From IMG/VR virus record IMGVR_UViG_3300037067_012088, positions 96,001 through 160,000 of that record: a stretch of DNA of 64,000 nucleotides. One strand, given 5' to 3'. The notes below the pieces were generated by a model. That model worked only from the letters and a program-made list of their open reading frames with translations. It was not told the origin of the DNA and did no database searches. Shown here piece after piece: positions 1 through 64,000 of the stretch (its first letter is position 1; each line of letters opens with the position of its first letter). Made by a program: the position numbers and the translations under genes. This DNA is from a virus. Lineage: Duplodnaviria; Caudoviricetes.

Positions 1-311
1 GCCGGACCATAGCCGGGAATCCAGTAGTTGGGCTCGCCGAGGAAGGTAGGATACTGATAAAGGCCCGTGGTGCCGTAGAAGAGACCTGTGCCTACATTGC
101 CGACCGTGGTGAGACGGCCAAGGCCCGTGGACACGACTTCGCGGGTGCCGGTTTGGGCGAAGATGGTGGTGGCGTTACGCACGCTCAAATCCGCGAGAGT
201 GACCTGAAGCGCGCCAGAAGCGTTAGCCCAATAAGAGTAGGTGCCGCTAACGTTGAGGGAGGCAGGGGCGAGGGAGCCAGTCTGCGAGGTGAAGATATGA
301 TACTTAGACAT
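1..311 (-). CDS. partial Gly/Thr-rich protein, possibly virion-associated (runs off window)
   Basis: Open frame from ATG 311: MSKYHIFTSQTGSLAPASLNVSGTYSYWAN...YWIPGYGP, no stop before position 1; CGGTGTAT motif upstream. Confidence 0.7.
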   Translation of the reverse strand, partial: MSKYHIFTSQTGSLAPASLNVSGTYSYWANASGALQVTLADLSVRNATTIFAQTGTREVVSTGLGRLTTVGNVGTGLFYGTTGLYQYPTFLGEPNYWIPGYGP

Positions 312-343
312 CGATAGGAGGAGTTAGATTGGTGTGCAGTGTG

Positions 344-351
344 ATACACCG
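344..351 (-). promoter_or_regulatory. CGGTGTAT putative phage-specific promoter motif
   Basis: Same 8-mer upstream of starts at 548, 29388 and 59697. Confidence 0.5.
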
Positions 352-389
352 ACTTTAAGAGGGTTTACCGAGAAAACTCGCGTCCGCAC

Positions 390-426
390 AAAAAAGAACC
401 CCCTCCACTCGCGCGAAGGGGGTCTT
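390..426 (-). terminator. rho-independent terminator
   Basis: GACCCCCT..AGGGGGTTC stem followed by a T-run on the minus strand. Confidence 0.75.
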
Positions 427-437
427 TGTTTTCTGTT

Positions 438-548
438 TTACTTGGTTAGCTGCTTGGGTCGATAACCGCTCTGGGAGATGATATACACTCCCGCAACGAC
501 GAACCAAGCTGTAATGGTGGCGATAATCATTGTGATTAGGGTCTCCAT
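438..548 (-). CDS. 36-aa single-TM peptide
   Basis: METLITMIIATITAWFVVAGVYIISQSGYRPKQLTK; lies between CGGTGTAT (600-607) and the terminator. Confidence 0.55.
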   Translation of the reverse strand: METLITMIIATITAWFVVAGVYIISQSGYRPKQLTK

Positions 549-624
549 GTTTAGACCCCTAGGCGCGGACGCTTCGGAGTGGTTTCCTGACACCCTCTAA
601 TACACCGGACTAGAGGGAAATGGA

Positions 625-1020
625 CTACTTGATGGTGATTTTGCGCGGCTTGGCGGCTTCATGGCGGCCCAAAATCAGTGTGAGCACACCGTCTTCCAGT
701 TTGGCCTCCACCTTGTCCGGGTCGATGTCGTCGCCCACGGTGACCGATTGCTCAACCTCATCCTTGGCGTTCTTGGCGCGCACGGTGAGGACTTGGTTCT
801 CCAGTTCCACCTCGACTTCGGCTTGCTTGAACCCGGGCAAATCGAGGGAGAGAATGAGATTGCCGTTTTCCTCGGTGGCCTTGAAACGGCGCGTATAAGT
901 GCCCAACTCGTAATCGAAGAAGTCGGAGAGCGAGGCTGGGAACGGCGCGAAGGAGTGATAGCCGACGCGAAAATCAGGGTTGAGAAAGCGATTCAAATCG
1001 CCCAGAGGTTTTAGATACAT
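625..1020 (-). CDS. hsp20: small heat-shock protein (Hsp20/alpha-crystallin)
   Basis: LDLPGFKQAEVEVELENQVLTV and VEAKLEDGVLTL..KPRKITIK motifs; start moved to ATG 1020, downstream of the promoter. Confidence 0.93.
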   Translation of the reverse strand: MYLKPLGDLNRFLNPDFRVGYHSFAPFPASLSDFFDYELGTYTRRFKATEENGNLILSLDLPGFKQAEVEVELENQVLTVRAKNAKDEVEQSVTVGDDIDPDKVEAKLEDGVLTLILGRHEAAKPRKITIK

Positions 1021-1048
1021 GATATGTTGAGTTGATGGTTGAGCGGGT

Positions 1049-1077
1049 ATCTTAGCGAGTTTGGTGCCAAGTGTCAA
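1049..1077 (-). promoter_or_regulatory. overlapping sigma70-like and sigma54-like promoter of hsp20
   Basis: TTGACA-17-TAAGAT with embedded TGGCAC-CAAAC-TCGCT (GG-N10-GC spacing). Confidence 0.6.
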
Positions 1078-1216
1078 GCGGGAAAAGAGACGTTGGTGGA
1101 CAACGAGATATGCGGTTCTCGAATCCAGAACGTCGCCTCGTGTGGCGCGATTCTCGTGGCACAGTGTGACAGATTGACATATCCCGCCATCGTGGCGCGA
1201 TTGTCCACTTTTCCTC

Positions 1217-1245
1217 TTGACCCCGCGACCCAAGTGTGGGATACT
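1217..1245 (+). promoter_or_regulatory. CAAG-class sigma70 promoter, leaderless
   Basis: TTGACC-ccgcgacc-CAAG-tgtgg-GATACT then ATG at 1249. Confidence 0.75.
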
Positions 1246-1248
1246 CGG

Positions 1249-1605
1249 ATGATGAAGATGGCTCCTGTCCAAGGTTACTCTGCCGGCATTCCGTGGGATA
1301 TGCACCTGCGCGCGTATGACGCCTACTGCAAAAAGTGGGGCGCTCAACCCGCGATGATTGATCTCGAAGGTCGCAACTGCCGTGGTGGGTTCGCCGATAC
1401 CGAACTCGACATGTTTATTCCCGGTTGGCGCGAAGAACTGAGTGAGAGGATTCGATTCCGTAGTCTGCTTAAACAGAGCCGCTCCGCGCTTGAATTGACC
1501 TTCAATACGGTTGAGTGCGATTCTCTCGACGCTCAGGGTAATCAGCTTCCGTGGTATGCCAATGCGAAACGAGTGGTTGAGGAAATCGATGCCGCACTCA
1601 AATGA
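1249..1605 (+). CDS. hypothetical phage protein
   Basis: ORF track 1039-1605; start reassigned to the ATG after the promoter. Confidence 0.75.
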   Translation: MMKMAPVQGYSAGIPWDMHLRAYDAYCKKWGAQPAMIDLEGRNCRGGFADTELDMFIPGWREELSERIRFRSLLKQSRSALELTFNTVECDSLDAQGNQLPWYANAKRVVEEIDAALK

Positions 1606-2093
1606 CCGACGACAAAAAGACCTACTACGACTACACGCCGAAGGAAAGGCTTCAGTGGCAACTGCCAGATATTCCTGTCGGTGCCTTCATCACCTTCGCG
1701 CGCGAGAAGCGTCCCTATCGTGTGCGCGCCCGCAGTGGCCGTTTCATCGTCTGCACCAAGCCTTTCAACCCCAAGAAGACCGTGCTCTACACTGTCATCG
1801 ATTTGGTCGAGAACGTGCGCGGCCCCGAAGACCTCGTGTTCGGCATGGGTGCGGAGACCGACCAGCAATGCTGGGATATGGTGGACCGACTTGACGGAAG
1901 AGATGCCAATCATCCGCAGGGGCTCGACGTGAGAGACTTGGCTCAGTGGGAAGAGGAGAAACACACGCTCACGAAAGACCTACAGAAGCTGGCTAAACCC
2001 GGTCGCTCGTTTCGCACGGAGGTGTCACATCGTCATCGTGTGGACTTGGACGTGGTGGGTATCCGCATCCCCAAATCGGGCAAGCCGTTTTGA
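1602..2093 (+). CDS. hypothetical phage protein
   Basis: ATGA overlap with the upstream gene; 163 aa. Confidence 0.8.
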   Translation: MTDDKKTYYDYTPKERLQWQLPDIPVGAFITFAREKRPYRVRARSGRFIVCTKPFNPKKTVLYTVIDLVENVRGPEDLVFGMGAETDQQCWDMVDRLDGRDANHPQGLDVRDLAQWEEEKHTLTKDLQKLAKPGRSFRTEVSHRHRVDLDVVGIRIPKSGKPF

Positions 2094-2094
2094 T

Positions 2095-2481
2095 ATGACA
2101 CCTCAAGCACAATGTATCGCCATTGCTGAAGCGTGTGACATTAGCACCGAAGCGTTCCGCTTTTGGTATATGTCTCATGGCGGAACCGAATGGAAGGAGT
2201 CTCCCCATTATCGCACAATGAGACAAGCCGAAGAAGCTATGGAGGGCGAATCTCACTGGTCTGAATGTAAGGCTGTTGAGTCCGTCCGCTCGCACCATAA
2301 TGTCCCTTCCTATCTCACCGATCTGAATGCCATGCATAGGGCAGAGCAGACACTAAGGGATATAGATCGTCGAGCGTATCGATCTATTCTCGCCGAGAAT
2401 ACTGATCTTTTTGACGCTGATGCTCAGACGAAGGCTGAAGCCTTTCTCCGTGCCCTCGACCTGTGGGACGACTTAAAATGA
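2095..2481 (+). CDS. hypothetical phage protein (PxYLTDLNAMHxAE family)
   Basis: Operon packing; VPSYLTDLNAMHRAE..AEAFLRAL motif. Confidence 0.75.
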   Translation: MTPQAQCIAIAEACDISTEAFRFWYMSHGGTEWKESPHYRTMRQAEEAMEGESHWSECKAVESVRSHHNVPSYLTDLNAMHRAEQTLRDIDRRAYRSILAENTDLFDADAQTKAEAFLRALDLWDDLK

Positions 2482-2804
2482 CATCTAAGACTTACACCCC
2501 TTCATTGGGCTTGGATTACGCCGTGTATGAGAGAACGAAGGCAACCGCATACGGATGGGGGAGTTGGGAATTGATCTCGGTCTTTCTCAACGAGAGGGAT
2601 GCTGAGAGATTCTGCCGGGAAGACGAGTGCGCCATCGCCGAAAGGAAGGTGTTCGTCACCGGGGAATGCTGGGAGCGTTGGCATACGCAAGAGCACAACG
2701 CAAGTCATGAAGGTGTTCGCAAGCTGTTCAAGGGATGTATCGAAAAATACAAGGACGCCCATATCACGGGCGCGTTGAGTCGGTATCAGCTCCCTGATTT
2801 ATGA
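2478..2804 (+). CDS. hypothetical protein
   Basis: Overlapping start/stop in operon. Confidence 0.7.
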   Translation: MTSKTYTPSLGLDYAVYERTKATAYGWGSWELISVFLNERDAERFCREDECAIAERKVFVTGECWERWHTQEHNASHEGVRKLFKGCIEKYKDAHITGALSRYQLPDL

Positions 2805-3175
2805 CCCCCAGCCAACTCCACATCCTCCAGCACTCTCTCGGGTGCGATCAATATGGACGCGCCGACCGCATCTACCGCGATGAAGGCGATGGTGCCTTCG
2901 GACACTACCGTAACCGCTACGTCAGTGACCCGGACTCCGATTTGACCGCGCTTATCGAGATGGGTTATCTAGCTGACCATGGAGCCTACGATGTGGCCGG
3001 CGGGATGCACTATTACAGGGTGACCAAGGAAGGGCTCGCCAAGATGAGGGAGCTAAGTCCTAAGCCGTCGAAGATCTCGCGCGGCAGGCAACGATATCTT
3101 GACTTCTTGAGTGAGGATGGTAGCTTGACTTTCGGCGAGTGGCTTAAGGTGCGGACGGGGAGGGTGACGGCATGA
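2801..3175 (+). CDS. hypothetical protein, possible winged helix
   Basis: ATGA overlap; LIEMGYL..YRVTKEG. Confidence 0.75.
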   Translation: MTPSQLHILQHSLGCDQYGRADRIYRDEGDGAFGHYRNRYVSDPDSDLTALIEMGYLADHGAYDVAGGMHYYRVTKEGLAKMRELSPKPSKISRGRQRYLDFLSEDGSLTFGEWLKVRTGRVTA

Positions 3176-3507
3176 GGTTCGCTCATCCCATTCCCGTTGT
3201 TCCTATCAAGTCCAAGGACGGCGAAATGCGCACTCGTCGCATCTTCCTTTGGTGGCCTGTCAAAGCCTATTGCCCCTTCACCGGCCTCAATGAGACGCGC
3301 TGGTTGGAGAAGGTGGACTTGACCGAACGGTTCACACAAGAAAGATATCGGATACGCATTTGGGGTCAGTGGCGTGACGCGATATCAGACGGCGAATGGA
3401 AGCCCGTTAGATTTGAGACTCCCGCCGAAGTATTTGATAGTCGATATGGTAGTCCTTCATCCGTTCCCCCTAATGACCAATCCCTCCCTCCAATCTCGCA
3501 TCCTTGA
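3172..3507 (+). CDS. hypothetical protein
   Basis: ATGA overlap. Confidence 0.7.
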   Translation: MRFAHPIPVVPIKSKDGEMRTRRIFLWWPVKAYCPFTGLNETRWLEKVDLTERFTQERYRIRIWGQWRDAISDGEWKPVRFETPAEVFDSRYGSPSSVPPNDQSLPPISHP

Positions 3508-3661
3508 AGAGTTGAGCTATACCGACCTCGAAGAAGAGGCGCTTGGCAAACTCGTGAAGGCCCCCGTTCACCGCGAACTGGTGCGGATGGCCAAGGAAGG
3601 CTTGGTCGCGTCTTACGAGCACGAACAGGTTGGTGGCGCAATCATGTGGGGGCTCAAGTGA
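3473..3661 (+). CDS. small HTH-like protein
   Basis: RILEEL..EALGKLV..VHRELVRMAKEGLV. Confidence 0.55.
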   Translation: MTNPSLQSRILEELSYTDLEEEALGKLVKAPVHRELVRMAKEGLVASYEHEQVGGAIMWGLK

Positions 3662-3879
3662 AGAACATGTTCCAACTCTTCAAACCCGGTGACGTGATCT
3701 ACGGATACTGCAACGGCTACTTTGGACGGGATAGCTATGAGACCAAGACGTGCGTGATAGTCACTCGTCACTATGCCGTCTTCGAGTATGAGGATGGACG
3801 AGGAACGTTGCTTGACCTTTGTGAGTCGTTGACTCCCGAACTGGTGGCCAAGTGGCGCGAACAGGAGACCTACGATTGA
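3658..3879 (+). CDS. hypothetical protein
   Basis: GDVIYGYCNGYFGRDSY; operon packing. Confidence 0.75.
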   Translation: MKNMFQLFKPGDVIYGYCNGYFGRDSYETKTCVIVTRHYAVFEYEDGRGTLLDLCESLTPELVAKWREQETYD

Positions 3880-4109
3880 GCGATATCACCGACAGGATAC
3901 TGGTCGCCGCCGAGCGATTCGAGATGGCCGAATATCAAGGTCGCCCGACCAAGCTCCTCTTGGGCCGGCGCGAGATGGACGAGTTTGATGAGTATGTCAC
4001 CAAGCAGTTGCACACGGTATTCTCGACCGGTGGAGCCGCACGTCGCCCAGTCTTCAGGGGGATGGAGATATACTCGATGGATGACGATGAGTTCTTGGGG
4101 GTAGCATGA
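3876..4109 (+). CDS. hypothetical protein
   Basis: TTGA overlap. Confidence 0.65.
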   Translation: MSDITDRILVAAERFEMAEYQGRPTKLLLGRREMDEFDEYVTKQLHTVFSTGGAARRPVFRGMEIYSMDDDEFLGVA

Positions 4110-4342
4110 GCAAGACCCCGCGAGTAGATGCTTGGGAACGACGTATTAGCGGGCCTAATCCTTGGTCACCCTATGACCATATTGCTGTGGCCAGTGAGCA
4201 GGCCCGTGAACTGGAGATTGAGTCGGCGTGCTGGAGGGAACTGTCAGATAGGCTAGCTCAGCGACTGAGATCCATTCCGCACAATGATGCCCGCGACCGG
4301 GCCGCGTTGAAGGACTACGATTCCCTGAAAGAAAACGCTTGA
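4106..4342 (+). CDS. hypothetical protein (TPRxD..ARELE family)
   Basis: ATGA overlap. Confidence 0.7.
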   Translation: MSKTPRVDAWERRISGPNPWSPYDHIAVASEQARELEIESACWRELSDRLAQRLRSIPHNDARDRAALKDYDSLKENA

Positions 4343-4367
4343 CGCGCGCCAGCAAGGGTGCAATACT
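4339..4367 (+). promoter_or_regulatory. CAAG-class promoter, leaderless
   Basis: TTGACG-cgcgccag-CAAG-ggtgc-AATACT-6nt-ATG; the -35 contains the upstream TGA stop. Confidence 0.75.
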
Positions 4368-4373
4368 CATCCC

Positions 4374-4703
4374 ATGTTCGGAACCTTCTTCTCCAAGTAT
4401 CGTCGCCCCTTGTTCTATGCCGTGACCAAGGTATTGGCTAACCATATCCATGATGTAATCGCACCGCGCAGGCCGAGCATCTCGGCGGCCAAGTTATATC
4501 GGGATCTGTGTTACCCGCCCGCCAGACCTGTCAGTGCCCCGATTTATCGCACTCCCGAAATAGCGCCAAAAACGCCCGAAAAGGCCCAAATCGCGCGAAA
4601 CGTGGAGGTGCCGTTTGTCGCGAAAACGCGGGTCTCACGCCCCGCCGCCGTGCGCGCGAATGGGGGACTGCGCGGCAGTAGTGCGACCAGATGGGCGAGA
4701 TAA
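4374..4703 (+). CDS. basic hypothetical protein
   Basis: Start directly after the promoter. Confidence 0.6.
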   Translation: MFGTFFSKYRRPLFYAVTKVLANHIHDVIAPRRPSISAAKLYRDLCYPPARPVSAPIYRTPEIAPKTPEKAQIARNVEVPFVAKTRVSRPAAVRANGGLRGSSATRWAR

Positions 4704-4903
4704 ACTGGGAAGAGGTTAACGGTGAGGATGAGGCCGCCCGCGCGAAACGGGATGGCTATCGAGCCCTCGATTACACCGGAATCAAGTGCTCCAACTGCTC
4801 GCGCAACCGCGTGATGAATTGCGTCAACGGAAAGAAGGTATGCGAAAAATGCGGGTGGGATAACGAGGCAGGAGAGTATACGGATTATTTGAGCGGATTG
4901 TAA
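4691..4903 (+). CDS. small Zn-ribbon protein
   Basis: CSNC..CEKC. Confidence 0.75.
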   Translation: MGEINWEEVNGEDEAARAKRDGYRALDYTGIKCSNCSRNRVMNCVNGKKVCEKCGWDNEAGEYTDYLSGL

Positions 4904-5087
4904 AAGGGACTCGTCAATGTGGCTCCGGAATTTTTTCGAGAAAGGTCTTGCAGGGAGCAGAGAAAGGGGATGCCGATTTCTTGAAGACTACCCCTTGGGA
5001 GAAGAAGAGAGGGAGACCAAGATAGAGAGATAGAGGGGTAATGGTGAGATGGGGTCCCGACCTTGGGTGAAACGGCCGGGGGGCCTG

Positions 5088-5110
5088 TTGCGACTGAGAC
5101 TCACTCTCAA
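5088..5110. promoter_or_regulatory. Fur-box-like 11-1-11 palindrome
   Basis: TTGCGACTGAG-A-CTCACTCTCAA. Confidence 0.4.
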
Positions 5111-5525
5111 GTTCTCAAAAAGCCACCCCTTCCTACTAGGCTCTCCTCCCCACTCTCCGCTAAGCAGTCTCCCCTGCTCTCCCTAGGGTCCGTCCCTCAG
5201 TGTCAATGGGTAAGCTCCCTCAATTGTGACCTACGCCTTACTAGCGTAACTCGTTGCTACGCAACGCAAGCAGCGTATGTAAAATATCGCAGCCAAGGCC
5301 CTTCCCGTGCCCTAGGTGAGGCTCGGCTCTCTACCTATACCTTGGTATCGGATTCTGGGCTGCCCTGTATAGGGGAAAGGATAGGCACACAAAGCTTGTG
5401 TGTCACCTTGGCCCTAGCTGCCCTAGGTTGGGTTAGTTAGCCTTGCATATGGCTACTCTGTTGACTGGTATGCGGGACACTGGCGCGCAAGCGCCACAGT
5501 GCGCCCGACCGTAGGGAGTAAGCAC

Positions 5526-5554
5526 AAGAAAGCCCTAGGCTTGTGACCTAGGGC
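5526..5554 (-). terminator. rho-independent terminator
   Basis: GCCCTAGG-7-CCTAGGGC stem followed by TTTCTT on the minus strand. Confidence 0.7.
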
Positions 5555-5578
5555 AGAGGTAGCTGACTAGACTAGGTA

Positions 5579-5836
5579 TCAGGACATTAGGCGCACAGGG
5601 CCAGTGATACCCGCCGCATTGAACGCGCGCGCATAGTCCGCATGAAGGATACCGATGGAGTAGGCCAGCGAACGCAACGCGCACAGGATTGCGCGGTCTT
5701 GCTTGTCCGCATCCGCCCAGCTTGACAGTCTCATGGCATCAGCCATGCAGCTGCGGGCATTAGCTGTCTTGTCGCTGGGCAGGTGCTTACGCGCTAGGGC
5801 GAACACCTTGGCATGATCCGTCTTGTGAGTGGTCAT
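5579..5836 (-). CDS. hypothetical protein
   Basis: 85-aa ORF upstream of the terminator. Confidence 0.75.
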   Translation of the reverse strand: MTTHKTDHAKVFALARKHLPSDKTANARSCMADAMRLSSWADADKQDRAILCALRSLAYSIGILHADYARAFNAAGITGPVRLMS

Positions 5837-5871
5837 AGGATACAGGGATTGAGGGTTAGCGGGTAAGGGGG

Positions 5872-6006
5872 TTAGTCCGCCAGCTTGGCGACCGCCAACG
5901 CGTAGGCATAGCGCGCGGGCACCTGTGGGCCGGTGAAGATAGAGCGGTAATACCGATAGAGGGAACGGAGGCGATAAGCCCGGAGGGAGGTGAGGGAGGA
6001 GTTCAT
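5872..6006 (-). CDS. 44-aa basic peptide (paralog of 7475-7606)
   Basis: SLRAYRLRSLYRYY..VPARYAYALA. Confidence 0.55.
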   Translation of the reverse strand: MNSSLTSLRAYRLRSLYRYYRSIFTGPQVPARYAYALAVAKLAD

Positions 6007-6097
6007 GGGGTGAATAAGGGGCATCTAGGATTGAATAGCAAGCTGAGAGATGTAAAAGGACTGTAAAGAAATGCCGCAGGCATCGCTTGTCGAAGCC

Positions 6098-6142
6098 AAG
6101 AAAAGAGCCGCTCCGAAGAGCGGCCCAGAGAGCGGAGCGAAC
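6098..6142 (-). terminator. UUCG-loop terminator, copy 1
   Basis: GCCGCTC-TTCG-GAGCGGC-TCTTTTC; repeated at 7297-7341. Confidence 0.8.
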
Positions 6143-6153
6143 TGGCAGAAGGC

Positions 6154-7191
6154 TTACGAAAGCGCGAGAACCGTCTTGCCCCGGGCAAGTGTCGCCTCAA
6201 TCGCCTTGTCGTCGCGGATAAGGTCCCAAGCACCGGCCTTGGCGGTCTGCCCGCTGCCGAATTCGCTGGAAACGAACTGGCGCATACGGTCGTCACCCCC
6301 CGCGTTTTCATGGCTGTAATAGTCAGTCGCCGCACTGAACCAATCGGCGCGGTTTTGACCCTCGTTACCGGCGCCCCGGACAAACAGCTCGGTCAGGCGA
6401 TTAACCTGATTGGCGCGGCGCGTTGACATGGGCTCCTTAACCTCGGTGCGCGCGGTCAGGAAACCGGCAAAGAGGGCATTGGCGTCGTCAATCTTGATGG
6501 GTGCGGCAGCCAGCTTGTCCATTTCCAGCTTGAACAGGGCTTGCGCGCCGTGAAACCCGTCAACGATTTCGGGCACGTTTTCCAGCCGTTCCATGACGTT
6601 TTTGGTATGCTTCATGACGACGCGAACGGCCTTGGCGGACTCACTGGCGGACTGGGCAGCCTTCATGCCGGAGCGTTGGGATAAGGAAGACAGGTTCATG
6701 CCAAACGTGTTATTGCAGACTGTGCAAATGTTGCTCGTGTTGACCGCGAACGGCGCGGACATGTCATGTGAGCTGAGAAAATTAAGGTAGGGCACGAAGG
6801 ACCGCCCGGCAGCCTTAAACTCGGCCAGCTCCTCCAGCTTGACGGAAACGAAGATGCGGGAACGACCGCAAACGCTGCCAACACTGGCAACCTTGGCGCC
6901 CGGGATTTCGCGGATAGCCGTATTGATGATACGCAGGAAATCGGCGTTCGTGACCAGCCCGTAAGACTCGCAATGCACCGGGGCACCAATGCGGATTTTC
7001 GGGTCATCCGTGCAAGTGATACGGCAGTATTCCGAAGCGGAGCCGTCACCCTCCAGCATGGGAACCTTGGACACGTCCCATTGGGCGAGCCATGAAGACA
7101 GGAGTTCAATCAGGGGTTTGACGACGGTGAGCTTGTGCCAGCCCATTTCAATACCCTCTTGGCGGTCGATGTTGGTGATTTCGTGTGACAT
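6154..7191 (-). CDS. DUF932 / phage-plasmid-like protein (TIGR03299-like)
   Basis: MSHEI..GWHKL, SSHDMS..TVCNNT, KHTKN, ATDYYSH..SSEFGSG. Confidence 0.85.
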   Translation of the reverse strand: MSHEITNIDRQEGIEMGWHKLTVVKPLIELLSSWLAQWDVSKVPMLEGDGSASEYCRITCTDDPKIRIGAPVHCESYGLVTNADFLRIINTAIREIPGAKVASVGSVCGRSRIFVSVKLEELAEFKAAGRSFVPYLNFLSSHDMSAPFAVNTSNICTVCNNTFGMNLSSLSQRSGMKAAQSASESAKAVRVVMKHTKNVMERLENVPEIVDGFHGAQALFKLEMDKLAAAPIKIDDANALFAGFLTARTEVKEPMSTRRANQVNRLTELFVRGAGNEGQNRADWFSAATDYYSHENAGGDDRMRQFVSSEFGSGQTAKAGAWDLIRDDKAIEATLARGKTVLALS

Positions 7192-7296
7192 GAGATAAAG
7201 TCAGGTTGGGCGGAATTGCTTTGGCTGACTGGGGAAAGAATAGGCTAGATAGGATTAGAGTAAAGGAAATAAACTCGGTAGGATGAAGATATATGT

Positions 7297-7341
7297 AAAA
7301 AGAGCCGGTCCCGAAGGGCCGGCCCAGAGCGGAGCGGAACT
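7297..7341 (-). terminator. UUCG-loop terminator, copy 2
   Basis: GCCGGCCC-TTCG-GGACCGGC-TCTTTTT. Confidence 0.8.
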
Positions 7342-7356
7342 AAATTGGCCTAATCG

Positions 7357-7488
7357 TTAGCCAAAATAACCTAGCAAAACCGCCACCCCTAGCGCGACTA
7401 GGGCAAGCGGGATGGAAGCCAAGCAGAGGCAGACTAGGCACAGGGCGAATAGGTCTTTAGCGCGAACCATAAGGCTAGGCGGTCTCAT
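7357..7488 (-). CDS. small membrane peptide
   Basis: LFALCLVCLCLASIPLALVALGVAVLLGYFG. Confidence 0.5.
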   Translation of the reverse strand: MRPPSLMVRAKDLFALCLVCLCLASIPLALVALGVAVLLGYFG

Positions 7489-7606
7489 GGCGTGCGCGTG
7501 AATAGGCCACATAGGCGGGTAAGCCCTTGGCGCGGCCGGCCTTGTAGATGCAGCGGAGACGGTAGAACCGGAGACCGCGAGAAGAGAAGGAACGATGCAT
7601 AGTCAT
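7475..7606 (-). CDS. 43-aa basic peptide (paralog of 5872-6006)
   Basis: GLRFYRLRCIYKAGRAKGLPAYVAYSRAR. Confidence 0.55.
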   Translation of the reverse strand: MTMHRSFSSRGLRFYRLRCIYKAGRAKGLPAYVAYSRARHETA

Positions 7607-7610
7607 GGGA

Positions 7611-7805
7611 TTAGGGGGTGTGGGTGGCGCGAGCTTTGGCAGCGCAATTCTGGACGCTACTGATTGAGACCGTATGACCTTGGGCCATGGCTGACACTAT
7701 GCTGTCAAACTGCTTGGCAGCGTTGGCAAGGGCGGCCTCAAGCAGCTTTTCCCGTAGTGCGTAGGCGCCGAGTTCGGCTTTCATTTGCTGGATATTGGCG
7801 GTCAT
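7611..7805 (-). CDS. hypothetical protein
   Basis: MTANIQQMKAEL.., helical. Confidence 0.65.
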   Translation of the reverse strand: MTANIQQMKAELGAYALREKLLEAALANAAKQFDSIVSAMAQGHTVSISSVQNCAAKARATHTP

Positions 7806-7806
7806 G

Positions 7807-7959
7807 TTAGGCGCGGTTAAGGTGGAGTTTCGGGCAGGTGCGGCGCAAGACCCGGCGGGCTTGGTGCGGCGACATGTGGGCGGCGGCGAGACGTGAAAGC
7901 ACACGATTAACGCGGCCGGCAACATTGGCGATGAAGGACAGGCGGTCAGTTTTGGACAT
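7807..7959 (-). CDS. 50-aa basic peptide
   Basis: MSKTDRLSFIANVAGRVNRVL..; fills the gap between neighbours. Confidence 0.5.
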   Translation of the reverse strand: MSKTDRLSFIANVAGRVNRVLSRLAAAHMSPHQARRVLRRTCPKLHLNRA

Positions 7960-8001
7960 GGTGGGCGGGAGTTGAGGTTAGCGGGTTGGACGGGAAAAGG
8001 A

Positions 8002-8352
8002 TCACTCAAGCCCCCAGCACTCGCGGGAGGCAGGGGACAAGCCCCGGTGATAGGAGGGACGGGCACGCTCCCGGGCTTCGTCGTCTTCAATGGCGGCGAG
8101 CGCGGCCTTGCTCAGGGTGGCGGGGACAATATCGAATTGGGACAGGGGCACCCAATGCGGCGCACAGGGGGAGCGCTCAAGCCGGACGAACACCTCGCCG
8201 GCTTTCGGCCCGCTCAGGACGGTATAGAGCCCGTCATAGGTGCAATCGTTGCCGTTGCTAAGGGAGTGAAGGGTGCGGCCCTTGAGAGAGCCGAATTTGT
8301 GTTCGTCGTGCTGAACAGCGGGAGCGTATGAGTAATAGGTGGGAGAATTCAT
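8002..8352 (-). CDS. hypothetical protein
   Basis: 116-aa ORF with upstream TAGATT -10 and palindrome. Confidence 0.75.
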   Translation of the reverse strand: MNSPTYYSYAPAVQHDEHKFGSLKGRTLHSLSNGNDCTYDGLYTVLSGPKAGEVFVRLERSPCAPHWVPLSQFDIVPATLSKAALAAIEDDEARERARPSYHRGLSPASRECWGLE

Positions 8353-8408
8353 GGGAAGAGTTGAGTTACTTTGAACACCGCCAATCTACAGCATGGCGCG
8401 AGTCTTGT

Positions 8409-8840
8409 CTGTAGGGTCGATCCCCTATTTTCGCTAGGGTGCTTCTCTCCCCTTCGCGCCGCTCCGGGGTGCGGCTCTGCCGCAGATTCTTAGGTAAACC
8501 CCTCTAGCTGCGGTGTATCAGTTACCTGTTAGACTTCTTTCCACTAGGCGCGCACTCCTTAACTGGGTTTATCCCGGTCCCTCGTGTAACCCTTACTGAG
8601 TCAGTAGACTAACAGCGCACCGTGAATCGGTTCACCATTCAACTCTCAGGCCACGAGATTAAACGGCATGTCTAGACAGGACTGAAACAGGTCAAACCGC
8701 GCACCGGGTTTAGGGTGTAACGTAGCTCTTTGAGGTAGTCCATTCGTGACTATCACCCATGAGACCGCAAGACAGGCTAAGGCCGCTTGCGGCTTTGTCG
8801 CGTCTGTTTCGCGGGCCAAACGGCAGTCAGTCCCCTACAG
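8409..8840 (-). ncRNA. candidate ~430-nt structured ncRNA
   Basis: ORF-free; promoter TTGCGT-16-TAACCT (~8846-8873); 5'/3' 8-bp closing helix plus many nested stems. Confidence 0.55.
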
Positions 8841-9034
8841 CTAAAAGGTTAGTATCCCGTAGGCAAGACGCAAGCTTAATCGGTGTAAAGAAATCGTAAA
8901 GGATTCGTAAACGTAAATGTAAAGACCGCCGTGGCCGGAACCATGGGTAAGGAGATAGCGGGAAACGAGTAGGCTTGCATAAGAGCCTAGTCCAAGGGCA
9001 CTTAGGTAAACGGCCTTTGCGCGCAATCGGGGCG

Positions 9035-9515
9035 CCTAGTCAGTCTTTACGTTTACATTCAGCTCTAGGGAAACGACCCTAGCAGATTTACGCGAGCTTG
9101 GCATCCATTCGCGCGGTTGAGAATAGGTCTCATTATCACTCGCGAACGCGCCAAAAACGGCGCCTTTTCCCAGCACTAACATATTGAGGGAGTATAGGCA
9201 AAGAGTCAACACCTTTCCTCTAGGGTCCATTACCTAGGCGCGCCTAGGGTGTTTTGCCTACCTGACACTAGGGGATCAAAGATGCCCGTTTCGCGCGAAT
9301 TTTGCGCACTTGGCACGATTCCTTTTCGCTTATACGGGCATATCTAGCAAGGGTCTAGGCCACCATAGCCGGCCGCCCAGCCTTTCGCGTAACACGTTGC
9401 ACGGTAACGGAATACCCGTTTGCGGGTTTTGCGGTCGCGGGCCACCTAGTCAATCTTGTCGTTTACAATCCAGCATAGGGGAAACACCCTAGAGGAAACT
9501 GGCAGAGCTGGCATG
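9035..9515 (+). repeat. ~70-bp imperfect direct repeat (9035-9105 and 9445-9515)
   Basis: cctagtcaRtctt..cgtttacaWtc..TAGGG-N6-CCCTAg..gagct(t)ggcat in both copies. Confidence 0.75.
9181..9209 (-). promoter_or_regulatory. sigma70-like promoter
   Basis: TTGACT-17-CAATAT just downstream of three tandem TAGGG sites. Confidence 0.6.
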
Positions 9516-9660
9516 AGGAGTGCGCGGCAAAGTGGAGCCAAAGTAGTTAGGTGCCTAATCATATTGGTGCGGGCAGGTGCGTAGGCGAGTGGTGAACTGT
9601 ATGAGTGGAGGTAGGACGGTAGTTAGGAGCCTAACTATTTAGTAGCGTCTCACTCATAGA

Positions 9661-9810
9661 CCACCCCTTTCCCCTCCTCCCTCACCCCTCTTTTTTACAC
9701 TCTCCCTTTATCTCTCTCCCTTGTATCCCCTTACGTTATCCTTACCCGGTTCTCTCTGTTCTCTCCTCCCTACTCCTTTCCCCTATCTGTTCTCCCTTTA
9801 CTCTGTTCTC
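9661..9810. repeat. 150-bp polypyrimidine/polypurine tract
   Basis: Plus strand almost entirely C/T. Confidence 0.85.
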
Positions 9811-9960
9811 TAGGTGTCTAGGTAACGGGCTGGCAGGCCAGCCGGCCACCTAAGCCCCTAATCCCCCTATTTAGGTCACTGATTAGGTTAGGCTATCTCA
9901 AACCCTAGCGCTGCCCTGTTTGGCGCGGTTTACCCTGTTACTTAGACCAAAGGAAACGAG

Positions 9961-10173
9961 CTAGCCGGCCTTCCGTATCTTGGCCGCGCATTTCGGGCAC
10001 TCCGGCACCGTCTCACTTGCTAGCGATTCATCTAGACAGAGAAAATCAACCCGGCACCCACAAAGGGTCTTGCCAGTCTCTAGGTTGACCGCGTGATCCT
10101 GAAAGGCCACCTTTCCGCGCGCTTCCATATACTCGGCGCCCTTGCCTCCCATGGGATAGGTTTTCCATTTCAT
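9961..10173 (-). CDS. small Cys/His Zn-binding protein
   Basis: H..TLCG..CPKC; leaderless promoter TTGACA-16-TAGGCT. Confidence 0.75.
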   Translation of the reverse strand: MKWKTYPMGGKGAEYMEARGKVAFQDHAVNLETGKTLCGCRVDFLCLDESLASETVPECPKCAAKIRKAG

Positions 10174-10212
10174 GCGCGAAAGCCTACCCTTTGCGCCGTG
10201 CCTGTCAAGCGT

Positions 10213-10593
10213 TTAGCTCCGATAAGACATGACGCAAGAGGCATCACAAAAGGCGCGTCCGCTGGGGACGTATTCGCCTACGCTCCGGCCGCACCATTTG
10301 CACTCACTGGGGCGGGCACGCTCACAAAGCTTGCGTTGGGTCCGGTCAAACGTGGCCGGGGTATCCTGTTTGACCACCAAACCGCCCCGGCGGTTAATCT
10401 CGTTTTGACAGTAGCCAGAAAAGGCGCGCAACACGTCATAGCCGTTTCCGCCATCCCATGCGCTCGTAAAGGTCTCCCGGTAATGCGTGCTAAGGGGTTG
10501 CGAGCGAACTACGCGCAAGACTTTAACCACTTGACCGGCCGAAATGACGCGGCCAGAGGCAAGACGATGAAAGGGGAGGATGTTGGGGAGCAT
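10213..10593 (-). CDS. protein with C-terminal Zn finger
   Basis: CKWCG..FCDASC; own promoter TTGACA-16-TAGGCT. Confidence 0.75.
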   Translation of the reverse strand: MLPNILPFHRLASGRVISAGQVVKVLRVVRSQPLSTHYRETFTSAWDGGNGYDVLRAFSGYCQNEINRRGGLVVKQDTPATFDRTQRKLCERARPSECKWCGRSVGEYVPSGRAFCDASCVMSYRS

Positions 10594-10649
10594 GGTAGGG
10601 AGGTTAGTTTGATTGAACAGTGCCAAGCCTAACCGGCTCGCAAGTCATG

Positions 10650-10973
10650 TCAAGCCCCTTTCGGCCTGAATCGCTCTGCCCATTCCGCCAAATGCGGCAG
10701 CTCGGGCGCAATCTCTGCCAGCCGTGACAGATAGTAAAACGGTTCATCGGAATAGGTATCTATTCCCCCTATCCACAGATGCGAGTTGCCCGCGTGCTTT
10801 AACCAGCGCTCCGTGACCTTGGCGCGCGGGTTATGGGTCCGGTCATATAAGCGCCAATCCTGCCGGGGCATTTCGACTATTGCGAGCCGTTCCGAAACGT
10901 GCCGGGTTTGGCCTACGCGCAAGCCTAGCGTCTTGGCTAGTGCGGCGTTAAATGGGGCGGTTCTCGTTTCCAT
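10650..10973 (-). CDS. hypothetical protein
   Basis: Leaderless: TTGACA-16-TATGCT-7-ATG. Confidence 0.75.
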   Translation of the reverse strand: METRTAPFNAALAKTLGLRVGQTRHVSERLAIVEMPRQDWRLYDRTHNPRAKVTERWLKHAGNSHLWIGGIDTYSDEPFYYLSRLAEIAPELPHLAEWAERFRPKGA

Positions 10974-11004
10974 GTCGCCAAGCATACCGGGGCGCCTAGC
11001 CGTG

Positions 11005-11211
11005 TCAAGCGCTCTTTTCAACCGCCGCCATTGCGGTTTCAGCCGTCGTAAACTCGCCTGATTGAACCCCTCCCGGAGAACGATGCACAAGCCAACAGTG
11101 CGCGACGGCAGACCGGAAGACTATTGCACCCAAAGCCTGATTCGCGTAGTGATAGGGGAACTCCGGACGATCCTTGTCCCTGATTCGTTTCCAGCCTTTG
11201 CGGGTTGTCAT
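11005..11211 (-). CDS. hypothetical protein
   Basis: ORF track; its stop lies in the next -35. Confidence 0.7.
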   Translation of the reverse strand: MTTRKGWKRIRDKDRPEFPYHYANQALGAIVFRSAVAHCWLVHRSPGGVQSGEFTTAETAMAAVEKSA

Positions 11212-11214
11212 GGG

Positions 11215-11394
11215 TTAAGCCTTCTTCGCCTGCTCGTTAAAGTAGTCCAGCGCGGCGCGCTTGGCGTCCCGCATGTTCCGGCATCCCCCGATTGAGTATT
11301 GCCCCAGATTCAGGCCATAGCAGGTGAAGACATAATAGCCGTTATCATTGCGGCCATGGGGAACGATGTCGGAGGGTTTGACGGTGGTTTTCAT
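11215..11394 (-). CDS. hypothetical protein
   Basis: TTGACC-16-CATACT promoter. Confidence 0.7.
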   Translation of the reverse strand: MKTTVKPSDIVPHGRNDNGYYVFTCYGLNLGQYSIGGCRNMRDAKRAALDYFNEQAKKA

Positions 11395-11427
11395 CTGGGG
11401 CACAGTATGCAGAGAAGACGGGTTAGG

Positions 11428-11796
11428 TCAAGTCAGCAAATCACGTAAACGCGCAAGGTGTGGAAACTGGGTTTTGGGTTTCCGCTCACGGGATTTGCGT
11501 TTTGTCTTGACAGGCTCAGAGGCGTGCTTGACCGCTTCTACCGTATAATCCCCGTAATACTGGCTGTCTGGCTCATTTGGTTTGACCACCAACCCTTTCG
11601 CGCAAGCCGTCACGCTGTCCAGTCCAGTAAACTCCACCGCCTTGCGGTCACTGATTCGGTAGCCGTTTCCGCGCCAACGCTCTAGCACGTCATGTGCGTA
11701 ATGGGAATGAGCGCCTTTCACCCATTCGATTTCTTCGGCCTGTAGGTCGAAGCCTAGAGCCTCAAGCAGATTAGATACCTTTTCGCGGGGCGTCAT
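11428..11796 (-). CDS. hypothetical protein
   Basis: ATGA overlap. Confidence 0.75.
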   Translation of the reverse strand: MTPREKVSNLLEALGFDLQAEEIEWVKGAHSHYAHDVLERWRGNGYRISDRKAVEFTGLDSVTACAKGLVVKPNEPDSQYYGDYTVEAVKHASEPVKTKRKSRERKPKTQFPHLARLRDLLT

Positions 11797-12005
11797 GCGT
11801 CTTCACTCTCTAACACGGCAGCACGTTGCCGGGCGCGGTCAATCCGTTCGTTAAGCTCAATGAAGGTCTCCGAATTGTCCCATACCTTGACCTCGCGGAG
11901 CTTAGAGCTGCCCTGTGCGGCGCGGATTAGGCGCTGGCCTATCGCGTTTAGCTCGCGGCTTGACAGGGTGCCGGTGACTTGGACCGTGAAGCGTGCGCGG
12001 TTCAT
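11793..12005 (-). CDS. hypothetical protein
   Basis: ATGA overlap. Confidence 0.7.
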   Translation of the reverse strand: MNRARFTVQVTGTLSSRELNAIGQRLIRAAQGSSKLREVKVWDNSETFIELNERIDRARQRAAVLESEDA

Positions 12006-12415
12006 AGCGAACCCTTGGGTTCAAAAGTGAAGGCTGGCCGGTGGCGAGCGCGCGCCGTGTGAGCCTCTAGCATTTCGGCCCGTTCGCTCTCTGTGTGTTC
12101 GTCGGCGCGTTCGCGTTCTAGCTGCGCCTGCTCGGCTAGATCGGCAAGCCGGTTCTGCTCCTTTACATACGCGGCATGTTGGGGATGTTCGGCGTCCCAC
12201 TCGCAAAGGGCATCCGCGCCGGTCTTGTCACCGTCCGCAAAGACTGCCGCCTTCATGGTCTGAAAGGCCGCGTGTGTGGTTTCGCTGTGTTGGGCGAAGG
12301 TGTCCGAAAGCAGATAGCGAGCGCGCTCCTTGGCGTTGCGGATGCCTTCGCAATCGGCGCAACGGTCGATTTCCGTGCCGTCCCGAGCGTAGAGAATGGC
12401 GGTAAAGTATTTCAT
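12002..12415 (-). CDS. hypothetical protein
   Basis: TTGACA-18-CATACT promoter. Confidence 0.75.
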   Translation of the reverse strand: MKYFTAILYARDGTEIDRCADCEGIRNAKERARYLLSDTFAQHSETTHAAFQTMKAAVFADGDKTGADALCEWDAEHPQHAAYVKEQNRLADLAEQAQLERERADEHTESERAEMLEAHTARARHRPAFTFEPKGSL

Positions 12416-12449
12416 CGGGGCACAGTATGGCAGAGAGGGCGAAGGCTTG

Positions 12450-12758
12450 TCAAGCGCCTTTGCTTGGGGTCACCTGCTCCTTACGCGCCTCATAGTCCGC
12501 CCGGGTGGCGCGCTTGCATATGGTGAGCCTGTAACCAATCCGGCGCAATTCGCGCGCAAGCTCCCGGTATTCGCTTGGCTTGGCAAGGCGCGTGCTCCTT
12601 ACCGTGCCGAACAAATCGGCGCTTGTGTGCTGGCCTAGATGGACATAGGCGGAACAGGTGCCCGGGTTGTAGGTGCCCGCCAAGGCGGGGAACAGCGCGA
12701 CGACTTCGCCAGACTTGGCGCGATCATGGCGGAAAATGACTTTGGTTGAGTTGGACAT
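12450..12758 (-). CDS. hypothetical phage protein
   Basis: VVALFP..AYVHLGQHTSA..LAKPSEY..L..EL..IGY. Confidence 0.8.
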   Translation of the reverse strand: MSNSTKVIFRHDRAKSGEVVALFPALAGTYNPGTCSAYVHLGQHTSADLFGTVRSTRLAKPSEYRELARELRRIGYRLTICKRATRADYEARKEQVTPSKGA

Positions 12759-12883
12759 AGGGAGGCGGGTTGATTGTTGAACGGCCCACACTCTAGCAGG
12801 CGCGCCGCCCGGGCCGAGCACAAAACGCTAGGGTCGATTACCTAGGCGTTTTCTGGGGGATCTCGCCTCTTGACAGGCAACCC

Positions 12884-12914
12884 AAAAACCCCGCGCGCCA
12901 GAGGCAACGCGGGG
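12884..12914 (-). terminator. rho-independent terminator
   Basis: CCCCGCG..CGCGGGG followed by TTTTT. Confidence 0.75.
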
Positions 12915-12966
12915 CAATGGTGCGGCGGGTGATTCAGTCCGCGCGCGGGTGAGTTGGTCCTTTGGG

Positions 12967-13179
12967 TTAGATGGCTTGATTATGCGGGGTGAAATGTTCG
13001 CGCCGGTAGTTTTCGTCGGCCTCGCGCACGGCCTTGGCGTTCTGTTCGGTTTGCGTTCTCAACTCAGCCCGGCGCTTGGCTGAGAGATTCACAGTGGCCA
13101 TGCCTCCAATACTCTTGCGTTTCATGTAAGCTTCAAAAGCCGTGTCGGTCATGTTGGCCAGTTCGGAAATAGTCTTCAT
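12967..13179 (-). CDS. hypothetical protein
   Basis: ORF track. Confidence 0.7.
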   Translation of the reverse strand: MKTISELANMTDTAFEAYMKRKSIGGMATVNLSAKRRAELRTQTEQNAKAVREADENYRREHFTPHNQAI

Positions 13180-13191
13180 GGTAATAAGGTA

Positions 13192-13497
13192 TCAGGGCAG
13201 GTTAGCCAAGTGGGGCATCGGCGGAAAGCGCGGGTCATGGATCGTGACAACCGGCGCGGGCGGCGCGTCGAGGGCTTCGCGGGCGATGCGGCCCGCGTCA
13301 CTCATGCGGAACACGTTGCCGCCGTCAAAGCGGACATAAAGCAAGCCCCGCTTGGCAAGGGCGGTCAAGCCGTTATTGGCCCCGATGGCATGGCGGTAGC
13401 CTTCGCAACGGGCTTCCCCAGCGCGAAACTCGACCCATTGCGGGCAGCGCTTGAGCAGGCGGGAGAGGTTGGCAGAGAGGGCGGGAGCGGTTGACAT
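13192..13497 (-). CDS. hypothetical protein, wHTH-like
   Basis: LTALAKRGLL..FRMSDAG. Confidence 0.7.
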   Translation of the reverse strand: MSTAPALSANLSRLLKRCPQWVEFRAGEARCEGYRHAIGANNGLTALAKRGLLYVRFDGGNVFRMSDAGRIAREALDAPPAPVVTIHDPRFPPMPHLANLP

Positions 13498-13509
13498 GGT
13501 GGGAAAGGG

Positions 13510-13686
13510 TTACTCGGTGAAATCCATTTCGCCCACCTTGTTACCGTTGGAGTCCATCAGGCGGCGAAAGTGGGGGCCGTCGCGTTCGATATGCTTGGCG
13601 GCGTCGCGCAGGATGCGGGCGACTTCCGCGCCGGGGTCGTCGGTAAACGCGGCGTTGTCGGCTTTGATTGAGAGGATGATTTGCAT
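13510..13686 (-). CDS. small phage protein
   Basis: DNAAF..EVARIL..DSNGNKVG. Confidence 0.75.
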   Translation of the reverse strand: MQIILSIKADNAAFTDDPGAEVARILRDAAKHIERDGPHFRRLMDSNGNKVGEMDFTE

Positions 13687-13784
13687 GGTGGCGGATCGTT
13701 GAGTGTTTGGCTTACTTGAACAAGGGAGAGAATGACAGGGAGCGCGGTGATTGCGAGAACAAAACGCGAGATAGGGAATCAACC

Positions 13785-13985
13785 CTAGGACGCGCGGTTC
13801 TTGAGCTGATCTAGAAGGCTATCTAGCGAAGCATAACCGGATAGGCGCACGCCGAATCGATTCGCGCCCCAGCGCACGCCGTTTGCGGTTTGATAGCTGT
13901 TGACCCACCAACGGGCGGACCATGTGCCATGGTTTACAGTATGGGTGCTTTCCTTGAGGGGCACGAGTTGGCCGGGATAGTGCAT
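13785..13985 (-). CDS. hypothetical protein
   Basis: Stop inside the palindrome. Confidence 0.65.
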   Translation of the reverse strand: MHYPGQLVPLKESTHTVNHGTWSARWWVNSYQTANGVRWGANRFGVRLSGYASLDSLLDQLKNRAS

Positions 13986-14088
13986 TGCGGGCGTTTGGTT
14001 TAGTTGGTTGACTTGAACACGGCCCAGCATGACGCACCGGGCGCGAATGTCGAGCGGATTTGATGCAGGTTGATCCCCTAGAGCGGGC

Positions 14089-14361
14089 CTAGGGGTAACA
14101 CCTTACCGGCCAGACAAGCCCAGAGGCAACGCCCCGGCGATACTTCGGCCCGCGTCCTTGCCATGCTTCCAGCTTGGGGCGGGCACGTTCGGCGAAGGTC
14201 AACGGATCGAGCAGCACCCCGGCGCGCTCCTTGCTTGTGCCCTCGGGGTCGAGATAGAACACGCCGGACAGGTGCCCGGCTTCGTCGCGGTAAAACGTCA
14301 CGGTGCAACCGCAAGCGCGTTCCTTGACTTGCAGGCGTTCGAGTTCGTCGCGGTGCGTCAT
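14089..14361 (-). CDS. hypothetical protein
   Basis: ORF track. Confidence 0.7.
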   Translation of the reverse strand: MTHRDELERLQVKERACGCTVTFYRDEAGHLSGVFYLDPEGTSKERAGVLLDPLTFAERARPKLEAWQGRGPKYRRGVASGLVWPVRCYP

Positions 14362-14364
14362 GGA

Positions 14365-14730
14365 TTAGCCCTCCCCTTTGAGCTTGGCAAGCGCCGCCTC
14401 GGGTCCGCCCGCTTCGTCAATCGCATCTTGCAGGGCTTGGTCGAGGTCTTCCGCCTTCTGTCGCTCGGTCTCTCTCCGCTTGTTCTCCTCAACCCAATAC
14501 GCGGCGAGTGCGGCCTTACCCTTGGCAGTGTGCTCGGGATGAACGCTCAAGTAAAGCGAGACTTCCCGCCCGGTCTTGTCCGCGAAGTAGGCGCGACCTC
14601 CGCTCTTGACTTGAACGGTAAGGCCAATCTGTGCCCGCTCGGCCGCTTCGTCATGGCTCTTGGCGTGCAGCATCCCGCCAGTGAGCTTCACGCCTTTACC
14701 GTCTCGTGTGTGATGGCAGTTCGTTTCCAT
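14365..14730 (-). CDS. hypothetical protein
   Basis: ORF track. Confidence 0.75.
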   Translation of the reverse strand: METNCHHTRDGKGVKLTGGMLHAKSHDEAAERAQIGLTVQVKSGGRAYFADKTGREVSLYLSVHPEHTAKGKAALAAYWVEENKRRETERQKAEDLDQALQDAIDEAGGPEAALAKLKGEG

Positions 14731-14750
14731 GTTGGGCGAATGGTTGAGGG

Positions 14751-15335
14751 TTAGGCGTGAACCGCAACGCCGCGCGTGTTGTAGTGCTGATCCAGCGGCA
14801 GGAGATTGCGCGCCGGGATAGAAGCGCCCCGGTGCGTGAGATAGGCGCGGGCGGCGGCTTCCTCGGTGGCGTGATACTCGGGCAGCCCTTCAACCTTGAA
14901 CTGATTGGCGGCATCCTTGACCCGGGCGATATGCGCGCCCCAGCTCCGCGCCTTCCGCACAATCTCGTTGCTCGTGCTCTTGAGGTCGGCTTTGCGCCCC
15001 ACATACAGCGCCACGCCGCGCGGGTCGCCTTGGTTGTAGCTCCACAGGTCGGGGTGAGCGGCCATGATGGCGGCGAGTTGCTTGCGCGCGCCGGTCTCGC
15101 GGTCGGGGATGGGGTAAGCCGCATAAGGGCCATTGCCTCGCAGATACCAGCCCGACACGCGGGACGGTTTACCCGTCTCTTCATCGCGGACGATTTCCCC
15201 GTTGCACTCGGCGGTTGACCAGCGGGAAAGGGTCATCTCGATCCGGCGAAGGCGGTTAGCCTCGGCGTAGGTGAAGCCCAGCGCGGCCAGATCGTTAAGC
15301 AGGCGGGCAAGGCGGATGGCTTTGGATTCGTTCAT
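14751..15335 (-). CDS. hypothetical phage protein
   Basis: LRRIEMTLSRW..ECNG..YNQGDPRG; start at MNESK. Confidence 0.8.
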   Translation of the reverse strand: MNESKAIRLARLLNDLAALGFTYAEANRLRRIEMTLSRWSTAECNGEIVRDEETGKPSRVSGWYLRGNGPYAAYPIPDRETGARKQLAAIMAAHPDLWSYNQGDPRGVALYVGRKADLKSTSNEIVRKARSWGAHIARVKDAANQFKVEGLPEYHATEEAAARAYLTHRGASIPARNLLPLDQHYNTRGVAVHA

Positions 15336-15541
15336 GTAGTTTCCGTTAGAACTGGCTGGAGCCGCCAGAGTCTCCGGCTTCCCGCGTTGGTGCGGGGTGT
15401 GGCCTTTGACTAGGTGAGAGAATGACCGGCTTGCGGGATAATGCAAGAAGAAACTTTCAGTTTCTTTGTTGCGCTACGCGCAAGCGCAATGTGGGGAAAT
15501 CGCGGGAGAATCTTACCCTAGGGATGACTAGGGTGTTGACC

Positions 15542-15865
15542 CTAGCGCACGACCAGCCCCACCAGCGCGCCAAACCCGGGCAGGCGTTCGCGCCGAAAGC
15601 ACACCGTTACCCGGTCGCCACGTTTGAGGCGTTCGCCTTTGGACAAAATGACCTGTTGAAAGGTGCCGGTCGTGTCGAGTTCGTCACCGTCGCGCAGTTC
15701 AACCACGCAATGCCCCATTGTCGCCATCGCCCCGGCATGGGTCAGCTTTTCGGCCACGGCGCGCTTGCGGGTCATAACGTAGGCGCTCACAACCCGGGCG
15801 GCTTTGGTGTAACCATGCACGCCCAGTTTGGGCACGGTGGATAGAATGGGGGTTAGGTTATACAT
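15542..15865 (-). CDS. hypothetical protein
   Basis: Its TAG stop is an arm of the palindrome. Confidence 0.7.
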   Translation of the reverse strand: MYNLTPILSTVPKLGVHGYTKAARVVSAYVMTRKRAVAEKLTHAGAMATMGHCVVELRDGDELDTTGTFQQVILSKGERLKRGDRVTVCFRRERLPGFGALVGLVVR

Positions 15866-15868
15866 GGA

Positions 15869-16267
15869 TTAGACCTTAATCAGTTCGGCATAGTCCAGCG
15901 CGGCGACTTCGACCGGGTTGACCTTAGCCTCCTTGAACGCGGCGCGAATGTCCTTGCGGTAGTTGAGCCAAAGCGCGGCGGCGGTCCACAGGCTGCGGCG
16001 CATGGAAAGATAATACTTGACATGCGGGGCTTTCGCATCGCCGGTCATCAGCTGGGCAAACTGGCGAACCGCGAACAGGCGCGCCGCTTCGTTGACGGTT
16101 AGGCCCCACTCGCGCGAAGGGAGTCCGCAACCCCGATGTGCCTTTTCCTCGGCGACATTCTCGGCAAGGTAGGCGTCGGCGTAATGCGTCCAGCTCTTGT
16201 TATTGAGCCGGTAGGCGAGTGCAGACCAGACGGCGGCGGTGAGTTTGTTGGCTTCTTTGGCGTTCAT
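15869..16267 (-). CDS. hypothetical protein
   Basis: TGc-TATACT promoter upstream. Confidence 0.75.
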   Translation of the reverse strand: MNAKEANKLTAAVWSALAYRLNNKSWTHYADAYLAENVAEEKAHRGCGLPSREWGLTVNEAARLFAVRQFAQLMTGDAKAPHVKYYLSMRRSLWTAAALWLNYRKDIRAAFKEAKVNPVEVAALDYAELIKV

Positions 16268-16361
16268 GTTGGGCGGATTGGGTTGTTTGATTCCGCCCAC
16301 AGTATAGCACAAAGCGGGGCGGTTGCATAGCGAGGTCTTGCCCTCATATTGAGTAGGGGGA

Positions 16362-16808
16362 TCACCCTAGGCGCGAACGCAACCCGCGCGGCCCATGAAT
16401 CGCGGCTTTCTTGGCGCGCCCGGTGGTCAGATCGGCGGGGGTGATGTCGTTGATATAGGGGAGGCCGTTGCAAAGATACGCCTCGTATTCCCTGACCGCC
16501 CGGAAGAAGTCGCACACAGTAGCGCGGCCCGGTTGGATGGGCTGCCAATCGCTTTTGTCGTCCCACTCGCTAGCCTTGTCGGTCACCTTTTCGCTCGGGT
16601 CGCTCACGCTTTGCGCACGATACTCGCCACGAGGAAACGCCGCGCCCATAGCGCACAGGACCCCAGTAAGCTTGGGTTCTACTGCATGCGCCGCCCGATA
16701 GAGCTGCACCAGATGGTTGCGAATCAACGGCGCGAAGGTCTCGGCGTCGAGTTTGGCGATAGCCGTTTCGCGGCGCTCGGCCACTTGAGAGAAGAAGTCT
16801 TTAGGCAT
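16362..16808 (-). CDS. hypothetical protein
   Basis: Leaderless TCGACA-16-TAACCT-6-ATG. Confidence 0.75.
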   Translation of the reverse strand: MPKDFFSQVAERRETAIAKLDAETFAPLIRNHLVQLYRAAHAVEPKLTGVLCAMGAAFPRGEYRAQSVSDPSEKVTDKASEWDDKSDWQPIQPGRATVCDFFRAVREYEAYLCNGLPYINDITPADLTTGRAKKAAIHGPRGLRSRLG

Positions 16809-16878
16809 GGGAACAGGTTAGCAGATTGCCGGAACATGTCGAGGACGGAAATCCCTCATATTGGCTAGGGTCTTGACC

Positions 16879-17328
16879 CTACCCTCGATAGGGAACGAAC
16901 CGCCCGGCGCGCCACACGAAACGCGGCCATTTCGTGCGCTTCCAATGGGCCGCGCTTGTCCCCTCGCAGTCATGCCAGCCCCCTACGAATCCGGCCAGTC
17001 CTTCGCGCTTGGCTAGGGCGCGCATCTGGCGCGTGACTTCACCCCATGCGGTGTGTCGATCATAGCGAACGACAAGCGCCTTGACGGCCGGGCCGGTTGC
17101 ATCGGCTAGCGTTTGGTAGCCGGGCAACGCATAGAAAGCGGGATTGCCGCGACGGACAACACGCAGCCACGGCCCCGAGCCTTCGCGCCTGAATGAGCCG
17201 CCCCGACATGTCACGCCACAGGTGCCGCCCACGTTGGCGAAGTTGGCACTCAAGCGCGCCGCCGTAGAAGCACGGACAGGGCGCAAGGTTTCGATATACT
17301 GGGGAGGCTCACGCCTCACGGTTGACAT
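16879..17328 (-). CDS. hypothetical protein
   Basis: ORF track; stop in the palindrome. Confidence 0.7.
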   Translation of the reverse strand: MSTVRREPPQYIETLRPVRASTAARLSANFANVGGTCGVTCRGGSFRREGSGPWLRVVRRGNPAFYALPGYQTLADATGPAVKALVVRYDRHTAWGEVTRQMRALAKREGLAGFVGGWHDCEGTSAAHWKRTKWPRFVWRAGRFVPYRG

Positions 17329-17332
17329 GGGA

Positions 17333-17701
17333 TCAGAGGGGGAGCTTGACCTGCATAAGCTCGGCTACCTTTGCGAGCGAACCGCGCGCGGCCTGCACTT
17401 GGTCAGGGCGTCCAACGTAGTTCGCCTTGTGCCGTTCGCTGTTTAGCAGGGCATAGTCAAGAGCATAGCGGATGACTTCGGCAAGGTCGATTGAGAGCGC
17501 CAGTTCAGCGGCGTCGATTCCTAGCTCGCGCCCGGCGGCGTCAAAGGCGGTGTATGAGGCGGCGAGCAGGGCGGCGTCTTCCGGCTTCTTCACGGTGGCG
17601 ATACCGTCAACGTGCCCAAGCGGGCCGATGTCGAGCGTTTCCCGGTTGGGAGACTGTCCGTATATATTGACGTGAAGCGGGCCTTTGGTCTGTTGATTCA
17701 T
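17333..17701 (-). CDS. hypothetical protein
   Basis: TTGACG-17-CAAGAT-7-ATG. Confidence 0.75.
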   Translation of the reverse strand: MNQQTKGPLHVNIYGQSPNRETLDIGPLGHVDGIATVKKPEDAALLAASYTAFDAAGRELGIDAAELALSIDLAEVIRYALDYALLNSERHKANYVGRPDQVQAARGSLAKVAELMQVKLPL

Positions 17702-17899
17702 GGTGAGTATCTTGGCTTATGTTTCCTGATCCGTCAATGCCAAAAGCAGCGCGACGCAGAGGAGAACGAGGACAAAGAGGAGCATAGAGGTAAAGTCACC
17801 TTGTATCAGACCCCGCACAAGGTTAAGCGGGTTTTGGGCTAGCTTCCCCACTCATGCCACGCCAAATGCAAAACGCGCTTTGTGGGGAGATTCGCCTAA

Positions 17900-18462
17900 A
17901 GAGGTGGAGTGGCCGGGTCAATTTCGTCCCCGACATTCCGGCGAATCACAGTCCAAACGGGTTGCCCCGCTCTTAGCTCCGCGCCGCACTCCGTAAGATG
18001 ATAAAGAAAGGGTGACCCGAATCGCACGGGTCTCACTGTTGATCTAGTTTCGGCCGCTGTTTGGTAGTGTCACACCTACTGGGCAGCCTATCACCGACTA
18101 ACGGGCAGTGCGCCGGACTCAGTGGTAACAATTCGACTGGTCGCGAAACCGGGTCTTTATCACCCGGCAAGACTTGGAAAGAGTTCCCCACCAGCTTCCT
18201 TTTGTCCGTTCTGCTAGCCACGCAGGGCGCGGGCGTTGTTACTAGGACGTGATTAGGCTGGCGGGGTGTTCGATGGATAGGGAAGGACGGATAGCGGCCC
18301 GGCCTGTCGTGACTTCTCACCTCACCCGCTATAAGGCGAGGTCAGGGCTTTACCCCTCGAAAGAGTCGGCGTGAGCCGGCACTAGAAGCTTGTCACCATA
18401 CGGTCAGAGGAGGGAGAGGGCTTTTGACCCAGTATCCAGCCGATGACCTATCCAAAGAACAA
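17900..18462 (-). ncRNA. candidate ~560-nt multi-domain ncRNA with tRNA-like modules
   Basis: Promoter TCGACC-17-CATTCT; boxA-like TTGTTCTTTGG; four end-paired domains; no credible ORF. Confidence 0.6.
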
Positions 18463-18553
18463 AGAGGAGAATGATAGGGAGTGCGAGAAAGGTCGAGATA
18501 AATCGTGCGATTTGATACCCTAGCGCGCGACTAGGTAGTCAACCCTATTGACA

Positions 18554-18709
18554 CTAGCTCTTGCGTTGCTCAAGGGGCATGCCCTTGGCTTGGTCGATGG
18601 CCTTGCGAACCGCCTCAACAGCGGCGCTCGAAGACATGAATTGACGAGTTTCGGTATCGGTCAATTTGATCGTGACCGCGCCGGTTTGGGTGGAGTGAGT
18701 GATTTGCAT
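18554..18709 (-). CDS. 51-aa hypothetical protein
   Basis: MQITHSTQTGAVTIKLTD.. Confidence 0.6.
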   Translation of the reverse strand: MQITHSTQTGAVTIKLTDTETRQFMSSSAAVEAVRKAIDQAKGMPLEQRKS

Positions 18710-18718
18710 GGGGAGTCC

Positions 18719-19099
18719 TTAGAAGCTGTGCGCCTCAAGCTCGGCGAGTTCGTTTTCCAGCCTGTGAATCTCGGCTTCGACATTCTCCTGCTTGTCGAGC
18801 GCGGCAAGCTCGGTCTCCCTTTCCTCGATAAACGCCTGTTTGGCGCGGTCGAGTTCGTCGGTGTCGTAATAGGAGCCGTCTATTTCGGTAAACCCATCGG
18901 AACTGTCGGCCACGCCACAGCGGAACGCGGTCGGGTCAAGCTCCTCAACGATTCGGGAGGCCGAAAACGTGAGGTTGCCCACCGAAATCTCGCCGCAAAC
19001 CTCGTCAAGCGTATTGCGGTAACGCTGTTCGAGGTCAACGGGCTTGCACTCGGCGGCGATATGGGCGATAAGGGCGGTGATGATGGGTGATTGATTCAT
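18719..19099 (-). CDS. acidic phage protein
   Basis: LDEVCGEISVGNLTFSASRIVEELDPTAFRCG; D/E-rich. Confidence 0.8.
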   Translation of the reverse strand: MNQSPIITALIAHIAAECKPVDLEQRYRNTLDEVCGEISVGNLTFSASRIVEELDPTAFRCGVADSSDGFTEIDGSYYDTDELDRAKQAFIEERETELAALDKQENVEAEIHRLENELAELEAHSF

Positions 19100-19168
19100 G
19101 GCGGTAAGAGTGACAGGTGCGGGTGATAAAGCGAGAGGAAAGTGACGCGAAGCGTCAAAGTTGATACC

Positions 19169-19465
19169 CTAGCGCGATTGGGGGGAATCCCCTAGCAGCC
19201 GGCGTGCCTCGGCATACGTCTCGTTATCCTCGGGCTTGAGTCGGCTTACCGTGAGGAAGACGCGCATGGACTCGGCACAGTCACCTAGGGACGCGCGCAA
19301 AGCGGACCACTCATTAGCCGCGCGCGCAAGGTAGTTCGCTACCTCAGTAGGCATTTGATGCGAGCCGATCCGGTTGCGGTGCGTCGTGCCGGGTTCCTGA
19401 TAGGTCAGGAGAGAATGGCCCGGCTGGCTGGTCTCGGCGACGGTGAAGAGAGGAGGGTTAAGCAT
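19169..19465 (-). CDS. hypothetical protein
   Basis: ORF track. Confidence 0.7.
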   Translation of the reverse strand: MLNPPLFTVAETSQPGHSLLTYQEPGTTHRNRIGSHQMPTEVANYLARAANEWSALRASLGDCAESMRVFLTVSRLKPEDNETYAEARRLLGDSPQSR

Positions 19466-19474
19466 GGGGGCTAG

Positions 19475-19918
19475 CTAGACAGGCTGATTGAACCGATGGG
19501 CATACTCAACCGCGAACGCGGCGGTGCGCTCCGGTGAATAGGCGCTCCCGTCATTCAGCGCCTCCAAGTCATCGCCCAACCGGAACAGGAGATTGTCCAG
19601 TCCGCGCACGACAAACTGACTCTTGCGATGGTGAGACTGGTTGATGTCGCCAAATGAGTCGGCGAAGCACGCGGGTGAATCGGAACGGATATTCCAGCAG
19701 GCCACATGCACGTCGGGCTGGCAGCTCTTCCCGTTGAAGTCAACCCATATAACTGCGCCGCCCTTGTGGGCGATTTCAAGGCGCAGCTCGTGCGGCCCGG
19801 CGAACTCGTTGTCGTCCGTGACGGTTGCCCCAAGGGATTCGCACAGCGCGCGGACCTGTCGGATCATTTCGATGCGGTCAGCCTTGCGGCGTTCGGTGAG
19901 GGGAGCGATTTGATTCAT
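19475..19918 (-). CDS. hypothetical protein
   Basis: TTGCAT-17-CATACT-7-ATG. Confidence 0.75.
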   Translation of the reverse strand: MNQIAPLTERRKADRIEMIRQVRALCESLGATVTDDNEFAGPHELRLEIAHKGGAVIWVDFNGKSCQPDVHVACWNIRSDSPACFADSFGDINQSHHRKSQFVVRGLDNLLFRLGDDLEALNDGSAYSPERTAAFAVEYAHRFNQPV

Positions 19919-19986
19919 GGGATGGAGTATGTGAGGGATTCGCGCCGGATGCAAGCGCGGCGACTACTTATATTGACCTAGGGAGA

Positions 19987-20190
19987 TCACCCCACCCGCG
20001 AGATTCGGAACGCACCTGCCGCGCCGCCGCCCAACCTGTAGCCGCTCCCCATGTCAAGGGCCGCGCGCATATCGGAGAGAGTGGCCGGATCAAAGCCGTC
20101 GTTGGCTTCGAGCATTTTGTCCCACGTGGTCAGGGTGGGTTCACCTCGCGGGTTGCCGTAGGTGTCGAGGGGTTGGATGGAAATAGTCAT
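19987..20190 (-). CDS. small protein, paralog of 21725-22000
   Basis: IQPLD..G.P..WD..L.AN.GF..GGGAAGAFR. Confidence 0.8.
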   Translation of the reverse strand: MTISIQPLDTYGNPRGEPTLTTWDKMLEANDGFDPATLSDMRAALDMGSGYRLGGGAAGAFRISRVG

Positions 20191-20195
20191 GGGGA

Positions 20196-20699
20196 TCAGA
20201 GAGCCAGCGCGGCGTTCGCGCCCTTGACGGAAGCGTCGTCTTTGCCGCCGAAACGCTCGCGGTCGTCGTCGGGCATGTCGCTGATGTCGTCGAGCAGATT
20301 GGAGAGAGCAGCGCGAAGTGCCGCGATCTTGTCTGCGTCGCTGACCTCCTTAACCTCGATGCCCTGTTCTTTGGCGGCGGCGAGGATGAGCTTATCGAGC
20401 ACGGCGTCTACTTTTCCCTCGGCAATGATGGCGTCGAAATCGAGATTGCAGCCGCGCCCGTATGTGCGTCGGGGCAGCTTGCCCACTTTGAACAGCGCGC
20501 GGAACTCGGCGCCCCGGTTGCACAGTCCATTATTGAACAGGTCGTAGTAGCAGTTCCGCGCGCGGCGGTAACGGTCAAGAGCCTTGTTCGCGCCCTTGGC
20601 CTCTGGGCACTCGCCAGACGCGGGAATCAGTTTGTCCATCTTGTCGGCAACAGCTTTGTAGCGGCCTTGGCTATTCCAGTAGGAGGTTGAGAGGTTCAT
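20196..20699 (-). CDS. hypothetical phage protein
   Basis: YWNSQGRY..LIPASG..YYDLFNNGLCN. Confidence 0.8.
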   Translation of the reverse strand: MNLSTSYWNSQGRYKAVADKMDKLIPASGECPEAKGANKALDRYRRARNCYYDLFNNGLCNRGAEFRALFKVGKLPRRTYGRGCNLDFDAIIAEGKVDAVLDKLILAAAKEQGIEVKEVSDADKIAALRAALSNLLDDISDMPDDDRERFGGKDDASVKGANAALAL

Positions 20700-20763
20700 G
20701 ACAGCAATCTGACAGGGTTTCAGTGATAAGGGAAGCGAAATCGCGCGGGATAGGGAATGGACC

Positions 20764-21210
20764 CTAAGCCCTCATAGGGTCCGCAATCCCGTCATACAGG
20801 ATGCCAAGGTCCATGTTCTGCCGCTCGCCTGTGGCATAGCAGTCGTCAATGGCTCCGTCATATTCGGTTTGGCGCCAACCGCGTTTGGCCGCGTAGACCT
20901 CAAGGATCAACCACGCTTCATCGAAGGTGTAGGGTAAGCAACCGGAGCACGGGAGGGTCAGCGCCTCAACCCAGCGGCCCTTGACTTTCTTGCGCTCGAT
21001 GGGGATGACGACCGTGAAATGGCGGCGCTGATTGACCTGTCCCGCGTCAATGTCGGCGGCGCGCTGGATAAGGGCAGCCTTACGATCCTCGGCGCGGAAC
21101 GAGTCGGCGGGAATCACCTTGGCGATATATCTCATTTCGTTGGCCACCTGAGCGGGAGTCATGTGACCGGAAGAGATGGCGGGGTTGCCGCGATAGTAGG
21201 GGGCGTTCAT
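20764..21210 (-). CDS. hypothetical protein
   Basis: ATGA overlap. Confidence 0.75.
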   Translation of the reverse strand: MNAPYYRGNPAISSGHMTPAQVANEMRYIAKVIPADSFRAEDRKAALIQRAADIDAGQVNQRRHFTVVIPIERKKVKGRWVEALTLPCSGCLPYTFDEAWLILEVYAAKRGWRQTEYDGAIDDCYATGERQNMDLGILYDGIADPMRA

Positions 21211-21452
21211 GATTGGTAAAGCGAAGAGAGGAGTTGACCGTCACGAATCGCGCGTAACTCACCGCGCAAGTCACCACGACGAATCTTGAGGGTCATAGGC
21301 TTGTCGAAATAGGTCGTCGCCAGAATGAGGGTAACGCGATTGGCCTTGGATACCGTCCCGCTGACTGGCGAAAACGCTCGGTCGCCCTGAGCACGGATGA
21401 GGTCGCCCGCCTGAATGGTTTCGAGAGTGATTAGGCCGGTGGGTTGTTTCAT
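21207..21452 (-). CDS. small beta-barrel-like protein
   Basis: IQAGDLIR..GTVSKANRVTL. Confidence 0.7.
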   Translation of the reverse strand: MKQPTGLITLETIQAGDLIRAQGDRAFSPVSGTVSKANRVTLILATTYFDKPMTLKIRRGDLRGELRAIRDGQLLSSLYQS

Positions 21453-21530
21453 GGGACGGATTAGACCACAGGTTGTGCGGTTTGTCGAATGGTGAGATGC
21501 CTCAATCGTGATAGGGTATAGACCCCAGAT

Positions 21531-21728
21531 TCAAGCAACCCACTTGAATCCTAGCTTGCCCGCGCACTTCTTGACCTGCTTCATAGCACGGCGCGCAAGG
21601 GGCTTGGCTTCATTCTCGGGGTTAATCTGCTCGAATATGAAACGCAGTGAGTCAAGATCTTCGCTCGTCACGCGAAGAGAGAAGACGACACGCTTACCGT
21701 TTGGGATATAGGGATCGCCGGGATTCAT
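21531..21728 (-). CDS. hypothetical protein
   Basis: ATGA overlap. Confidence 0.65.
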   Translation of the reverse strand: MNPGDPYIPNGKRVVFSLRVTSEDLDSLRFIFEQINPENEAKPLARRAMKQVKKCAGKLGFKWVA

Positions 21729-22000
21729 GCGGGAATCCGCGTCAATCGAAATGCCCCCGCCGCGCCGCCGCCAATCACATACTCGCGCCCTAAACGAAGG
21801 GCGGTCGTCATCTCACCTAGCGTGAAGAGGTCGTGCTTGAAGCCGTTGTTGGCCCGCAGAAAAGCGTCCCAGTTCTCGGTGAAGGCCTTGTCGGTGGGAT
21901 GGCCGAGGTGGTCTAAGGGTTGGATTGTCACTTGCGGTGTTGCTTGCGGGCTTACGCCCACGGCGCAACGATGTCCTGCGGACATGGGGAGAGGTTTCAT
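21725..22000 (-). CDS. small protein, paralog of 19987-20190
   Basis: IQPLDHLGHP..GGGAAGAFR. Confidence 0.75.
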   Translation of the reverse strand: MKPLPMSAGHRCAVGVSPQATPQVTIQPLDHLGHPTDKAFTENWDAFLRANNGFKHDLFTLGEMTTALRLGREYVIGGGAAGAFRLTRIPA

Positions 22001-22004
22001 GTGG

Positions 22005-22301
22005 TCAAGCCTTGTTGAGTGCCCGGCGCGCGGCGTTGGCCCAGTCATCACAGAAGCGGATGGCTCCGATAGCGTCGGGTATGAGTTTGAGCACATGCTT
22101 AAAGCTCGCTGAATCGGCAACCTCGTTCGGCGAGAGCCCGCTTGCGATGCGTGCTGCCTTGTATTCGGCATAGGTGAGCGACCACACGTCGCCGCGCTTG
22201 AAGCGGGCGTGCATGATGCCGTAGGCAATGGCTTCGTATTCGCTCTTGTCGCAGACGCTTTCCCAAGGAAAGGTGAGGAAAGTTGATGGAGGAAGGTTCA
22301 T
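22005..22301 (-). CDS. hypothetical protein
   Basis: ORF track. Confidence 0.75.
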   Translation of the reverse strand: MNLPPSTFLTFPWESVCDKSEYEAIAYGIMHARFKRGDVWSLTYAEYKAARIASGLSPNEVADSASFKHVLKLIPDAIGAIRFCDDWANAARRALNKA

Positions 22302-22305
22302 GGGG

Positions 22306-22560
22306 TTAGATAGCTTGGGTGTTCATGCAGGCGGCATGGGCGCGGATAACGATTTGGCAAGCATGGTCACCGCCTTGGAAAGCGTCATAGATGCGACTGA
22401 TGCCGTTGACCGCTTCGGCGCACTCATGACGTGTATCTCGGTCTTGGGCGCGCAGTTCATATTCGACAATCTCGGCGAGTGCGCCAAGTTGGCCTGCGCT
22501 CAGATATGGGCTGACGCGGGTAAGGATGCGGGCGACACGGGCTTCGGTGGTAGGTTTCAT
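22306..22560 (-). CDS. hypothetical protein
   Basis: TTGAGT-17-TATAGT promoter. Confidence 0.75.
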   Translation of the reverse strand: MKPTTEARVARILTRVSPYLSAGQLGALAEIVEYELRAQDRDTRHECAEAVNGISRIYDAFQGGDHACQIVIRAHAACMNTQAI

Positions 22561-22610
22561 GTGAGGATACTATACCAGATTCGGAGGCTTGACTCAATAG
22601 GGGGTGCCCC

Positions 22611-22985
22611 TCATTCGGAGTGAGGTGAATTGCCTACTGCCGCCAAAGCCTCCTTCAGCGTCATGTTGGGACCATCGCCCCGCGAGAACGTGACAGGCTT
22701 GTCCGCCGACTTGAACATGGGCACGTTAGCCGTGTAGCCGCCCAGATAGAGCTTGAGCCACTGCGTTGCGCGAGTAGGGGACATGCGCCAGCCCGGTTGA
22801 TGCCCGCGAGCCCATCGGCCATTCAAGCCTTCCGCGAGCCAGCTTGCACGGTCCTTCCAGCCGTCCGGATTCTCGCGCTCAAGGGCCAGCACCATGCCCT
22901 TACCATATCGCGCGAGCGAACAGGAATAGCGCACCCCATCATGAGTGCCGGAATAGGAGAGGGGGATAAGGTCGGGGTTTCTCAT
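22611..22985 (-). CDS. hypothetical protein
   Basis: ATGA overlap. Confidence 0.75.
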   Translation of the reverse strand: MRNPDLIPLSYSGTHDGVRYSCSLARYGKGMVLALERENPDGWKDRASWLAEGLNGRWARGHQPGWRMSPTRATQWLKLYLGGYTANVPMFKSADKPVTFSRGDGPNMTLKEALAAVGNSPHSE

Positions 22986-23512
22986 GTGGTCTTCCCCGTC
23001 ATCATGACGCCGAAAGCGCTCCCGTTGCCGCCGTTGACATGCTCCCGGCGATTGGAGTCAAGGGGACGCAAGACAATCGGCATCCCGCCCTCGCGTATCT
23101 CAATCTCCATCAGCCCACCGCCGAGAGCGCGCATCAGGGTCTCTAGATTCTTGGCGCTGACGACGATCTTAATCGGCGTGCCATCGCGCGGAATCACTTG
23201 CTCCACATTGGGTGCGGCGGGCTGCTTGTCGGGGCGCGGAAAGGAGGCTCCATTGGCGCACACATAACGGTCGCCGCAATCGACTTGTAACGGCGCACTG
23301 GCGGGAGTGGCCTTTCGCGCGTTAGACATGGCTTCAAGCGAGATGATACCGTCGCGGTCATCGGTGCCGCGCTCACAGGGGAACACGCCCATGATTTGAC
23401 CGTTTAGCGCGATGACGGTTGAGCCGGACAAGAAGGGCGCTTCCCACTGGGGGCGGCGCGCATCAGGGTCGGCAACGAGCAGTTCAGGCTTGAATGATTT
23501 GGAGAGCTTCAT
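22982..23512 (-). CDS. DNA polymerase III beta-clamp-like protein (truncated)
   Basis: D.RRP..VIALNGQIM, P.VEQVIP, VSAKNL..L..PIVL..FGVMM resemble the DnaN middle/C-terminal domains. Confidence 0.55.
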   Translation of the reverse strand: MKLSKSFKPELLVADPDARRPQWEAPFLSGSTVIALNGQIMGVFPCERGTDDRDGIISLEAMSNARKATPASAPLQVDCGDRYVCANGASFPRPDKQPAAPNVEQVIPRDGTPIKIVVSAKNLETLMRALGGGLMEIEIREGGMPIVLRPLDSNRREHVNGGNGSAFGVMMTGKTT

Positions 23513-23542
23513 CGGATTACTCTAATGGGTTGATTGCCGTTG

Positions 23543-23857
23543 TCACGAAGAATCGGGTCGCCAAAGCACGAAATGCTTGGTCACGAAACGCGAGAGCTTG
23601 GTCTGAATCTGCTTAACGGTGAAGCCCTCTACGATGACAAGAAACTGAAGGGTATAGTGACTGTCCCACTCGACAATCTCAAGACCCGTCTCCTTCTTCG
23701 CGCGGTTCAGGAATTCGTCATAGCCCGGTCCCGTCCAATAGGCTTGCACCATGTCGTTAGGTTCGTGTTCGGCGGGATCGAACATGGGAGATGACGGTTT
23801 GAGACTAAGGGTGCTGTCTCCTACGTCAAACCATGCTTTCCAGAGTGAGGCTTTCAT
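23543..23857 (-). CDS. hypothetical protein
   Basis: ORF track; ATG 23857. Confidence 0.7.
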   Translation of the reverse strand: MKASLWKAWFDVGDSTLSLKPSSPMFDPAEHEPNDMVQAYWTGPGYDEFLNRAKKETGLEIVEWDSHYTLQFLVIVEGFTVKQIQTKLSRFVTKHFVLWRPDSS

Positions 23858-23955
23858 GTCAGGCAAGAAAGCACCCACGCGCCCAAGACGGCGAGCGTCA
23901 CGGCGAGCAGGAGGAGGTTAGGGTCACGGGTTTTCACTGCCCATATCCTACACCC

Positions 23956-24180
23956 TTAACTCGCCCTGTCAACACCAATTCGCTTCCGCCATCTCTTTTC
24001 TTGCGCCGCAATCACCTTCTCCATCTTGAGTATCGCTGCCTTGAACACGGGTAAAGCTGCCTCTTCCGGCGTCATATCGGGTATCTCAACCGGCGCGGGG
24101 AAGGTTAACGGAAACTGAGGGGAATCAGTGAGAGGAGAGCACACGCGGGGATTGTAGCGAATGGGTTGGTCCTCGTTCAC
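23956..24180 (-). CDS. hypothetical protein
   Basis: GTGA overlap. Confidence 0.6.
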   Translation of the reverse strand: MNEDQPIRYNPRVCSPLTDSPQFPLTFPAPVEIPDMTPEEAALPVFKAAILKMEKVIAAQEKRWRKRIGVDRAS

Positions 24181-24440
24181 GCGCGATGCTTGACAATCCA
24201 GCGCCGGTAGTTCGCCTCATAGACAGAAGGCTCGCCCTCGGTCTTGGCGAACGGCACGCCGTTCAAGTGAGCAAGGGCCGTGTCGAAGAAGTCGAGAGAG
24301 GCTTGACCCACAGAGAACGTGTCATGAGGGAATAGGGCGCGCAGCTCGCGGTAGCGCAGATCGAGGAAGAGGTCGAGCGCGATTGAGGGGTTATCGCGGA
24401 GCTTCTGAGAGCAGTTGATGAGATAGGCGGCGAGAGTCAT
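24177..24440 (-). CDS. hypothetical protein
   Basis: MTLAAYLINC.. Confidence 0.7.
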   Translation of the reverse strand: MTLAAYLINCSQKLRDNPSIALDLFLDLRYRELRALFPHDTFSVGQASLDFFDTALAHLNGVPFAKTEGEPSVYEANYRRWIVKHRA

Positions 24441-24441
24441 G

Positions 24442-24768
24442 TTAATCGGGCTGATTCGCCGGAACACCCTCAACGAACGTCGCTTCGAGATGGTCGAGCA
24501 GCGCGGCCAGCGTGTCGTGCTGATAGATAGCCGGCCACCACTTGTTCTCAATCGCAACGTCGGACCTGTTGAACGTCCACTTACCATTGACATCCTGCAT
24601 CAGCGGATGCGAGTCTTGGATATCCCACGTGTGCCCGAAGTGGCGTCGTTCGGCTCCCGGAGCCGGACAATACCAGATGTCGAGGATGCGGTCTTTCTCG
24701 CCTCGGATGTTGAGGCGCGCCGGGTCTTTCGAGGCCACGAAACGAGCAGTTGAGGGGTAGGTGTTCAT
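24442..24768 (-). CDS. hypothetical protein
   Basis: ATGA overlap. Confidence 0.7.
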   Translation of the reverse strand: MNTYPSTARFVASKDPARLNIRGEKDRILDIWYCPAPGAERRHFGHTWDIQDSHPLMQDVNGKWTFNRSDVAIENKWWPAIYQHDTLAALLDHLEATFVEGVPANQPD

Positions 24769-25124
24769 GGGATAGTCGGCTTCACCAGTTCCCACACCGC
24801 GCGCAGGGTGGTCAGGGAATGGGTATTACGGTAGCTGTCGAACGCGCGTTTGATGTCGCGATACAGTGTCTCGGCAGCCTTCTCATCTTGCCACTCTTGC
24901 TCGGAGGCGTAGAGCTGACGATTGACGCAGAACTCGGTCTTCTCCCCCCACGTATCGAGATGGAATTGAATCTCATGATGTGGAGCCATCTCAGTTGAGC
25001 ACGAGAAATACTTGCGCCCCACTGAGCGCACGATGATCGGGGTAGCCTTTTGGGCGACGTTTCGCGCCGCGTTGCCCACGTTGACGGAATAGAGGGTTTG
25101 GCCGATGACGGGAGTGGGTTTCAT
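24765..25124 (-). CDS. hypothetical phage beta-barrel protein
   Basis: VIGQTLY..VRSVGRKYF; CAAG-class promoter 25131-25159. Confidence 0.8.
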   Translation of the reverse strand: MKPTPVIGQTLYSVNVGNAARNVAQKATPIIVRSVGRKYFSCSTEMAPHHEIQFHLDTWGEKTEFCVNRQLYASEQEWQDEKAAETLYRDIKRAFDSYRNTHSLTTLRAVWELVKPTIP

Positions 25125-25155
25125 GCGCATATCCTGTAGGGCTTGTCCTCTAGGG

Positions 25156-25371
25156 TCAAGACTCAATTTGACTCGCGAACAAAGTGTAAACCCAAAGCAA
25201 AGCCTCGTCATCCTGCGGTTCGTCGAAGGGGATTACCTCGTCTAGAGGGCAACCCAAATGGCCGGCATAGAGTTGGGCTAGATTCGTCAGCGTCTCAACC
25301 GGCTGTTTCCTTAGCCACGCAATCACGTTGGCGTTGCGGAGGGCGCGGGAGAGGGGAGCGGAAGGAGTCAT
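25156..25371 (-). CDS. hypothetical protein
   Basis: ATGA overlap. Confidence 0.7.
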   Translation of the reverse strand: MTPSAPLSRALRNANVIAWLRKQPVETLTNLAQLYAGHLGCPLDEVIPFDEPQDDEALLWVYTLFASQIES

Positions 25372-25766
25372 TTTGAGGGATACAGTTGACTCATGGCGTC
25401 TTCAACGGTTACGCCAATCAGTATCAAGTCAGACGCACGACCCTCATTCTTGGCGTCTCCACCGCCAATCAAAGCCGCGCCGCCTACGGCCGTTTGAGTC
25501 GTAGAACCATGCTTGTCCACGATAATCCGACAACCCCTGATTGATACAGTATACACACGGGGATGACGTAGAGCTTCCGAACGGCTTTCGGTAGACCCAA
25601 TGAACGGCCCTCCCACATAGACGATATACGGTTCGATGGCCACGACCCGTGCCGGGTCAATGGCATAGGAGTTGGCAGAAGACTTGATAAGACGCAGTTC
25701 GGCGGCCAGTGGGCTGGCTAACATTGCGCACAGGGCAATGGTCAGGATACGATATATGGTAATCAT
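25368..25766 (-). CDS. secreted protein with signal peptide
   Basis: MITIYRILTIALCAMLASPLAA-E. Confidence 0.65.
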   Translation of the reverse strand: MITIYRILTIALCAMLASPLAAELRLIKSSANSYAIDPARVVAIEPYIVYVGGPFIGSTESRSEALRHPRVYTVSIRGCRIIVDKHGSTTQTAVGGAALIGGGDAKNEGRASDLILIGVTVEDAMSQLYPSK

Positions 25767-25930
25767 AAAGAGATTAGTGGCTGGCGCACCTCGGCACAAA
25801 GCACTGTGTCAGCTGCCCGGTCTCGCGGTCGATGAACCGCCGGATGCCGAACACATCATGGCCGAAATCTCAATCTGGCCGTCGTCCGGATTGTCCATCG
25901 GGCCGCGCGACCAGTAGATGATGTAGGTAT

Positions 25931-26140
25931 TCACGGCTCCACCTCCGCCGTCGCCAGCGTGGCAATCACACCCATGCGGTGGGCTCCGTTAAGGAGTTGA
26001 CATGTCCGGAGAGCGTTCTCAAAGCTGAGGCCGTCAATCGTGAGGCTGCCCTCCTCGAAGACGATTTGGTAGCTTGGGTAGAAGAAGCCCGGCACCTTGT
26101 TCAGGGTATAGGGTTCGTGTTTGAGAAGGTTGGTATTCAT
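25931..26140 (-). CDS. hypothetical protein
   Basis: ATGA overlap. Confidence 0.7.
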   Translation of the reverse strand: MNTNLLKHEPYTLNKVPGFFYPSYQIVFEEGSLTIDGLSFENALRTCQLLNGAHRMGVIATLATAEVEP

Positions 26141-26361
26141 GACTTGGGTAGGGTTTCGCTCAACGCGGCAATGCGGGTCAGATGATACTGGAGGTCAGTC
26201 AACGCGGCTTGAGCGGACTGAAGGTGATGAGTGGAGAGGTGGGCGGGATTGCGGTCTGCGATTTCCTTGACCTCACTGGTCAGGTTCACGATCCGGCGCT
26301 GGATGGCGGAACGCTCCTGCTGGATAAGCCAGTTGACTACGTCGGGGTTGATGGGTTTCAT
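26137..26361 (-). CDS. coiled-coil hypothetical protein
   Basis: ATGA overlap. Confidence 0.7.
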   Translation of the reverse strand: MKPINPDVVNWLIQQERSAIQRRIVNLTSEVKEIADRNPAHLSTHHLQSAQAALTDLQYHLTRIAALSETLPKS

Positions 26362-26537
26362 GGAAGGGACGACATCAAAGAAGCGGTAAGGAGCGCGGCA
26401 ATGGAGCCTAGTATCCAGCAAGTCGCGTGTTGATAGGTAGGCACCCGGTCGCCCGGGGTCAGATAGCGCAACACGCCAGCGAAAACGCCGATGAATAGGC
26501 ACAGTCCGGCGATGAGATAGAGAGGGATGGGTTTCAT
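26358..26537 (-). CDS. two-TM membrane protein
   Basis: Two hydrophobic segments; TTGACA-17-TATTCT-7-ATG. Confidence 0.7.
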   Translation of the reverse strand: MKPIPLYLIAGLCLFIGVFAGVLRYLTPGDRVPTYQHATCWILGSIAALLTASLMSSLP

Positions 26538-26657
26538 ATGGTGCAGAATAGGGGTCCGAGATGGCGGTGTCAATAGCGATAACGCTCGAAGTGACCGTCG
26601 AGGCGGTTGCCGTAGAAGTCGGTCAACGAAGGGCTCTCTTCGTCCAACCCGATAACG

Positions 26658-26840
26658 TCAGTCGGCGGGTCGGAGGGGATAAGCGACCGGATATGAGATG
26701 CCATTGCCCCCAGTGCGGGCGAAGTCGGCGCGAACCACACGGGCATTTCCCGTCTGACGATTCGCTCCCGGTATTTCACCCATCCACTCAATAGCGTTGA
26801 ATTGATACTGGTCAGTCCTCGGTGTCGGTGTATCGTTCAT
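26658..26840 (-). CDS. TPRTD..ADFAR family protein, possibly truncated
   Basis: Shares motifs with the N-terminus of 32391-33386. Confidence 0.55.
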   Translation of the reverse strand: MNDTPTPRTDQYQFNAIEWMGEIPGANRQTGNARVVRADFARTGGNGISYPVAYPLRPAD

Positions 26841-27031
26841 GGGTTGGTCTTGGGGTGGGTGGTCAGGCGTTTTTGAAGCACATCCATTCGGCAAATGTGT
26901 GGCCGCAATCGGAGCGGTCAAGGAAAAGGCGAAGGATTTCAAGGGTATTCGCCCCCGGCGTCTGTGTAGGTGTATTCATTGCGGCTAGATTGAGGAGCTT
27001 GATGGGTGGTGTCAACAGGAATCGAGCAAAA

Positions 27032-27601
27032 TCACGCCCCGTAATGCTTGACCACGTCAAGGGTGTCTGCGTCCGCCATCCTAGCGCTCATGCTGTCCGC
27101 AAGATGTAACAGCCACGCTAACCGCGACTTAGGTGCCACCGGACTTCCCCATTGTCTCATCCCGTGATGAGATAGAATGGCGTGAAGCACCTCTTCTTCG
27201 ATATCACGATAGGCCGGGAACCTATCCACGGCGCGCGACCAAAGGATGGCCGAACGCGAGATGTGGTGGATGAGGCGTTTGTGCGGTGTGCCAGTCCAAT
27301 TGCCGGGCGCGATTTCGGTGTAGTCGTCGAGTTTCCCCCAGTCGTGAGCGAGCCCTGCAAGATAGGTCTCTCGCTCGGACGGAACAGGTCGCCCGAATCC
27401 CTCAACCATGCGACGGTTCTCCAAACAGAGAGCTACTACCTCATAGGTGTGTTGGGCCAAACCGCCAGTCCCGTAATGGTGCTGATAGTGCTGGGAGGAA
27501 GCGGACCAGATGGGGAAACGCGGATCGTCGAGGACGAGAGAGGCGATGTCGGATACACCGATTTCAGCGGCGAGGGAGCGGAGGGATTGGAGGGGAGTCA
27601 T
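27032..27601 (-). CDS. YhaM-like HD-domain hydrolase (no OB fold), copy 1
   Basis: HHYGTGGLAQH, LAHDWGK, ILSHHG..WGSPVAP, LHLADSMSA. Confidence 0.88.
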   Translation of the reverse strand: MTPLQSLRSLAAEIGVSDIASLVLDDPRFPIWSASSQHYQHHYGTGGLAQHTYEVVALCLENRRMVEGFGRPVPSERETYLAGLAHDWGKLDDYTEIAPGNWTGTPHKRLIHHISRSAILWSRAVDRFPAYRDIEEEVLHAILSHHGMRQWGSPVAPKSRLAWLLHLADSMSARMADADTLDVVKHYGA

Positions 27602-28287
27602 AGATTGACTACTTGAATCTGACCGCGCACACGGTAATCCTCACCCACCACGCTTCCGTTCACGAACGTCACCCCGTTGACCACCTTGGTCTGGCAGCCT
27701 TCAGAGTGAAGGTGAGAGTAAGCGTGCAGGCGAAGTCCCTTCAGCCGCTCATCAATCGTCTTCCTCAACTCCTCGCACCCCTGATGCCGGTCGCGCCCGT
27801 TCTGCACATACTCGGCGGGGACTAAGTCGAGATGACCGTAAGCCGGACCGTGTGTGACAAGGATTTGGGTATCGGTAGGGATTAGGTCCCAGTGTTGCCT
27901 TATCGGCGCGCCCCGGTTTGCCATAAAATGCCAATTCATGAATTGGGGCGTCCAATTGGCCCCATACCATTTGAGACCGCCAATTATGATAGTCTTCTCA
28001 TGAAGGTAATGACAAGAGGGGGCATAATCCCTAACGAGATCGGCGAACTCGATAGGATTAGTCTCGGGAAATCTCTCATGGTTGCCACAAACGAAAACCT
28101 TTTCGAGATGAGATTGTGACTCGAACCATTCCAGAAACGATACCGCATCAGATCGGTCCCCTCGACGAGAGAAATCACCAGTATGGACTAGGATATCTCC
28201 CTGAGGAAGAGACAGTTGTGCATGTTTACCATGACTGCATCCTATCACTACTATACGAACGGGTTTATTGGGTTCTTGATTTATCAT
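27598..28287 (-). CDS. MPPED/239FB-like metallophosphoesterase, copy 1
   Basis: GCSHG, HTGD, CGNHE, THGP, SHLH. Confidence 0.88.
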   Translation of the reverse strand: MINQEPNKPVRIVVIGCSHGKHAQLSLPQGDILVHTGDFSRRGDRSDAVSFLEWFESQSHLEKVFVCGNHERFPETNPIEFADLVRDYAPSCHYLHEKTIIIGGLKWYGANWTPQFMNWHFMANRGAPIRQHWDLIPTDTQILVTHGPAYGHLDLVPAEYVQNGRDRHQGCEELRKTIDERLKGLRLHAYSHLHSEGCQTKVVNGVTFVNGSVVGEDYRVRGQIQVVNL

Positions 28288-28837
28288 ATTGGGTAAGTCG
28301 GGCTATCCAATCATAGAATTGATCGGCCGTCAAGGTTCCTTTTGCGGCGTTGCAGGTTTTGCAACATGGAACGCAGTTCTCTAAAAGGTATCCCTTCTCG
28401 TTGTCAACTCTATCTATCCCGTTGACGGCTGTCTTATGTTTGTGTCGTGTAACGAAATGAGATGGAGGAATACCGCAATAATGACACGGTTTCAATATCA
28501 ATTCGGAAAACTGAACGAATGTTAGGGTAGAGCTAATTTCGCGACGATTGGCATTGTGGATGTGTCTCGTATATCGCACTCTAGCTATAGCCTCTTGTCC
28601 TGTCATGGGATGAAAACGGCCACCATTATGATGCACGCAACCACAGGATTTAATAACTCCACGACGGATATTCCGAGTCGCAGTAACGAACTTGGTTCCA
28701 CAGTCGCATTGACAGTGCCAAGCGGTTAGAGATCTGCCCGATGGTTCTTCACGGTTAGATGCTCTGCCGACTACGATGTAGTGGTCATATCTTGTTCCGG
28801 GAACCAATTCAATACGTTTACAAGAGTGTTTGCTCAT
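28265..28837 (-). CDS. HNH homing endonuclease
   Basis: WHCQCDCG..SCGC, CHYCG, GIDRVDNEKGY..NCVPCCKTCNAAK. Confidence 0.88.
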   Translation of the reverse strand: MSKHSCKRIELVPGTRYDHYIVVGRASNREEPSGRSLTAWHCQCDCGTKFVTATRNIRRGVIKSCGCVHHNGGRFHPMTGQEAIARVRYTRHIHNANRREISSTLTFVQFSELILKPCHYCGIPPSHFVTRHKHKTAVNGIDRVDNEKGYLLENCVPCCKTCNAAKGTLTADQFYDWIARLTQYDKSRTQ

Positions 28838-29388
28838 GAGTTGTGGGATATTAATCGTTGAAACCAAATGCGAAGATCTGCCTCTGACTTATCGGACTTG
28901 GCGGAATTACATATTCGGCAACATGGAACACAATTCTCTGGATGATATCCCTTGGTATTATCCGCTCTATCCACTCCGTTAACCAGTTGGGAGTGCTTTT
29001 GTATTGTGACGTTAAGATTGGGAGGAGACCCACAATAAGAACAGTCGGAATACAGTAAGGACACGAATTGGTCATACGATAAATCCCATATGAGATTCCT
29101 ATGCTTCGCACTGTTTCGATAGTGATTAAAGCGCGCATTGGCTATGAAAGACCTGTCGTCAACCGGTTGGACCTTGTTAAAACATCCGCACGAGTTCCTT
29201 ATTCCCTTGGTTATCTGTCTTGTAGGCGTAATGAATTCCTTACCGCAGTCACAACGACATTTCCATGCGACCTCTGATTTTCCATATGAGGTGACATAGC
29301 CATAGAACCTCTCAATGAGAACATAATGATGATAACGTTGGCCGGTGGCAAAAGTGGTAGCGGGACGACGAGTTTGAGGAGTTGACAT
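28834..29388 (-). CDS. HNH homing endonuclease
   Basis: WKCRCDCG..SCGC, CSYCG, GVDRADNTKGY..NCVPCCRICNSAK. Confidence 0.88.
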   Translation of the reverse strand: MSTPQTRRPATTFATGQRYHHYVLIERFYGYVTSYGKSEVAWKCRCDCGKEFITPTRQITKGIRNSCGCFNKVQPVDDRSFIANARFNHYRNSAKHRNLIWDLSYDQFVSLLYSDCSYCGSPPNLNVTIQKHSQLVNGVDRADNTKGYHPENCVPCCRICNSAKSDKSEADLRIWFQRLISHNS

Positions 29389-29463
29389 CCCCATAGATAC
29401 ACCGAAACCCAGTCGCATTTCTCATGAATCTAGCTCTCCCCCAAGATTGTTAGGCTTATGTGC

Positions 29464-29961
29464 CTATCGTAACCGAAACGCCGCCCGCGTCAAGACCTTT
29501 TGGGAATCGGCAACCCGATTCTCGCCCACCTGCCGCGCCCACTTCGATTCCCTCAACTCCCGCGCCGCCGCCAAATAGTCGCGCTGGATGATGGCTTGCT
29601 TGAAACGCGCGAAACGGGAAAAACCAGTAGCCCCGGTATTGTATGCCAGCGAAACGAGGAGAACGCGCACCTCACTCGGCTGTTCGTCCCAGTTGGGTAT
29701 CTGGGTAAGGGCGGCGGCATAGGCTCGGCTGAAATCGGCTTGATAGAGTTGGGTAAGGCGGTCGAACGAGAGGTTGCGGTGGCGCGGCACTTCGGCGCGC
29801 GAAATGGAATGGCCCCAGCCGACAGCATACTTGCCTGTTTGGCCGTCACGATAAGGCTGCCACGAGAACCCTTCGCAGCCCTTTATCTCGCGGTCGTAGT
29901 CCGCTTGGGACTGCGCGCAAAGGGGGGAGAGGAGAAGGAGGAAGAAGAGGAGCGGTCTCAT
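29464..29961 (-). CDS. T4-type (GH24) lysozyme with signal peptide
   Basis: CEGF..PYRD..AVGWGH, LAYNTG, AARELRESKWARQV..R. Confidence 0.85.
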   Translation of the reverse strand: MRPLLFFLLLLSPLCAQSQADYDREIKGCEGFSWQPYRDGQTGKYAVGWGHSISRAEVPRHRNLSFDRLTQLYQADFSRAYAAALTQIPNWDEQPSEVRVLLVSLAYNTGATGFSRFARFKQAIIQRDYLAAARELRESKWARQVGENRVADSQKVLTRAAFRLR

Positions 29962-30245
29962 AGATACTCCAGCCTATACCCCCGAGTCCACTTGTCAACC
30001 TTGATTGGGAACACGGGGTCCTTGATGCGCCGGAAACGGGAGGCGGCGATAAAGGGCTCGTAAGACGTGGGACCGCCGCACGCGGGACTGCGCCGTCCAA
30101 TACGTTCTCCATGAGGGGCATAGACGATGAGGTTGATGAACCACCCGTCCGGCTCTTCCATGCACTCCTTTACGCGCCCAAAGATGGGAGAGTGGTTATC
30201 CTCGTGATCGGCTACCCAGTCGCCGGGGGCAAAGGGAGCAGTCAT
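29958..30245 (-). CDS. hypothetical protein
   Basis: ATGA overlap. Confidence 0.7.
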   Translation of the reverse strand: MTAPFAPGDWVADHEDNHSPIFGRVKECMEEPDGWFINLIVYAPHGERIGRRSPACGGPTSYEPFIAASRFRRIKDPVFPIKVDKWTRGYRLEYL

Positions 30246-30526
30246 GTCGTCGGAAGCGCCAACAGTTCGTCCGCCTCATGGTCAATCGCCATGATGTGGT
30301 CATAGTCACCCGAGAAGATGGCCTCCGCGATCTCCTGTTTCTGGCGCGCGTCGAGGGTGGAGGGCGAAGCACTCTTGATAGCCTTCCACAGGTTCAGATA
30401 GGCGCAGCACTCGGATTCGTTGATCTGGAAACGGGAGCGACCGGAAAGGAGGTTCACGAAATGACGGATATGGGCCTCGGCGAGAGCCTGAATCTGGTCG
30501 GGGGAAATAAAGCGTTCGGTGGTCAT
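30242..30526 (-). CDS. hypothetical protein; C-terminus shared with 36534-36896
   Basis: QKQEIAEAIFSGDYDHIMAIDHEA. Confidence 0.75.
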   Translation of the reverse strand: MTTERFISPDQIQALAEAHIRHFVNLLSGRSRFQINESECCAYLNLWKAIKSASPSTLDARQKQEIAEAIFSGDYDHIMAIDHEADELLALPTT

Positions 30527-30876
30527 GGCGTAGGTCCGAATACCTTGTCCACGGCCTTAGTCGCGCTATTGCACGCCTCGGTTTCATCGTCAGAATCAAG
30601 CGTCCATGCTCCATCGCCTGTGAATCCTTCGATAGCCTTAGCGTAGACCGTATACCAAAGCGCGGCTCTGGCTCCCTCAATCTCAGTGGGCGGCAATCCA
30701 CCTATCGGCTTGAATTCGGCAGGCACATTGACTACGATGCTGGGATTGGTATTGGCAGGACTAATGGAGGACGCGCGTCTGTTGACGGCACGATAGAGCC
30801 ACACAAAGAAGGAGTAAACGCCAATAAGGGCGAAGAGCCCGACGACGAAGTTGTCTGAATTGATGGTTAGGTTCAT
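30523..30876 (-). CDS. membrane-anchored protein
   Basis: N-terminal TM segment. Confidence 0.7.
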   Translation of the reverse strand: MNLTINSDNFVVGLFALIGVYSFFVWLYRAVNRRASSISPANTNPSIVVNVPAEFKPIGGLPPTEIEGARAALWYTVYAKAIEGFTGDGAWTLDSDDETEACNSATKAVDKVFGPTP

Positions 30877-31145
30877 AAGAAACTGGTTTGGTTCGCTGCA
30901 TCTTTCTTGCCCCGCTTCCTCAGTGGCTTCATCCCCTTGATCATGCGCTCAATCTCCGCAATCGTCTCATTCACGACCACCCGGTCGCGCCCGGTGAAGG
31001 TGACCATGGTGCCGAGGAGGCCAGCGAGATGAGGCTGGGCAGTGGGAGCTTGGATGGTGGCCCAACGGTTCACGCGAAAGGGGTTGATAAGCTCAACGGC
31101 TCCGGTGCCCTTATTGGTCAGCTTGAGAATCTTGGGGCAACTCAT
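30873..31145 (-). CDS. FlbD/SwrD-like small protein
   Basis: ILKLT..INP..GT.VTF..VVVNETIAEI. Confidence 0.55.
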   Translation of the reverse strand: MSCPKILKLTNKGTGAVELINPFRVNRWATIQAPTAQPHLAGLLGTMVTFTGRDRVVVNETIAEIERMIKGMKPLRKRGKKDAANQTSFL

Positions 31146-31438
31146 GGCTTGATTCCCAGTTGCTTCCGCGCCTTGGTCATATAGCGGGCCATCTCCCTGC
31201 TGGATAAGTCACCCCAATGGGAGAGTGCGAGGTCGAGGAGGCTGCCCGGGGACGCGGCTAGCAGGGCATTGCGGTCGGCGTAGAAGAGGTCACAGGCACG
31301 ATCATTGACGACCATCTGTTGAGCCGGGGATAGACGCTTGACCGGTTTGATTCGCTGTCTAATGGACTTCGCGTGCCCACCAATGACCAGACCCTTGTCG
31401 GTGCGCCGCTTGCCGGAGGAAGAGGATATGAAGCTCAC
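31142..31438 (-). CDS. hypothetical protein
   Basis: GTGA overlap. Confidence 0.65.
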   Translation of the reverse strand: MSFISSSSGKRRTDKGLVIGGHAKSIRQRIKPVKRLSPAQQMVVNDRACDLFYADRNALLAASPGSLLDLALSHWGDLSSREMARYMTKARKQLGIKP

Positions 31439-31686
31439 AACGCCCCTCCAATGGGATCAAGCCGCTTTTTGGCCTCCCCGATAAGCGCAAGGACCGTGCG
31501 CGCATCCTCCTTACCGAGCATATCATAGAGCTTGTTGCCGCCGCGCCATGAACCCAGTTGCCCCGGGTGCGCGCCGCCAATCTTGGCAGGTAGTCTCATG
31601 GAGGCTTCGAGTTGAGCGAGAGACTTGGTCTTGGGCCGCGCCCGTTTGAGCCGGCGAGTCTGGCGGGATGTGGAGAGGGGTTTCAT
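31435..31686 (-). CDS. basic hypothetical protein
   Basis: ATGA overlap. Confidence 0.65.
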   Translation of the reverse strand: MKPLSTSRQTRRLKRARPKTKSLAQLEASMRLPAKIGGAHPGQLGSWRGGNKLYDMLGKEDARTVLALIGEAKKRLDPIGGAL

Positions 31687-31865
31687 GACTTGATACGACT
31701 GACCACCAGACGCCCGGCCACCCAAAGAGGTAGAGACAAATTGACGAATCCAAGAGACAGGATGCGCAGGATGCCGTCGAGCAGTTCAGCCCACCCCAAA
31801 GCCCAGCGCCACAGGTAGCAGATGAGGTGGGGTTCGCCTTTGGTGTAGATGGAGAGGATACTCAT
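31683..31865 (-). CDS. small protein
   Basis: ATGA overlap. Confidence 0.65.
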   Translation of the reverse strand: MSILSIYTKGEPHLICYLWRWALGWAELLDGILRILSLGFVNLSLPLWVAGRLVVSRIKS

Positions 31866-32317
31866 GGCACTACAGTAGGCTTATTAGGAGAATCGGGGAG
31901 ATAGTGGGTGGCGTAACGGACGTAGTCCGGCGCAGACTCGTAACGTTCCCAGTCGTCATCTGCGATGGAGGAGGTGACGAAGAGCCAACAGGGGTATGGT
32001 ATCATCGTCTCGGGAGTGATGAGGATGGGAGAGGGAGACTCAATAGGACGACCCCAGTAGCTTTCATAGAAAGCGCGGGCGGCACTGAGACGATTGGTCG
32101 TGTTGAAGGGTGAGTCTCCACCGGTCACCAAATCGCCCAGATCGGTGATGTAGACCGAGGCTTCGGTCATGGCTTTCTTGACCCCCGCTTCGTAGGCGTC
32201 GTTGAGGAGGGCGGCTGGTTCAACAGCAGCATGGAGATTGTCGATGAGCGTTCCGGGCAGCGACACTTTCATGCCGGCAACGCCTTTGATGCTTTCGCAA
32301 TGGGCCAGTATCGCCAT
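31862..32317 (-). CDS. hypothetical protein (true start probably 32394 via frameshift)
   Basis: Frame stays open upstream (PTAEEIAKEAEPELRR) but the ATG at 32394 is 1 nt out of frame. Confidence 0.65.
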   Translation of the reverse strand: MAILAHCESIKGVAGMKVSLPGTLIDNLHAAVEPAALLNDAYEAGVKKAMTEASVYITDLGDLVTGGDSPFNTTNRLSAARAFYESYWGRPIESPSPILITPETMIPYPCWLFVTSSIADDDWERYESAPDYVRYATHYLPDSPNKPTVVP

Positions 32318-32390
32318 GCGGATGACGCGCCGAAGTTCGGGCTCCGCCTCCTTGGCAATCTCCTCGGCGGTGGGGTGGGTGGGGTTGGGG

Positions 32391-33386
32391 TCATGGGGTG
32401 GCCTCCTGCTTGGCGGCGGCTAATCCGTTCTCGATACGCTCCAGCACTTCGTCGGCACTGAAGTCGTCACTAGCCGAAACGATGGCCTTGACCTCCTCCA
32501 GCACGACAACCGCAGCAAGCAGCTTACGGCGGAACTCCTCTCGCTCGTTCAGGAAGCGCGTCTTTTCTGCCATGTGAAGCTCGATGCGTTCATGCTGGCA
32601 GAGGTAGCAGGGCTGCCCATTGATAACCCATCCGTGCCCCTTGTTGCAAAGGTGGTGGCCCCCAATCCTGCCATCCTCCCCGCCCTGCTGTGACGTGAAG
32701 TGGTGGCGGACGTTCAGCGCAACAATGGCGCTCACTGTCTTTTCGATGGACTCGCCTTCGTGCGCCAAAAGCCAAGCGAGGTCTTTTTCGTATTGATACG
32801 GCCCATTGTGCCGAAGGGCTTCCGTCGCGGTGGCTTCCGGCTTGGAGGGGAGGGCGGCCAACTGGGCGCGAAGGGCGTCGTAATCCTCAAGACGGCGGGG
32901 CGACGGACTTCCCGGCTTGCCCTTGTCCTCGGGAAACTCATGCGAGCACAGCCACGCATATTCATCGTCCGTTATCAGGTCTTCTTGGTGAAGCCGGGCA
33001 CGGCAGTTACGAACAAGGTCGAACAGCCGGCGGTGCGTGTTGATCGGTTGCTTCTTCCGCGCCTCCTTCACCTCCTGCTTCGCGGCGGCGAGCTTGGCCT
33101 CGGCCCGTTCGGCTCGCTCTAGCGCGGCTCCGTAAGCCCCGACAATGGAAAGCCCCTCGTCGCTCTTTGTTGCAATCGACCTGAGCGTGGCGTTGGCTCC
33201 TGCCAGTGTCCGCGCCTCCTCCAGCTCGCGCTCAAGGGTGCGGGCAAAGTCGGCTGGGACATACTCGCTCTTTCCGGTGCCCCAATCGGACAGGTCGGCA
33301 TTATCAATGCGGGCCTCCTCCGTCCGTGGCGTGTCGTTCGTTGGTGTCATGGGAATGGGTGCCTTCGGGGGCTGCTGGGGGTTCAT
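32391..33386 (-). CDS. mosaic coiled-coil phage protein
   Basis: TPRT..VPADFARTLERE, coiled coil, CNKGH..CYLC. Confidence 0.75.
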   Translation of the reverse strand: MNPQQPPKAPIPMTPTNDTPRTEEARIDNADLSDWGTGKSEYVPADFARTLERELEEARTLAGANATLRSIATKSDEGLSIVGAYGAALERAERAEAKLAAAKQEVKEARKKQPINTHRRLFDLVRNCRARLHQEDLITDDEYAWLCSHEFPEDKGKPGSPSPRRLEDYDALRAQLAALPSKPEATATEALRHNGPYQYEKDLAWLLAHEGESIEKTVSAIVALNVRHHFTSQQGGEDGRIGGHHLCNKGHGWVINGQPCYLCQHERIELHMAEKTRFLNEREEFRRKLLAAVVVLEEVKAIVSASDDFSADEVLERIENGLAAAKQEATP

Positions 33387-33716
33387 GGGGTGGGGAGATA
33401 GAGGTCTATTAGTTCTTCCTCGCGCTTGGCGGGAAGCGTCGGGCACTTGCGATACCAGTTCTCGTTGCTGTTTTCGGTGGCCGGAGAAATGTCGAGTTCC
33501 CAGCCGTCTGCGCGGGCCAGCATTAAAGCGTGCTCTTCGGTGGTCATTTGAGCCCCCTCTCAAAATCTGCCCGCGCTTTGATCTTTTTGCGGTGCTTGTG
33601 GAGCAGGCGATAGAGCTGCAAAGCCTCATCGTCATCGACTCCGCACAGCATCCCGGCGCGGGTGTCGTGAATGTCGATGCCGTCACCGACGAACTTAACT
33701 TTGATGTTATTTCGTT

Positions 33717-34106
33717 TCATAGTCTTAACCTAGTTAGCCCTTGGCGGGCTTGTTTGCGGCAGCCGAATTGCTGGCTGCGGATAGACTCTAACTCGTCAAC
33801 GGTTTTTGCGGGTGCGTTGATCGGTTCTCCAGAAAAATTCCGTTGTGCTAATTCATCCAGAATCCGAACCGCAGAATCAATCACTGCGTCGGCGTCTATC
33901 GCGCAAAAGTCCTCCAACGCACTCTCCAAATCCTCCACCCGCTTAAGCAGCGCCGAATGGTCGGAAGCGAGCGAATCATAAGCTGTGGCAGAAACAACCG
34001 TGTCGCCCTCCCACTCTGGGATGGACACGCCGTATTCGTCGCGCTCCCCTCGCCATGTCACGGTGATTCGTTGCGGGCTGGCTGCCTCGGTGGTAATTGG
34101 GTTCAT
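33717..34106 (-). CDS. hypothetical protein
   Basis: CAAG-class leaderless promoter 34114-34142. Confidence 0.75.
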   Translation of the reverse strand: MNPITTEAASPQRITVTWRGERDEYGVSIPEWEGDTVVSATAYDSLASDHSALLKRVEDLESALEDFCAIDADAVIDSAVRILDELAQRNFSGEPINAPAKTVDELESIRSQQFGCRKQARQGLTRLRL

Positions 34107-34176
34107 GGCGGCTAGATTGATAGGCTTGATGGGGGATGTCAAGCGGAAATCTCGAACGGTTCTAATCGCGAGAAAG

Positions 34177-34770
34177 TCACGCCTCGTAATGCTTGACTAC
34201 GTCAAGGGTGTCTGCGTCGTTGTATCTGGCTGACAGGCAATCGCTAAGATGCAAGAGCCACGCCAGCCTTGTCTTGGGCGCAACCGGCGATCCCCACGCG
34301 CGTGTTCCGTGGTGCGCGAGAATGTCGTGAAGCACCTCGTCTTCGATGTCACGATAGGCCGGGAACCTGTCCACCGCGCGGGCCCAGATGATGCCCGAGC
34401 GCGAGATGTGATGGATGAGGCGCTTGTGCGGCGTGCCGGCCCAGTTGCCCGGCGCGACCTCGGTGTAGTCTTCAACCTTCCCGATGTCGTGATAGAGGCC
34501 TGCGAGGAAGACGGCACGCTCGGTAGGCAATGGTGCAGCATCCTTCAGTCCCAGTCTCAGTATGCTCAGCGTCCGACGATTGGCGAGACATAAACTGACA
34601 ACCTCCCACGTGTGCTGCGCGAGCATCCCGGTGCCGTAGTGGTGTTGATAGGGTTGTGAGGAGACGGACCACGTAGAGAAACGCGGGTCATCGAGCACGA
34701 CACTGGCGATGTTGGTGACACCAAGGTCGGCGGCAACGTTGCGGAGAGAGTTGGTGGGGGTAGGAGTCAT
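34177..34770 (-). CDS. YhaM-like HD-domain hydrolase, copy 2
   Basis: HHYGTGMLAQH, LYHDIGK, ILAHHG..WGSPVAP. Confidence 0.88.
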   Translation of the reverse strand: MTPTPTNSLRNVAADLGVTNIASVVLDDPRFSTWSVSSQPYQHHYGTGMLAQHTWEVVSLCLANRRTLSILRLGLKDAAPLPTERAVFLAGLYHDIGKVEDYTEVAPGNWAGTPHKRLIHHISRSGIIWARAVDRFPAYRDIEDEVLHDILAHHGTRAWGSPVAPKTRLAWLLHLSDCLSARYNDADTLDVVKHYEA

Positions 34771-35414
34771 AGCTGGACGAGCTGAGGTGGGTTAACGGGG
34801 CAGTATCGTTCATCCATGATAGCAGCGTTCACGTAGAGCACCCCATCGTGAACCTCTTGTTGGCCGCCGTTCAGGTGCAAGTGTCCAAAGAAGTGCCCCT
34901 TGAGCGCGGGCAACGTCTTAATCGTGTCAGCGAGGTTGCGGCAACCCTGACGTTCGCGCGCATCCATTACGCGGTCCAGTCTCCCGTAGGCCGGTCCATG
35001 AGTCACCAACACCTGCGTATCCTTGGGGATCTTGTCCCATTTCACTTGGATAGCGGGACCTCGGTCGGCCATGAAATACCAGTCGAAGAAGGTCGGCGTG
35101 TAGGGGGAAAAGAACCACTTGAGATCGCCCACTTCGATGGACTCCTCTTCGAGGTATTTCGCGCTGGGGGCATACTGTCTCACGAACTCACGCGCCTCCT
35201 TGGGGAAGCGCTGATAAAGCCCGTCGTGGTTCCCGGCGCAGTAGAGCTTCGTGGGATGGGGTTGAGACTCGAACCACTCAAGGAAATCGATCACCTCTTC
35301 GCGCGAGTTGCGCCCTACCGTGTCGCCACAATGGACGAGCACCTCAGCGGGTGGGATTGTGATCTCGCGATGCTTGCCGTGGGTATCGGAGATAACGCAG
35401 ATGGTCAGACTCAC
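34767..35414 (-). CDS. MPPED/239FB-like metallophosphoesterase, copy 2
   Basis: ISDTHG, HCGD, AGNHD, THGP, GHLH. Confidence 0.9.
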   Translation of the reverse strand: MSLTICVISDTHGKHREITIPPAEVLVHCGDTVGRNSREEVIDFLEWFESQPHPTKLYCAGNHDGLYQRFPKEAREFVRQYAPSAKYLEEESIEVGDLKWFFSPYTPTFFDWYFMADRGPAIQVKWDKIPKDTQVLVTHGPAYGRLDRVMDARERQGCRNLADTIKTLPALKGHFFGHLHLNGGQQEVHDGVLYVNAAIMDERYCPVNPPQLVQL

Positions 35415-35629
35415 GTCGCCACCCCCTCATCGCGCCGCTTCATGTGCACCAATCTCTCATCGAGCGCCGTGTTGATGCGCCCTTTGATCTTGGCGATCTT
35501 GGCATCTCGTTCGGGACCGGTGGCGAGCTTTTCGGCGTCAAGAAGAGCCTCGCGGTTCAAATCGAGGATCTGGTCGATCTGCTCAATGGGTGTGGGCGTA
35601 GACTTGGGGAAGGGGAGCGGGACAGTCAT
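35411..35629 (-). CDS. hypothetical protein
   Basis: ORF track. Confidence 0.7.
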   Translation of the reverse strand: MTVPLPFPKSTPTPIEQIDQILDLNREALLDAEKLATGPERDAKIAKIKGRINTALDERLVHMKRRDEGVAT

Positions 35630-35636
35630 GGCGTCA

Positions 35637-36035
35637 TCATTGCCTACTTGTCAAACGCATTTCCCGCGCAAGGAGGATTCTCACGTTCCGCACCCAGTTT
35701 GAGTGCCCCACAGGATCACTAACCACGGGACACCAGCGCGCTGCCATATGCACCACAAACGCATCCGGGTTATCGCCGCCCGGGCGCCCGGCCCGCGTCC
35801 AGCGCCGCCAGTTAAGGTGGATGGACTCCAAGGTTATCATGCGTGCATGATCCTGCCCGCGCGTCTTGATTGACTTGACGCCGTAGGGGTAGTGGGTGTT
35901 GGGGCCGCCTTCTGCGATATAGATGGCCTGACTGAGCGGCTCAGCATAGGGACACCGCATATCCGTCACGTTGGGCACATGAAAGGGTTGAGCGGCAACA
36001 CAGACCACCAGAACGAGGAAGAGGAGGGTCTTCAT
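35637..36035 (-). CDS. secreted lysozyme-fold protein
   Basis: Signal peptide; AIYIAEGG..YGV..AARWCP..DP.G..NWVRNV. Confidence 0.6.
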   Translation of the reverse strand: MKTLLFLVLVVCVAAQPFHVPNVTDMRCPYAEPLSQAIYIAEGGPNTHYPYGVKSIKTRGQDHARMITLESIHLNWRRWTRAGRPGGDNPDAFVVHMAARWCPVVSDPVGHSNWVRNVRILLAREMRLTSRQ

Positions 36036-36153
36036 AGTGTCTTGGGTATCCTCACCGTGAAGCCGGCCGTCATCATGATGCACACCTCAGAGTGAGTCTC
36101 AAAGAGGATGGTGCCCCCAAACGTGAGGTTGCCGAGGTGGTAGACGGTGGGTC

Positions 36154-36537
36154 TCATGGCGAGTGGACGGGACAGGGATGACCCTCATAGCCCGAACGCG
36201 TGCAGGTGCAAGGGTCGCGGGGCCTACGGGGACTGGGCGACTCAAGCTCGTTGATGTGGTGGATCAACTCGGCACACTCCTGTTTCGCCGCGTTGAACAG
36301 GTTGTTCTGCACCTTAACCTCATCTCTGGTGTCGTATCGTCTCAGCACGGGCTCTATCACCGCCGCGACATCAGCTAACTGCCTACGATACGACACTCCC
36401 GCCTTCCTAATCGATTCGGTCGCGTCGGGATTGTGGGGATGAGCCGCCACATGCTTCTCACAGTCTAGTGCGCGCGCGAGAATCCCGGGATTGAGGGTCG
36501 CGGCAAGAGAGAGCGCATCTTCGTGGGCGGTGGTCAT
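36154..36537 (-). CDS. hypothetical protein with C-terminal Zn knuckle
   Basis: CTC..CPVH. Confidence 0.7.
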   Translation of the reverse strand: MTTAHEDALSLAATLNPGILARALDCEKHVAAHPHNPDATESIRKAGVSYRRQLADVAAVIEPVLRRYDTRDEVKVQNNLFNAAKQECAELIHHINELESPSPRRPRDPCTCTRSGYEGHPCPVHSP

Positions 36538-36896
36538 ACGGTAGGAAACGCCAACACCTCGCCCGCTTCGTGGTCGATGGCCATGATGTGGTCGTAGTCG
36601 CCCGAGAAGATGGCCTCAGCAATCTCCTGCTTCTGGCGCTTGAACTGGACCTCGTAATCGTTACCGGGCTCGGGCGGCAAGAGCTGTAGCTCGAAGAACT
36701 CGTTGCGGTCGCGGGCACGAAGGACACTGATGTTCTCGCAGAAGCTGGGGAGCAGCTTGCTCTCGTCTCGGATGCGTCGGAACTCGTCGTATCGGTGGAC
36801 TGAGAGCACGTTGTCGATGTCAATCGCTCGTTTGTCGTCACCCTTGAAGAGATGCTGAGCCAGCTTGGTGGCTAGAGAAGAGGGTTTGTCGCTCAT
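36534..36896 (-). CDS. hypothetical protein; C-terminus shared with 30242-30526
   Basis: QKQEIAEAIFSGDYDHIMAIDHEA. Confidence 0.75.
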   Translation of the reverse strand: MSDKPSSLATKLAQHLFKGDDKRAIDIDNVLSVHRYDEFRRIRDESKLLPSFCENISVLRARDRNEFFELQLLPPEPGNDYEVQFKRQKQEIAEAIFSGDYDHIMAIDHEAGEVLAFPTV

Positions 36897-37244
36897 GGGA
36901 TGGTGATGGGTTCGACCGGGTTGATCACCTGTGCGTCGTAGGCTGCTAAGAAGAGAAGCCACTCACGCTTGATGCACACATAGCGCTCGTAGCACCAGCG
37001 GTCGGAGAAATAGGAGAGGTCGGAAGAGAGCTGTTCAAGCAACGCTTCCCATCGGATGCGCTGGTTGCCCGCGTCCACGAGGTTCTTCTCGGCGTGATTG
37101 AGTCAGTAGCATTCGGCGGATTGGCGTTTCTCGGGGGTCGCGACTGAGACGTCGCTGTCACCCATCGTTGAGTCTAGTGGTCATGGGAGTCATGTCGTTC
37201 AGTGAGAATCAATATCGAGAGGAGTGCAAGCACAATCGTGGGAA

Positions 37245-37484
37245 TCAAGGGAAAGAGAGGGTGTTGGTGACCGCCTGTATGAGACCCACCACGAGTGGGG
37301 GAATGATGATAAGGGCAGCCGATAGGACGGCGAAGACACTCCACCCCGTCGCGCGCGTGAGGAAAGGGGTTTGACTACCCCATAGGCTGCTGAGCATGTT
37401 GAGCCAGAGTGTGGCCCCGCGATAGAAGAGCCAACCGAGCAGGAGGATGAGCAGGCAGGGGACGATGAGGGCGAGAGAGGTCAT
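37245..37484 (-). CDS. two-TM membrane protein
   Basis: Hydrophobic segments. Confidence 0.65.
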   Translation of the reverse strand: MTSLALIVPCLLILLLGWLFYRGATLWLNMLSSLWGSQTPFLTRATGWSVFAVLSAALIIIPPLVVGLIQAVTNTLSFP

Positions 37485-37936
37485 TTGTCGCTTGCTGCGC
37501 GGCGCGCTTTGGGCACGAACTCCCACGCGGCTTCGAGGGGCACGTTTTTGACGCGCCAGAGATCGCGATGGACGGAATCCACGACGGCCCAAACGTGATC
37601 ATGATTCTCCAGCAGGAATCGCCCGCGACGATGATGAGAAGCGAAGTTAACCGGAGTCAGATGAGGGCGCTGAGAATAGCGGTCATCAAGACCCGTGACC
37701 TTGACGCGCTTGAATACACCCCACTTGGTGCTCCCGCGTCGCTTGGTGAGCCAACCACTCAGATCGAATCCATCACAGGTCACGCGACCTGCCTTAGCTA
37801 GCACGTTGTATACGTCGTCATATTCCGCGCCGGTCAAAATCGCAAGAGAACGCACGGCACAGTCCGCAGTTTGCCCGGGCCTACGGGACATATTGCGCCC
37901 GCCGTCGTCCAAAACGAGAGTATAGTAGGGAATCAC
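37481..37936 (-). CDS. papain-like (C39-related) peptidase-fold protein
   Basis: DCAVRSLAILTG..YDDV and HVWAVVD. Confidence 0.6.
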   Translation of the reverse strand: MIPYYTLVLDDGGRNMSRRPGQTADCAVRSLAILTGAEYDDVYNVLAKAGRVTCDGFDLSGWLTKRRGSTKWGVFKRVKVTGLDDRYSQRPHLTPVNFASHHRRGRFLLENHDHVWAVVDSVHRDLWRVKNVPLEAAWEFVPKARRAASDK

Positions 37937-37987
37937 GAGAGAAATAGGTGGGGATTTGGTAGCCGGACTCCCCAACCGGTAGCGAGG

Positions 37988-38074
37988 TTACTGATTGCCC
38001 GAAGCCTTGGCGGCTTTAGGAGCAGTGGACTTCGCGGGTTTGGTTGCCTTTGCGGCGGGTTTGGATTTGGCCAT
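37988..38074 (-). CDS. 28-aa Lys/Ala/Pro histone-H1-like peptide
   Basis: MAKSKPAAKATKPAKSTAPKAAKASGNQ, 7 nt after a CAAG-class promoter. Confidence 0.6.
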   Translation of the reverse strand: MAKSKPAAKATKPAKSTAPKAAKASGNQ

Positions 38075-38149
38075 AGAGAGTAGAATGGAGGACTTGGTGT
38101 CGGAAGGCAAGAGAAATCGTGTGCGAAGCACACCGGGGCGAAAGCCCCA

Positions 38150-39076
38150 CTAGGTCATCTCGCCATATCTCATGCGCGGGACATAGTTGTCCTCAAACGC
38201 GCCTCGGTAATCCTTGGGGTCGAGCCCAAGTTCGCGCAAGAGCCGGCTTATCTCGCGCCACGCCGTGCGCAGGTTGCGGAAAGACTCGAATTGAGGGAGA
38301 GTGAGAGTGAAGGGGACAGTCTCGGCGTTGGTGGCCTTGGCTACGTGGTGGTTGACCCACGCGACAAGGAATCTCACGTTGCGGGCGATGTCCTTGGCTG
38401 AGTCCCCCATGTCAAAGAACCTGTATTCGTAGGTCGGGTAAGCCGGCTTGTAGCGATAGGAGTAGCGGGCCGCGATGGAGCAACTGGTGCGCCCCCACTC
38501 GTAGGCCTTCTTCTTGAGCTTGGCGCGAGAATGGGTCTTCAGATCCATGGCTCCAAAGGTCACCTGTGAATTGGTCCCGGAATCAAACCACTCAGCGAAC
38601 AGCCACCGGATGTAAGGTCGGTTTGCGAAGTCCGTATACAGGTTTCTCTCGAATAGATACAAGCGCGCCAAATAGAGATGGTCGTCGGGAAAGAGATCGG
38701 CGATACCGATGTGGGCGTGACCTCCACCAGAGGGGTGATGAATCCCATTGCGTCGGATGCGCGGCAGCAGCTTAAGCTTCTTCGCCCGGTCGAACACCTG
38801 CTGGATGAGGGCGACGAACATAGGGTCCTCCCACTGGTAATCCCATGTCGGCTTGTCGCAATTGACCACCTCAATGATCCACGCAGGGTCGGGCTCAAGA
38901 CGGAACACGTCCACCTTGACACCAAGGTCGATATCGAACGCTTGAATCCGCTTGCGCAAAGGACGGAGCGCACGAAAGAGGGCGTCGGCGGCGCGTTGGG
39001 CTTCCTTCTTACAGGAGAACTCCTTGGGGCCGCTGGGCCGGTCGGGGATGAAGGTCAGCTCTAGACCTAGACGCAT
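38150..39076 (-). CDS. putative amidoligase (COOH-NH2 ligase)
   Basis: GLELT, IEV, GGGHAHIG, TYEYRFF. Confidence 0.7.
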   Translation of the reverse strand: MRLGLELTFIPDRPSGPKEFSCKKEAQRAADALFRALRPLRKRIQAFDIDLGVKVDVFRLEPDPAWIIEVVNCDKPTWDYQWEDPMFVALIQQVFDRAKKLKLLPRIRRNGIHHPSGGGHAHIGIADLFPDDHLYLARLYLFERNLYTDFANRPYIRWLFAEWFDSGTNSQVTFGAMDLKTHSRAKLKKKAYEWGRTSCSIAARYSYRYKPAYPTYEYRFFDMGDSAKDIARNVRFLVAWVNHHVAKATNAETVPFTLTLPQFESFRNLRTAWREISRLLRELGLDPKDYRGAFEDNYVPRMRYGEMT

Positions 39077-40056
39077 CAGCTTGCCCCATTCACCGCGTTC
39101 ACGTAGGCCAACGCCGCATCAACCTGCTCCGTGGTCAATTGGGCTCCCGAATCCAACATCACGGCCTTAATCGTGCGGTTGCCCTTGGGAGCGACCTTGT
39201 TAGCGACACTTGACTTGCCGTGCTCGGCGAAAAGGGTCTGCGCAGACTCAAGCAATCCGACATCAATCTTGGCGCACCCAAAGCATACCACCTTGGCATC
39301 CTTGGTATAGGACATGGTATAATCCTTGCCATCGCTGCCGCGAACGACGGGCGCGGGCGGGAGGGACGGTTTAGACAACAGATCAATCAGTTCGCCCATC
39401 TGGGTGCGGGCGTCGAGGCGCGTCTTGCCATCGTGTTCGTTCCCGTATAGGAGCTTCTTATCCGCGCTGAGGTAAAGAACCGTATGCTGCCCATACTTGT
39501 CAGTCGCTGCGTCATCTCGGGTTCCTCCACCATCGCTCCACTTCCATCCCGCTGCATGAGCGATTTCCTGCACGGCATGGCTAAGAGGTTGAGAGTCACC
39601 CACCAGAACACTGACTGGGAAGACTATCTGGACGGATTGAGGAGCAGGAGATGAGGTATTCATAGAGGCGGCAATAGGACGGCGATAGTAGGCTTGGGAG
39701 TGTATCGTGTTGTGAGTTGAAGGAGCGTGTTGCCACGAACAGTTAATGGGCGCCCACATCTCCCACCCCTCGCCTACATGGTCGGCAGTGTTGGGGGCGA
39801 CGATTTCCCACCCCGGGATGCTACATTGATGCGGCGGCGGGGCAAACTCGTCATCGACATTGAGGGGGCGGCGGTAGGTGTAACTGACATTATGGCCGCT
39901 TGGGAAGATAGACGCCCTCTTGACATTCGTCCATCGACCGCCACTCCAAAGCTCATCGTGCTCCTGATTGATTCCTTCGTCCTTCCCAATATACCGATAC
40001 CCCAGTGCGGGCGGCGGGAGGGCTTCTGGGTTCCATGGTTCAGGAAACTGCTTCAT
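39076..40056 (-). CDS. mosaic hypothetical protein
   Basis: 326 aa; repeated E.W..W..YRRP unit. Confidence 0.75.
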   Translation of the reverse strand: MKQFPEPWNPEALPPPALGYRYIGKDEGINQEHDELWSGGRWTNVKRASIFPSGHNVSYTYRRPLNVDDEFAPPPHQCSIPGWEIVAPNTADHVGEGWEMWAPINCSWQHAPSTHNTIHSQAYYRRPIAASMNTSSPAPQSVQIVFPVSVLVGDSQPLSHAVQEIAHAAGWKWSDGGGTRDDAATDKYGQHTVLYLSADKKLLYGNEHDGKTRLDARTQMGELIDLLSKPSLPPAPVVRGSDGKDYTMSYTKDAKVVCFGCAKIDVGLLESAQTLFAEHGKSSVANKVAPKGNRTIKAVMLDSGAQLTTEQVDAALAYVNAVNGAS

Positions 40057-40325
40057 GAGCGCGTCCTCCGGTCATCCAGCGTCGCCGCGTCCAAGAAGTA
40101 GCGCGGCACCGAGCTATCGAGCCGCAGGGAATCGCGCTTGGTGAACTCCTCCTTGCGCTTGGTGTCACTCTTGGCATCACCCTTGGCAGCGGCGCGAAAG
40201 GCATCCGTGCCGGGGCGCGGAAGGGGCTTCGGGATGCGGGTGAGCAGGGGATACAGATTCTTAAGGCTCTCGATGAGGTTCTTGAGCCTCTTCTGATAGA
40301 CGCGGGAATGAGTGTTGGTTGACAT
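40053..40325 (-). CDS. basic hypothetical protein
   Basis: CAAG-class promoter 40332-40360. Confidence 0.7.
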   Translation of the reverse strand: MSTNTHSRVYQKRLKNLIESLKNLYPLLTRIPKPLPRPGTDAFRAAAKGDAKSDTKRKEEFTKRDSLRLDSSVPRYFLDAATLDDRRTRS

Positions 40326-40450
40326 GAGAGGAGATTGACTGACTTGGGTTACTAGGTCAAGGAGAATCGCAAGAGATTCGTCACCCCCAATCGCTCTCGC
40401 TCACGCACCAGAGTGTGATAATCGATAGGGTGAGGGTCGCCAGCAACACG

Positions 40451-41005
40451 TTATGCCGTCGCCCGGCTGGCGTAGTCCTCCACCAGATTCAGTTCCTCCC
40501 GGATGTAGCGGCCCATGGAGTAGGCATCGGCGTGGGGTTTAGGGAGCGAGGGGATGAAGCCAACGGGCTTGATGGTGGTCATGAATGCATCGGCGCACTC
40601 AGCAGCTAAGGTCGCGGCGGCAATCTCGTCGGCCTCATACACGAAATCTCCGTTATCCACCTCCTCGCCATCCTCAATCTCCACCTTGGGCACCCATGTC
40701 TTGGTGGTATTGACATTGCAGTCGCGGATGATGTGGACATGGAAGAAGAGAGTAAGGGTCCGCTTGATGGCGGCGGGATCGGTCAAGTAGATGTAGGAGA
40801 CATCGTCCCCGATATCGATTACTTGAGGTGAGGCGGCCCGCTTAGCCGGCTGATAGTAGTTCAAGAACAGGTTCTCCGCGAGGGTCCGATATTCCTTGGG
40901 GCCGCGCCAACCTAGTGCCCACCCTTCGCCGTGGGGCGTAATCATCCATTGGATGGGTTCAGAGAGCAGGGTGGCGAGGCAGCGGGCATTGGGTGTGGTG
41001 ATCAT
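40451..41005 (-). CDS. hypothetical protein
   Basis: 184-aa ORF. Confidence 0.75.
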   Translation of the reverse strand: MITTPNARCLATLLSEPIQWMITPHGEGWALGWRGPKEYRTLAENLFLNYYQPAKRAASPQVIDIGDDVSYIYLTDPAAIKRTLTLFFHVHIIRDCNVNTTKTWVPKVEIEDGEEVDNGDFVYEADEIAAATLAAECADAFMTTIKPVGFIPSLPKPHADAYSMGRYIREELNLVEDYASRATA

Positions 41006-41020
41006 GAGATGGGTTAAGAG

Positions 41021-42067
41021 TTAAACTGAGAGGGCGATCTGAGCAAGAGTGCGAGCATCCTTGGCATCCGCTGTCATCTTGGGCTCGAATACCAGCGGCG
41101 CGAAAGTGGGAATGGCGACTCCATCAACCAGTTCACTGGAGAAGAGGCCATAGAGCATGACGAACTCGCGATTGGTGGTTAGCTCATTATACTCGACCTT
41201 GGCAATCTGGGGTTCGAAATTGGAGGCATAACGCGGGCCCTTCGGCTGCTTGCGCTGGAGCTTGGTAATCCACCCGTTGACCTCAGTTTGATGACCGCTA
41301 CCGCACTTCTTGGCGGCGAAGATGGTGCCGAACCATTCGCGGGCGGCTTCCTTACCGATGTCAGTCTCACCACGCGCGCCGTGCAGGGCAACAACCAGTT
41401 CCTCAAGTACCTTCTGCGCCTGAGCGAAGAACGCCGGGGCTTGGGCGACGAGTAGCTTAGGTAGCTGACGCCACGCTTCGGCTAACCTGACATAGTCATC
41501 GATGGTGCCCAGTATCTTGATGGCCGGAAAACCACACATGAACATGCAGTAGTCGTAGTAGGGAGAGACCGCATCACAGAACGCCGCATAGTGCGCGAAT
41601 CGCGAGTTGAGAGTGGTGGTGGAGAAGGTGGGAAGGTAGCCTTCAATCCCGCCGGGGACGAGACCCTTTAACTGGTCGATAATCAGATCGAGCGGAATCA
41701 CCTCGGGGTCGCCGGTCGGCACGATGATCTTCTGCTTCTCCTTAGAGGTCGAGAACAACTCGCGCACCGCCTCAGGATTGTCGCGGATGATGCTGGCGAC
41801 CTCATTCAGTAGTCCGAACCACAAGATGTCCGGTGACACGACGGGAGTGTAGTGATTGGCCCAGCAGACCTCAAGGTAGGTGAGGTAGTTTGCGTGATAG
41901 AGGGTTCCCGGAAGATGGCCGCGCACCCATGTGTTGGGGTCAATCTTGGCGTCAGCGGCAATGTCTTGGATGGAGCGGACACGGTCGATGCAGCTAGGTT
42001 TGTAACGGTCATCGGGACCGAAGATGCGCGGGGTGAGAGAGGGGTCGAGGATGATGGTGGTTGACAT
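41021..42067 (-). CDS. DUF4419 family protein
   Basis: ANHY..VSPDILW, PTFSTTT, PYYDY..CGFPAIKILGT.DDY, NGWIT. Confidence 0.8.
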   Translation of the reverse strand: MSTTIILDPSLTPRIFGPDDRYKPSCIDRVRSIQDIAADAKIDPNTWVRGHLPGTLYHANYLTYLEVCWANHYTPVVSPDILWFGLLNEVASIIRDNPEAVRELFSTSKEKQKIIVPTGDPEVIPLDLIIDQLKGLVPGGIEGYLPTFSTTTLNSRFAHYAAFCDAVSPYYDYCMFMCGFPAIKILGTIDDYVRLAEAWRQLPKLLVAQAPAFFAQAQKVLEELVVALHGARGETDIGKEAAREWFGTIFAAKKCGSGHQTEVNGWITKLQRKQPKGPRYASNFEPQIAKVEYNELTTNREFVMLYGLFSSELVDGVAIPTFAPLVFEPKMTADAKDARTLAQIALSV

Positions 42068-42075
42068 AAGATAGT

Positions 42076-42387
42076 TCACTTGACATTCCGCGCGACTGGA
42101 GTGGCGCTAGCCACGACGAACCACTCCGCTTCCTTGACCTGTTCATCACCATAGCGAATACGGATCTCCACCGGTTCGGGAGCCGCTTGCACCCGGCGCT
42201 TGGAACGGTCAAACGGAGACGAGATGGACGAGACGGTCAGGTCAACGGTAGCCTTGCGTTTGTGGGCCTTAAGGTAGCGAGCGTAGAGGTCATCGATTGC
42301 GGCGATGGCGGCGCCCATGTTGGAGTAGATGCCGAGAGACGCAAGATGCGTCTTGTGGGCTTCGCCCAGTGAGTTAAGATGGGTCAT
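42076..42387 (-). CDS. hypothetical protein
   Basis: ORF track. Confidence 0.7.
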   Translation of the reverse strand: MTHLNSLGEAHKTHLASLGIYSNMGAAIAAIDDLYARYLKAHKRKATVDLTVSSISSPFDRSKRRVQAAPEPVEIRIRYGDEQVKEAEWFVVASATPVARNVK

Positions 42388-42393
42388 AAAGGG

Positions 42394-42687
42394 TTACCAA
42401 GAAACGGTGGTATAAGGACCAGAGGCCGGATGACCGGGATCGGGGTCCGGGTGGTGTTTGACGATATAATCCTCTTGCTGGAGCGCGGCCCAGAGAGCTT
42501 CTTGCTCGACATGGGTTGGCCAGCACGAAAGGCCGCCTGTGGTATATCCATGCAGTGGATGATTTATCTCGTAACGGCCTTTAGCGGCAGCATCTGCGAT
42601 CTTGTCGTGAACGTGCTTAAGTAGAGGAGCGATGACAGGACCGTGCAGGTTGCGGTAAGTGATGAGGCGGGCTTCGGAGGCTTTCAT
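42394..42687 (-). CDS. hypothetical protein
   Basis: MKASEAR..I..AA.KG..VSW. Confidence 0.75.
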   Translation of the reverse strand: MKASEARLITYRNLHGPVIAPLLKHVHDKIADAAAKGRYEINHPLHGYTTGGLSCWPTHVEQEALWAALQQEDYIVKHHPDPDPGHPASGPYTTVSW

Positions 42688-42691
42688 GGAA

Positions 42692-43021
42692 TCAGTAGTC
42701 GTAGTTGCCTTCCTTGGCGGCGCAGAACTCGCCCGCCTCACACTCGGTGACGACAAAGGAGAGTTGAAGATGACCCCACTGGTCAACGCTGGCCACAAAG
42801 CCTCCGGAACTGGAGTAGACGATCCCATTCGTCAGACGCTCAAGGTGGTCGCGCGCGACCTCCTTCATCTCGCGGATGGAGGGAATGGTAAGAGAGCCGG
42901 CCCACGTCCAGTTCATCTGATGCATGGCCTTGGCGACACGGGCGAAATCGAAGGACTTCATGATGTGGTCGATTTGCTCGGCGCGCGAAACGGTGGTGGG
43001 AGTGAAGATGGGCGAATTCAT
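42692..43021 (-). CDS. hypothetical phage protein
   Basis: IM..FDF.RV..AM..MNWTW..P..SSGGF. Confidence 0.8.
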   Translation of the reverse strand: MNSPIFTPTTVSRAEQIDHIMKSFDFARVAKAMHQMNWTWAGSLTIPSIREMKEVARDHLERLTNGIVYSSSGGFVASVDQWGHLQLSFVVTECEAGEFCAAKEGNYDY

Positions 43022-43030
43022 AGAACGGGA

Positions 43031-43630
43031 TTAGGTTGACTTGACTAGCTGATTCCATGCATCCAATACGTAGGGGCGGAGATTGTCAAGCGGGTTCTCA
43101 AGAAAGGTAGGCAACGTGACCACGAGATCGGCCTGTGCCTTGACACGGAAGGTATTCAAACGCTCTTCCTCATTCGCCGGCTCAAGGATTGACCCATCAG
43201 TCAAGACTCTCTCGACATAGACGACCTTGCCGCCGAGTGACTTGATCCAGTCTGCTTCGTCAGCTTCATGGGTCGCGTATCGGCAGTCAGTGATAATCTG
43301 ATGGACCCCCGCTGCAAGACCCGCGCGAACGGAGGCATCGATTTGATTAACCCAATAGGTGCCGTTGGACTCAGTGCGGCGCAACCGACCATGCGCGACA
43401 AGGTCATCACGGAAGACGGCCTTCTCAGCGCTGACCTGACTCCATACCGACAGGCCATATTTGGCTCGAATGATAGGCTCTAGTTCGCGCTTCAATTGGT
43501 CTGCGAAAGCCCAACGCGCAACTGGTTGACCTAAGAGGGTGAGATGCTCAATGAGCAGGGTAGCGAAGGAGTCTTTGCCAGATCTGGCAACACCACTGAG
43601 GCCGAGGACGAGAGGTTTGAAGGAAGACAT
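43031..43630 (-). CDS. deoxynucleoside monophosphate kinase
   Basis: GLSGVARSGKD, AFADQLK, IITDCRY..E. Confidence 0.85.
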   Translation of the reverse strand: MSSFKPLVLGLSGVARSGKDSFATLLIEHLTLLGQPVARWAFADQLKRELEPIIRAKYGLSVWSQVSAEKAVFRDDLVAHGRLRRTESNGTYWVNQIDASVRAGLAAGVHQIITDCRYATHEADEADWIKSLGGKVVYVERVLTDGSILEPANEEERLNTFRVKAQADLVVTLPTFLENPLDNLRPYVLDAWNQLVKST

Positions 43631-43636
43631 AAGGGG

Positions 43637-44155
43637 TTACTTGAGGGCTTTATGACGCTTCATGAACTCCTCGCGGGCGCGCTCAGGAGACCACGGTTCA
43701 ATCTTGATGCCACTGGGAGGAAATGGCAAGTCCCGCCAATCATTGCGACTAGAGAGCGAAATCATCTCGTCAGCCAAGGCAGTCAAATCGGCTTGCTTTA
43801 CGGCAGCAGGCCAAGGGTAGCGTAATCCGAATCGGCGCGCGACCAACTTCTCTAACCGGACCTCGACATCGCGATAGGTGGGCAGATAAGCCTTGAGATT
43901 CGTAACCACGTCACCGATAAGGCTTTCCACGTCGTCATGATGGAGCGCCTCGGCCTTGCAGTCATCCGGCGCGAGATCGTGAACGTGGCAAGCATGTTGG
44001 GCGACCGAAAGAGGTGCGTTGGTGTGACCAAGGAAGCGATTGATATGAGAGAGTGACCAGACAATGTTGTCAAGTCGGATCATCTTGATAGTCGGACGAC
44101 GGAAATAAAACTTGGTGCCGTCGTGAAGGCGGATATAACGGTGGGTGAGACTCAT
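43637..44155 (-). CDS. YfbR-like HD 5'-deoxynucleotidase
   Basis: LSHINRFLGHT, SVAQH, LHHD..E..IGD, VKQAD. Confidence 0.85.
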   Translation of the reverse strand: MSLTHRYIRLHDGTKFYFRRPTIKMIRLDNIVWSLSHINRFLGHTNAPLSVAQHACHVHDLAPDDCKAEALHHDDVESLIGDVVTNLKAYLPTYRDVEVRLEKLVARRFGLRYPWPAAVKQADLTALADEMISLSSRNDWRDLPFPPSGIKIEPWSPERAREEFMKRHKALK

Positions 44156-44478
44156 GTCAACCGACTCCTCACTCTAGCCAACGCCGCACGAATCTCAACC
44201 AGCACATGGTTGGCGCGCTTACTCGTGACACTGGCATCTGGTGCGCCATCCTCGTATCCCTCCAACATCTCGTATGAAGAGGTCAGCGCGGGCTCAACAC
44301 TCGCCGCCAGCTTAGTCATCTCCTCCTCATGCACAATCTCAATCAGCTTGGCTGCATACAGGCAACTGGCCTCCCCGTTCTGCACGCGGTGAAGGAGGTC
44401 AAGCAACCCTCCCGCCACCGAGAGGTCAAGCTTCTGGTCGCGGGGGCCGGCATACTCACTGCGAGGTGGTAGGCTCAC
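44152..44478 (-). CDS. hypothetical protein
   Basis: Overlap coupling. Confidence 0.65.
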   Translation of the reverse strand: MSLPPRSEYAGPRDQKLDLSVAGGLLDLLHRVQNGEASCLYAAKLIEIVHEEEMTKLAASVEPALTSSYEMLEGYEDGAPDASVTSKRANHVLVEIRAALARVRSRLT

Positions 44479-44768
44479 GACAGCGTCCTCATGTGATATA
44501 CCGAGTTCAGTGTCGTCAGCACTGTCACGCTGCCCTCGGCCACGATTGACTGGACAGGCGACGTAGAGAAGTCACCCAGTGCCACGACCCCATTACGCTC
44601 ATGACGCTCGACGTTGAAACGCTCCCCTACCTTGGGCGCGACCAGATAGGTGCCCTTCAAGGTATACCCCTCCGTAATCGGCTGCCAGTTATCGAGGGTA
44701 TAGAGGTCGCCGTCTGGGCGATCAGGAAGGCGAGTGACCTTAGTCAGCTGAATATGGATTGGGCTCAT
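44475..44768 (-). CDS. hypothetical phage protein
   Basis: PKVGERF..FSTSPV..TLNSVY. Confidence 0.75.
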   Translation of the reverse strand: MSPIHIQLTKVTRLPDRPDGDLYTLDNWQPITEGYTLKGTYLVAPKVGERFNVERHERNGVVALGDFSTSPVQSIVAEGSVTVLTTLNSVYHMRTLS

Positions 44769-45373
44769 AAAGTGGGATTCTCAAAGACGTTACCGACCAC
44801 CTCGAACACATTGAGATGAGCGATAAGCGCGGCCTCGTCAGCCAACCCATATTCACGCAGAAGGTAAGTTAGGTCACCCGTCTCGTCATCGCCACCATCA
44901 ATCCACTGGGACTCGCGGGCGGAGAAGTCTTGGAGTAGATCGTTGTGCTCGGTGACGCTCGGTCGATGAGACTCAAAGGGCCAGACAAACCCGTTATACG
45001 TGATATCCCCGTCTGAATCAAACGTGAAAGCCCCCTTGGCAAAACGCACAACTTGAGTATAGGTCTTGATATAGGGTTCAAGCGGCTCGGTATACTGACC
45101 GTTAGGGATGTTGTCGCCATAGTGGGTTTGATAGCTGCGTTCAGGGGTATGGTAGCGGACGATATCCCCCTCATAGATGTCAACTCCATTGGAGTCTTGG
45201 AGGCCAGTGAATTGGGTGACGATAACGTCGTTCAGCTCCTCAATGGACACACGACACCACTGGTTGAAGGCCCAGATGGTCTCGCCGAGAATATGGCAGC
45301 CGCCATAGGACTTGTCGTGGAGCCATGTCTTGCGACCACTATGCCATGCGCGAAAGCTGATTGGGCGGTTCAT
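44765..45373 (-). CDS. YopX family protein
   Basis: ISFRAW, QFTGLQDSNGVDIYEGDIV, EVVGNVFENP. Confidence 0.9.
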   Translation of the reverse strand: MNRPISFRAWHSGRKTWLHDKSYGGCHILGETIWAFNQWCRVSIEELNDVIVTQFTGLQDSNGVDIYEGDIVRYHTPERSYQTHYGDNIPNGQYTEPLEPYIKTYTQVVRFAKGAFTFDSDGDITYNGFVWPFESHRPSVTEHNDLLQDFSARESQWIDGGDDETGDLTYLLREYGLADEAALIAHLNVFEVVGNVFENPTL

Positions 45374-45393
45374 AGGCGTCTTGTTCGCTTCAC

Positions 45394-45642
45394 TCACGGC
45401 GACGCGGTGTCTGACGACACGGTTGAATTGACATCCTTGATCTCGCCCCACTTGGGCGTAGACTCCTTGACCGTGTCCTCAAGCGCGTCCAGCTTCTCAC
45501 TCAACACGGCTTCCTGTGATGAGGTAAGGGGCCAACGGGAGTCAAGCACGGCTTGGGCAGCAGACTGGAGCCGATGATACTGGAGTTCAAAGTGGGCCAG
45601 ATACAGGATGGCCTGTTGAAAGGGGGTGAGGGTGTCGTTCAT
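45394..45642 (-). CDS. hypothetical protein
   Basis: ORF track. Confidence 0.65.
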   Translation of the reverse strand: MNDTLTPFQQAILYLAHFELQYHRLQSAAQAVLDSRWPLTSSQEAVLSEKLDALEDTVKESTPKWGEIKDVNSTVSSDTASP

Positions 45643-45647
45643 GGGCG

Positions 45648-45959
45648 TCAGTTTCTGTCAGCCTGTTCAATCTGGTCATACTCGTCTTGAGTCAAATCGG
45701 GATAGGGACTGATCCCCTTGGCCTCGTCAAACCGCCGAATCATCTCGTCTAGCAAAGCATCCTGTTCGCCGCCCAGATTAAGGGGGCCCCACACCTTCTC
45801 GATTACGGCGGTGGACAAGGCGGCGTCAGAGAGTTTGGCCACGCGATCGGTGAGAGCGAGCATCTTGAGGATGCGGTCGGCAGGCAGCTCGATATTGAAT
45901 ACGGGCTTCGGAGACGGAGGGGACCAGTCGTCCTTGACTAGGGGTGGCAGTTCGCTCAT
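45648..45959 (-). CDS. hypothetical protein
   Basis: CAAG-class promoter 45966-45994. Confidence 0.75.
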   Translation of the reverse strand: MSELPPLVKDDWSPPSPKPVFNIELPADRILKMLALTDRVAKLSDAALSTAVIEKVWGPLNLGGEQDALLDEMIRRFDEAKGISPYPDLTQDEYDQIEQADRN

Positions 45960-46004
45960 GAGAGTAGAGTGACCCACTTGGGTCTGGGTGTCAAGCATGA
46001 ATCC

Positions 46005-46514
46005 TCACCACGGAAGCGTTTCCTCGATAGCTGGCTCCACATTCGCCGCCTCGATGAGGAAGTGGTCGCAGTCGAAATCCACCATACGCTCGACCTCAAG
46101 AATGACATGCGTCTTGACATTACGGAGAGAGGGGCCTTCGCTGTCTTCGGGGTTATCGCACCCTTGTCGATACGTGCCCGTCTTGACTACTCGTTTCTCA
46201 CATACCTTGTAGACCAACCCTTTGATGTCAGGGCGTTCTTGAGTGTGAATGGTGCGTTCGCGCCCGCCAAATCCGCGCGCATGAAGGAGTCCGTAAGCCA
46301 GCGCGTTCACGATCTTGCCGTAGGTGTTCCCGTAGTGAAGGCCGATACCGAAAGAGGTGATGAAGTCGTAGATGGACTTGTCATCCTGTCTCATCTTGGC
46401 GATTTCTTCGCGCGCATCTGCTAGACTCATGGGGTAGCCACAACGCACGAAAACGCGGGGCGTGATGATACGCACCTTGTCGTGACGGCGATAGATGGGT
46501 TTGGAGACCTTCAC
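46005..46514 (-). CDS. hypothetical protein
   Basis: 169-aa ORF. Confidence 0.75.
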   Translation of the reverse strand: MKVSKPIYRRHDKVRIITPRVFVRCGYPMSLADAREEIAKMRQDDKSIYDFITSFGIGLHYGNTYGKIVNALAYGLLHARGFGGRERTIHTQERPDIKGLVYKVCEKRVVKTGTYRQGCDNPEDSEGPSLRNVKTHVILEVERMVDFDCDHFLIEAANVEPAIEETLPW

Positions 46515-46807
46515 TTAGATTCCCCGAACATGGTGTCTTTGGTCTTCCAAGCGGTCTTGAAAGCCTCCCAACGCTCTCTCGCCTCGGCGATCAGTTTATC
46601 ATCACGCACGAACCCTCCTCGGGGAAACTGACCATCGCCAGACATCCACCGCTGCGTGTCACCTACCCATATCGTGATAGGTTCACTGCGGAAAGCACAC
46701 TGGATATTGCCGATCCCGTAGCTGCGGAAATCAACGGTGACCTCGTCGTCCATTGAGAGGACGTGGTCAAGATCAACCCATGTCTTGTTGATCTTGTAGG
46801 GCTTCAC
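46511..46807 (-). CDS. hypothetical protein
   Basis: GTGA overlap. Confidence 0.7.
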   Translation of the reverse strand: MKPYKINKTWVDLDHVLSMDDEVTVDFRSYGIGNIQCAFRSEPITIWVGDTQRWMSGDGQFPRGGFVRDDKLIAEARERWEAFKTAWKTKDTMFGESK

Positions 46808-48021
46808 AGCTTGGCAGCCTCCGCTTCAACCCACTGTGCGAACTTGGCGGATTGGCTTGCGATCTTCTCGGCCAATGCCTTACCAGTGGGCGACGAAAGG
46901 GTCGGGAGAGGTAGCGCGCGAATGGCCTTGGCGAATGTGGCCAGCTTGGTTTTGTCAGGGGCTTTGGAGGCAGCTTGAATCTTGGCTTCCGCTTCATCGA
47001 GGAGCCTCTTCTGCTCAACCTTGCGTGCGGCTTCTGCGTCAGCTAGCTTCTGCGCCTGTTCACGGGCTTTCTCGGCTTCCTTGGCAAGGCGATCACGTTC
47101 GGCCTTGGCGGCAGCGTCTTTCGCGGCTTGTTCGGCGGCAGCCTTCTTGGCTTCCTCATTCCGTTTGGCTTGCGCGGCCTTCTCGGCGGCCTCACGTTCG
47201 GCGCGGGCTTTGGCCTCTTTCTCGGCGGCGATTCGACGCTCGGCAGCGATTTCAGCTTCCTTAGCGGCGCGTTCAGCGGCCAACTTGGCTTCGCTCTCCT
47301 TGCGGAGGCGTTCAGCTTCAGCAGCAGCCTTCTTGCGCTCCTCCTCAACCTTGGCGCGCTCGGCATCAAGAGCCTTCTGGCGCTCAGCGGCTTCAGCGGC
47401 TAGCTTGCGGTTCTCTTCCGCGAGACGGACGCGCTCGGCTTCCTTGGCGGCTTCAGCGGCGACACGAGCTTCCTCAGCCTGCTTGATGGCGAGTTGCTTG
47501 GCTTCGGCAGCGGCTTTGGTGGAGTCGCGCAGACTGACATACTGCGCTTCCGGCATGTTGGCGAGGTCATAGAACTCGATCTGTGTGCCCGTGACAAGCG
47601 CGAAGGGAGTAAGCTCGGCAATGCGGGCGGCTTTGAGTGCGTCGGCCCGCTCCTTGGCCGCAATCTCTTCGGCCTTTTCAATCGATTCCATGCGCTGCTC
47701 AACCGGCTTGAGACGGTCTTCGAGGATGTTGTAAACTTGGTCCACAGCCTCCTTGTAGTTCTTGGCTTCGACACCAAGCTCCTTGCGCGCCTTCTCGGCG
47801 GCTACCCGGACCTTGCGCAGGTCGAGACGCATGACGCGGGCTAGCTTGGGACTGTTGACTGCGATCTCGGCCGCCTGCTTCTCCAGCGCGAGGAAGGCCT
47901 CGAAATGGGGCAGGTAAGCGTTCTTGACGGCGAGGGCGGATTCAGGGGTGATCAAGGCCAGCTTGTTGGCCTCAATCCCGGGGATGATGGTGAGTTCGGT
48001 GGATGTGGATGGAGTAGTCAT
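46804..48021 (-). CDS. long Ala/Glu/Lys coiled-coil protein
   Basis: ARVMRLDLRKVRVAAEKARKEL.., AEK-rich stalk, APDKTKL C-terminus. Confidence 0.85.
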   Translation of the reverse strand: MTTPSTSTELTIIPGIEANKLALITPESALAVKNAYLPHFEAFLALEKQAAEIAVNSPKLARVMRLDLRKVRVAAEKARKELGVEAKNYKEAVDQVYNILEDRLKPVEQRMESIEKAEEIAAKERADALKAARIAELTPFALVTGTQIEFYDLANMPEAQYVSLRDSTKAAAEAKQLAIKQAEEARVAAEAAKEAERVRLAEENRKLAAEAAERQKALDAERAKVEEERKKAAAEAERLRKESEAKLAAERAAKEAEIAAERRIAAEKEAKARAEREAAEKAAQAKRNEEAKKAAAEQAAKDAAAKAERDRLAKEAEKAREQAQKLADAEAARKVEQKRLLDEAEAKIQAASKAPDKTKLATFAKAIRALPLPTLSSPTGKALAEKIASQSAKFAQWVEAEAAKL

Positions 48022-48236
48022 AGGAGAGAAGAAACGATGATAAGGATGGCAAGCCCAAGGAGCCCTAAGGTCGCCCACTCCCACGAGGTGAGCAGTGCGG
48101 TGACGAGGTAACCAACGGCTAGCACGGTGCCCCAACCCCGGATGGCGGTTCGCGCCGTGGAGTCAAGGGAGCGTCCTCCTAGCCAAGTGAGAGACAGGAT
48201 GCTGAGGAAGCCGAGGATGGAGAGAAACGTGTTCAT
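48018..48236 (-). CDS. multi-TM membrane protein
   Basis: Three hydrophobic segments. Confidence 0.65.
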   Translation of the reverse strand: MNTFLSILGFLSILSLTWLGGRSLDSTARTAIRGWGTVLAVGYLVTALLTSWEWATLGLLGLAILIIVSSLL

Positions 48237-48438
48237 GTAGTGTGGGGTAAGACGTAGACTCGGATATCCTCTTCGGTCGGGATGCTACTGCGGCGAGTGC
48301 CGCTCACGATGGTTGAAGAGCTGCGCATCACGGTATAGGCCTGCCCGTCGATGGTGAGGGTGTGCCAGATAGAGGGGGCTACCTCGGTCTCATAGGCGAT
48401 GAGACGCTTGTCAGCGTGATAGACGGTGATGAACATGG

Positions 48439-48720
48439 TCAATAGCTGTTGTAGAATCGAATCACGGTGACGCCTTCGGGCAACTGGGTCAAATCGACCT
48501 CAAAACCCTCACGCATGTCGGCGCTCCATTCGGTGACGGCGTCGGTCTTCTCAATATCGACTTCAACGCCGGCTTCATCGGGTGGTGCGTAATCGAAGAA
48601 ACGGGTGACCGAATCGGGCACTTGGGTGCCGGCGTCTTGGCAGGCATCATAGACCGCCTTCATCTTGCGCCATTTGTCGTCGGCAGGACGGAAACCGACT
48701 ATGTGGGTGGACATGCTCAT
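48439..48720 (-). CDS. hypothetical phage protein
   Basis: MSMSTHIVGF..IRFYNSY. Confidence 0.75.
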   Translation of the reverse strand: MSMSTHIVGFRPADDKWRKMKAVYDACQDAGTQVPDSVTRFFDYAPPDEAGVEVDIEKTDAVTEWSADMREGFEVDLTQLPEGVTVIRFYNSY

Positions 48721-48926
48721 CAGTTGATGGGATAAAGGACTAGAGCCGGCTTTCCACCCTCACCGTCATCCGTAACCTCACCATACCATGTGGTCTCAGC
48801 ATGATAGTAGGCATTGGTCAGTGAATCTAGGGGAGAGTAGCCATTGCCTTCGGCATCCTTTGACAGGATGACGATGCTATTGGGATCTGATTTGGAGAGC
48901 AGATTGATGAGTTTGGCGACGGTCAT
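48720..48926 (-). CDS. hypothetical phage protein
   Basis: MTV..LI..L..DAEGNGYSP. Confidence 0.75.
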   Translation of the reverse strand: MTVAKLINLLSKSDPNSIVILSKDAEGNGYSPLDSLTNAYYHAETTWYGEVTDDGEGGKPALVLYPIN

Positions 48927-49267
48927 GGGCGTTCTTGAGTATAGGTGCCAGAGCGTTCCGGCGGGTAAACAGAGGGTTGCGAGTCACCATCAAGCACGAC
49001 GTGTTGGCTACCGCACTCGATGGCTTCATCGGCGGCGATCTGTAGCAGCTTCTGAAGGGGACTATCTCCCTCGTAACGGTCATCCTCAAGTCTAGATGCC
49101 ACATCCTTGGCGAACCCCTTGGCGTCCTTGATTCGCGCCCCGAGTAGTTCGGGACCGTTCTGGAGGGCGTAAGCAAGGGTCTCGACGCCGATGGAGATGA
49201 CCAGTTGGTTGCCGGTCACCTTGATGGTGAGAGCGCGATTGGCGGGTTTGACGGATTTAGTGGGCAT
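48923..49267 (-). CDS. hypothetical protein
   Basis: ORF track. Confidence 0.7.
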   Translation of the reverse strand: MPTKSVKPANRALTIKVTGNQLVISIGVETLAYALQNGPELLGARIKDAKGFAKDVASRLEDDRYEGDSPLQKLLQIAADEAIECGSQHVVLDGDSQPSVYPPERSGTYTQERP

Positions 49268-49773
49268 GGGGGTTAGGGAATGAGTCGTTGGAGTATCTCC
49301 AAGACAAGGATGAGGAATCCGGTCACCCCGATTCCGACGACGGGAATCATGAGATAGCCGTGACGGGTGTTGCAGAGACGATTGAAGGTAGATTCGAGTT
49401 TGCTCATGGGTTGGAGTCCTTATTGGTGAGTAGTCCCAGTCCCGCGCAAGTCAGTCCTGCGAGAAAGAACCACGCCCACCCACCGTTGCCGTGGACCAGC
49501 ACATAGGCTGATGCCGCAATACAGATGAGGGCTATGACGTTGATTGGTGACCATGTCTTCATGGCTTCGGCTTGTAGACCTCAAACTGGTCGATGTCATC
49601 GAGGGAGTCATCCTGCCAGTCGTTCACATTGATGAGGGAGTTAATCTCTTCCTCGATGCGACGTTCACCGTTGTCGAGTCCCTTGCAGAGGCGTTTATAC
49701 TCAGCGGCCGACATCTCCACGATGGAGGTATAGCGAGTTGAGCGAGTAACTGAGATGAGGACCTTCATGGCGG

Positions 49774-50205
49774 TTAAGCGGTAGGGGGTTCAGAGAGCTT
49801 GTTCGGTCCCGTAATCACCGCGACCGGGATCTTGGTGCAGACCTTGAGGATGCCTGCCTCCTTCATCTGCTTGCGTTTGACCGTCTCCAATGCCTCAGCT
49901 ACCGACTTCACGGGGATGAGTTTGCCACGCTTACTGGCGTTAAAGGCATGAGCGGCCTGATTGATGCGGTCGAACACGGTATGGGGACCATCCATTTCGG
50001 CGATTTGAACCACCCATGCGGTCGAGGGCTCCGTGGATACCACCACATACTGCGTCTTCTGGCGCGGGGTGGGGTCTTCCTTACCGGCGTCTTCTTGAGC
50101 CAGTTTGGCGTTCAGGTCCTCCAGAATGGCGCGAACGTCAGGCGGGGCGACTTTGTGCTGCTTAAGTGTCTCGGCGACAATCGAGAGGTCAATCTTGTTG
50201 GACAT
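49774..50205 (-). CDS. hypothetical protein
   Basis: MSNKIDL.. Confidence 0.75.
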   Translation of the reverse strand: MSNKIDLSIVAETLKQHKVAPPDVRAILEDLNAKLAQEDAGKEDPTPRQKTQYVVVSTEPSTAWVVQIAEMDGPHTVFDRINQAAHAFNASKRGKLIPVKSVAEALETVKRKQMKEAGILKVCTKIPVAVITGPNKLSEPPTA

Positions 50206-50413
50206 GGTATATTGGGTTAGGATTGGGTAACGAGAGTCTCGGCCAGCGCAATCTCGGCGGCCACCTTCTTGAGGTAGGCGGCACGCAGATTCCGGGGCTG
50301 CTTGTTGTAGTCGATTTTCGCTCGACGCCACGCTTGTTTCAGGCGAGCGTCTCCAGCAGGAAACACGTTAAGGCGATTGAAGAGCTTACGGAGGATATGG
50401 GTCTTGGCTTGGT

Positions 50414-50644
50414 TCATGAGAGGTTAGCGGTAATCAGCTTGTCGAGAGTCTTGCGGGTCACATTGCCCAAAATGCTCTCGGGGCGCATTCCGTTCGGCAG
50501 CATCCTCGCCTTGAGTATCGAGAATAGATTGCGTCGTTTGGGGTGAGTGCAAGCCACAAAGGCCGCATGTTGGACGAGGTTCCCGTCGAGTTGACTGAAT
50601 TGGTCCACTCCGTTGAGCAGGATGATGGTAGGATATATGGTCAT
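50414..50644 (-). CDS. hypothetical protein (paralog of 50649-50882)
   Basis: Ends TLDKLITANLS. Confidence 0.65.
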   Translation of the reverse strand: MTIYPTIILLNGVDQFSQLDGNLVQHAAFVACTHPKRRNLFSILKARMLPNGMRPESILGNVTRKTLDKLITANLS

Positions 50645-50648
50645 AGGG

Positions 50649-50882
50649 TTAACTGAGGTTTGCCGCGATATAGCGGTTAAGGGTGGGCATGCCAATTGGC
50701 TTCACAAAATGACTGAGCGTCAAGCCCTCGTGATTGAATCCCTTGGGGTAACGCGCCGTCTTGATGAGCGCGAATTGGGGCTTCTTGGTCTTGAGACGCA
50801 CGGCGAACAGGCGCGCCGAGTTGATCTCGCGCTGGGGATACGACTCCCCAATATCGGGGACTATCTTGATGATGGCGTTCAT
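50649..50882 (-). CDS. hypothetical protein (paralog of 50414-50644)
   Basis: Ends TLNRYIAANLS. Confidence 0.65.
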   Translation of the reverse strand: MNAIIKIVPDIGESYPQREINSARLFAVRLKTKKPQFALIKTARYPKGFNHEGLTLSHFVKPIGMPTLNRYIAANLS

Positions 50883-51185
50883 GGTGATGGAGGCTTAGGC
50901 ATGTTCGCGACCAGCAGGAAGACGATCACGATAAGGAAGGCTAGGGCGGCGATGGTGGTCATCAGTTGAGGTATTCGCGCTCGATGGTTACGGAGCCAGT
51001 GAGCCGATCGATGATACGATAGTCCACCCAGTCGCGGCAATAGGTTTGACGCGTCGATTCAAGAGGCAAGCCAGTGAAAGAATCTTGATAGGTCTTACTC
51101 CAGTTCTCCAAACCGCGCTCCGCCACCTCTTTCCGATAGCGATTAAACAGGCGGTCCCACAGATTGAGTTTTTCAGGTTGGTAGG

Positions 51186-51509
51186 TCATGGCAGCTTCTT
51201 GAATCTCTTGGTTTCGTTCATAGCCTGACTCTGCACCACTTGGTCCATCTTGTCAACTGCTAAATCACGCTTAAGGTAACTCCATCCCTTCTTCCCAAAA
51301 GCCTTGTCTCCCGGATAGCTCTCGGCCGGCGCCACCTTGACGCCCGCGATTTCGTAACCCTCATGAGAGGAGATGATGATGGTCTCGTAACCGCGAACCT
51401 TGTTGGGCTCGCCAGCAGGGGAATAGGAGTAGACGGCTACCATCCCCTCGCGCGCGATTTGGCGATAGGTGACATTCTTGCGGGTGAGGATGAGAGGGAG
51501 GGTCTTCAT
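51186..51509 (-). CDS. hypothetical phage protein
   Basis: YRQIAR..GYE..ESYPG..FG..GWSY. Confidence 0.75.
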   Translation of the reverse strand: MKTLPLILTRKNVTYRQIAREGMVAVYSYSPAGEPNKVRGYETIIISSHEGYEIAGVKVAPAESYPGDKAFGKKGWSYLKRDLAVDKMDQVVQSQAMNETKRFKKLP

Positions 51510-51757
51510 ATAACAGGATCGAAGGCCGTCATGGGGCGTGTGAACTCGCCGCGTTCGTGACCCTCATAGTCGAACTCGTCCCAATGCTCGCTTGCGTAGG
51601 CGTTGCACTCAGGATGCATCTTCATCGTCCATAGACCGTCGTTGTCCGCGCCCGTTCTCTTGTCGTAGGTGTCGCCTATCTCGATGCGTTCGTTGCAGAA
51701 CCAGCAGCGATGTGGTTTGGCAGCCTTGAGGGTCGTATCGTGGAAAACGGTGTTCAT
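51506..51757 (-). CDS. Zn-finger protein
   Basis: HRCWFC..I..G..HPEC. Confidence 0.75.
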   Translation of the reverse strand: MNTVFHDTTLKAAKPHRCWFCNERIEIGDTYDKRTGADNDGLWTMKMHPECNAYASEHWDEFDYEGHERGEFTRPMTAFDPVI

Positions 51758-52249
51758 GTCATCTGCTTAAGTCCCATCTCGGCGAACCATGCCTTGGTCT
51801 CCTCGTCGCACGCCGCAAAAAGGGCCGGCGTCACGACCTCCGCGACCCACATCTCATATTCCGCCGGATGCTTCGCCGCCAAATCAAGGGGTGTCGCCGC
51901 CATACGGACGGGGCGCTTGGACAGGTCAACGGACAGGGTGAGGGTCTGACCGTCAGGGAACGTGTGCCGAAAGTGATGTAGTTGACTCATGGTTTGCCCT
52001 TGAACATCTGGCTGAATATGTCGGCGTTCTTGCTCAGCCCGCCAAGCGGGTCACCACTACCGTATCCATCTTGTTCTGCCCGCATCTTCTCCCACGCTTT
52101 CCCGTTCTCGAAACCTGCTTCGTGGGCTCGTTCCCACGTGGTGTCGAATAGCTTCTTCAAGCCGCGCGAGGTGAGGGTGATATGAGTATCGTCGTTCAGA
52201 CCCATCTTGGGGTTCTTGGCGACGTAGATGGCCCAGAGGTCAGCGCTAT

Positions 52250-52567
52250 TCAACGCAGCCTCCCATGTTCCACCGCTTCCGAGTTCTCAAGTGACTCAAG
52301 CCGCGCTTCAATCCCCATGAACCGATACTCCACCAGCCACTCGAACACGTGGGGGCGCATCTGGTCACAGAGAGACTCGACATACTCGATATCCCCCTCG
52401 GTCGAAAGCATGGTGCGCGGCTCAAACGGCACGAAAACGCCCCAATACTGGAGCAGATCACTCAGGTGGGCGCGATAGTCCCAGCCGCGCTTGTCGGTGG
52501 GGAAAGCAGTGAGCACCTTGCGCGCGAATTCGAGCTTCTGCTTGTCGGTGTAGGATGGAGTGGTCAT
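52250..52567 (-). CDS. hypothetical protein
   Basis: ORF track. Confidence 0.7.
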   Translation of the reverse strand: MTTPSYTDKQKLEFARKVLTAFPTDKRGWDYRAHLSDLLQYWGVFVPFEPRTMLSTEGDIEYVESLCDQMRPHVFEWLVEYRFMGIEARLESLENSEAVEHGRLR

Positions 52568-52838
52568 CAGTCAGCAAACTGCTGGGTTACCTCATCGGAC
52601 TCAAGCTCCTCCGTCTCGATCTCGTCAACATGGATGGCGTGCATCCCGGTGTTGACTACTCCCATCTCGTCTAAGACGTTGCCCGCCGCCTCATCGAGGG
52701 CGGTTTGCAGGCGATTACGGAGCAGATGGAGGGTCTTGGGAGACAGGGGTTCGGGAGAGTCTATCTCGAAGGTGATTGTGGAGGTGACGGATTGCATGAG
52801 GTGATTAAGGAGTAGTATGAGGGACTTGGGGTGTGGTG

Positions 52839-53957
52839 TCAAGTTGATTCTTGGTCCGGCGTCGCCGGACTGGGCGATTCGGTCGGCTGCGCCAACATAT
52901 ACTCCATCAGCTTGCGCACCGTCTTGTCGTCGAGAGGGCGACTGTCAAAAAGGTGAAACGCGGCGCCCTTCCACACGTCAGCATAGGTCGCCTGAATCGT
53001 CATGGCGGCGTCACGGCGCGGGATAGAACGAAGGGGTGCTACAACGCATTCCATCAGGTTGTAACGGGAGGTGACACGGGTGTGGGTCTCGCATACACGA
53101 TCTACCAATGGGCGCGCCTCGCTCATGCATTCGAAGTCAAGTTCACTCTCGATGCGGGCAAGGAATGAGAGCACGTCAGGACGGCCATACTCGAAGAACA
53201 TGTCGAGCATGTTGGGAAGGGTAATACGCTCCTTGAAGCGGTGCCGACGTAAGTAGCTGTCGGCCTTGAGCTTATGTAGTCCGAGTGGATGATACATGAC
53301 GCAGCCCTCCATACCCTCCCATGCTTTGATATCGTTTAGAGCGTGGGATATTGAAGCGAACGTGAAGCGGCGAGGACGACGCATGTTGAGCGAGATAGCG
53401 AGATGGTCCAAGGTGGATTGCGGTAGTAGCACGTAGTCATCCTTGACCACGCCGCCAATGAGCACCATGTCAGGCTCGGGGCCATAATCAAGGACGATGC
53501 GTTGATTTGGCGTCGTGACCTCTGTGAGCAAAGTGATGTGAGGGTGTTCCTTCAACCATTCACCAACACGGGGATAACGAGCGATGCAGAGACGGAAGTC
53601 GTCGGCATTCTCTAGGGTCTCGTAAGAGAAAGTCCCTCGGGTGCGCGCAGACAGTTGACCGTTGACCCAGTCAAACACGCCGCAAGAACCGTCCAGCTTT
53701 TCGACGAATATGGCGTCGGCGACCGAGTCGGGCATGGGGAAGTGCTCGGGGTTCTCGCCAACGTTCGTGAATTTCATGAACGAGCCACTCAGCAACTTGC
53801 CTTCAAGCGACCAAATACTCGACCTCAGGTGCTTATTGGCTTGAGTCCATTGGGTGCCCTGAAGCGCGGGAGTAACGAGCGCGGCGGGAATGCCACAGAA
53901 TACGCCCTCTTTGACGGAGAACTGTTCCCGGTCTACGGATGATAGGTCAATTCGCAT
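52839..53957 (-). CDS. T4 Rnl1-like RNA ligase
   Basis: KFTNVGE, motif I EKLDGS, RTRG, EVTTPNQRIVLDY, EGCV..KLK..Y. Confidence 0.85.
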   Translation of the reverse strand: MRIDLSSVDREQFSVKEGVFCGIPAALVTPALQGTQWTQANKHLRSSIWSLEGKLLSGSFMKFTNVGENPEHFPMPDSVADAIFVEKLDGSCGVFDWVNGQLSARTRGTFSYETLENADDFRLCIARYPRVGEWLKEHPHITLLTEVTTPNQRIVLDYGPEPDMVLIGGVVKDDYVLLPQSTLDHLAISLNMRRPRRFTFASISHALNDIKAWEGMEGCVMYHPLGLHKLKADSYLRRHRFKERITLPNMLDMFFEYGRPDVLSFLARIESELDFECMSEARPLVDRVCETHTRVTSRYNLMECVVAPLRSIPRRDAAMTIQATYADVWKGAAFHLFDSRPLDDKTVRKLMEYMLAQPTESPSPATPDQEST

Positions 53958-54501
53958 CTAGCCTCCTATGCCATTCGCGCACGTCATCTTGGATACGCTG
54001 GGGTAAGCTGCTAAAATGACCTAGTGTCCCGCCCATCTTCGCGGCCCACTCACGGTAATACCCCTCTACCTTGCCACCGGGCTGAAAGTGGCGGTCATAG
54101 GCGTAGGCTCCTAGCTTGTCGATAACGTCTTGGCGGCGCAGGAAGCGGGCATACACCTGAACGCGGAAGCCATAGGACTCCTCGGACCACGCCATCCAAT
54201 CAGGGATGAGGGTGACAGGCTCGACAACGGGTGGCTTATAGTAGCCGATGTCCTCGTGGTCGCCCCACTCCATCATGCGGAAACCGGCCCAGTTGCCTAT
54301 CTCGCAGATGAAGCCGTAGGTCTGGCCGTCAATATCGACGGTCCCGGTGAGCACATGATTCACCGCGTCCTCTTGGTGAACGTCGAGAAGGGTGACATCG
54401 CCGCGGGTGCCCCGTTGCGCGCGGAGAGAACAAAAGGCGTCGCTGATACGCTCGCTAATCTCGTCGGCCTTGGGGTGGAAGGTGTCGGTGTCAACTCTCA
54501 T
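53947..54501 (-). CDS. hypothetical protein
   Basis: 184-aa ORF. Confidence 0.75.
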   Translation of the reverse strand: MRVDTDTFHPKADEISERISDAFCSLRAQRGTRGDVTLLDVHQEDAVNHVLTGTVDIDGQTYGFICEIGNWAGFRMMEWGDHEDIGYYKPPVVEPVTLIPDWMAWSEESYGFRVQVYARFLRRQDVIDKLGAYAYDRHFQPGGKVEGYYREWAAKMGGTLGHFSSLPQRIQDDVREWHRRLDAN

Positions 54502-54733
54502 GACAACACCTCCACCAGTTCGCGAGCATGAACGATAAGCTTGTCTCCCCTACGATGCAGGCGCGCCGCAGGAGGACGCCATGTCTTACCCAGTTGGTCC
54601 ATGAAGTCTTCGGTCAGGACGATCTTGAAGTCGCCACCTTCGACGGGGTTCTCAATCACGGCACCCAAAGCCTGTCCTTCGATGCCGCCCGCAAAGCGAA
54701 CGCACACCTTGTCTCCTATCTTGGGATTAGGCT

Positions 54734-55189
54734 TCACAGCTTAACCTCCCTCACCTCATCGATACCCTCATCCAGACTGGGCTCCTGCCAGCGCGTGAAT
54801 TGATTATCGATCACTGATTCCGGGACGACTCGACTGCGCCCCGCATTGCGCGCCTTGCACACCTCAATCGGCACCCGCAACACATGCGCTTCAACCCGGT
54901 AACCGCACTCCTTGGCGCGCTCGATGATGCCCTTGCGGTTCTTGCGGCAGTAGTTCGTGGCGTCTAGGACCACATGCTTGCGCTGAATCCACGCGCCGTG
55001 AATGCGGATGGGGATGATGCGACTGAAGATGAGTCCATTCCATGACTGATCGTTCTCGTCGCCGCTTAACTCACCGCGAATCGAATCCGGGCAGATGATA
55101 AGGGTATCCGGGTTAAGGAGGGTGGCGGCATAGGTCGATTTGCCGGAGCCAGAACAGCCGACCAAGAGGGTCAGGGTAAGCGGGTTCAT
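54734..55189 (-). CDS. AAA_33 / polynucleotide-kinase-like P-loop kinase
   Basis: GCSGSGKST, PDSIR, VLDATN, RNAGRSRVVPESVI. Confidence 0.88.
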   Translation of the reverse strand: MNPLTLTLLVGCSGSGKSTYAATLLNPDTLIICPDSIRGELSGDENDQSWNGLIFSRIIPIRIHGAWIQRKHVVLDATNYCRKNRKGIIERAKECGYRVEAHVLRVPIEVCKARNAGRSRVVPESVIDNQFTRWQEPSLDEGIDEVREVKL

Positions 55190-55491
55190 TTCGCGCGCTC
55201 CTTCTCTGCCGTCTCGAATCTCTTCGCCGTCTTCAGTATGTCGATATGCACTGCCATGTCCTCCAGCTTCGTGCTCTCGAACTCGATGGCCCCCTCAATG
55301 ACTAGGAGTCTGGTCTGGTAACCGTTGGGTTTCTCGACATACCAAACAGAGGCATGAGGGAGCGTGACATCATGGATATCAGGTTTGATGGCGTAATCGG
55401 TGAGGCTGACATCCGGCCACCACTTCGTTTGCTCAGCATTCACGAACGCAGGCTTGGTGGTCCAAACGGGAGTATCGAAAAGGGGATTCAT
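55186..55491 (-). CDS. hypothetical protein
   Basis: ORF track. Confidence 0.7.
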   Translation of the reverse strand: MNPLFDTPVWTTKPAFVNAEQTKWWPDVSLTDYAIKPDIHDVTLPHASVWYVEKPNGYQTRLLVIEGAIEFESTKLEDMAVHIDILKTAKRFETAEKERAK

Positions 55492-55859
55492 CAGGGTAGC
55501 TTGGATGACTTGACCTCTGGCGTCAACTGAAATCGGTAGGTCCGCTCGAATTCGCGCTCCTCGCGTCGTAGCGCATCGCGAAACGACATCTCTCCCGTCA
55601 ACCTCTCTCCCTGCGCCCGCTCAATATACTCGTGCATCTTGACGCTAGCGAACTGAGAGCACAGAGACCTCTCTTCGCGCGTCACGGGAATGGCGATATT
55701 GCCCTTGCGATGGGAGCATACCATCTGGTCATAGTCCTCGGTGACCTTGAGATACTCGCGAGCCAACTCGCGCAGACGGGTATGGGAGGGCTCCCAGAAC
55801 TGGCACTCGTATTCACGCTTCGATACCTCGAAGGCTTCCATGTCTTCGTGTCTTATCAT
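55491..55859 (-). CDS. hypothetical protein
   Basis: ORF track. Confidence 0.7.
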   Translation of the reverse strand: MIRHEDMEAFEVSKREYECQFWEPSHTRLRELAREYLKVTEDYDQMVCSHRKGNIAIPVTREERSLCSQFASVKMHEYIERAQGERLTGEMSFRDALRREEREFERTYRFQLTPEVKSSKLP

Positions 55860-56001
55860 GTCGATTCCCTCAGCCACTCTTCGTAGGCGCGCTGGTCCAT
55901 CTCGCGGGTTTCCTCGTCGAACTGCCGCATGGCATCAAGATAGTAACTCTGCTCCTGCTGCCAGTAGAGATAGGCGGCCTCGTAGTCGCGGTCTTCTTGA
56001 G

Positions 56002-56445
56002 TCATGGTCTCCATACCCTCCACGCCGCATAAAATCGGTCCATCGTCTCCCGGTCACGCTCAGGATTCGTCAGTTTGTCCCACTGCTCCTCAATCAGATT
56101 GAGCACCCGAACCCGGGTCTCGGAAACACCACGATAGGCAAGCACCTTGCGCAGGTCGCCCCTATCATGCCTCAGCAGAACATAGTCGCCCAGATTAGCC
56201 TCGCACCACTTGGTCGCGGCACCGATCAACGACGGCCAGTCCTCAAATCGGTTAGTGCGTTGAGCTAGAGGCAGACAGTAGAATCGGTCACTATGGTCGG
56301 GGTAGAGGATCTTGGCCTCGGCGCGCGAGATGGGACGCTCCAGTTCGACTCGCTCCCGCTTGTCGAAGGTGAGGTGCGCGGTGAGGTGTCGTCCACCGTG
56401 ACCGGACCAATCGAGATAGTCTAGACCGACGTAGGTCAGCTTCAT
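56002..56445 (-). CDS. hypothetical protein
   Basis: ORF track. Confidence 0.7.
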   Translation of the reverse strand: MKLTYVGLDYLDWSGHGGRHLTAHLTFDKRERVELERPISRAEAKILYPDHSDRFYCLPLAQRTNRFEDWPSLIGAATKWCEANLGDYVLLRHDRGDLRKVLAYRGVSETRVRVLNLIEEQWDKLTNPERDRETMDRFYAAWRVWRP

Positions 56446-56632
56446 GGTAGCTTACTGGCCAACCAATGGACCCACTTCTGTCTGTTGAGCCAACGGACTA
56501 CCGGTGGTGCGGCCATCCACATCAGGTTCCAACAGGCCGTCGCGAGGAGGAAGAAGGCTATCCATGAGATGAGGTCGGAGAGGGTCATAAATACGAGAAG
56601 TCAACACTAATGTTGAGAACGTGCCTTAATGA

Positions 56633-57358
56633 CTACTGACCGACCACGGACCCGTTGTGGTGGTCCTTGATACGCTTGCCCTTGGCATTGAGGATACGCT
56701 TCACTTCGTCGAAGGTAAAGAAAGGCGTGCCGTTCAGCTTGATAGCGTTGTCGAGGCCAACATCTAGGATGGCTCCTTGACTCTTGTCGTCGGGATTGAG
56801 CGGTTCACATGACGAGTGAGAGTGGCCGCAGGTGCATCCACCTCCGTGTCCAATCTCGGGCCAGATGTAGGGCGCGTAATGCTGCATGTAGATGGAGAAG
56901 CCGTCTATCCACGCGTGAAGGGACTCGCCGACGAAGGTGAGATTGTTGACGGTGATAGGGTAGACTGAGATGCTCTCGATATTGGTGCCGTGGACATCCC
57001 CGCCCGCCGTCATTTCGAACAGCTTGGTGCGGACGCCCTCACGGTATATCTGGGTCGCGCCACTGCGATGGTTGCCCCAAACGTGAAGCTGCTTGCCCGG
57101 CCACGTCGTGGTCTGACGGAAACGCTCGCCCTTGGGGTCACTGAATACCCGGTCGCCGAGATCGAAAATCACGGTATCCTCGTCAACCGTCTTGAACCAC
57201 TGGTCCTTGATCCATGAATCGTGATCGTCGATGGAGGTGAATCCACGCGACTTCCACAGCGGAGGAGTGTCCTTCCACGAAGGCTGATGCTGCTGGTGCT
57301 GGTCCGAAATCCAGAGCAGCTTGGTCTTGGCGGAGGAGAACTTGAGAGGCTTGTTCAT
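56633..57358 (-). CDS. calcineurin-like metallophosphoesterase
   Basis: ISDQH, LGD, WGNH, QHY, GHSH, DVG.D. Confidence 0.85.
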   Translation of the reverse strand: MNKPLKFSSAKTKLLWISDQHQQHQPSWKDTPPLWKSRGFTSIDDHDSWIKDQWFKTVDEDTVIFDLGDRVFSDPKGERFRQTTTWPGKQLHVWGNHRSGATQIYREGVRTKLFEMTAGGDVHGTNIESISVYPITVNNLTFVGESLHAWIDGFSIYMQHYAPYIWPEIGHGGGCTCGHSHSSCEPLNPDDKSQGAILDVGLDNAIKLNGTPFFTFDEVKRILNAKGKRIKDHHNGSVVGQ

Positions 57359-57645
57359 TGGGCGATAGGATGAGTCTCTTCGTCGATGATCTCCAGCTTG
57401 TCAATGGCCGCATGTAGCGCTCGTTTCATATCGAGCATATCGGCGAATGGGAACGGCTTGGGCATCTGGGTAAGGCGAATCGGCGTTGGGACACCATTGG
57501 CGTGAGCGAACGCATGGGGAGAGAAGACGCCGTCTTTGATGCTCCCGATGGCCTGCCCGTTCACATAGGCATTGACCAGCTTCTCCTTGGGATGAGCACA
57601 GAGAAGGAAGCTGAAATAGGGGGATTGGGTGCCAATATCGTTCAT
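57355..57645 (-). CDS. hypothetical protein
   Basis: CAAG-class promoter 57653-57681. Confidence 0.7.
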   Translation of the reverse strand: MNDIGTQSPYFSFLLCAHPKEKLVNAYVNGQAIGSIKDGVFSPHAFAHANGVPTPIRLTQMPKPFPFADMLDMKRALHAAIDKLEIIDEETHPIAQ

Positions 57646-57649
57646 ACCC

Positions 57650-58120
57650 TCAATCCTTACCCACTTGCCCCGTCTTGTCAACGGGAATCTCAAATCGTGG
57701 TGCTTTGACTACCGGTATCGCGACAGGAAGGTCCTTGCGCACCCAGCCCACCACGAGGCCCGCATAGCTATCCGCCGTCACAAAGCCCGGGTCCACGTGC
57801 TCGTTATTGTCCCCCTTGGTAACCGCCACACTCCCACCCGACGAGATGGAGTAGATTCGATGACAGATTAAGGCTATCTCGTTGTCCACGATGCCCCAGA
57901 ATAGGATGACCTCACCCACTTTACGCTCCTTGAGCGGGCGCACGGCGGCAGGTTGCCAGATGAGCAGGTAGTTCTCGTCGAATGACGGCTTCATTGACCC
58001 TGTGGCGCGAATTCCTTGGATCACGCTGTCTTCTACGAGGGCTGATACGTAATCGCGGTGGGTGGGCTCGGCTGCCCAAGAAAGGGGTGCGAGGGAGAGG
58101 AGGAGCAGTAAACGTCTCAT
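57650..58120 (-). CDS. S26 signal peptidase I-like (SipW/ER-type) peptidase
   Basis: TGSMKP, GEVILF, ICHRI, TKGDNN..D. Confidence 0.8.
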   Translation of the reverse strand: MRRLLLLLSLAPLSWAAEPTHRDYVSALVEDSVIQGIRATGSMKPSFDENYLLIWQPAAVRPLKERKVGEVILFWGIVDNEIALICHRIYSISSGGSVAVTKGDNNEHVDPGFVTADSYAGLVVGWVRKDLPVAIPVVKAPRFEIPVDKTGQVGKD

Positions 58121-58253
58121 TCGATTCCCTCCCGTCCGATACCTCTCAACGCGCGTCTGGTGCCCTTGTTGGCCATCTTCTTGCCGGCGCGACGAAGGTG
58201 CTTGTGCCAGCCTGTTAGGGAGCGCGACTTCTTGGTGGTGGGAAGCTGCTTCT

Positions 58254-58637
58254 TCATGCGGCCCCCATGTCCATGACCTTCCCCAAATCGAGAGGCTGAT
58301 AAGAAACGACGTTGACCCACGAACAGGCGCGCTTGATGAGGTGCCCTAGCTGAGCATTCCGGCGGCACTTGTCCTTTCCCCTCATGGCGTCAAGCATGTG
58401 ACCGTGTTGGACTCCGCGCCGGTTGTTGCACTTGCGACACGCCAGAACGGTGCGCTGGCCGCTAAAAGAGGTATCGCGCTTACCATCAATCAGGCGCTCA
58501 AAGAGGTGATCCAGAGTGGCGTCGTTATCACGCTTGGGAGAGTATCCAACGGGAGGAATCAAGGTCTCGACCCCGCACCAGTGGCAATGCGGGTCTTGGC
58601 ACCAGAGCCTAAGGCGACGGCGAGCGATATACCTCAT
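58254..58637 (-). CDS. HNH endonuclease
   Basis: CHWCG, ATLDH, VLACRKCNNRRG. Confidence 0.85.
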   Translation of the reverse strand: MRYIARRRLRLWCQDPHCHWCGVETLIPPVGYSPKRDNDATLDHLFERLIDGKRDTSFSGQRTVLACRKCNNRRGVQHGHMLDAMRGKDKCRRNAQLGHLIKRACSWVNVVSYQPLDLGKVMDMGAA

Positions 58638-58878
58638 CCCCAATCTCCTTCAATACCTCTTCCGTGAGGTCAACTGCCCGGTGCTCAGGTTGTCCCGCCG
58701 CGCTACCATCGCGCACCCGAGTAACCCGCGCCACATGGTAATCCGAATGCATGACCAGTCCGCCGCGCAAACCCATCGCGTCCTTGCCATAGGTCACGAG
58801 TTCGTGCTTCACGGTCCATGCGCCGAGTAGCTCGTCGGCGTGGTTGAAACAGAGGTAGATGTAAGAGCTGCGGGCCAT
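58609..58878 (-). CDS. hypothetical phage protein
   Basis: MARSSYIY..AWTVKHEL. Confidence 0.7.
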   Translation of the reverse strand: MARSSYIYLCFNHADELLGAWTVKHELVTYGKDAMGLRGGLVMHSDYHVARVTRVRDGSAAGQPEHRAVDLTEEVLKEIGDEVYRSPSP

Positions 58879-59125
58879 CAGGAAACAGACTCAAGGTCAG
58901 CACGCGAACATCGTGTCATGGAACCGCTCTTGCGACTGGGGCATATATCAGCGCAGCTACACTGACATAGTCCATCCTTACCTAGTTGAGTGATATGATT
59001 ATGAGCGATATCGCGCATGAAGGTGGGGTCGTCCTTGGCGATATCATAGGACCCCTCGGAGGCAAAGAGGCTTTCCCAGTAGGCATCAACGCGCCTCTGG
59101 AGAGCAGGAGAGAAGGTGATATAGC

Positions 59126-59347
59126 TCATGGGACTAAAGGCAACGGCAGCCAATACTTGGGTTCGCCGCCACCATCCGAGTAGTCGTCATTCGCGTGGTT
59201 GACCCACGGAGAGAGGGGGTGGTAATCGGGGTCATACCTGCACACCTCAACGCGTAAGGGAGTGCCAATGTAGCCACTGTCGCCAGCAACGAGAACATAG
59301 GTCTTGTCGCGGGGAGCCGTTTCGATGGGGAGCCAAGTCGGATTCAT
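59126..59347 (-). CDS. DUF551-like protein
   Basis: WLPIETAPRD..PKYWLPLP. Confidence 0.75.
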   Translation of the reverse strand: MNPTWLPIETAPRDKTYVLVAGDSGYIGTPLRVEVCRYDPDYHPLSPWVNHANDDYSDGGGEPKYWLPLPLVP

Positions 59348-59395
59348 GCTGCTACTCAATCAGTCTTGTTTCTCCGTGTCAAGCGGGAAAACTGA

Positions 59396-59620
59396 TTACG
59401 TCAACGTCTCCGGTTCCGCCACCCGATGCATGTGACCCACCTCAGCGAGCAGCGCACGGAACTCAGCTTCCGTCATCCGATTCTCGGGCAGCGCGCCCAT
59501 GGGGAACAGGTTAAGCTCGGCACACCACTCGGTAGCCAGTTTGCGCTCCGGGAACGGATAGTTGGCGACGTATGCCGCGTGATTGTAGCCTGCTCTCGGT
59601 TTCATTCCTTTTCCTGCCAT
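59396..59620 (-). CDS. hypothetical protein
   Basis: MAGKG..R.. start; CAAG-class promoter 59630-59658. Confidence 0.7.
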   Translation of the reverse strand: MAGKGMKPRAGYNHAAYVANYPFPERKLATEWCAELNLFPMGALPENRMTEAEFRALLAEVGHMHRVAEPETLT

Positions 59621-59696
59621 ATACTCTCCATCTTGCCATCCTTGCCACCTTAGGTCAAGAGTAAACGTCCCCGTTTACGGTGTATTATACTCTGCC

Positions 59697-60170
59697 ATGG
59701 CCACCTTCGACCTCTCCTCTCTCAAAGCCTCCGCTAACGCTTCCGTCCTCAACGGCTTACAGAAGGCCGTCGCCCAGTCACTGGCCCTATCCGCGCTCGC
59801 CAAAAACGCTCATGTCAACATCGTTGGTCCCGACTTCTTCCAGCTTCACGAGGTTTTTGGCGCCATCTATGACCGCGCCTCGACTGACTTGGATGACCTT
59901 GCAGAACGGATGCGTTCCCTCGACTCCTACGTGACCCTCTGCCTCACGGAAGCTGACACCATGTCAGGCCTACCCTGCCTCAAAGCCCCCTTCACCGCGC
60001 AAGAGGCAGTCGCAACCGTGATTAAGGCTCAGGACATCATTGTCACTGACTTAACCGCAACCATGAATGTGGCTGACGCGAGCGGAGATAAGGTGACGGC
60101 CAATAGCCTGCAAGACAAGATCTACGCTACGCAAAAGAGCAACTGGTTCCTCAAGAGCTATCTCAGGTAA
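59697..60170 (+). CDS. dps: Dps / DNA-binding ferritin-like protein
   Basis: AHVNIVGPDFFQLHEVF..Y..DDLAERMRSL, D.VT..L..K..WFL. Confidence 0.92.
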   Translation: MATFDLSSLKASANASVLNGLQKAVAQSLALSALAKNAHVNIVGPDFFQLHEVFGAIYDRASTDLDDLAERMRSLDSYVTLCLTEADTMSGLPCLKAPFTAQEAVATVIKAQDIIVTDLTATMNVADASGDKVTANSLQDKIYATQKSNWFLKSYLR

Positions 60171-60333
60171 TCACCAACTCGGCACCGCACCCAGTTCACG
60201 CGCCCGCTTCAACCACTCCTTCTTGAGCACCGTATTGTAGGGGCTCTCCTTGGTGTCCCATATCTCCATGATCTCGTAGACGCAATCGAGGAGCGCGACC
60301 GCGTCTTGCTTGTCATCTCCGGAGCGAAAAAGG

Positions 60334-61269
60334 TCAGCGGGTTTGGTCATAAGCCTCCAGTATCACGTTGTCGCACCATGATTGATCAACCTTGTCGGGG
60401 AACGTTGACTTGGCTGCCAGTTCCTCGACCTCGGCGATAAGGTCGTTGAGGCGGACATCGAGCCCATCTGTCACGTAGTTGAGTCGGCCCTCCTTGACCG
60501 CGCGAATGAAGGGTGTCTCGGCAAGCGGGAATGAGAAGGTGCCGGTGTTAAAGAGGGTGCGCAACTGGTAACCCACGCGGAAGGAGTGAGACACAGCCTT
60601 GCGATCCTGCCCATCCATCGCATGTGCCGCTTTGACGCGCTCACCATACGAGTCTCTTACCTTCTCCATGATACCGAGAGCATAGGCGGGGGCGATGCCC
60701 GCAGTGAGTCCCTTCCCCACGACAGTGTAAACGCGCTTATCGGCGTTGCGGTCGAGCAGATTCTCACCCTTGGTGGTATGGGGTAGCTCGGGGAGACGAC
60801 TCCATTCTTGACCCAACTTGGCCACACCATCCGCTATCATGCCTTCGAGCACCTTGATGACGGCCTCAACGGTGCCCATACGGTCAGCGCGCAACCCGTA
60901 TTTTGCGGCCATACTGCGACTAAAGCCGCACATTCCAGACATGCTCTTGGTATAGAATCGATGACGCTCGCGACGAAGGGTATCGAAGGTGAGAGAGGTC
61001 TGATATACCGCCGAATCGGGACTATGTAGCATACAAAGAGCCACATCCTCGCCACGTGAGGCTAGGGCCATGAACTCTTGGAGCGCGAATGACTCGAACT
61101 CAGTCTTGACGGACCCGGACTCGTCCTTGGTGTTAACGTTGCGAGGAGCGCGCAGGAGAAGGCACTCGTGCAGTGCGGGGAGATGGATGGCTTTGTGGTC
61201 AACGTCCGAGAGCGGATTGTCGAGCCCATACATGCGGGAACCGTGGAGGGTCTTGGCGAGAATGGTCAC
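60334..61269 (-). CDS. Pol-beta-superfamily nucleotidyltransferase (T4 NrdC.11-like)
   Basis: HGSRMYGL..SDVD, KYG, K..SH..R, F..AVK.G. Confidence 0.8.
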   Translation of the reverse strand: MTILAKTLHGSRMYGLDNPLSDVDHKAIHLPALHECLLLRAPRNVNTKDESGSVKTEFESFALQEFMALASRGEDVALCMLHSPDSAVYQTSLTFDTLRRERHRFYTKSMSGMCGFSRSMAAKYGLRADRMGTVEAVIKVLEGMIADGVAKLGQEWSRLPELPHTTKGENLLDRNADKRVYTVVGKGLTAGIAPAYALGIMEKVRDSYGERVKAAHAMDGQDRKAVSHSFRVGYQLRTLFNTGTFSFPLAETPFIRAVKEGRLNYVTDGLDVRLNDLIAEVEELAAKSTFPDKVDQSWCDNVILEAYDQTR

Positions 61270-61416
61270 TCCTCATCCTCCTCTATCTCCTGCATGAAGT
61301 GGGCTTCGATGGCGTCCTCCAGCTTGAGACCACAATCCATACAGTAGGTCTCGGAATAGGGACCATCGGATACCCATGAGTGGTCGTCGAGAGAAGGGCA
61401 GATGCGTTTGGGCATG

Positions 61417-62031
61417 TTAGTCGCAGTAGTCCTGTTGCACCACTTCCCTGCTCGGCCAAAGCATCGCAGTCAGCTTCCCATATCCCGGATACGCCGCTCC
61501 CGTGTCGATCATCGCAAAGGTCTCGGTGACGCGAGGCTCCTTCTCCTTGTTGTGCCCCAGAATACGGTATAGTCCGTCCTTGGGATAGGAGTAGTCGCGA
61601 CACCACAGGGCGTCTTGAATCGAGTGTTGGGATTCGGATGTGATTAACCCGTGGCCCGTATGGGATATCAGAAGGTCGGGATACTCAGGCGGGATGATAT
61701 GAAGAGGAAGGGCCTTCATCCACATCACGACCTCGCGGGGAACGCGCCCGTGCCACGACTTGATGGTCTTGGTGCCGCCGTTCTGCTTCCACGTGCCCGG
61801 GATATACTCCATACCCGAAGTATAGTGGTCAACAAGAAGGTGCTCATGATTCCCCATAACGCACTGGACGCGATTCTTCATCACCCACTCAACAACGCTG
61901 CGACTGTCGGGGCCGCGATCCACGAGGTCACCAAGAAGGATTGGCGTATGGTCTGGATAACGGGTGACCAGCGCGAACAGGGTCTTGGCCGCGCCATGAA
62001 TGTCGCCTATGACGATAAGGGGTTTACTCAT
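61417..62031 (-). CDS. Ser/Thr protein phosphatase (PPP/NinI-like)
   Basis: GDIHG, GDLVDRG, GNHE, IDTG. Confidence 0.92.
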   Translation of the reverse strand: MSKPLIVIGDIHGAAKTLFALVTRYPDHTPILLGDLVDRGPDSRSVVEWVMKNRVQCVMGNHEHLLVDHYTSGMEYIPGTWKQNGGTKTIKSWHGRVPREVVMWMKALPLHIIPPEYPDLLISHTGHGLITSESQHSIQDALWCRDYSYPKDGLYRILGHNKEKEPRVTETFAMIDTGAAYPGYGKLTAMLWPSREVVQQDYCD

Positions 62032-62035
62032 CCTC

Positions 62036-63684
<1,649 letters not shown>

Positions 63685-64000
63685 TCACATTCGGTCTTGT
63701 TGGGGCGATGAAAGCCGATAGTGAACATGTAGCCGATAAGCCAGATGAGGAATATCATGCGCGTCCCTCCATCTTGACTATCTTGATCTCGCGTCCCGAA
63801 TCCAGCTTGATGGTCCCGCCGGTCGTGTAAGCTCTCTCGCTCTCCTGCCAGAAGCGCAGATAGTGGGCCGCCTCCTGCTCGATATCGATGGTCTCCCCCT
63901 TGAGGCGCGCGCGAAGGGCCTTGTATATCACCGCGCTTCGATCATCTGCATGGAATAGGTGTCGGTCAGAGAACCAAATCGATAGGGGTGACGATTCGTC

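Follow-up and report, generated by a model that had tools for sequence, protein, structure and literature searches.

A 16-bp pseudo-palindrome at promoters of an uncultured phage family, with a host NarL-type regulator as a candidate binding factor

At LuxR/TraR-type class II promoters, the lux box or tra box is centred near −42.5, and the arms of the DevR box, on either side of a short A/T core, are rich in GGG/CCC. The lambda CI operators OR1, OR2 and OR3 are 16- to 17-bp pseudo-palindromes spaced 23 to 24 bp centre to centre; a strong site aids loading of a weaker neighbour, and the promoter-proximal dimer near −42 activates PRM. The stoperators of mycobacteriophage L5 are asymmetric 13-mers that follow the direction of transcription, occur genome-wide and are recognized by a repressor that the phage itself encodes. 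In T4-type phages, PeSL (promoter-early stem-loop) cassettes were reportedly described by Arbiol et al. in 2010. The element analysed here, a 16-bp box with the consensus TAGGGT-N4-ACCCTA, shares features with each of these systems and differs from each. It was studied in a 64,000-nt stretch of viral DNA (the window; IMGVR_UViG_3300037067_012088:96001-160000) and across the whole 191,387-bp genome of the uncultured phage.

TAGGG-N6-CCCTA occurs in eight exact copies, all at window positions 8412-20766, compared with 0.01 expected from shuffles. All eight had been listed in a preliminary description of this DNA, and the whole genome added none. The arms TAGGG and CCCTA were not found at any other spacing in the genome, and enrichment was seen for N6 only. 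Allowing up to one mismatch gave 17 sites, all at 8412-25152, against 0.96 expected; where about 17 near matches beside the exact copies had been claimed, only nine were counted at this threshold. A position weight matrix (PWM) gave 17 sites scoring ≥14.7, all at 8.4-22.6 kb of the window, plus one outlier at genome position 37188. The relaxed form TRRGG-N6-CCYYA (T[AG][AG]GG-N6-CC[CT][CT]A) matched 17 genome sites, 14 of them at window 5184-22613, compared with two for the reversed control. Site 25137 was left out because it is weak (PWM <10) and lies within a promoter spacer. An even spread over the genome, which would have spoken against a regulatory block, was checked for, and the sites were restricted to one block. 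The box is asymmetric, carrying TAGGGT on at least one side in 15/15 sites and W at position 9, and four of the 15 oriented sites point the opposite way. Same-strand TAGGG-to-TAGGG distances cluster at 23-25 bp (eight pairs) and 47-48 bp (two), with almost no others below 60 bp. The pairs and triplets noted earlier were thus recovered, but their period corresponds to about 2.2-2.4 helical turns and not to the two turns proposed. The genes of the block are carried on the minus strand, and all seven ORF ends said to fall inside sites (13785, 15542, 16362, 16879, 19987, 20764 and 22611) do terminate within a box, the stop being TAG where it lies in an arm and TGA where it lies in the loop.

The boxes of the window and the promoter elements near them, the latter partly read by hand, were as follows.

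22598..22613, minus strand: box of the TGAGG/TAGGG variant, containing the TGA stop of the upstream gene and directly abutting −35 TTGAGT (22592-22597); 17-bp spacer, −10 TATAGT (22569-22574), 8 nt, ATG 22558-22560.
21512..21527, minus strand: strong distal box; the proximal box at 21489-21504 is degenerate, with only its left half (TGAGG), and abuts −35 TCGACA (21483-21488), followed by 17 bp, −10 TCTAAT (21460-21465), 7 nt and leaderless ATG 21450-21452.
20751..20766, minus strand: exact box containing the TAG stop of gene 20764-21210; downstream, likely −10 CAGATT (20706-20711), 6 nt, ATG 20697-20699, with no recognizable −35.
19979..19994, minus strand: box whose loop holds the TGA stop of gene 19987-20190; −35 TTGCAT (19949-19954) follows after 24 nt, then 17 bp, −10 CATACT (19926-19931), 7 nt, ATG 19916-19918.
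19156..19194, minus strand: tandem pair formed by distal box 19179-19194 with a proximal half-box at 19156-19171 (start-to-start distance, 23 bp), preceding gene 18719-19099; promoter assignment ambiguous.
18507..18547, minus strand: tandem pair formed by distal box 18532-18547 with a proximal half-box at 18507-18522; −35 TCGACC (18491-18496) follows after 10 nt, then 17 bp, −10 CATTCT (18468-18473). The ORF-poor stretch driven by this promoter may be a non-coding RNA.
16843..16881, minus strand: pair, distal box 16866-16881, an exact copy whose arm includes the TAG stop of gene 16879-17328, and a degenerate proximal box at 16843-16858 that abuts −35 TCGACA (16837-16842); 16 bp, −10 TAACCT (16815-16820), 6 nt, ATG 16806-16808.
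16331..16369, minus strand: pair, distal box 16354-16369, an exact copy whose loop includes the TGA stop of gene 16362-16808, and a degenerate proximal box at 16331-16346; extended −10 TGCTATACT, with TATACT at 16301-16306.
15505..15544, minus strand: pair, exact box 15529-15544, which includes the TAG stop of gene 15542-15865, with a half-box at 15505-15520; not promoter-adjacent, since the nearest recognizable promoter, TTGCAT (15441-15446)-16-CATTCT (15419-15424), is about 60 nt away.
14065..14105, minus strand: tandem pair, 14090-14105 and 14065-14080; then 11 nt, −35 TCGACA (14048-14053), 16 bp, −10 CATGCT (14026-14031) and a GTTCAA-type leader.
13772..13787, minus strand: exact box containing the TAG stop of gene 13785-14030; −35 TCGCAA (13751-13756) follows after 15 nt, then 16 bp, −10 CATTCT (13729-13734) and a GTTCAAGTAA leader.
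12829..12869, minus strand: pair, box 12829-12844 and weak distal box 12854-12869, downstream of a terminator-like hairpin (12888-12911); 10 nt past box 12829, −35-position hexamer CTCGGC (12813-12818), 17 bp, −10 TAGAGT (12790-12795).
9221..9284, no strand assigned: triple array 9221/9245/9269 with a 24-bp period in an ORF-poor region; 11 nt past box 9221 on the minus strand, TTGACT (9204-9209)-17-CAATAT (9181-9186).
9066..9081, no strand assigned: exact box within a module of about 90 bp that is duplicated at 9441-9530; no clear promoter.
9476..9491, no strand assigned: exact box in the second copy of that module.
8412..8450, minus strand: exact box 8412-8427 and half-box 8435-8450, 23 bp off; box 8412 abuts −35 CAGACA (8406-8411), 17 bp, −10 TAGATT (8383-8388), GTTCAAAGTAA leader, ATG 8350-8352.
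5184..5222, no strand assigned: TGAGG-type pair, 5184-5199 (full by the relaxed rule) and 5207-5222 (half), in a zone of converging plus- and minus-strand genes; no promoter seen.

In G004, a complete 205-kb relative with the structural module in common, 29 of 31 relaxed boxes lie at 17-56 kb (control, 2). Twenty-five of these 29 have a −35-position hexamer at offset 0, a 17- to 18-bp spacer and TAnnnT (background, 4%), and 19 of the 25 have an ATG 5-10 nt further on. The abutting −35 hexamers are weak and the ATG is mostly leaderless. Window boxes 22598 and 8412 have the same layout; in these and the 25 G004 promoters the box spans about −52 to −37, its centre near −44, some 2-3 bp upstream of the −41.5 class II reference. 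Only two of the 14 full window boxes abut a TAnnnT promoter, so the geometry of the window is looser than that of G004. In L024, where the sole shared gene is ProQ-like (52-56% identity), a box abuts TAGACG-17-TATAGT-7-ATG, with 39 nt from box start to −10 start; this distance is 38-40 at window promoters 21512, 16866, 16354 and 8412. The earlier placement of the sites between an upstream stop codon and the next −35 is therefore strengthened by a fixed −35 position in G004, L024 and part of the window. Its estimate of about 50 co-regulated single-promoter genes proved too high, as boxes were found on about 12-14 promoters or transcription units, many neighbouring window promoters being box-free and of the consensus TTGAC type. 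In a promoter screen of G000 and G004, a TTGAC −35 was present at one of 15 box promoters versus 39 of 98 predicted box-less ones (Fisher p = 0.018). Boxes 9066, 9476, 5184 and 15529 have no evident promoter.

The same box occurs in arrays in many IMG/VR contigs with GC contents of 0.31-0.55, including an unrelated group of 37-kb phages. The complete 37-kb phage G007 carries a promoter-poor box array of 700 bp, and one of its boxes encloses TATAAT just upstream of a gene. Similar promoter-poor arrays lie at 8.4-9.5 kb of the window and beside TTTGCTGAT repeats in L077, L081 and L098. Since several boxes are promoter-less and the G007 array is promoter-poor, the box may have a second role. The two box-bearing phage groups have almost no genes in common. 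Those crossing groups were a C5 methylase (G000, G007), DUF932 (G000, G004, L088) and one small family (G007, G006); no gene was universal to the box-bearing groups, and DUF932 was absent from the complete G007. Profile-library searches found no DNA-binding protein or HTH repressor encoded by the phage, and no HTH_3, Sigma70_r4 or GerE domain above cut-off in the phage genomes. A receiver-only protein is encoded at genome position 8875-9300.

The motif, which the preliminary description had suggested seeking upstream of host genes, was found in Opitutales (Verrucomicrobiota) before sulfatase and NarL/VraR-type regulator genes. Among the 80 genome matches listed, 12 were from Verrucomicrobiota (binomial p = 5e−6, assuming that the phylum makes up 3% of species). 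The Opitutales family of G009 gave 68 forward matches versus 10 for the control, or 30 without two repeat-rich genomes. Such matches assign a host only indirectly, and metagenome-assembled bins can hold phage contigs. Perfect 6-4-6 palindromes were not enriched class-wide in Verrucomicrobiae (24 versus 17 for the control). In five genomes, the box was the only conserved block before an orthologous sulfatase gene, about 11 nt upstream. Of 23 Opitutales genomes, 12 also carry a relaxed box ahead of a NarL-type regulator gene or tandem pair, at a distance of 65-180 nt and again as the only conserved block (Poisson p about 1e−21), and the nearest solved relatives of this response regulator are VraR, NarL and DevR. 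Read from sequence, the upstream box shows the NarL-type gene to be a predicted member of the regulon; its product as the binder of the box is a separate, candidate claim. A CCCATG start context without a Shine-Dalgarno sequence is common to phage and Opitutales genes.

The motif statistics, the fixed geometry, the conservation in relatives and host genomes and the independent half-sites are all observed, and from them we infer binding by a protein, its identity, its host origin and activation as opposed to repression, each with its own degree of confidence. The box is very probably a DNA-level promoter or operator element. Its factor is probably host- rather than phage-encoded and seems fairly likely to activate, and a NarL-type response regulator specifically can be named as a tentative candidate. 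Taken together, a site for a host factor, with a NarL-type candidate, that activates about a dozen phage promoters is the reading that we favor by a narrow balance. The earlier idea of an operator or activator site for a host or phage factor with cooperative arrays finds support in the fixed −35 position, the independent half-sites and the host conservation. The pseudo-palindrome would serve as a double-stranded DNA site for a predicted dimeric transcription factor and, as the upstream element, would define a promoter class of its own in an uncultured family of ~200-kb phages. The canonical order would be box, weak −35 (TAGACT or TCGACA type), 17-18 bp, TAnnnT, 6-9 nt and ATG, with the box centre near −44 as a putative class II activator position. 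In the window, a full box appears to occupy the canonical slot only at some promoters; for most, the strong box seems to sit one slot (23-25 bp) farther upstream, with a degenerate half-box beside the −35, or a box lies 10-15 bp away from that hexamer. The layout of strong distal and degenerate proximal boxes would fit cooperative loading of adjacent dimers. The factor would most likely be encoded by an Opitutales host, possibly as the NarL/VraR/DevR-type response regulator with the same box before its own gene, and small, fast-evolving genes in about a dozen transcription units would thus be coupled to a host two-component signal. It is conceivable, if somewhat doubtful, that the ~200-kb family and the unrelated ~37-kb group both built a promoter class on an Opitutales NarL/VraR-type operator, the accessory block being turned on only when the host pathway is active; if so, the receiver-only phage protein might feed the same phosphorelay.

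A phage-encoded regulator missed by the profile libraries, for example an early protein acting as a middle-gene activator, could instead bind the box, in which case the host sites would be those of a similarly specific host protein or part of prophage remnants. Middle activators of phage origin are common (Mu Mor, P2 Ogr, phi29 p4), the sites of this phage are confined to one block, and most of its proteins are ORFans without a Pfam match; we nevertheless consider this unlikely, given the same box in two groups that share almost no genes and no universal one, and the conserved footprint before chromosomal sulfatase and response-regulator genes of Opitutales. The sign of regulation could also be the reverse, with the factor silencing the block or insulating it from upstream read-through in the manner of stoperators or KorB. 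KorB operators directly upstream of a −35 repress, boxes overlap upstream stop codons, and the TATAAT-enclosing box of G007 could be read likewise. The sulfatase box, about 11 nt from its start codon, looks repressor-like, so the sign may depend on context. For the phage promoters, however, repression is rather improbable: their −35 hexamers are weaker than those of box-less promoters, 25 of the 29 G004 boxes end exactly at the −35 and leave −35, −10 and start uncovered, and the palindromic sites are not uniformly oriented with transcription.

A role for the box in RNA, as a hairpin closing the upstream transcript at its 3′ end (to terminate it, to direct its processing or stability, or to be recognized by an RNA-binding protein), is extremely unlikely, even though the exact copies fold as 5- to 6-bp hairpins (−5.1 to −6.6 kcal/mol) at gene ends and a ProQ-C-like protein is encoded at 24765-25211. 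The half-site variants TAGGG, TGAGG, TGGGG and TAAGG combine freely, 11 of 15 promoter-anchored pairs being non-complementary, and this independent variation makes a hairpin unlikely. The arms keep their sequence without compensatory changes, no U-tract or T-run of an intrinsic (rho-independent) terminator follows the boxes, and no Rfam match was found at 5000-26000. In addition, unpairable half-boxes recur at 23-25 bp, the position is fixed to the downstream −35 rather than to the upstream stop, and the host boxes lie upstream of genes. Boxes that mainly mark the boundaries of PeSL-like mobile promoter cassettes, or form promoter-free arrays for replication, partition, packaging or factor titration, would accord with the promoter-poor arrays, with the paralogous promoter-leader cassettes and with a conserved box and promoter among hypervariable flanking genes, only two block genes being common to G004. 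This is highly unlikely as the main role, as it leaves the invariant half-sites across GC 0.31-0.55 and the host footprints unexplained, and it is compatible with a host-factor operator as an added consequence rather than an alternative.

Compared with known systems, the box resembles CRP/FNR sites (TGTGA-N6-TCACA) in being a 5-6-5 inverted repeat with class II-like placement near −41.5 (25/29 in G004; window 22598 and 8412). Of the CRP/FNR analogy drawn earlier, this geometry stands; the half-sites are TAGGG(T), TGAGG and TGGGG rather than TGTGA/TCACA or TTGAT/ATCAA, and the only candidate protein found is of the NarL/LuxR type, not the CRP family. The 23- to 25-bp spacing matches that of side-by-side dimers at lambda OR1-OR2. 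Unlike the CI system, there is no immunity switch, about a dozen promoters are dispersed, the factor is probably host-encoded, and neither a CI-like nor an HTH_3 protein was detected in the phage. L5 stoperators likewise recur many times in short gaps between genes, often in contact with stop codons, but the boxes are palindromic, with four of 15 in the opposite orientation, lie in one block upstream of the −35, and have no repressor found with them. As with PeSL, a short palindrome and a promoter recur among small hypervariable ORFan genes that each have their own promoter, a recurrence seen in the block; in contrast to PeSL, the sequence and the distance to the −35 are fixed and the box is conserved in host genomes, which favors reading it as an operator for a protein over a generic stem-loop. 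The box differs from the NarL heptamer pair (TACYYMT), the lux box and the DevR box, and unlike in LuxR/NarL systems the predicted sites lie on phage promoters and in arrays with a 23- to 25-bp period. It resembles LuxR/TraR and NarL/DevR (DosR) operators as a palindrome suited to a GerE-type HTH dimer, upstream of or overlapping a weak −35. A dimer-type inverted repeat at the activator position of target promoters and a site upstream of the regulator's own gene, conserved across species, were both found, the candidate host protein being of the NarL/VraR/DevR family.

The phage genome is represented by a 191,387-bp IMG/VR virus record (GC content, 55%; 92% complete by CheckV estimate), which holds the window as bases 96001 to 160000. 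Eight exact copies of the 16-bp pseudo-palindrome TAGGG-N6-CCCTA (the box) were found at window positions 8412, 9066, 9476, 13772, 15529, 16354, 16866, and 20751, as listed in the preliminary description, against an expected 0.01. The restriction of exact boxes to this block also held for the entire genome, where no further copy and no spacing but N6 was identified. With up to one mismatch, 17 sites were found (0.96 expected), all within window positions 8412 to 25152. A position weight matrix built from 15 sites gave the asymmetric consensus TAGGGT-S-N-W-T-Y-CCCTA, and 17 sites scoring at least 14.7 all fell between 8.4 and 22.6 kb of the window, with one outlier elsewhere in the genome. Under a relaxed rule derived from the complete 205-kb relative G004, T[AG][AG]GG-N6-CC[CT][CT]A, there were 17 genome sites (2 for the reversed control), 14 of them at window positions 5184 to 22613, and N6 was the sole enriched spacing. 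Same-strand half-site distances clustered at 23 to 25 bp and 47 to 48 bp, and seven minus-strand open reading frames terminated within a box, with TAG in an arm or TGA in the loop. While the sites and coordinates of that description were confirmed, its interpretation is supported in part. CTAG-containing words are rare genome-wide and enriched in the box block.

Nearly all genes from ∼5.5 to 64 kb of the window are carried on the minus strand. Family searches assigned no family to most proteins, a search of 50,697 phage records gave no match to the portal protein, a near-identity search of the phage collection with this phage returned no match, and tRNA and Rfam searches of the box region were likewise negative. 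Across start sites in window positions 5500 to 64000 and the whole genome, a GGAG-like word was present at just 27 of 105 and the Shine-Dalgarno sequence was absent; the start codon was preferentially preceded by C at −1 to −3 and followed by A at +4 (CCC-ATG-A, typically CCC-ATG-AA). Many genes had a −10-like hexamer 6 to 9 nt ahead of the ATG, which would indicate leaderless mRNAs.

When the minus strand of the window is read, the boxes stand upstream of promoters of this leaderless type, in a geometry that was assigned partly by hand and is looser than that of G004.

Box promoters and related features (window positions unless stated)
22598, minus strand: full box abutting a −35 TTGAGT
8412, minus strand: full box abutting a −35 CAGACA
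21512, minus strand: strong box, then 23 bp downstream a degenerate box (TGAGG half only) abutting a −35 TCGACA
16866, minus strand: strong box, then 23 bp downstream a degenerate box (TGAGG half only) abutting a −35 TCGACA
16354, minus strand: distal box and degenerate box, then an extended −10
19979, minus strand: box, with the −35 24 nt further on
18532, minus strand: box pair, 10 to 11 nt, −35-position hexamer TCGACC
14090, minus strand: box pair, 10 to 11 nt, −35-position hexamer TCGACA
12854/12829, minus strand: box pair, 10 to 11 nt, −35-position hexamer CTCGGC
13772, minus strand: box, with a 15-nt gap to the −35
9066 and 9476: boxes without an evident promoter, in a duplicated module of an ORF-poor region
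5184 and 15529: boxes without an evident promoter
12453, 11431, 11008, and 23972, and 121124 in genome coordinates: nearby box-free promoters with a consensus TTGAC −35
13700-13728, 13990-14025, 12760-12789, and 8355-8382, minus strand: (G)TGTTCAA(A)GTAA.CCAAC leader

A TTGAC −35 was found at 1 of 15 box promoters compared with 39 of 98 box-less promoters (P = 0.018), and its scarcity at the former favors activator dependence. A σ70 consensus scan of the box block (9 matches; 6.6 expected) was uninformative alone. The possibility that the box loop supplies a −35, paired with a −10 located 17 bp further on, was rejected by hand reading, which showed no consistent −10 hexamer. The leader directly follows the −10 as a conserved transcript start in four box promoters and could be a common element, either of boxA-like type or with a signal function in translation or stability. 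A related leader, TTGTTCTTTGG, was identified in a non-coding unit at 18452 to 18462.

The clearest arrangement was found in G004, whose 17- to 56-kb region holds 29 of 31 relaxed boxes. At offset 0, 25 of these 29 were followed by a −35-position hexamer, 17 to 18 bp, and TAnnnT (background, 4%), with an ATG 5 to 10 nt further on in 19 of the 25. This fixed geometry makes the box an integral part of the promoter, an upstream module spanning about −52 to −37. L024, the closest relative reached via the ProQ-like gene, has only that gene in common with this phage (52 to 56% identity) and carries two overlapping boxes; the TGA of the upstream gene lies in the loop of the first, and the second abuts TAGACG-17-TATAGT-7-ATG. 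The starts of the box and the −10 are 39 apart in L024, compared with 38 to 40 in the window promoters. No box or analogous palindrome was found in the distant ProQ-linked relatives (L008 to L017, L025 to L066, and G001 to G003), in which apparent repeats proved to be coding tandem repeats or chance.

When IMG/VR was scanned for tandems of a box and a half-box (only one arm kept), 28 loci were identified, of which more than 12 carried two to eight boxes sharing this consensus (TAGGGTGTTTACCCTA, TAGGGTGAATACCCTA, TAGGGTTGATTCCCTA), at GC contents of 0.31 to 0.55 and frequently in 23- to 25-bp arrays. Genes in common with this phage were present in G004, G005, G006, and G008, including the structural module in G004 and G006; boxes were also carried by an unrelated 37-kb group, to which the complete phage G007 and loci related to it belong. 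The TAGGGT box was absent from the 13.7-kb stretch examined of the deposited, cultured-type relative Phage C75C1 (OQ984151.1), whose TerL is 72% identical to that of G007. Its divergent control region (3300 to 5100) instead carries repeated GGGGTACCCC-type palindromes, which may represent a related operator with other spacing.

A palindrome of this kind could be read either as DNA or as an RNA hairpin. The exact copies have a potential fold of −5 to −6.6 kcal/mol, with no U-tract after them. In promoter-anchored boxes, TAGGG, TGAGG, TGGGG, and TAAGG half-sites combine freely, such that 11 of 15 pairs are non-complementary, with TGAGG preferred in the promoter-distal and TAGGG in the proximal position; unpairable half-boxes also recur at the array period. 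Because half-site variants combine freely, unpairable half-boxes recur, and the U-tract is missing, we favor a protein dimer that would read two DNA half-sites, with cooperative neighbors, over a hairpin. An origin from a tRNA T-arm was rejected, as the loop is 6 rather than 7 nt and not T-loop-like.

Arrays without promoters, at 8.4 to 9.5 kb of the window and in G007, hint at a second role, e.g., titration, replication, or packaging. Window positions 8430 to 9960 comprise ∼1.5 kb with seven boxes, no credible ORF, and no Rfam match. This region contains GTAAA-type repeats (8884 to 8922 and 9044 to 9060) and a duplicated ∼90-bp module (9031 to 9120 and 9441 to 9530) containing a box and, after it, TGGCAT-N-TGCGCGG. 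Long polypyrimidine (C/T-rich) tracts on the plus strand (9655 to 9800 and 5140 to 5183) flank the box-rich non-coding region and a zone of converging gene directions. In the 36.6-kb G007, a 1.5-kb gene-free region (14440 to 15940) between the terminase operon and the rightward genes is densely filled with boxes and half-boxes arranged in ∼40-nt repeat units, and a TATAAT lies within one of these boxes, directly ahead of the first leftward gene. Reading the G007 array as a terminase-small or pac site would leave promoter-linked boxes unexplained and was rejected. Four related contigs (L077, L081, L085, and L098) carry a box pair, then three TTTGCTGAT repeats, and then an A/T-rich stretch, in an arrangement resembling an origin or control region.

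A factor binding the box could be encoded by phage or host. Neither Pfam scans of ∼220 phage ORFs nor family searches in six frames identified an HTH_3, sigma region 4, or GerE domain above cut-off; they did recover a CheY-like protein consisting of a receiver only, together with a C5 methylase. The former (141 amino acids; genome positions 8875 to 9300, minus strand) lacks an output domain and, at a generic 24% identity, was rejected as a copy of the receiver domain of the host regulator described below. The C5 cytosine methyltransferase pieces (genome, 29.8 to 31.7 kb) are closely related (E value, 1e−57) to the G007 methylase (20839 to 22050); the enzyme is not in all box phages and was discounted. 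A DUF932 protein (window positions 6154 to 7191, minus strand) is encoded at the downstream edge of the box block, with homologues beside box clusters in G004 and the box-carrying contig L088 and also in G006 and G008; it is missing from the complete G007 and was dismissed as the box binder, and as a single query it gave no match against viral contigs. The two box-phage groups have almost no genes in common, the methylase and DUF932 being only partly so.

On the host side, a scan of the tandem pattern against one genome per prokaryote species gave 107 matches; Verrucomicrobiota, mostly Opitutales, made up 12 of the 80 listed. Two Opitutales MAGs have two to three consensus boxes ahead of a giant gene, and their family showed 68 forward matches versus 10 for the control (30 versus 10 minus two repeat-rich genomes). 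At the level of the class Verrucomicrobiae, perfect 6-4-6 sites were not enriched. In 12 of 23 of these host genomes, the gene for a NarL-type response regulator (nearest solved relatives VraR, NarL, and DevR), which is often paired in tandem, has a relaxed box 65 to 180 nt upstream, and this box is the sole conserved block there across very different GC contents. In five genomes with an orthologous sulfatase gene, the box forms an invariant block ∼11 nt upstream, which looks like a repressor position, and the factor may thus act both ways. Opitutales genes adjoining boxes have the same CCCATG start context as the phage genes. TAGGGTTGAAACCCTA or TAGGGTTTTAACCCTA is present in 14 copies in the Opitutales genome G182 and in 24 copies in the Opitutales genome G222; some of the copies are arrayed with a period of ∼250 bp (G222:C164, positions 2583, 2832, 3082, and 3331), and they resemble a repeat family based on this box. 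Considering the domain searches, the little gene sharing between phage groups, and the host footprints, a host factor would be a more economical reading than a phage factor, and the putatively autoregulated NarL-type regulator is the leading candidate for the putative box binder.

Literature searches yielded no description of the TAGGG-N6-CCCTA motif. The box is predicted to be an activator or operator site forming the upstream module of a separate phage promoter class, and this class probably borrows a host response regulator. If so, these phages without a cultured relative would have a promoter grammar of two classes, with leaderless mRNAs and no Shine-Dalgarno sequence, and the phage would link a hypervariable block of genes to a two-component regulator of its host. 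This would also provide a sequence-based host link to Opitutales in the Verrucomicrobiota, from which, to our knowledge, very few phages have been described, and reveal a previously undescribed Opitutales regulon (sulfatase, response regulators, and a giant surface-type gene). The box promoters, predicted to depend on an activator or operator, would form a phage promoter class of a known kind and were compared with LuxR/TraR, NarL/DevR, lambda CI, PeSL, stoperators, and KorB.

Follow-up and report, generated by a model that had tools for sequence, protein, structure and literature searches.

The non-coding RNA genes of uncultured large phages are, to our knowledge, almost unexplored. The OOP RNA of phage lambda is a 77-nt cis-antisense RNA that overlaps the 3' end of a coding gene, and morons and PeSL-type promoter/stem-loop cassettes carry protein genes. 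In Pseudomonas phage PAK_P3, sRNA1 and sRNA2 are ~100-nt, strongly expressed late intergenic RNAs of unknown function that were seen by RNA-seq (PMC4933390).

The element described here lies in the genome of an uncultured phage and resembles the PAK_P3 RNAs in that a short non-coding transcript would arise from intergenic DNA, an analogy based on the late-type promoter and on there being no ORF. It differs from them in that the RNA would be ~300 nt long, is predicted from sequence and has no sequence similarity to either RNA, and in that the cassette is optional and oriented against the early genes. As with lambda OOP, a short RNA with its own promoter and candidate terminator is predicted to lie opposite a fully complementary mRNA, but here the partner would be a leader without coding function, and the conservation of the core points to a sequence-specific role that goes beyond simple antisense pairing. 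The likeness to morons and PeSL-type cassettes is that of an insert predicted to be independently transcribed from its own promoter to a candidate terminator of its own, present or absent among close relatives and situated in a zone of repeated promoter and hairpin punctuation; unlike them, the cassette has no ORF. We regard the element as a candidate new small RNA (sRNA) family of an already known kind, outside the curated RNA families and with three known copies.

Genomic setting and homologues

The window, the whole 64,000-nt stretch of DNA that we analysed, comprises bases 96001–160000 of a 191,387-bp IMG/VR virus record estimated to be 92% complete. The record encodes a tape measure, a portal, a ribonucleotide reductase, a DnaE-like polymerase with <28% identity to that of any cultured phage and nine tRNA genes, which are clustered on the minus strand (L020:5937–9630; genome ~165.9–169.6 kb). 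The genome's largest ORF-free gap (window 8353–10092; 1,740 bp), in which repeated boxes and local duplications abound, lies among small early-type genes of the minus strand and contains the interval 8409–8840, which an initial annotation had described as a structured minus-strand RNA of ~430 nt. A 116-aa gene (8002–8352) with a minus-strand promoter at 8411–8383 neighbours the interval. Where the gap begins on its upstream side, a 179-aa plus-strand ORF (10093–10632) overlaps a 137-aa minus-strand ORF (10213–10626), both with codon scores near zero, and gene prediction there is uncertain. The recurrent boxes have at their centre a stop-containing 4-nt palindrome that occurs 23 times in the 1.74-kb gap. 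Its density there is ~8-fold that of the genome as a whole (1.6 per kb), and outside the gap it is strongly avoided.

Informative relatives were reached through contigs with homologues of the neighbouring proteins. A close relative whose 116-aa gene is 92% identical (L026) has the element at the same locus. A second close relative (L027) has the same locus without the segment corresponding to window ~8827–8446, retaining a minus-strand promoter and a 13-nt start motif on one side and a palindromic box, a promoter and the gene on the other. In a distant phage (L005), whose DUF932 protein is 57% identical, the element lies in a 1.6-kb gene-free gap (L005:5591–7200) between unrelated flanking genes. 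That gap and the 1.7-kb gap of the window are loosely collinear; both have a ~100-nt purine-rich tract on the minus strand ~1.1 kb upstream of the core and a short common motif between tract and core.

Given the otherwise intact locus in L027, window ~8446–8827 (~380 bp) is an apparently self-contained, optional non-coding cassette of the early region. It is single-copy in the phage genome. INPHARED phages contained no similar DNA, IMG/VR single-protein scans with both flanking genes produced no match, and exact and degenerate pattern scans of IMG/VR, JGI metagenomes and GTDB genomes returned only seed-only chance matches (L007/L010, L008, L009 and L022–L025), which we rejected after checking by blastn, nhmmer and tblastn. 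The element was absent from the DUF932-neighbour contigs L002–L004, L006 and L011–L015 and likewise from L028, a covariance model of the core detected no further copy in 302 kb of relatives' sequence, and HMMER searches of 1.8 billion representatives yielded no additional homologues of the 116-aa neighbour. Because only three copies were found, the family appears to be tiny.

Among the rejected matches, L007:3282–3305 (on the same contig as L010) is a 24-nt exact match to the core's invariant block. It exceeds the 19–20-nt search seeds, lies inside a 756-aa ORF on an unrelated 4.4-kb viral contig with no flanking similarity and is probably due to chance. The idea that the core is a pseudogene was discarded, as the 756-aa protein gene has only the invariant block in common with it.

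The conserved core and its folding

Conservation within the cassette is concentrated in an island of ~125 nt (8508–8633). Between the window and L026, identity reaches 98% over 8550–8609 and 90% over the whole island, compared to 38% over 8634–8827 and 56% over 8353–8507 in the flanks; the adjacent protein gene, at 89.5%, is less conserved than the core. The L005 core can be aligned over 163 nt at 67% identity and differs by indels of 1, 2, 1 and 4 nt; a 23-mer without any difference (8559–8581) forms the invariant block of the island. Searches with tblastx revealed no conserved frame and matched only the invariant block, in all frames. As initially reported, no ORF of at least 60 aa overlaps 8409–8840; the longest are 57 aa (minus strand) and 46 aa (plus strand), both with negative codon log-odds. 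The indels that are not multiples of three, the lack of a conserved reading frame and the negative codon log-odds together disfavour coding. A micro-ORF on the minus strand behind a Shine–Dalgarno-like motif was also considered and dismissed, its conserved bases falling in different frames in the window and L005. The element is mosaic and optional, does not code for protein and is under strong purifying selection.

Next to the core, the cassette has a variable body (8634–8827) that is 60–65% alignable with L005, with deletions of 9, 12 and 35 nt in L005, and absent from L027. The window's body is closer to that of L005 than to that of L026, which indicates that the L026 body has been replaced. 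Two other identities for the cassette were tried and set aside. The 8-nt terminal arms proposed initially (8833–8840 and 8409–8416) are present, but they are not MITE terminal inverted repeats or indel boundaries, since L027 keeps both while lacking the interior; and resemblance to a CRISPR repeat extends over only ~10 nt, with no repeat hairpin and no Rfam match.

The component pairings of the ~430-nt structured RNA in the initial annotation are real as sequence: besides the terminal arms, the 7-nt arms 8804–8810/8684–8690 and 8609–8615/8526–8532 and all of the small hairpins are there. The annotation had named folding energy no better than shuffles, together with the absence of a discrete transcript, as what would count against it, and for folding energy this is what dinucleotide shuffling revealed for the 432-nt stretch (MFE –154.4 versus –144.5 ± 6.0 kcal/mol; z = –1.65), with 6 of 100 shuffles folding as well and the opposite strand scoring alike (z = –1.64). 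Its caution that the terminal helix might be coincidental was justified, because the 3' arm (8409–8416) overlaps both a recurrent palindromic box (8412–8427) and the –35 element of the 116-aa gene's promoter. Most of the listed helices fall in the body (8634–8827), which is poorly conserved in L026 and partly deleted in L005. Among the listed helices, 8609–8615/8526–8532 alone lies in conserved sequence and is largely kept in the relatives; the others lie in sequence that is non-conserved or deleted.

Rfam 15 had no match in the window at gathering score and none at E ≤ 5 in 8200–10200; for the L005 copy there was none within the element at E ≤ 10, and two chance-level matches (E > 5) fell outside it. 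We saw no indication of a ribozyme or intron, there being no Rfam match at E ≤ 5, no exon context and no similarity to a catalytic core. Interval 8409–8840 is not a 430-nt ribozyme-like RNA, and the headline claim of a large structured RNA is not supported. What survives of the non-coding RNA interpretation is a conserved, Rfam-less non-coding element inside the interval, as opposed to a 432-nt minus-strand molecule.

Single sequences of the conserved part fold ordinarily: z was –0.23 (minus) and –0.9 (plus) for window 8513–8840, –0.13 and –0.38 for the conserved part of L005, and between +0.6 and –1.3 for the 122–131-nt cores of the three copies on both strands. The RNAalifold consensus contains a candidate long irregular stem-loop (8526–8615), closed by 8526–8532/8609–8615 and with an apex hairpin at ~8563–8577. 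It is followed by a 4-bp hairpin (8619–8631) whose stem occurs in every one of the three copies, the loops measuring 5, 7 and 5 nt; in L005 two of the four pairs are changed on both sides. The raw MAFFT alignment of the three copies gave a column-shuffle z of –2.0. Moving one 2-nt gap, a choice that favours structure, gave 29 pairs, six of them compensated on both sides, with z = –3.2 (minus) and –3.5 (plus). In a model-fitted alignment only two pairs were compensated and 55 of 500 shuffles did as well. Covariation among homologues, which had been proposed as a check, varies with where the gaps are placed and falls short of significance in the model-fitted alignment: up to six compensated pairs are seen under one alignment of three sequences and two under the other. 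A structured core is plausible from these three sequences, and the evidence is suggestive, not significant.

Transcription signals on the two strands

The plus strand carries a late-type promoter (8486–8523), matching the class consensus in full and composed of a 7-nt box (8493–8499), an 11-nt spacer and an 8-nt box (8511–8518), the last of which had been picked out initially. Against an expectation of 5.8, the genome contains the 8-nt box 26 times; most of these copies are accompanied by the upstream box and immediately precede an ORF. The 8-nt box usually lies 11–12 nt downstream of the 7-nt box and from a few to ~50 nt upstream of the start of an ORF, and the ORFs behind this promoter class include the portal, the tape measure and other large ORFs. 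A position weight matrix (PWM) trained on 15 other sites, with the site at 8486–8523 excluded, gave that site 27.6 bits on the plus strand, the 14th-highest score in the genome, where just 21 positions in 383 kb (both strands) attain 15 bits. The homologous site in L026 scored 23.4 bits despite its diverged spacer, and L005 retains the downstream box only and has no score under this phage's PWM. The conserved island ends exactly at the 8-nt box, and in all three copies the closing helix of the core starts 6–7 nt past that box, the spacing at which a transcript should be expected to start.

As a class, these bipartite promoters (7-nt box, 11–12-nt spacer, 8-nt box) are specific to this phage and number ~21–25; almost every one directly precedes an ORF, and the structural module has the greatest concentration of them (for example, window 351, 8511 and 59678; genome 31867, 63748, 70474 and 77183). 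Several start codons follow the box by only 6–15 nt, so that the mRNAs concerned would have almost no leader. A second top-scoring copy (40 bits) has no ORF behind it (genome 31842–32930; L017:1843–2931) and sits outside the window in the genome's second-largest ORF-free gap (1,280 bp). That segment is another candidate for a late non-coding transcript, dissimilar to the present element.

A terminator-like hairpin with a short U-tract follows on the plus strand (8765–8798; 7-bp arms 8765–8771/8786–8792, U-tract 8793–8798), 240–280 nt further downstream. L005 has the same arms with a long U-tract directly behind them, the canonical shape of an intrinsic terminator; the window has a short U-tract, and its MFE structure prefers an extended hairpin. 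In L026 the equivalent position is occupied by an unrelated weak hairpin with five U, and a better hairpin lies ~40 nt further on. Seen from the minus strand, the U-tract becomes a run of A and falls on the wrong side of the hairpin. Promoter, start spacing and hairpin with U-tract together point to a plus-strand unit of ~280–330 nt. The best-supported promoter and predicted terminator both lie on this strand, which the initial annotation had raised only in passing as a possible source of a late antisense transcript.

On the minus strand there is a weak sigma-70-like early promoter (8873–8846). The hexamers reported initially are present (8873–8868 and 8851–8846, 16-nt spacer), but they match the consensus at only 7 of 12 positions and fall below the scanner threshold, and the –10 is not conserved in L026 or L005. 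A 13-nt start motif (8840–8828, minus strand), unique in the genome, is kept beside the L005 and L026 copies of the element and also in L027. There, at the same distance from this motif, the promoter has a –35 that fits the consensus, a 17-nt spacer and a good –10. At the other end, outside the cassette, the palindromic 5+6+5 box (8412–8427) and the minus-strand promoter of the 116-aa gene (8411–8383) form a segment (8383–8427) that L026 and L027 both keep; the promoter hexamers of L026 are the better ones. The box has eight perfect copies in the genome versus 0.18 expected, all at window 8.4–20.8 kb in the early region. In L027:470–600 the strong sigma-70-like promoter and the palindromic box are separated by only ~85 nt, an 'empty' early cassette at the position that the element occupies in the window. 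When wobble pairs of the consensus structure are counted, the minus strand has a slight advantage, with 84 canonical cells of 87 versus 76 on the plus strand. Transcription may well occur on both strands, early on the minus strand and late on the plus strand.

Candidate roles of the cassette

Our preferred reading, to which we give roughly an even chance, is that the cassette carries the gene for a late small RNA, transcribed along the plus strand and antisense to an early leader, with a 5' stem-loop domain under strong sequence constraint. A small late non-coding RNA is the most likely product because the core lies directly behind a late-gene promoter on the strand opposite to the early genes. 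This promoter, of the class that serves structural and presumably late genes, would fire along the plus strand, against the early genes. The transcript would start near 8524–8526, at the foot of the conserved stem-loop, continue through the variable body and stop at or just after the hairpin and U-tract at 8765–8798, giving an RNA of ~280–330 nt (0.28–0.33 kb). A riboregulatory role is probable, as such an RNA would be fully complementary to the leader from the early promoter at 8873–8846; its minimum role would be to shut off early transcription at this junction late in infection, by cis-antisense pairing or transcription collision. That the core sequence is so strongly constrained suggests a further partner in trans, protein or RNA; no complementary target of at least 13 nt and no paralogue were found elsewhere in the phage genome.

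In favour of a late plus-strand RNA we count direct observations (the conservation island, the absence of the cassette from L027, the promoter match and the lack of coding signal) together with the fixed spacing, the terminator-like hairpin and the consensus fold (z between –2 and –3.5; as many as six compensated pairs), for which both figures vary with the alignment. Counted against it are the ordinary folding of single sequences, the dependence of covariation on the placing of gaps, the wobble pairs favouring the minus strand, the short U-tract in the window, the failure of the L005 site to score with the PWM, the small number of copies (three) and the lack of a complementary target of at least 13 nt elsewhere in the genome. 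The wobble pairs bear on a different reading, that a discrete early minus-strand RNA, or a long leader of the 116-aa gene, runs from 8840 to the box at 8412–8427 and has the core for a 3' domain. The strong L027 promoter, which precedes the same 13-nt motif, occupies a position homologous to that of the window promoter, the layout of promoter, body and box recurs in neighbouring early cassettes, and both the G–U pairs of the consensus structure (canonical on the minus strand only) and a small hairpin at 8596–8608 (surviving in L005 on the minus strand only) fit this direction. We nonetheless consider it unlikely: the window promoter is a 7/12 match whose –10 is not conserved in L026 or L005, the 5' two-thirds of the molecule are not conserved in L026, its terminal helix uses a recurrent box and its folding is unexceptional (z = –1.65), and the conservation of the plus-strand promoter boxes flush with the core would be left unexplained.

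Ordinary folding energies would also fit an account at the DNA level, in which the locus is punctuation only, a mosaic junction that serves as a transcription boundary or recombination hot spot, with the core as a protein-binding or recombination site. Its position in the largest ORF-free gap, among repeated boxes and local duplications, agrees with this, and the presence/absence polymorphism and replaced L026 body show that recombination is frequent here. We consider it equally unlikely, in view of the island itself, which at 125 nt is long for a binding site, exceeds the adjacent protein gene in conservation, is single-copy unlike the recurrent boxes and begins at the predicted +1 of a strong promoter, and of several substitutions between the window and L005 that preserve base pairing. 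A large catalytic or ornate RNA (a ribozyme, a self-splicing intron or a GOLLD/ROOL-like RNA) is extremely improbable. Length, the absence of ORFs and many short complementary segments are all that speak for it, whereas no Rfam family (including ribozymes, introns, GOLLD, ROOL, C4 and CRISPR repeats) matches the window copy at gathering score or at E ≤ 5, folding does not exceed that of shuffles, only ~125 nt are conserved and no host gene is interrupted.

A bolder extension of the late plus-strand RNA is that the cassette is a horizontally mobile 'RNA moron', a self-contained late RNA gene that moves between unrelated large phages and whose invariant stem-loop would act in trans, for example as a decoy or sponge. 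We think this quite improbable. If true, the RNA would titrate a protein or RNA of the host or of a rival phage, and its function would be accessory and possibly anti-defence, not housekeeping.

As it stands, the element is a modest candidate sRNA, not a ribozyme, and the analysis also provides a promoter consensus for the structural genes of this phage. With its bounded 125-nt core, defined promoter class and natural deletion in L027, the locus is a clean test case for the exchange of RNA-only cassettes, and for the question of whether phages exchange such cassettes as they do protein morons.
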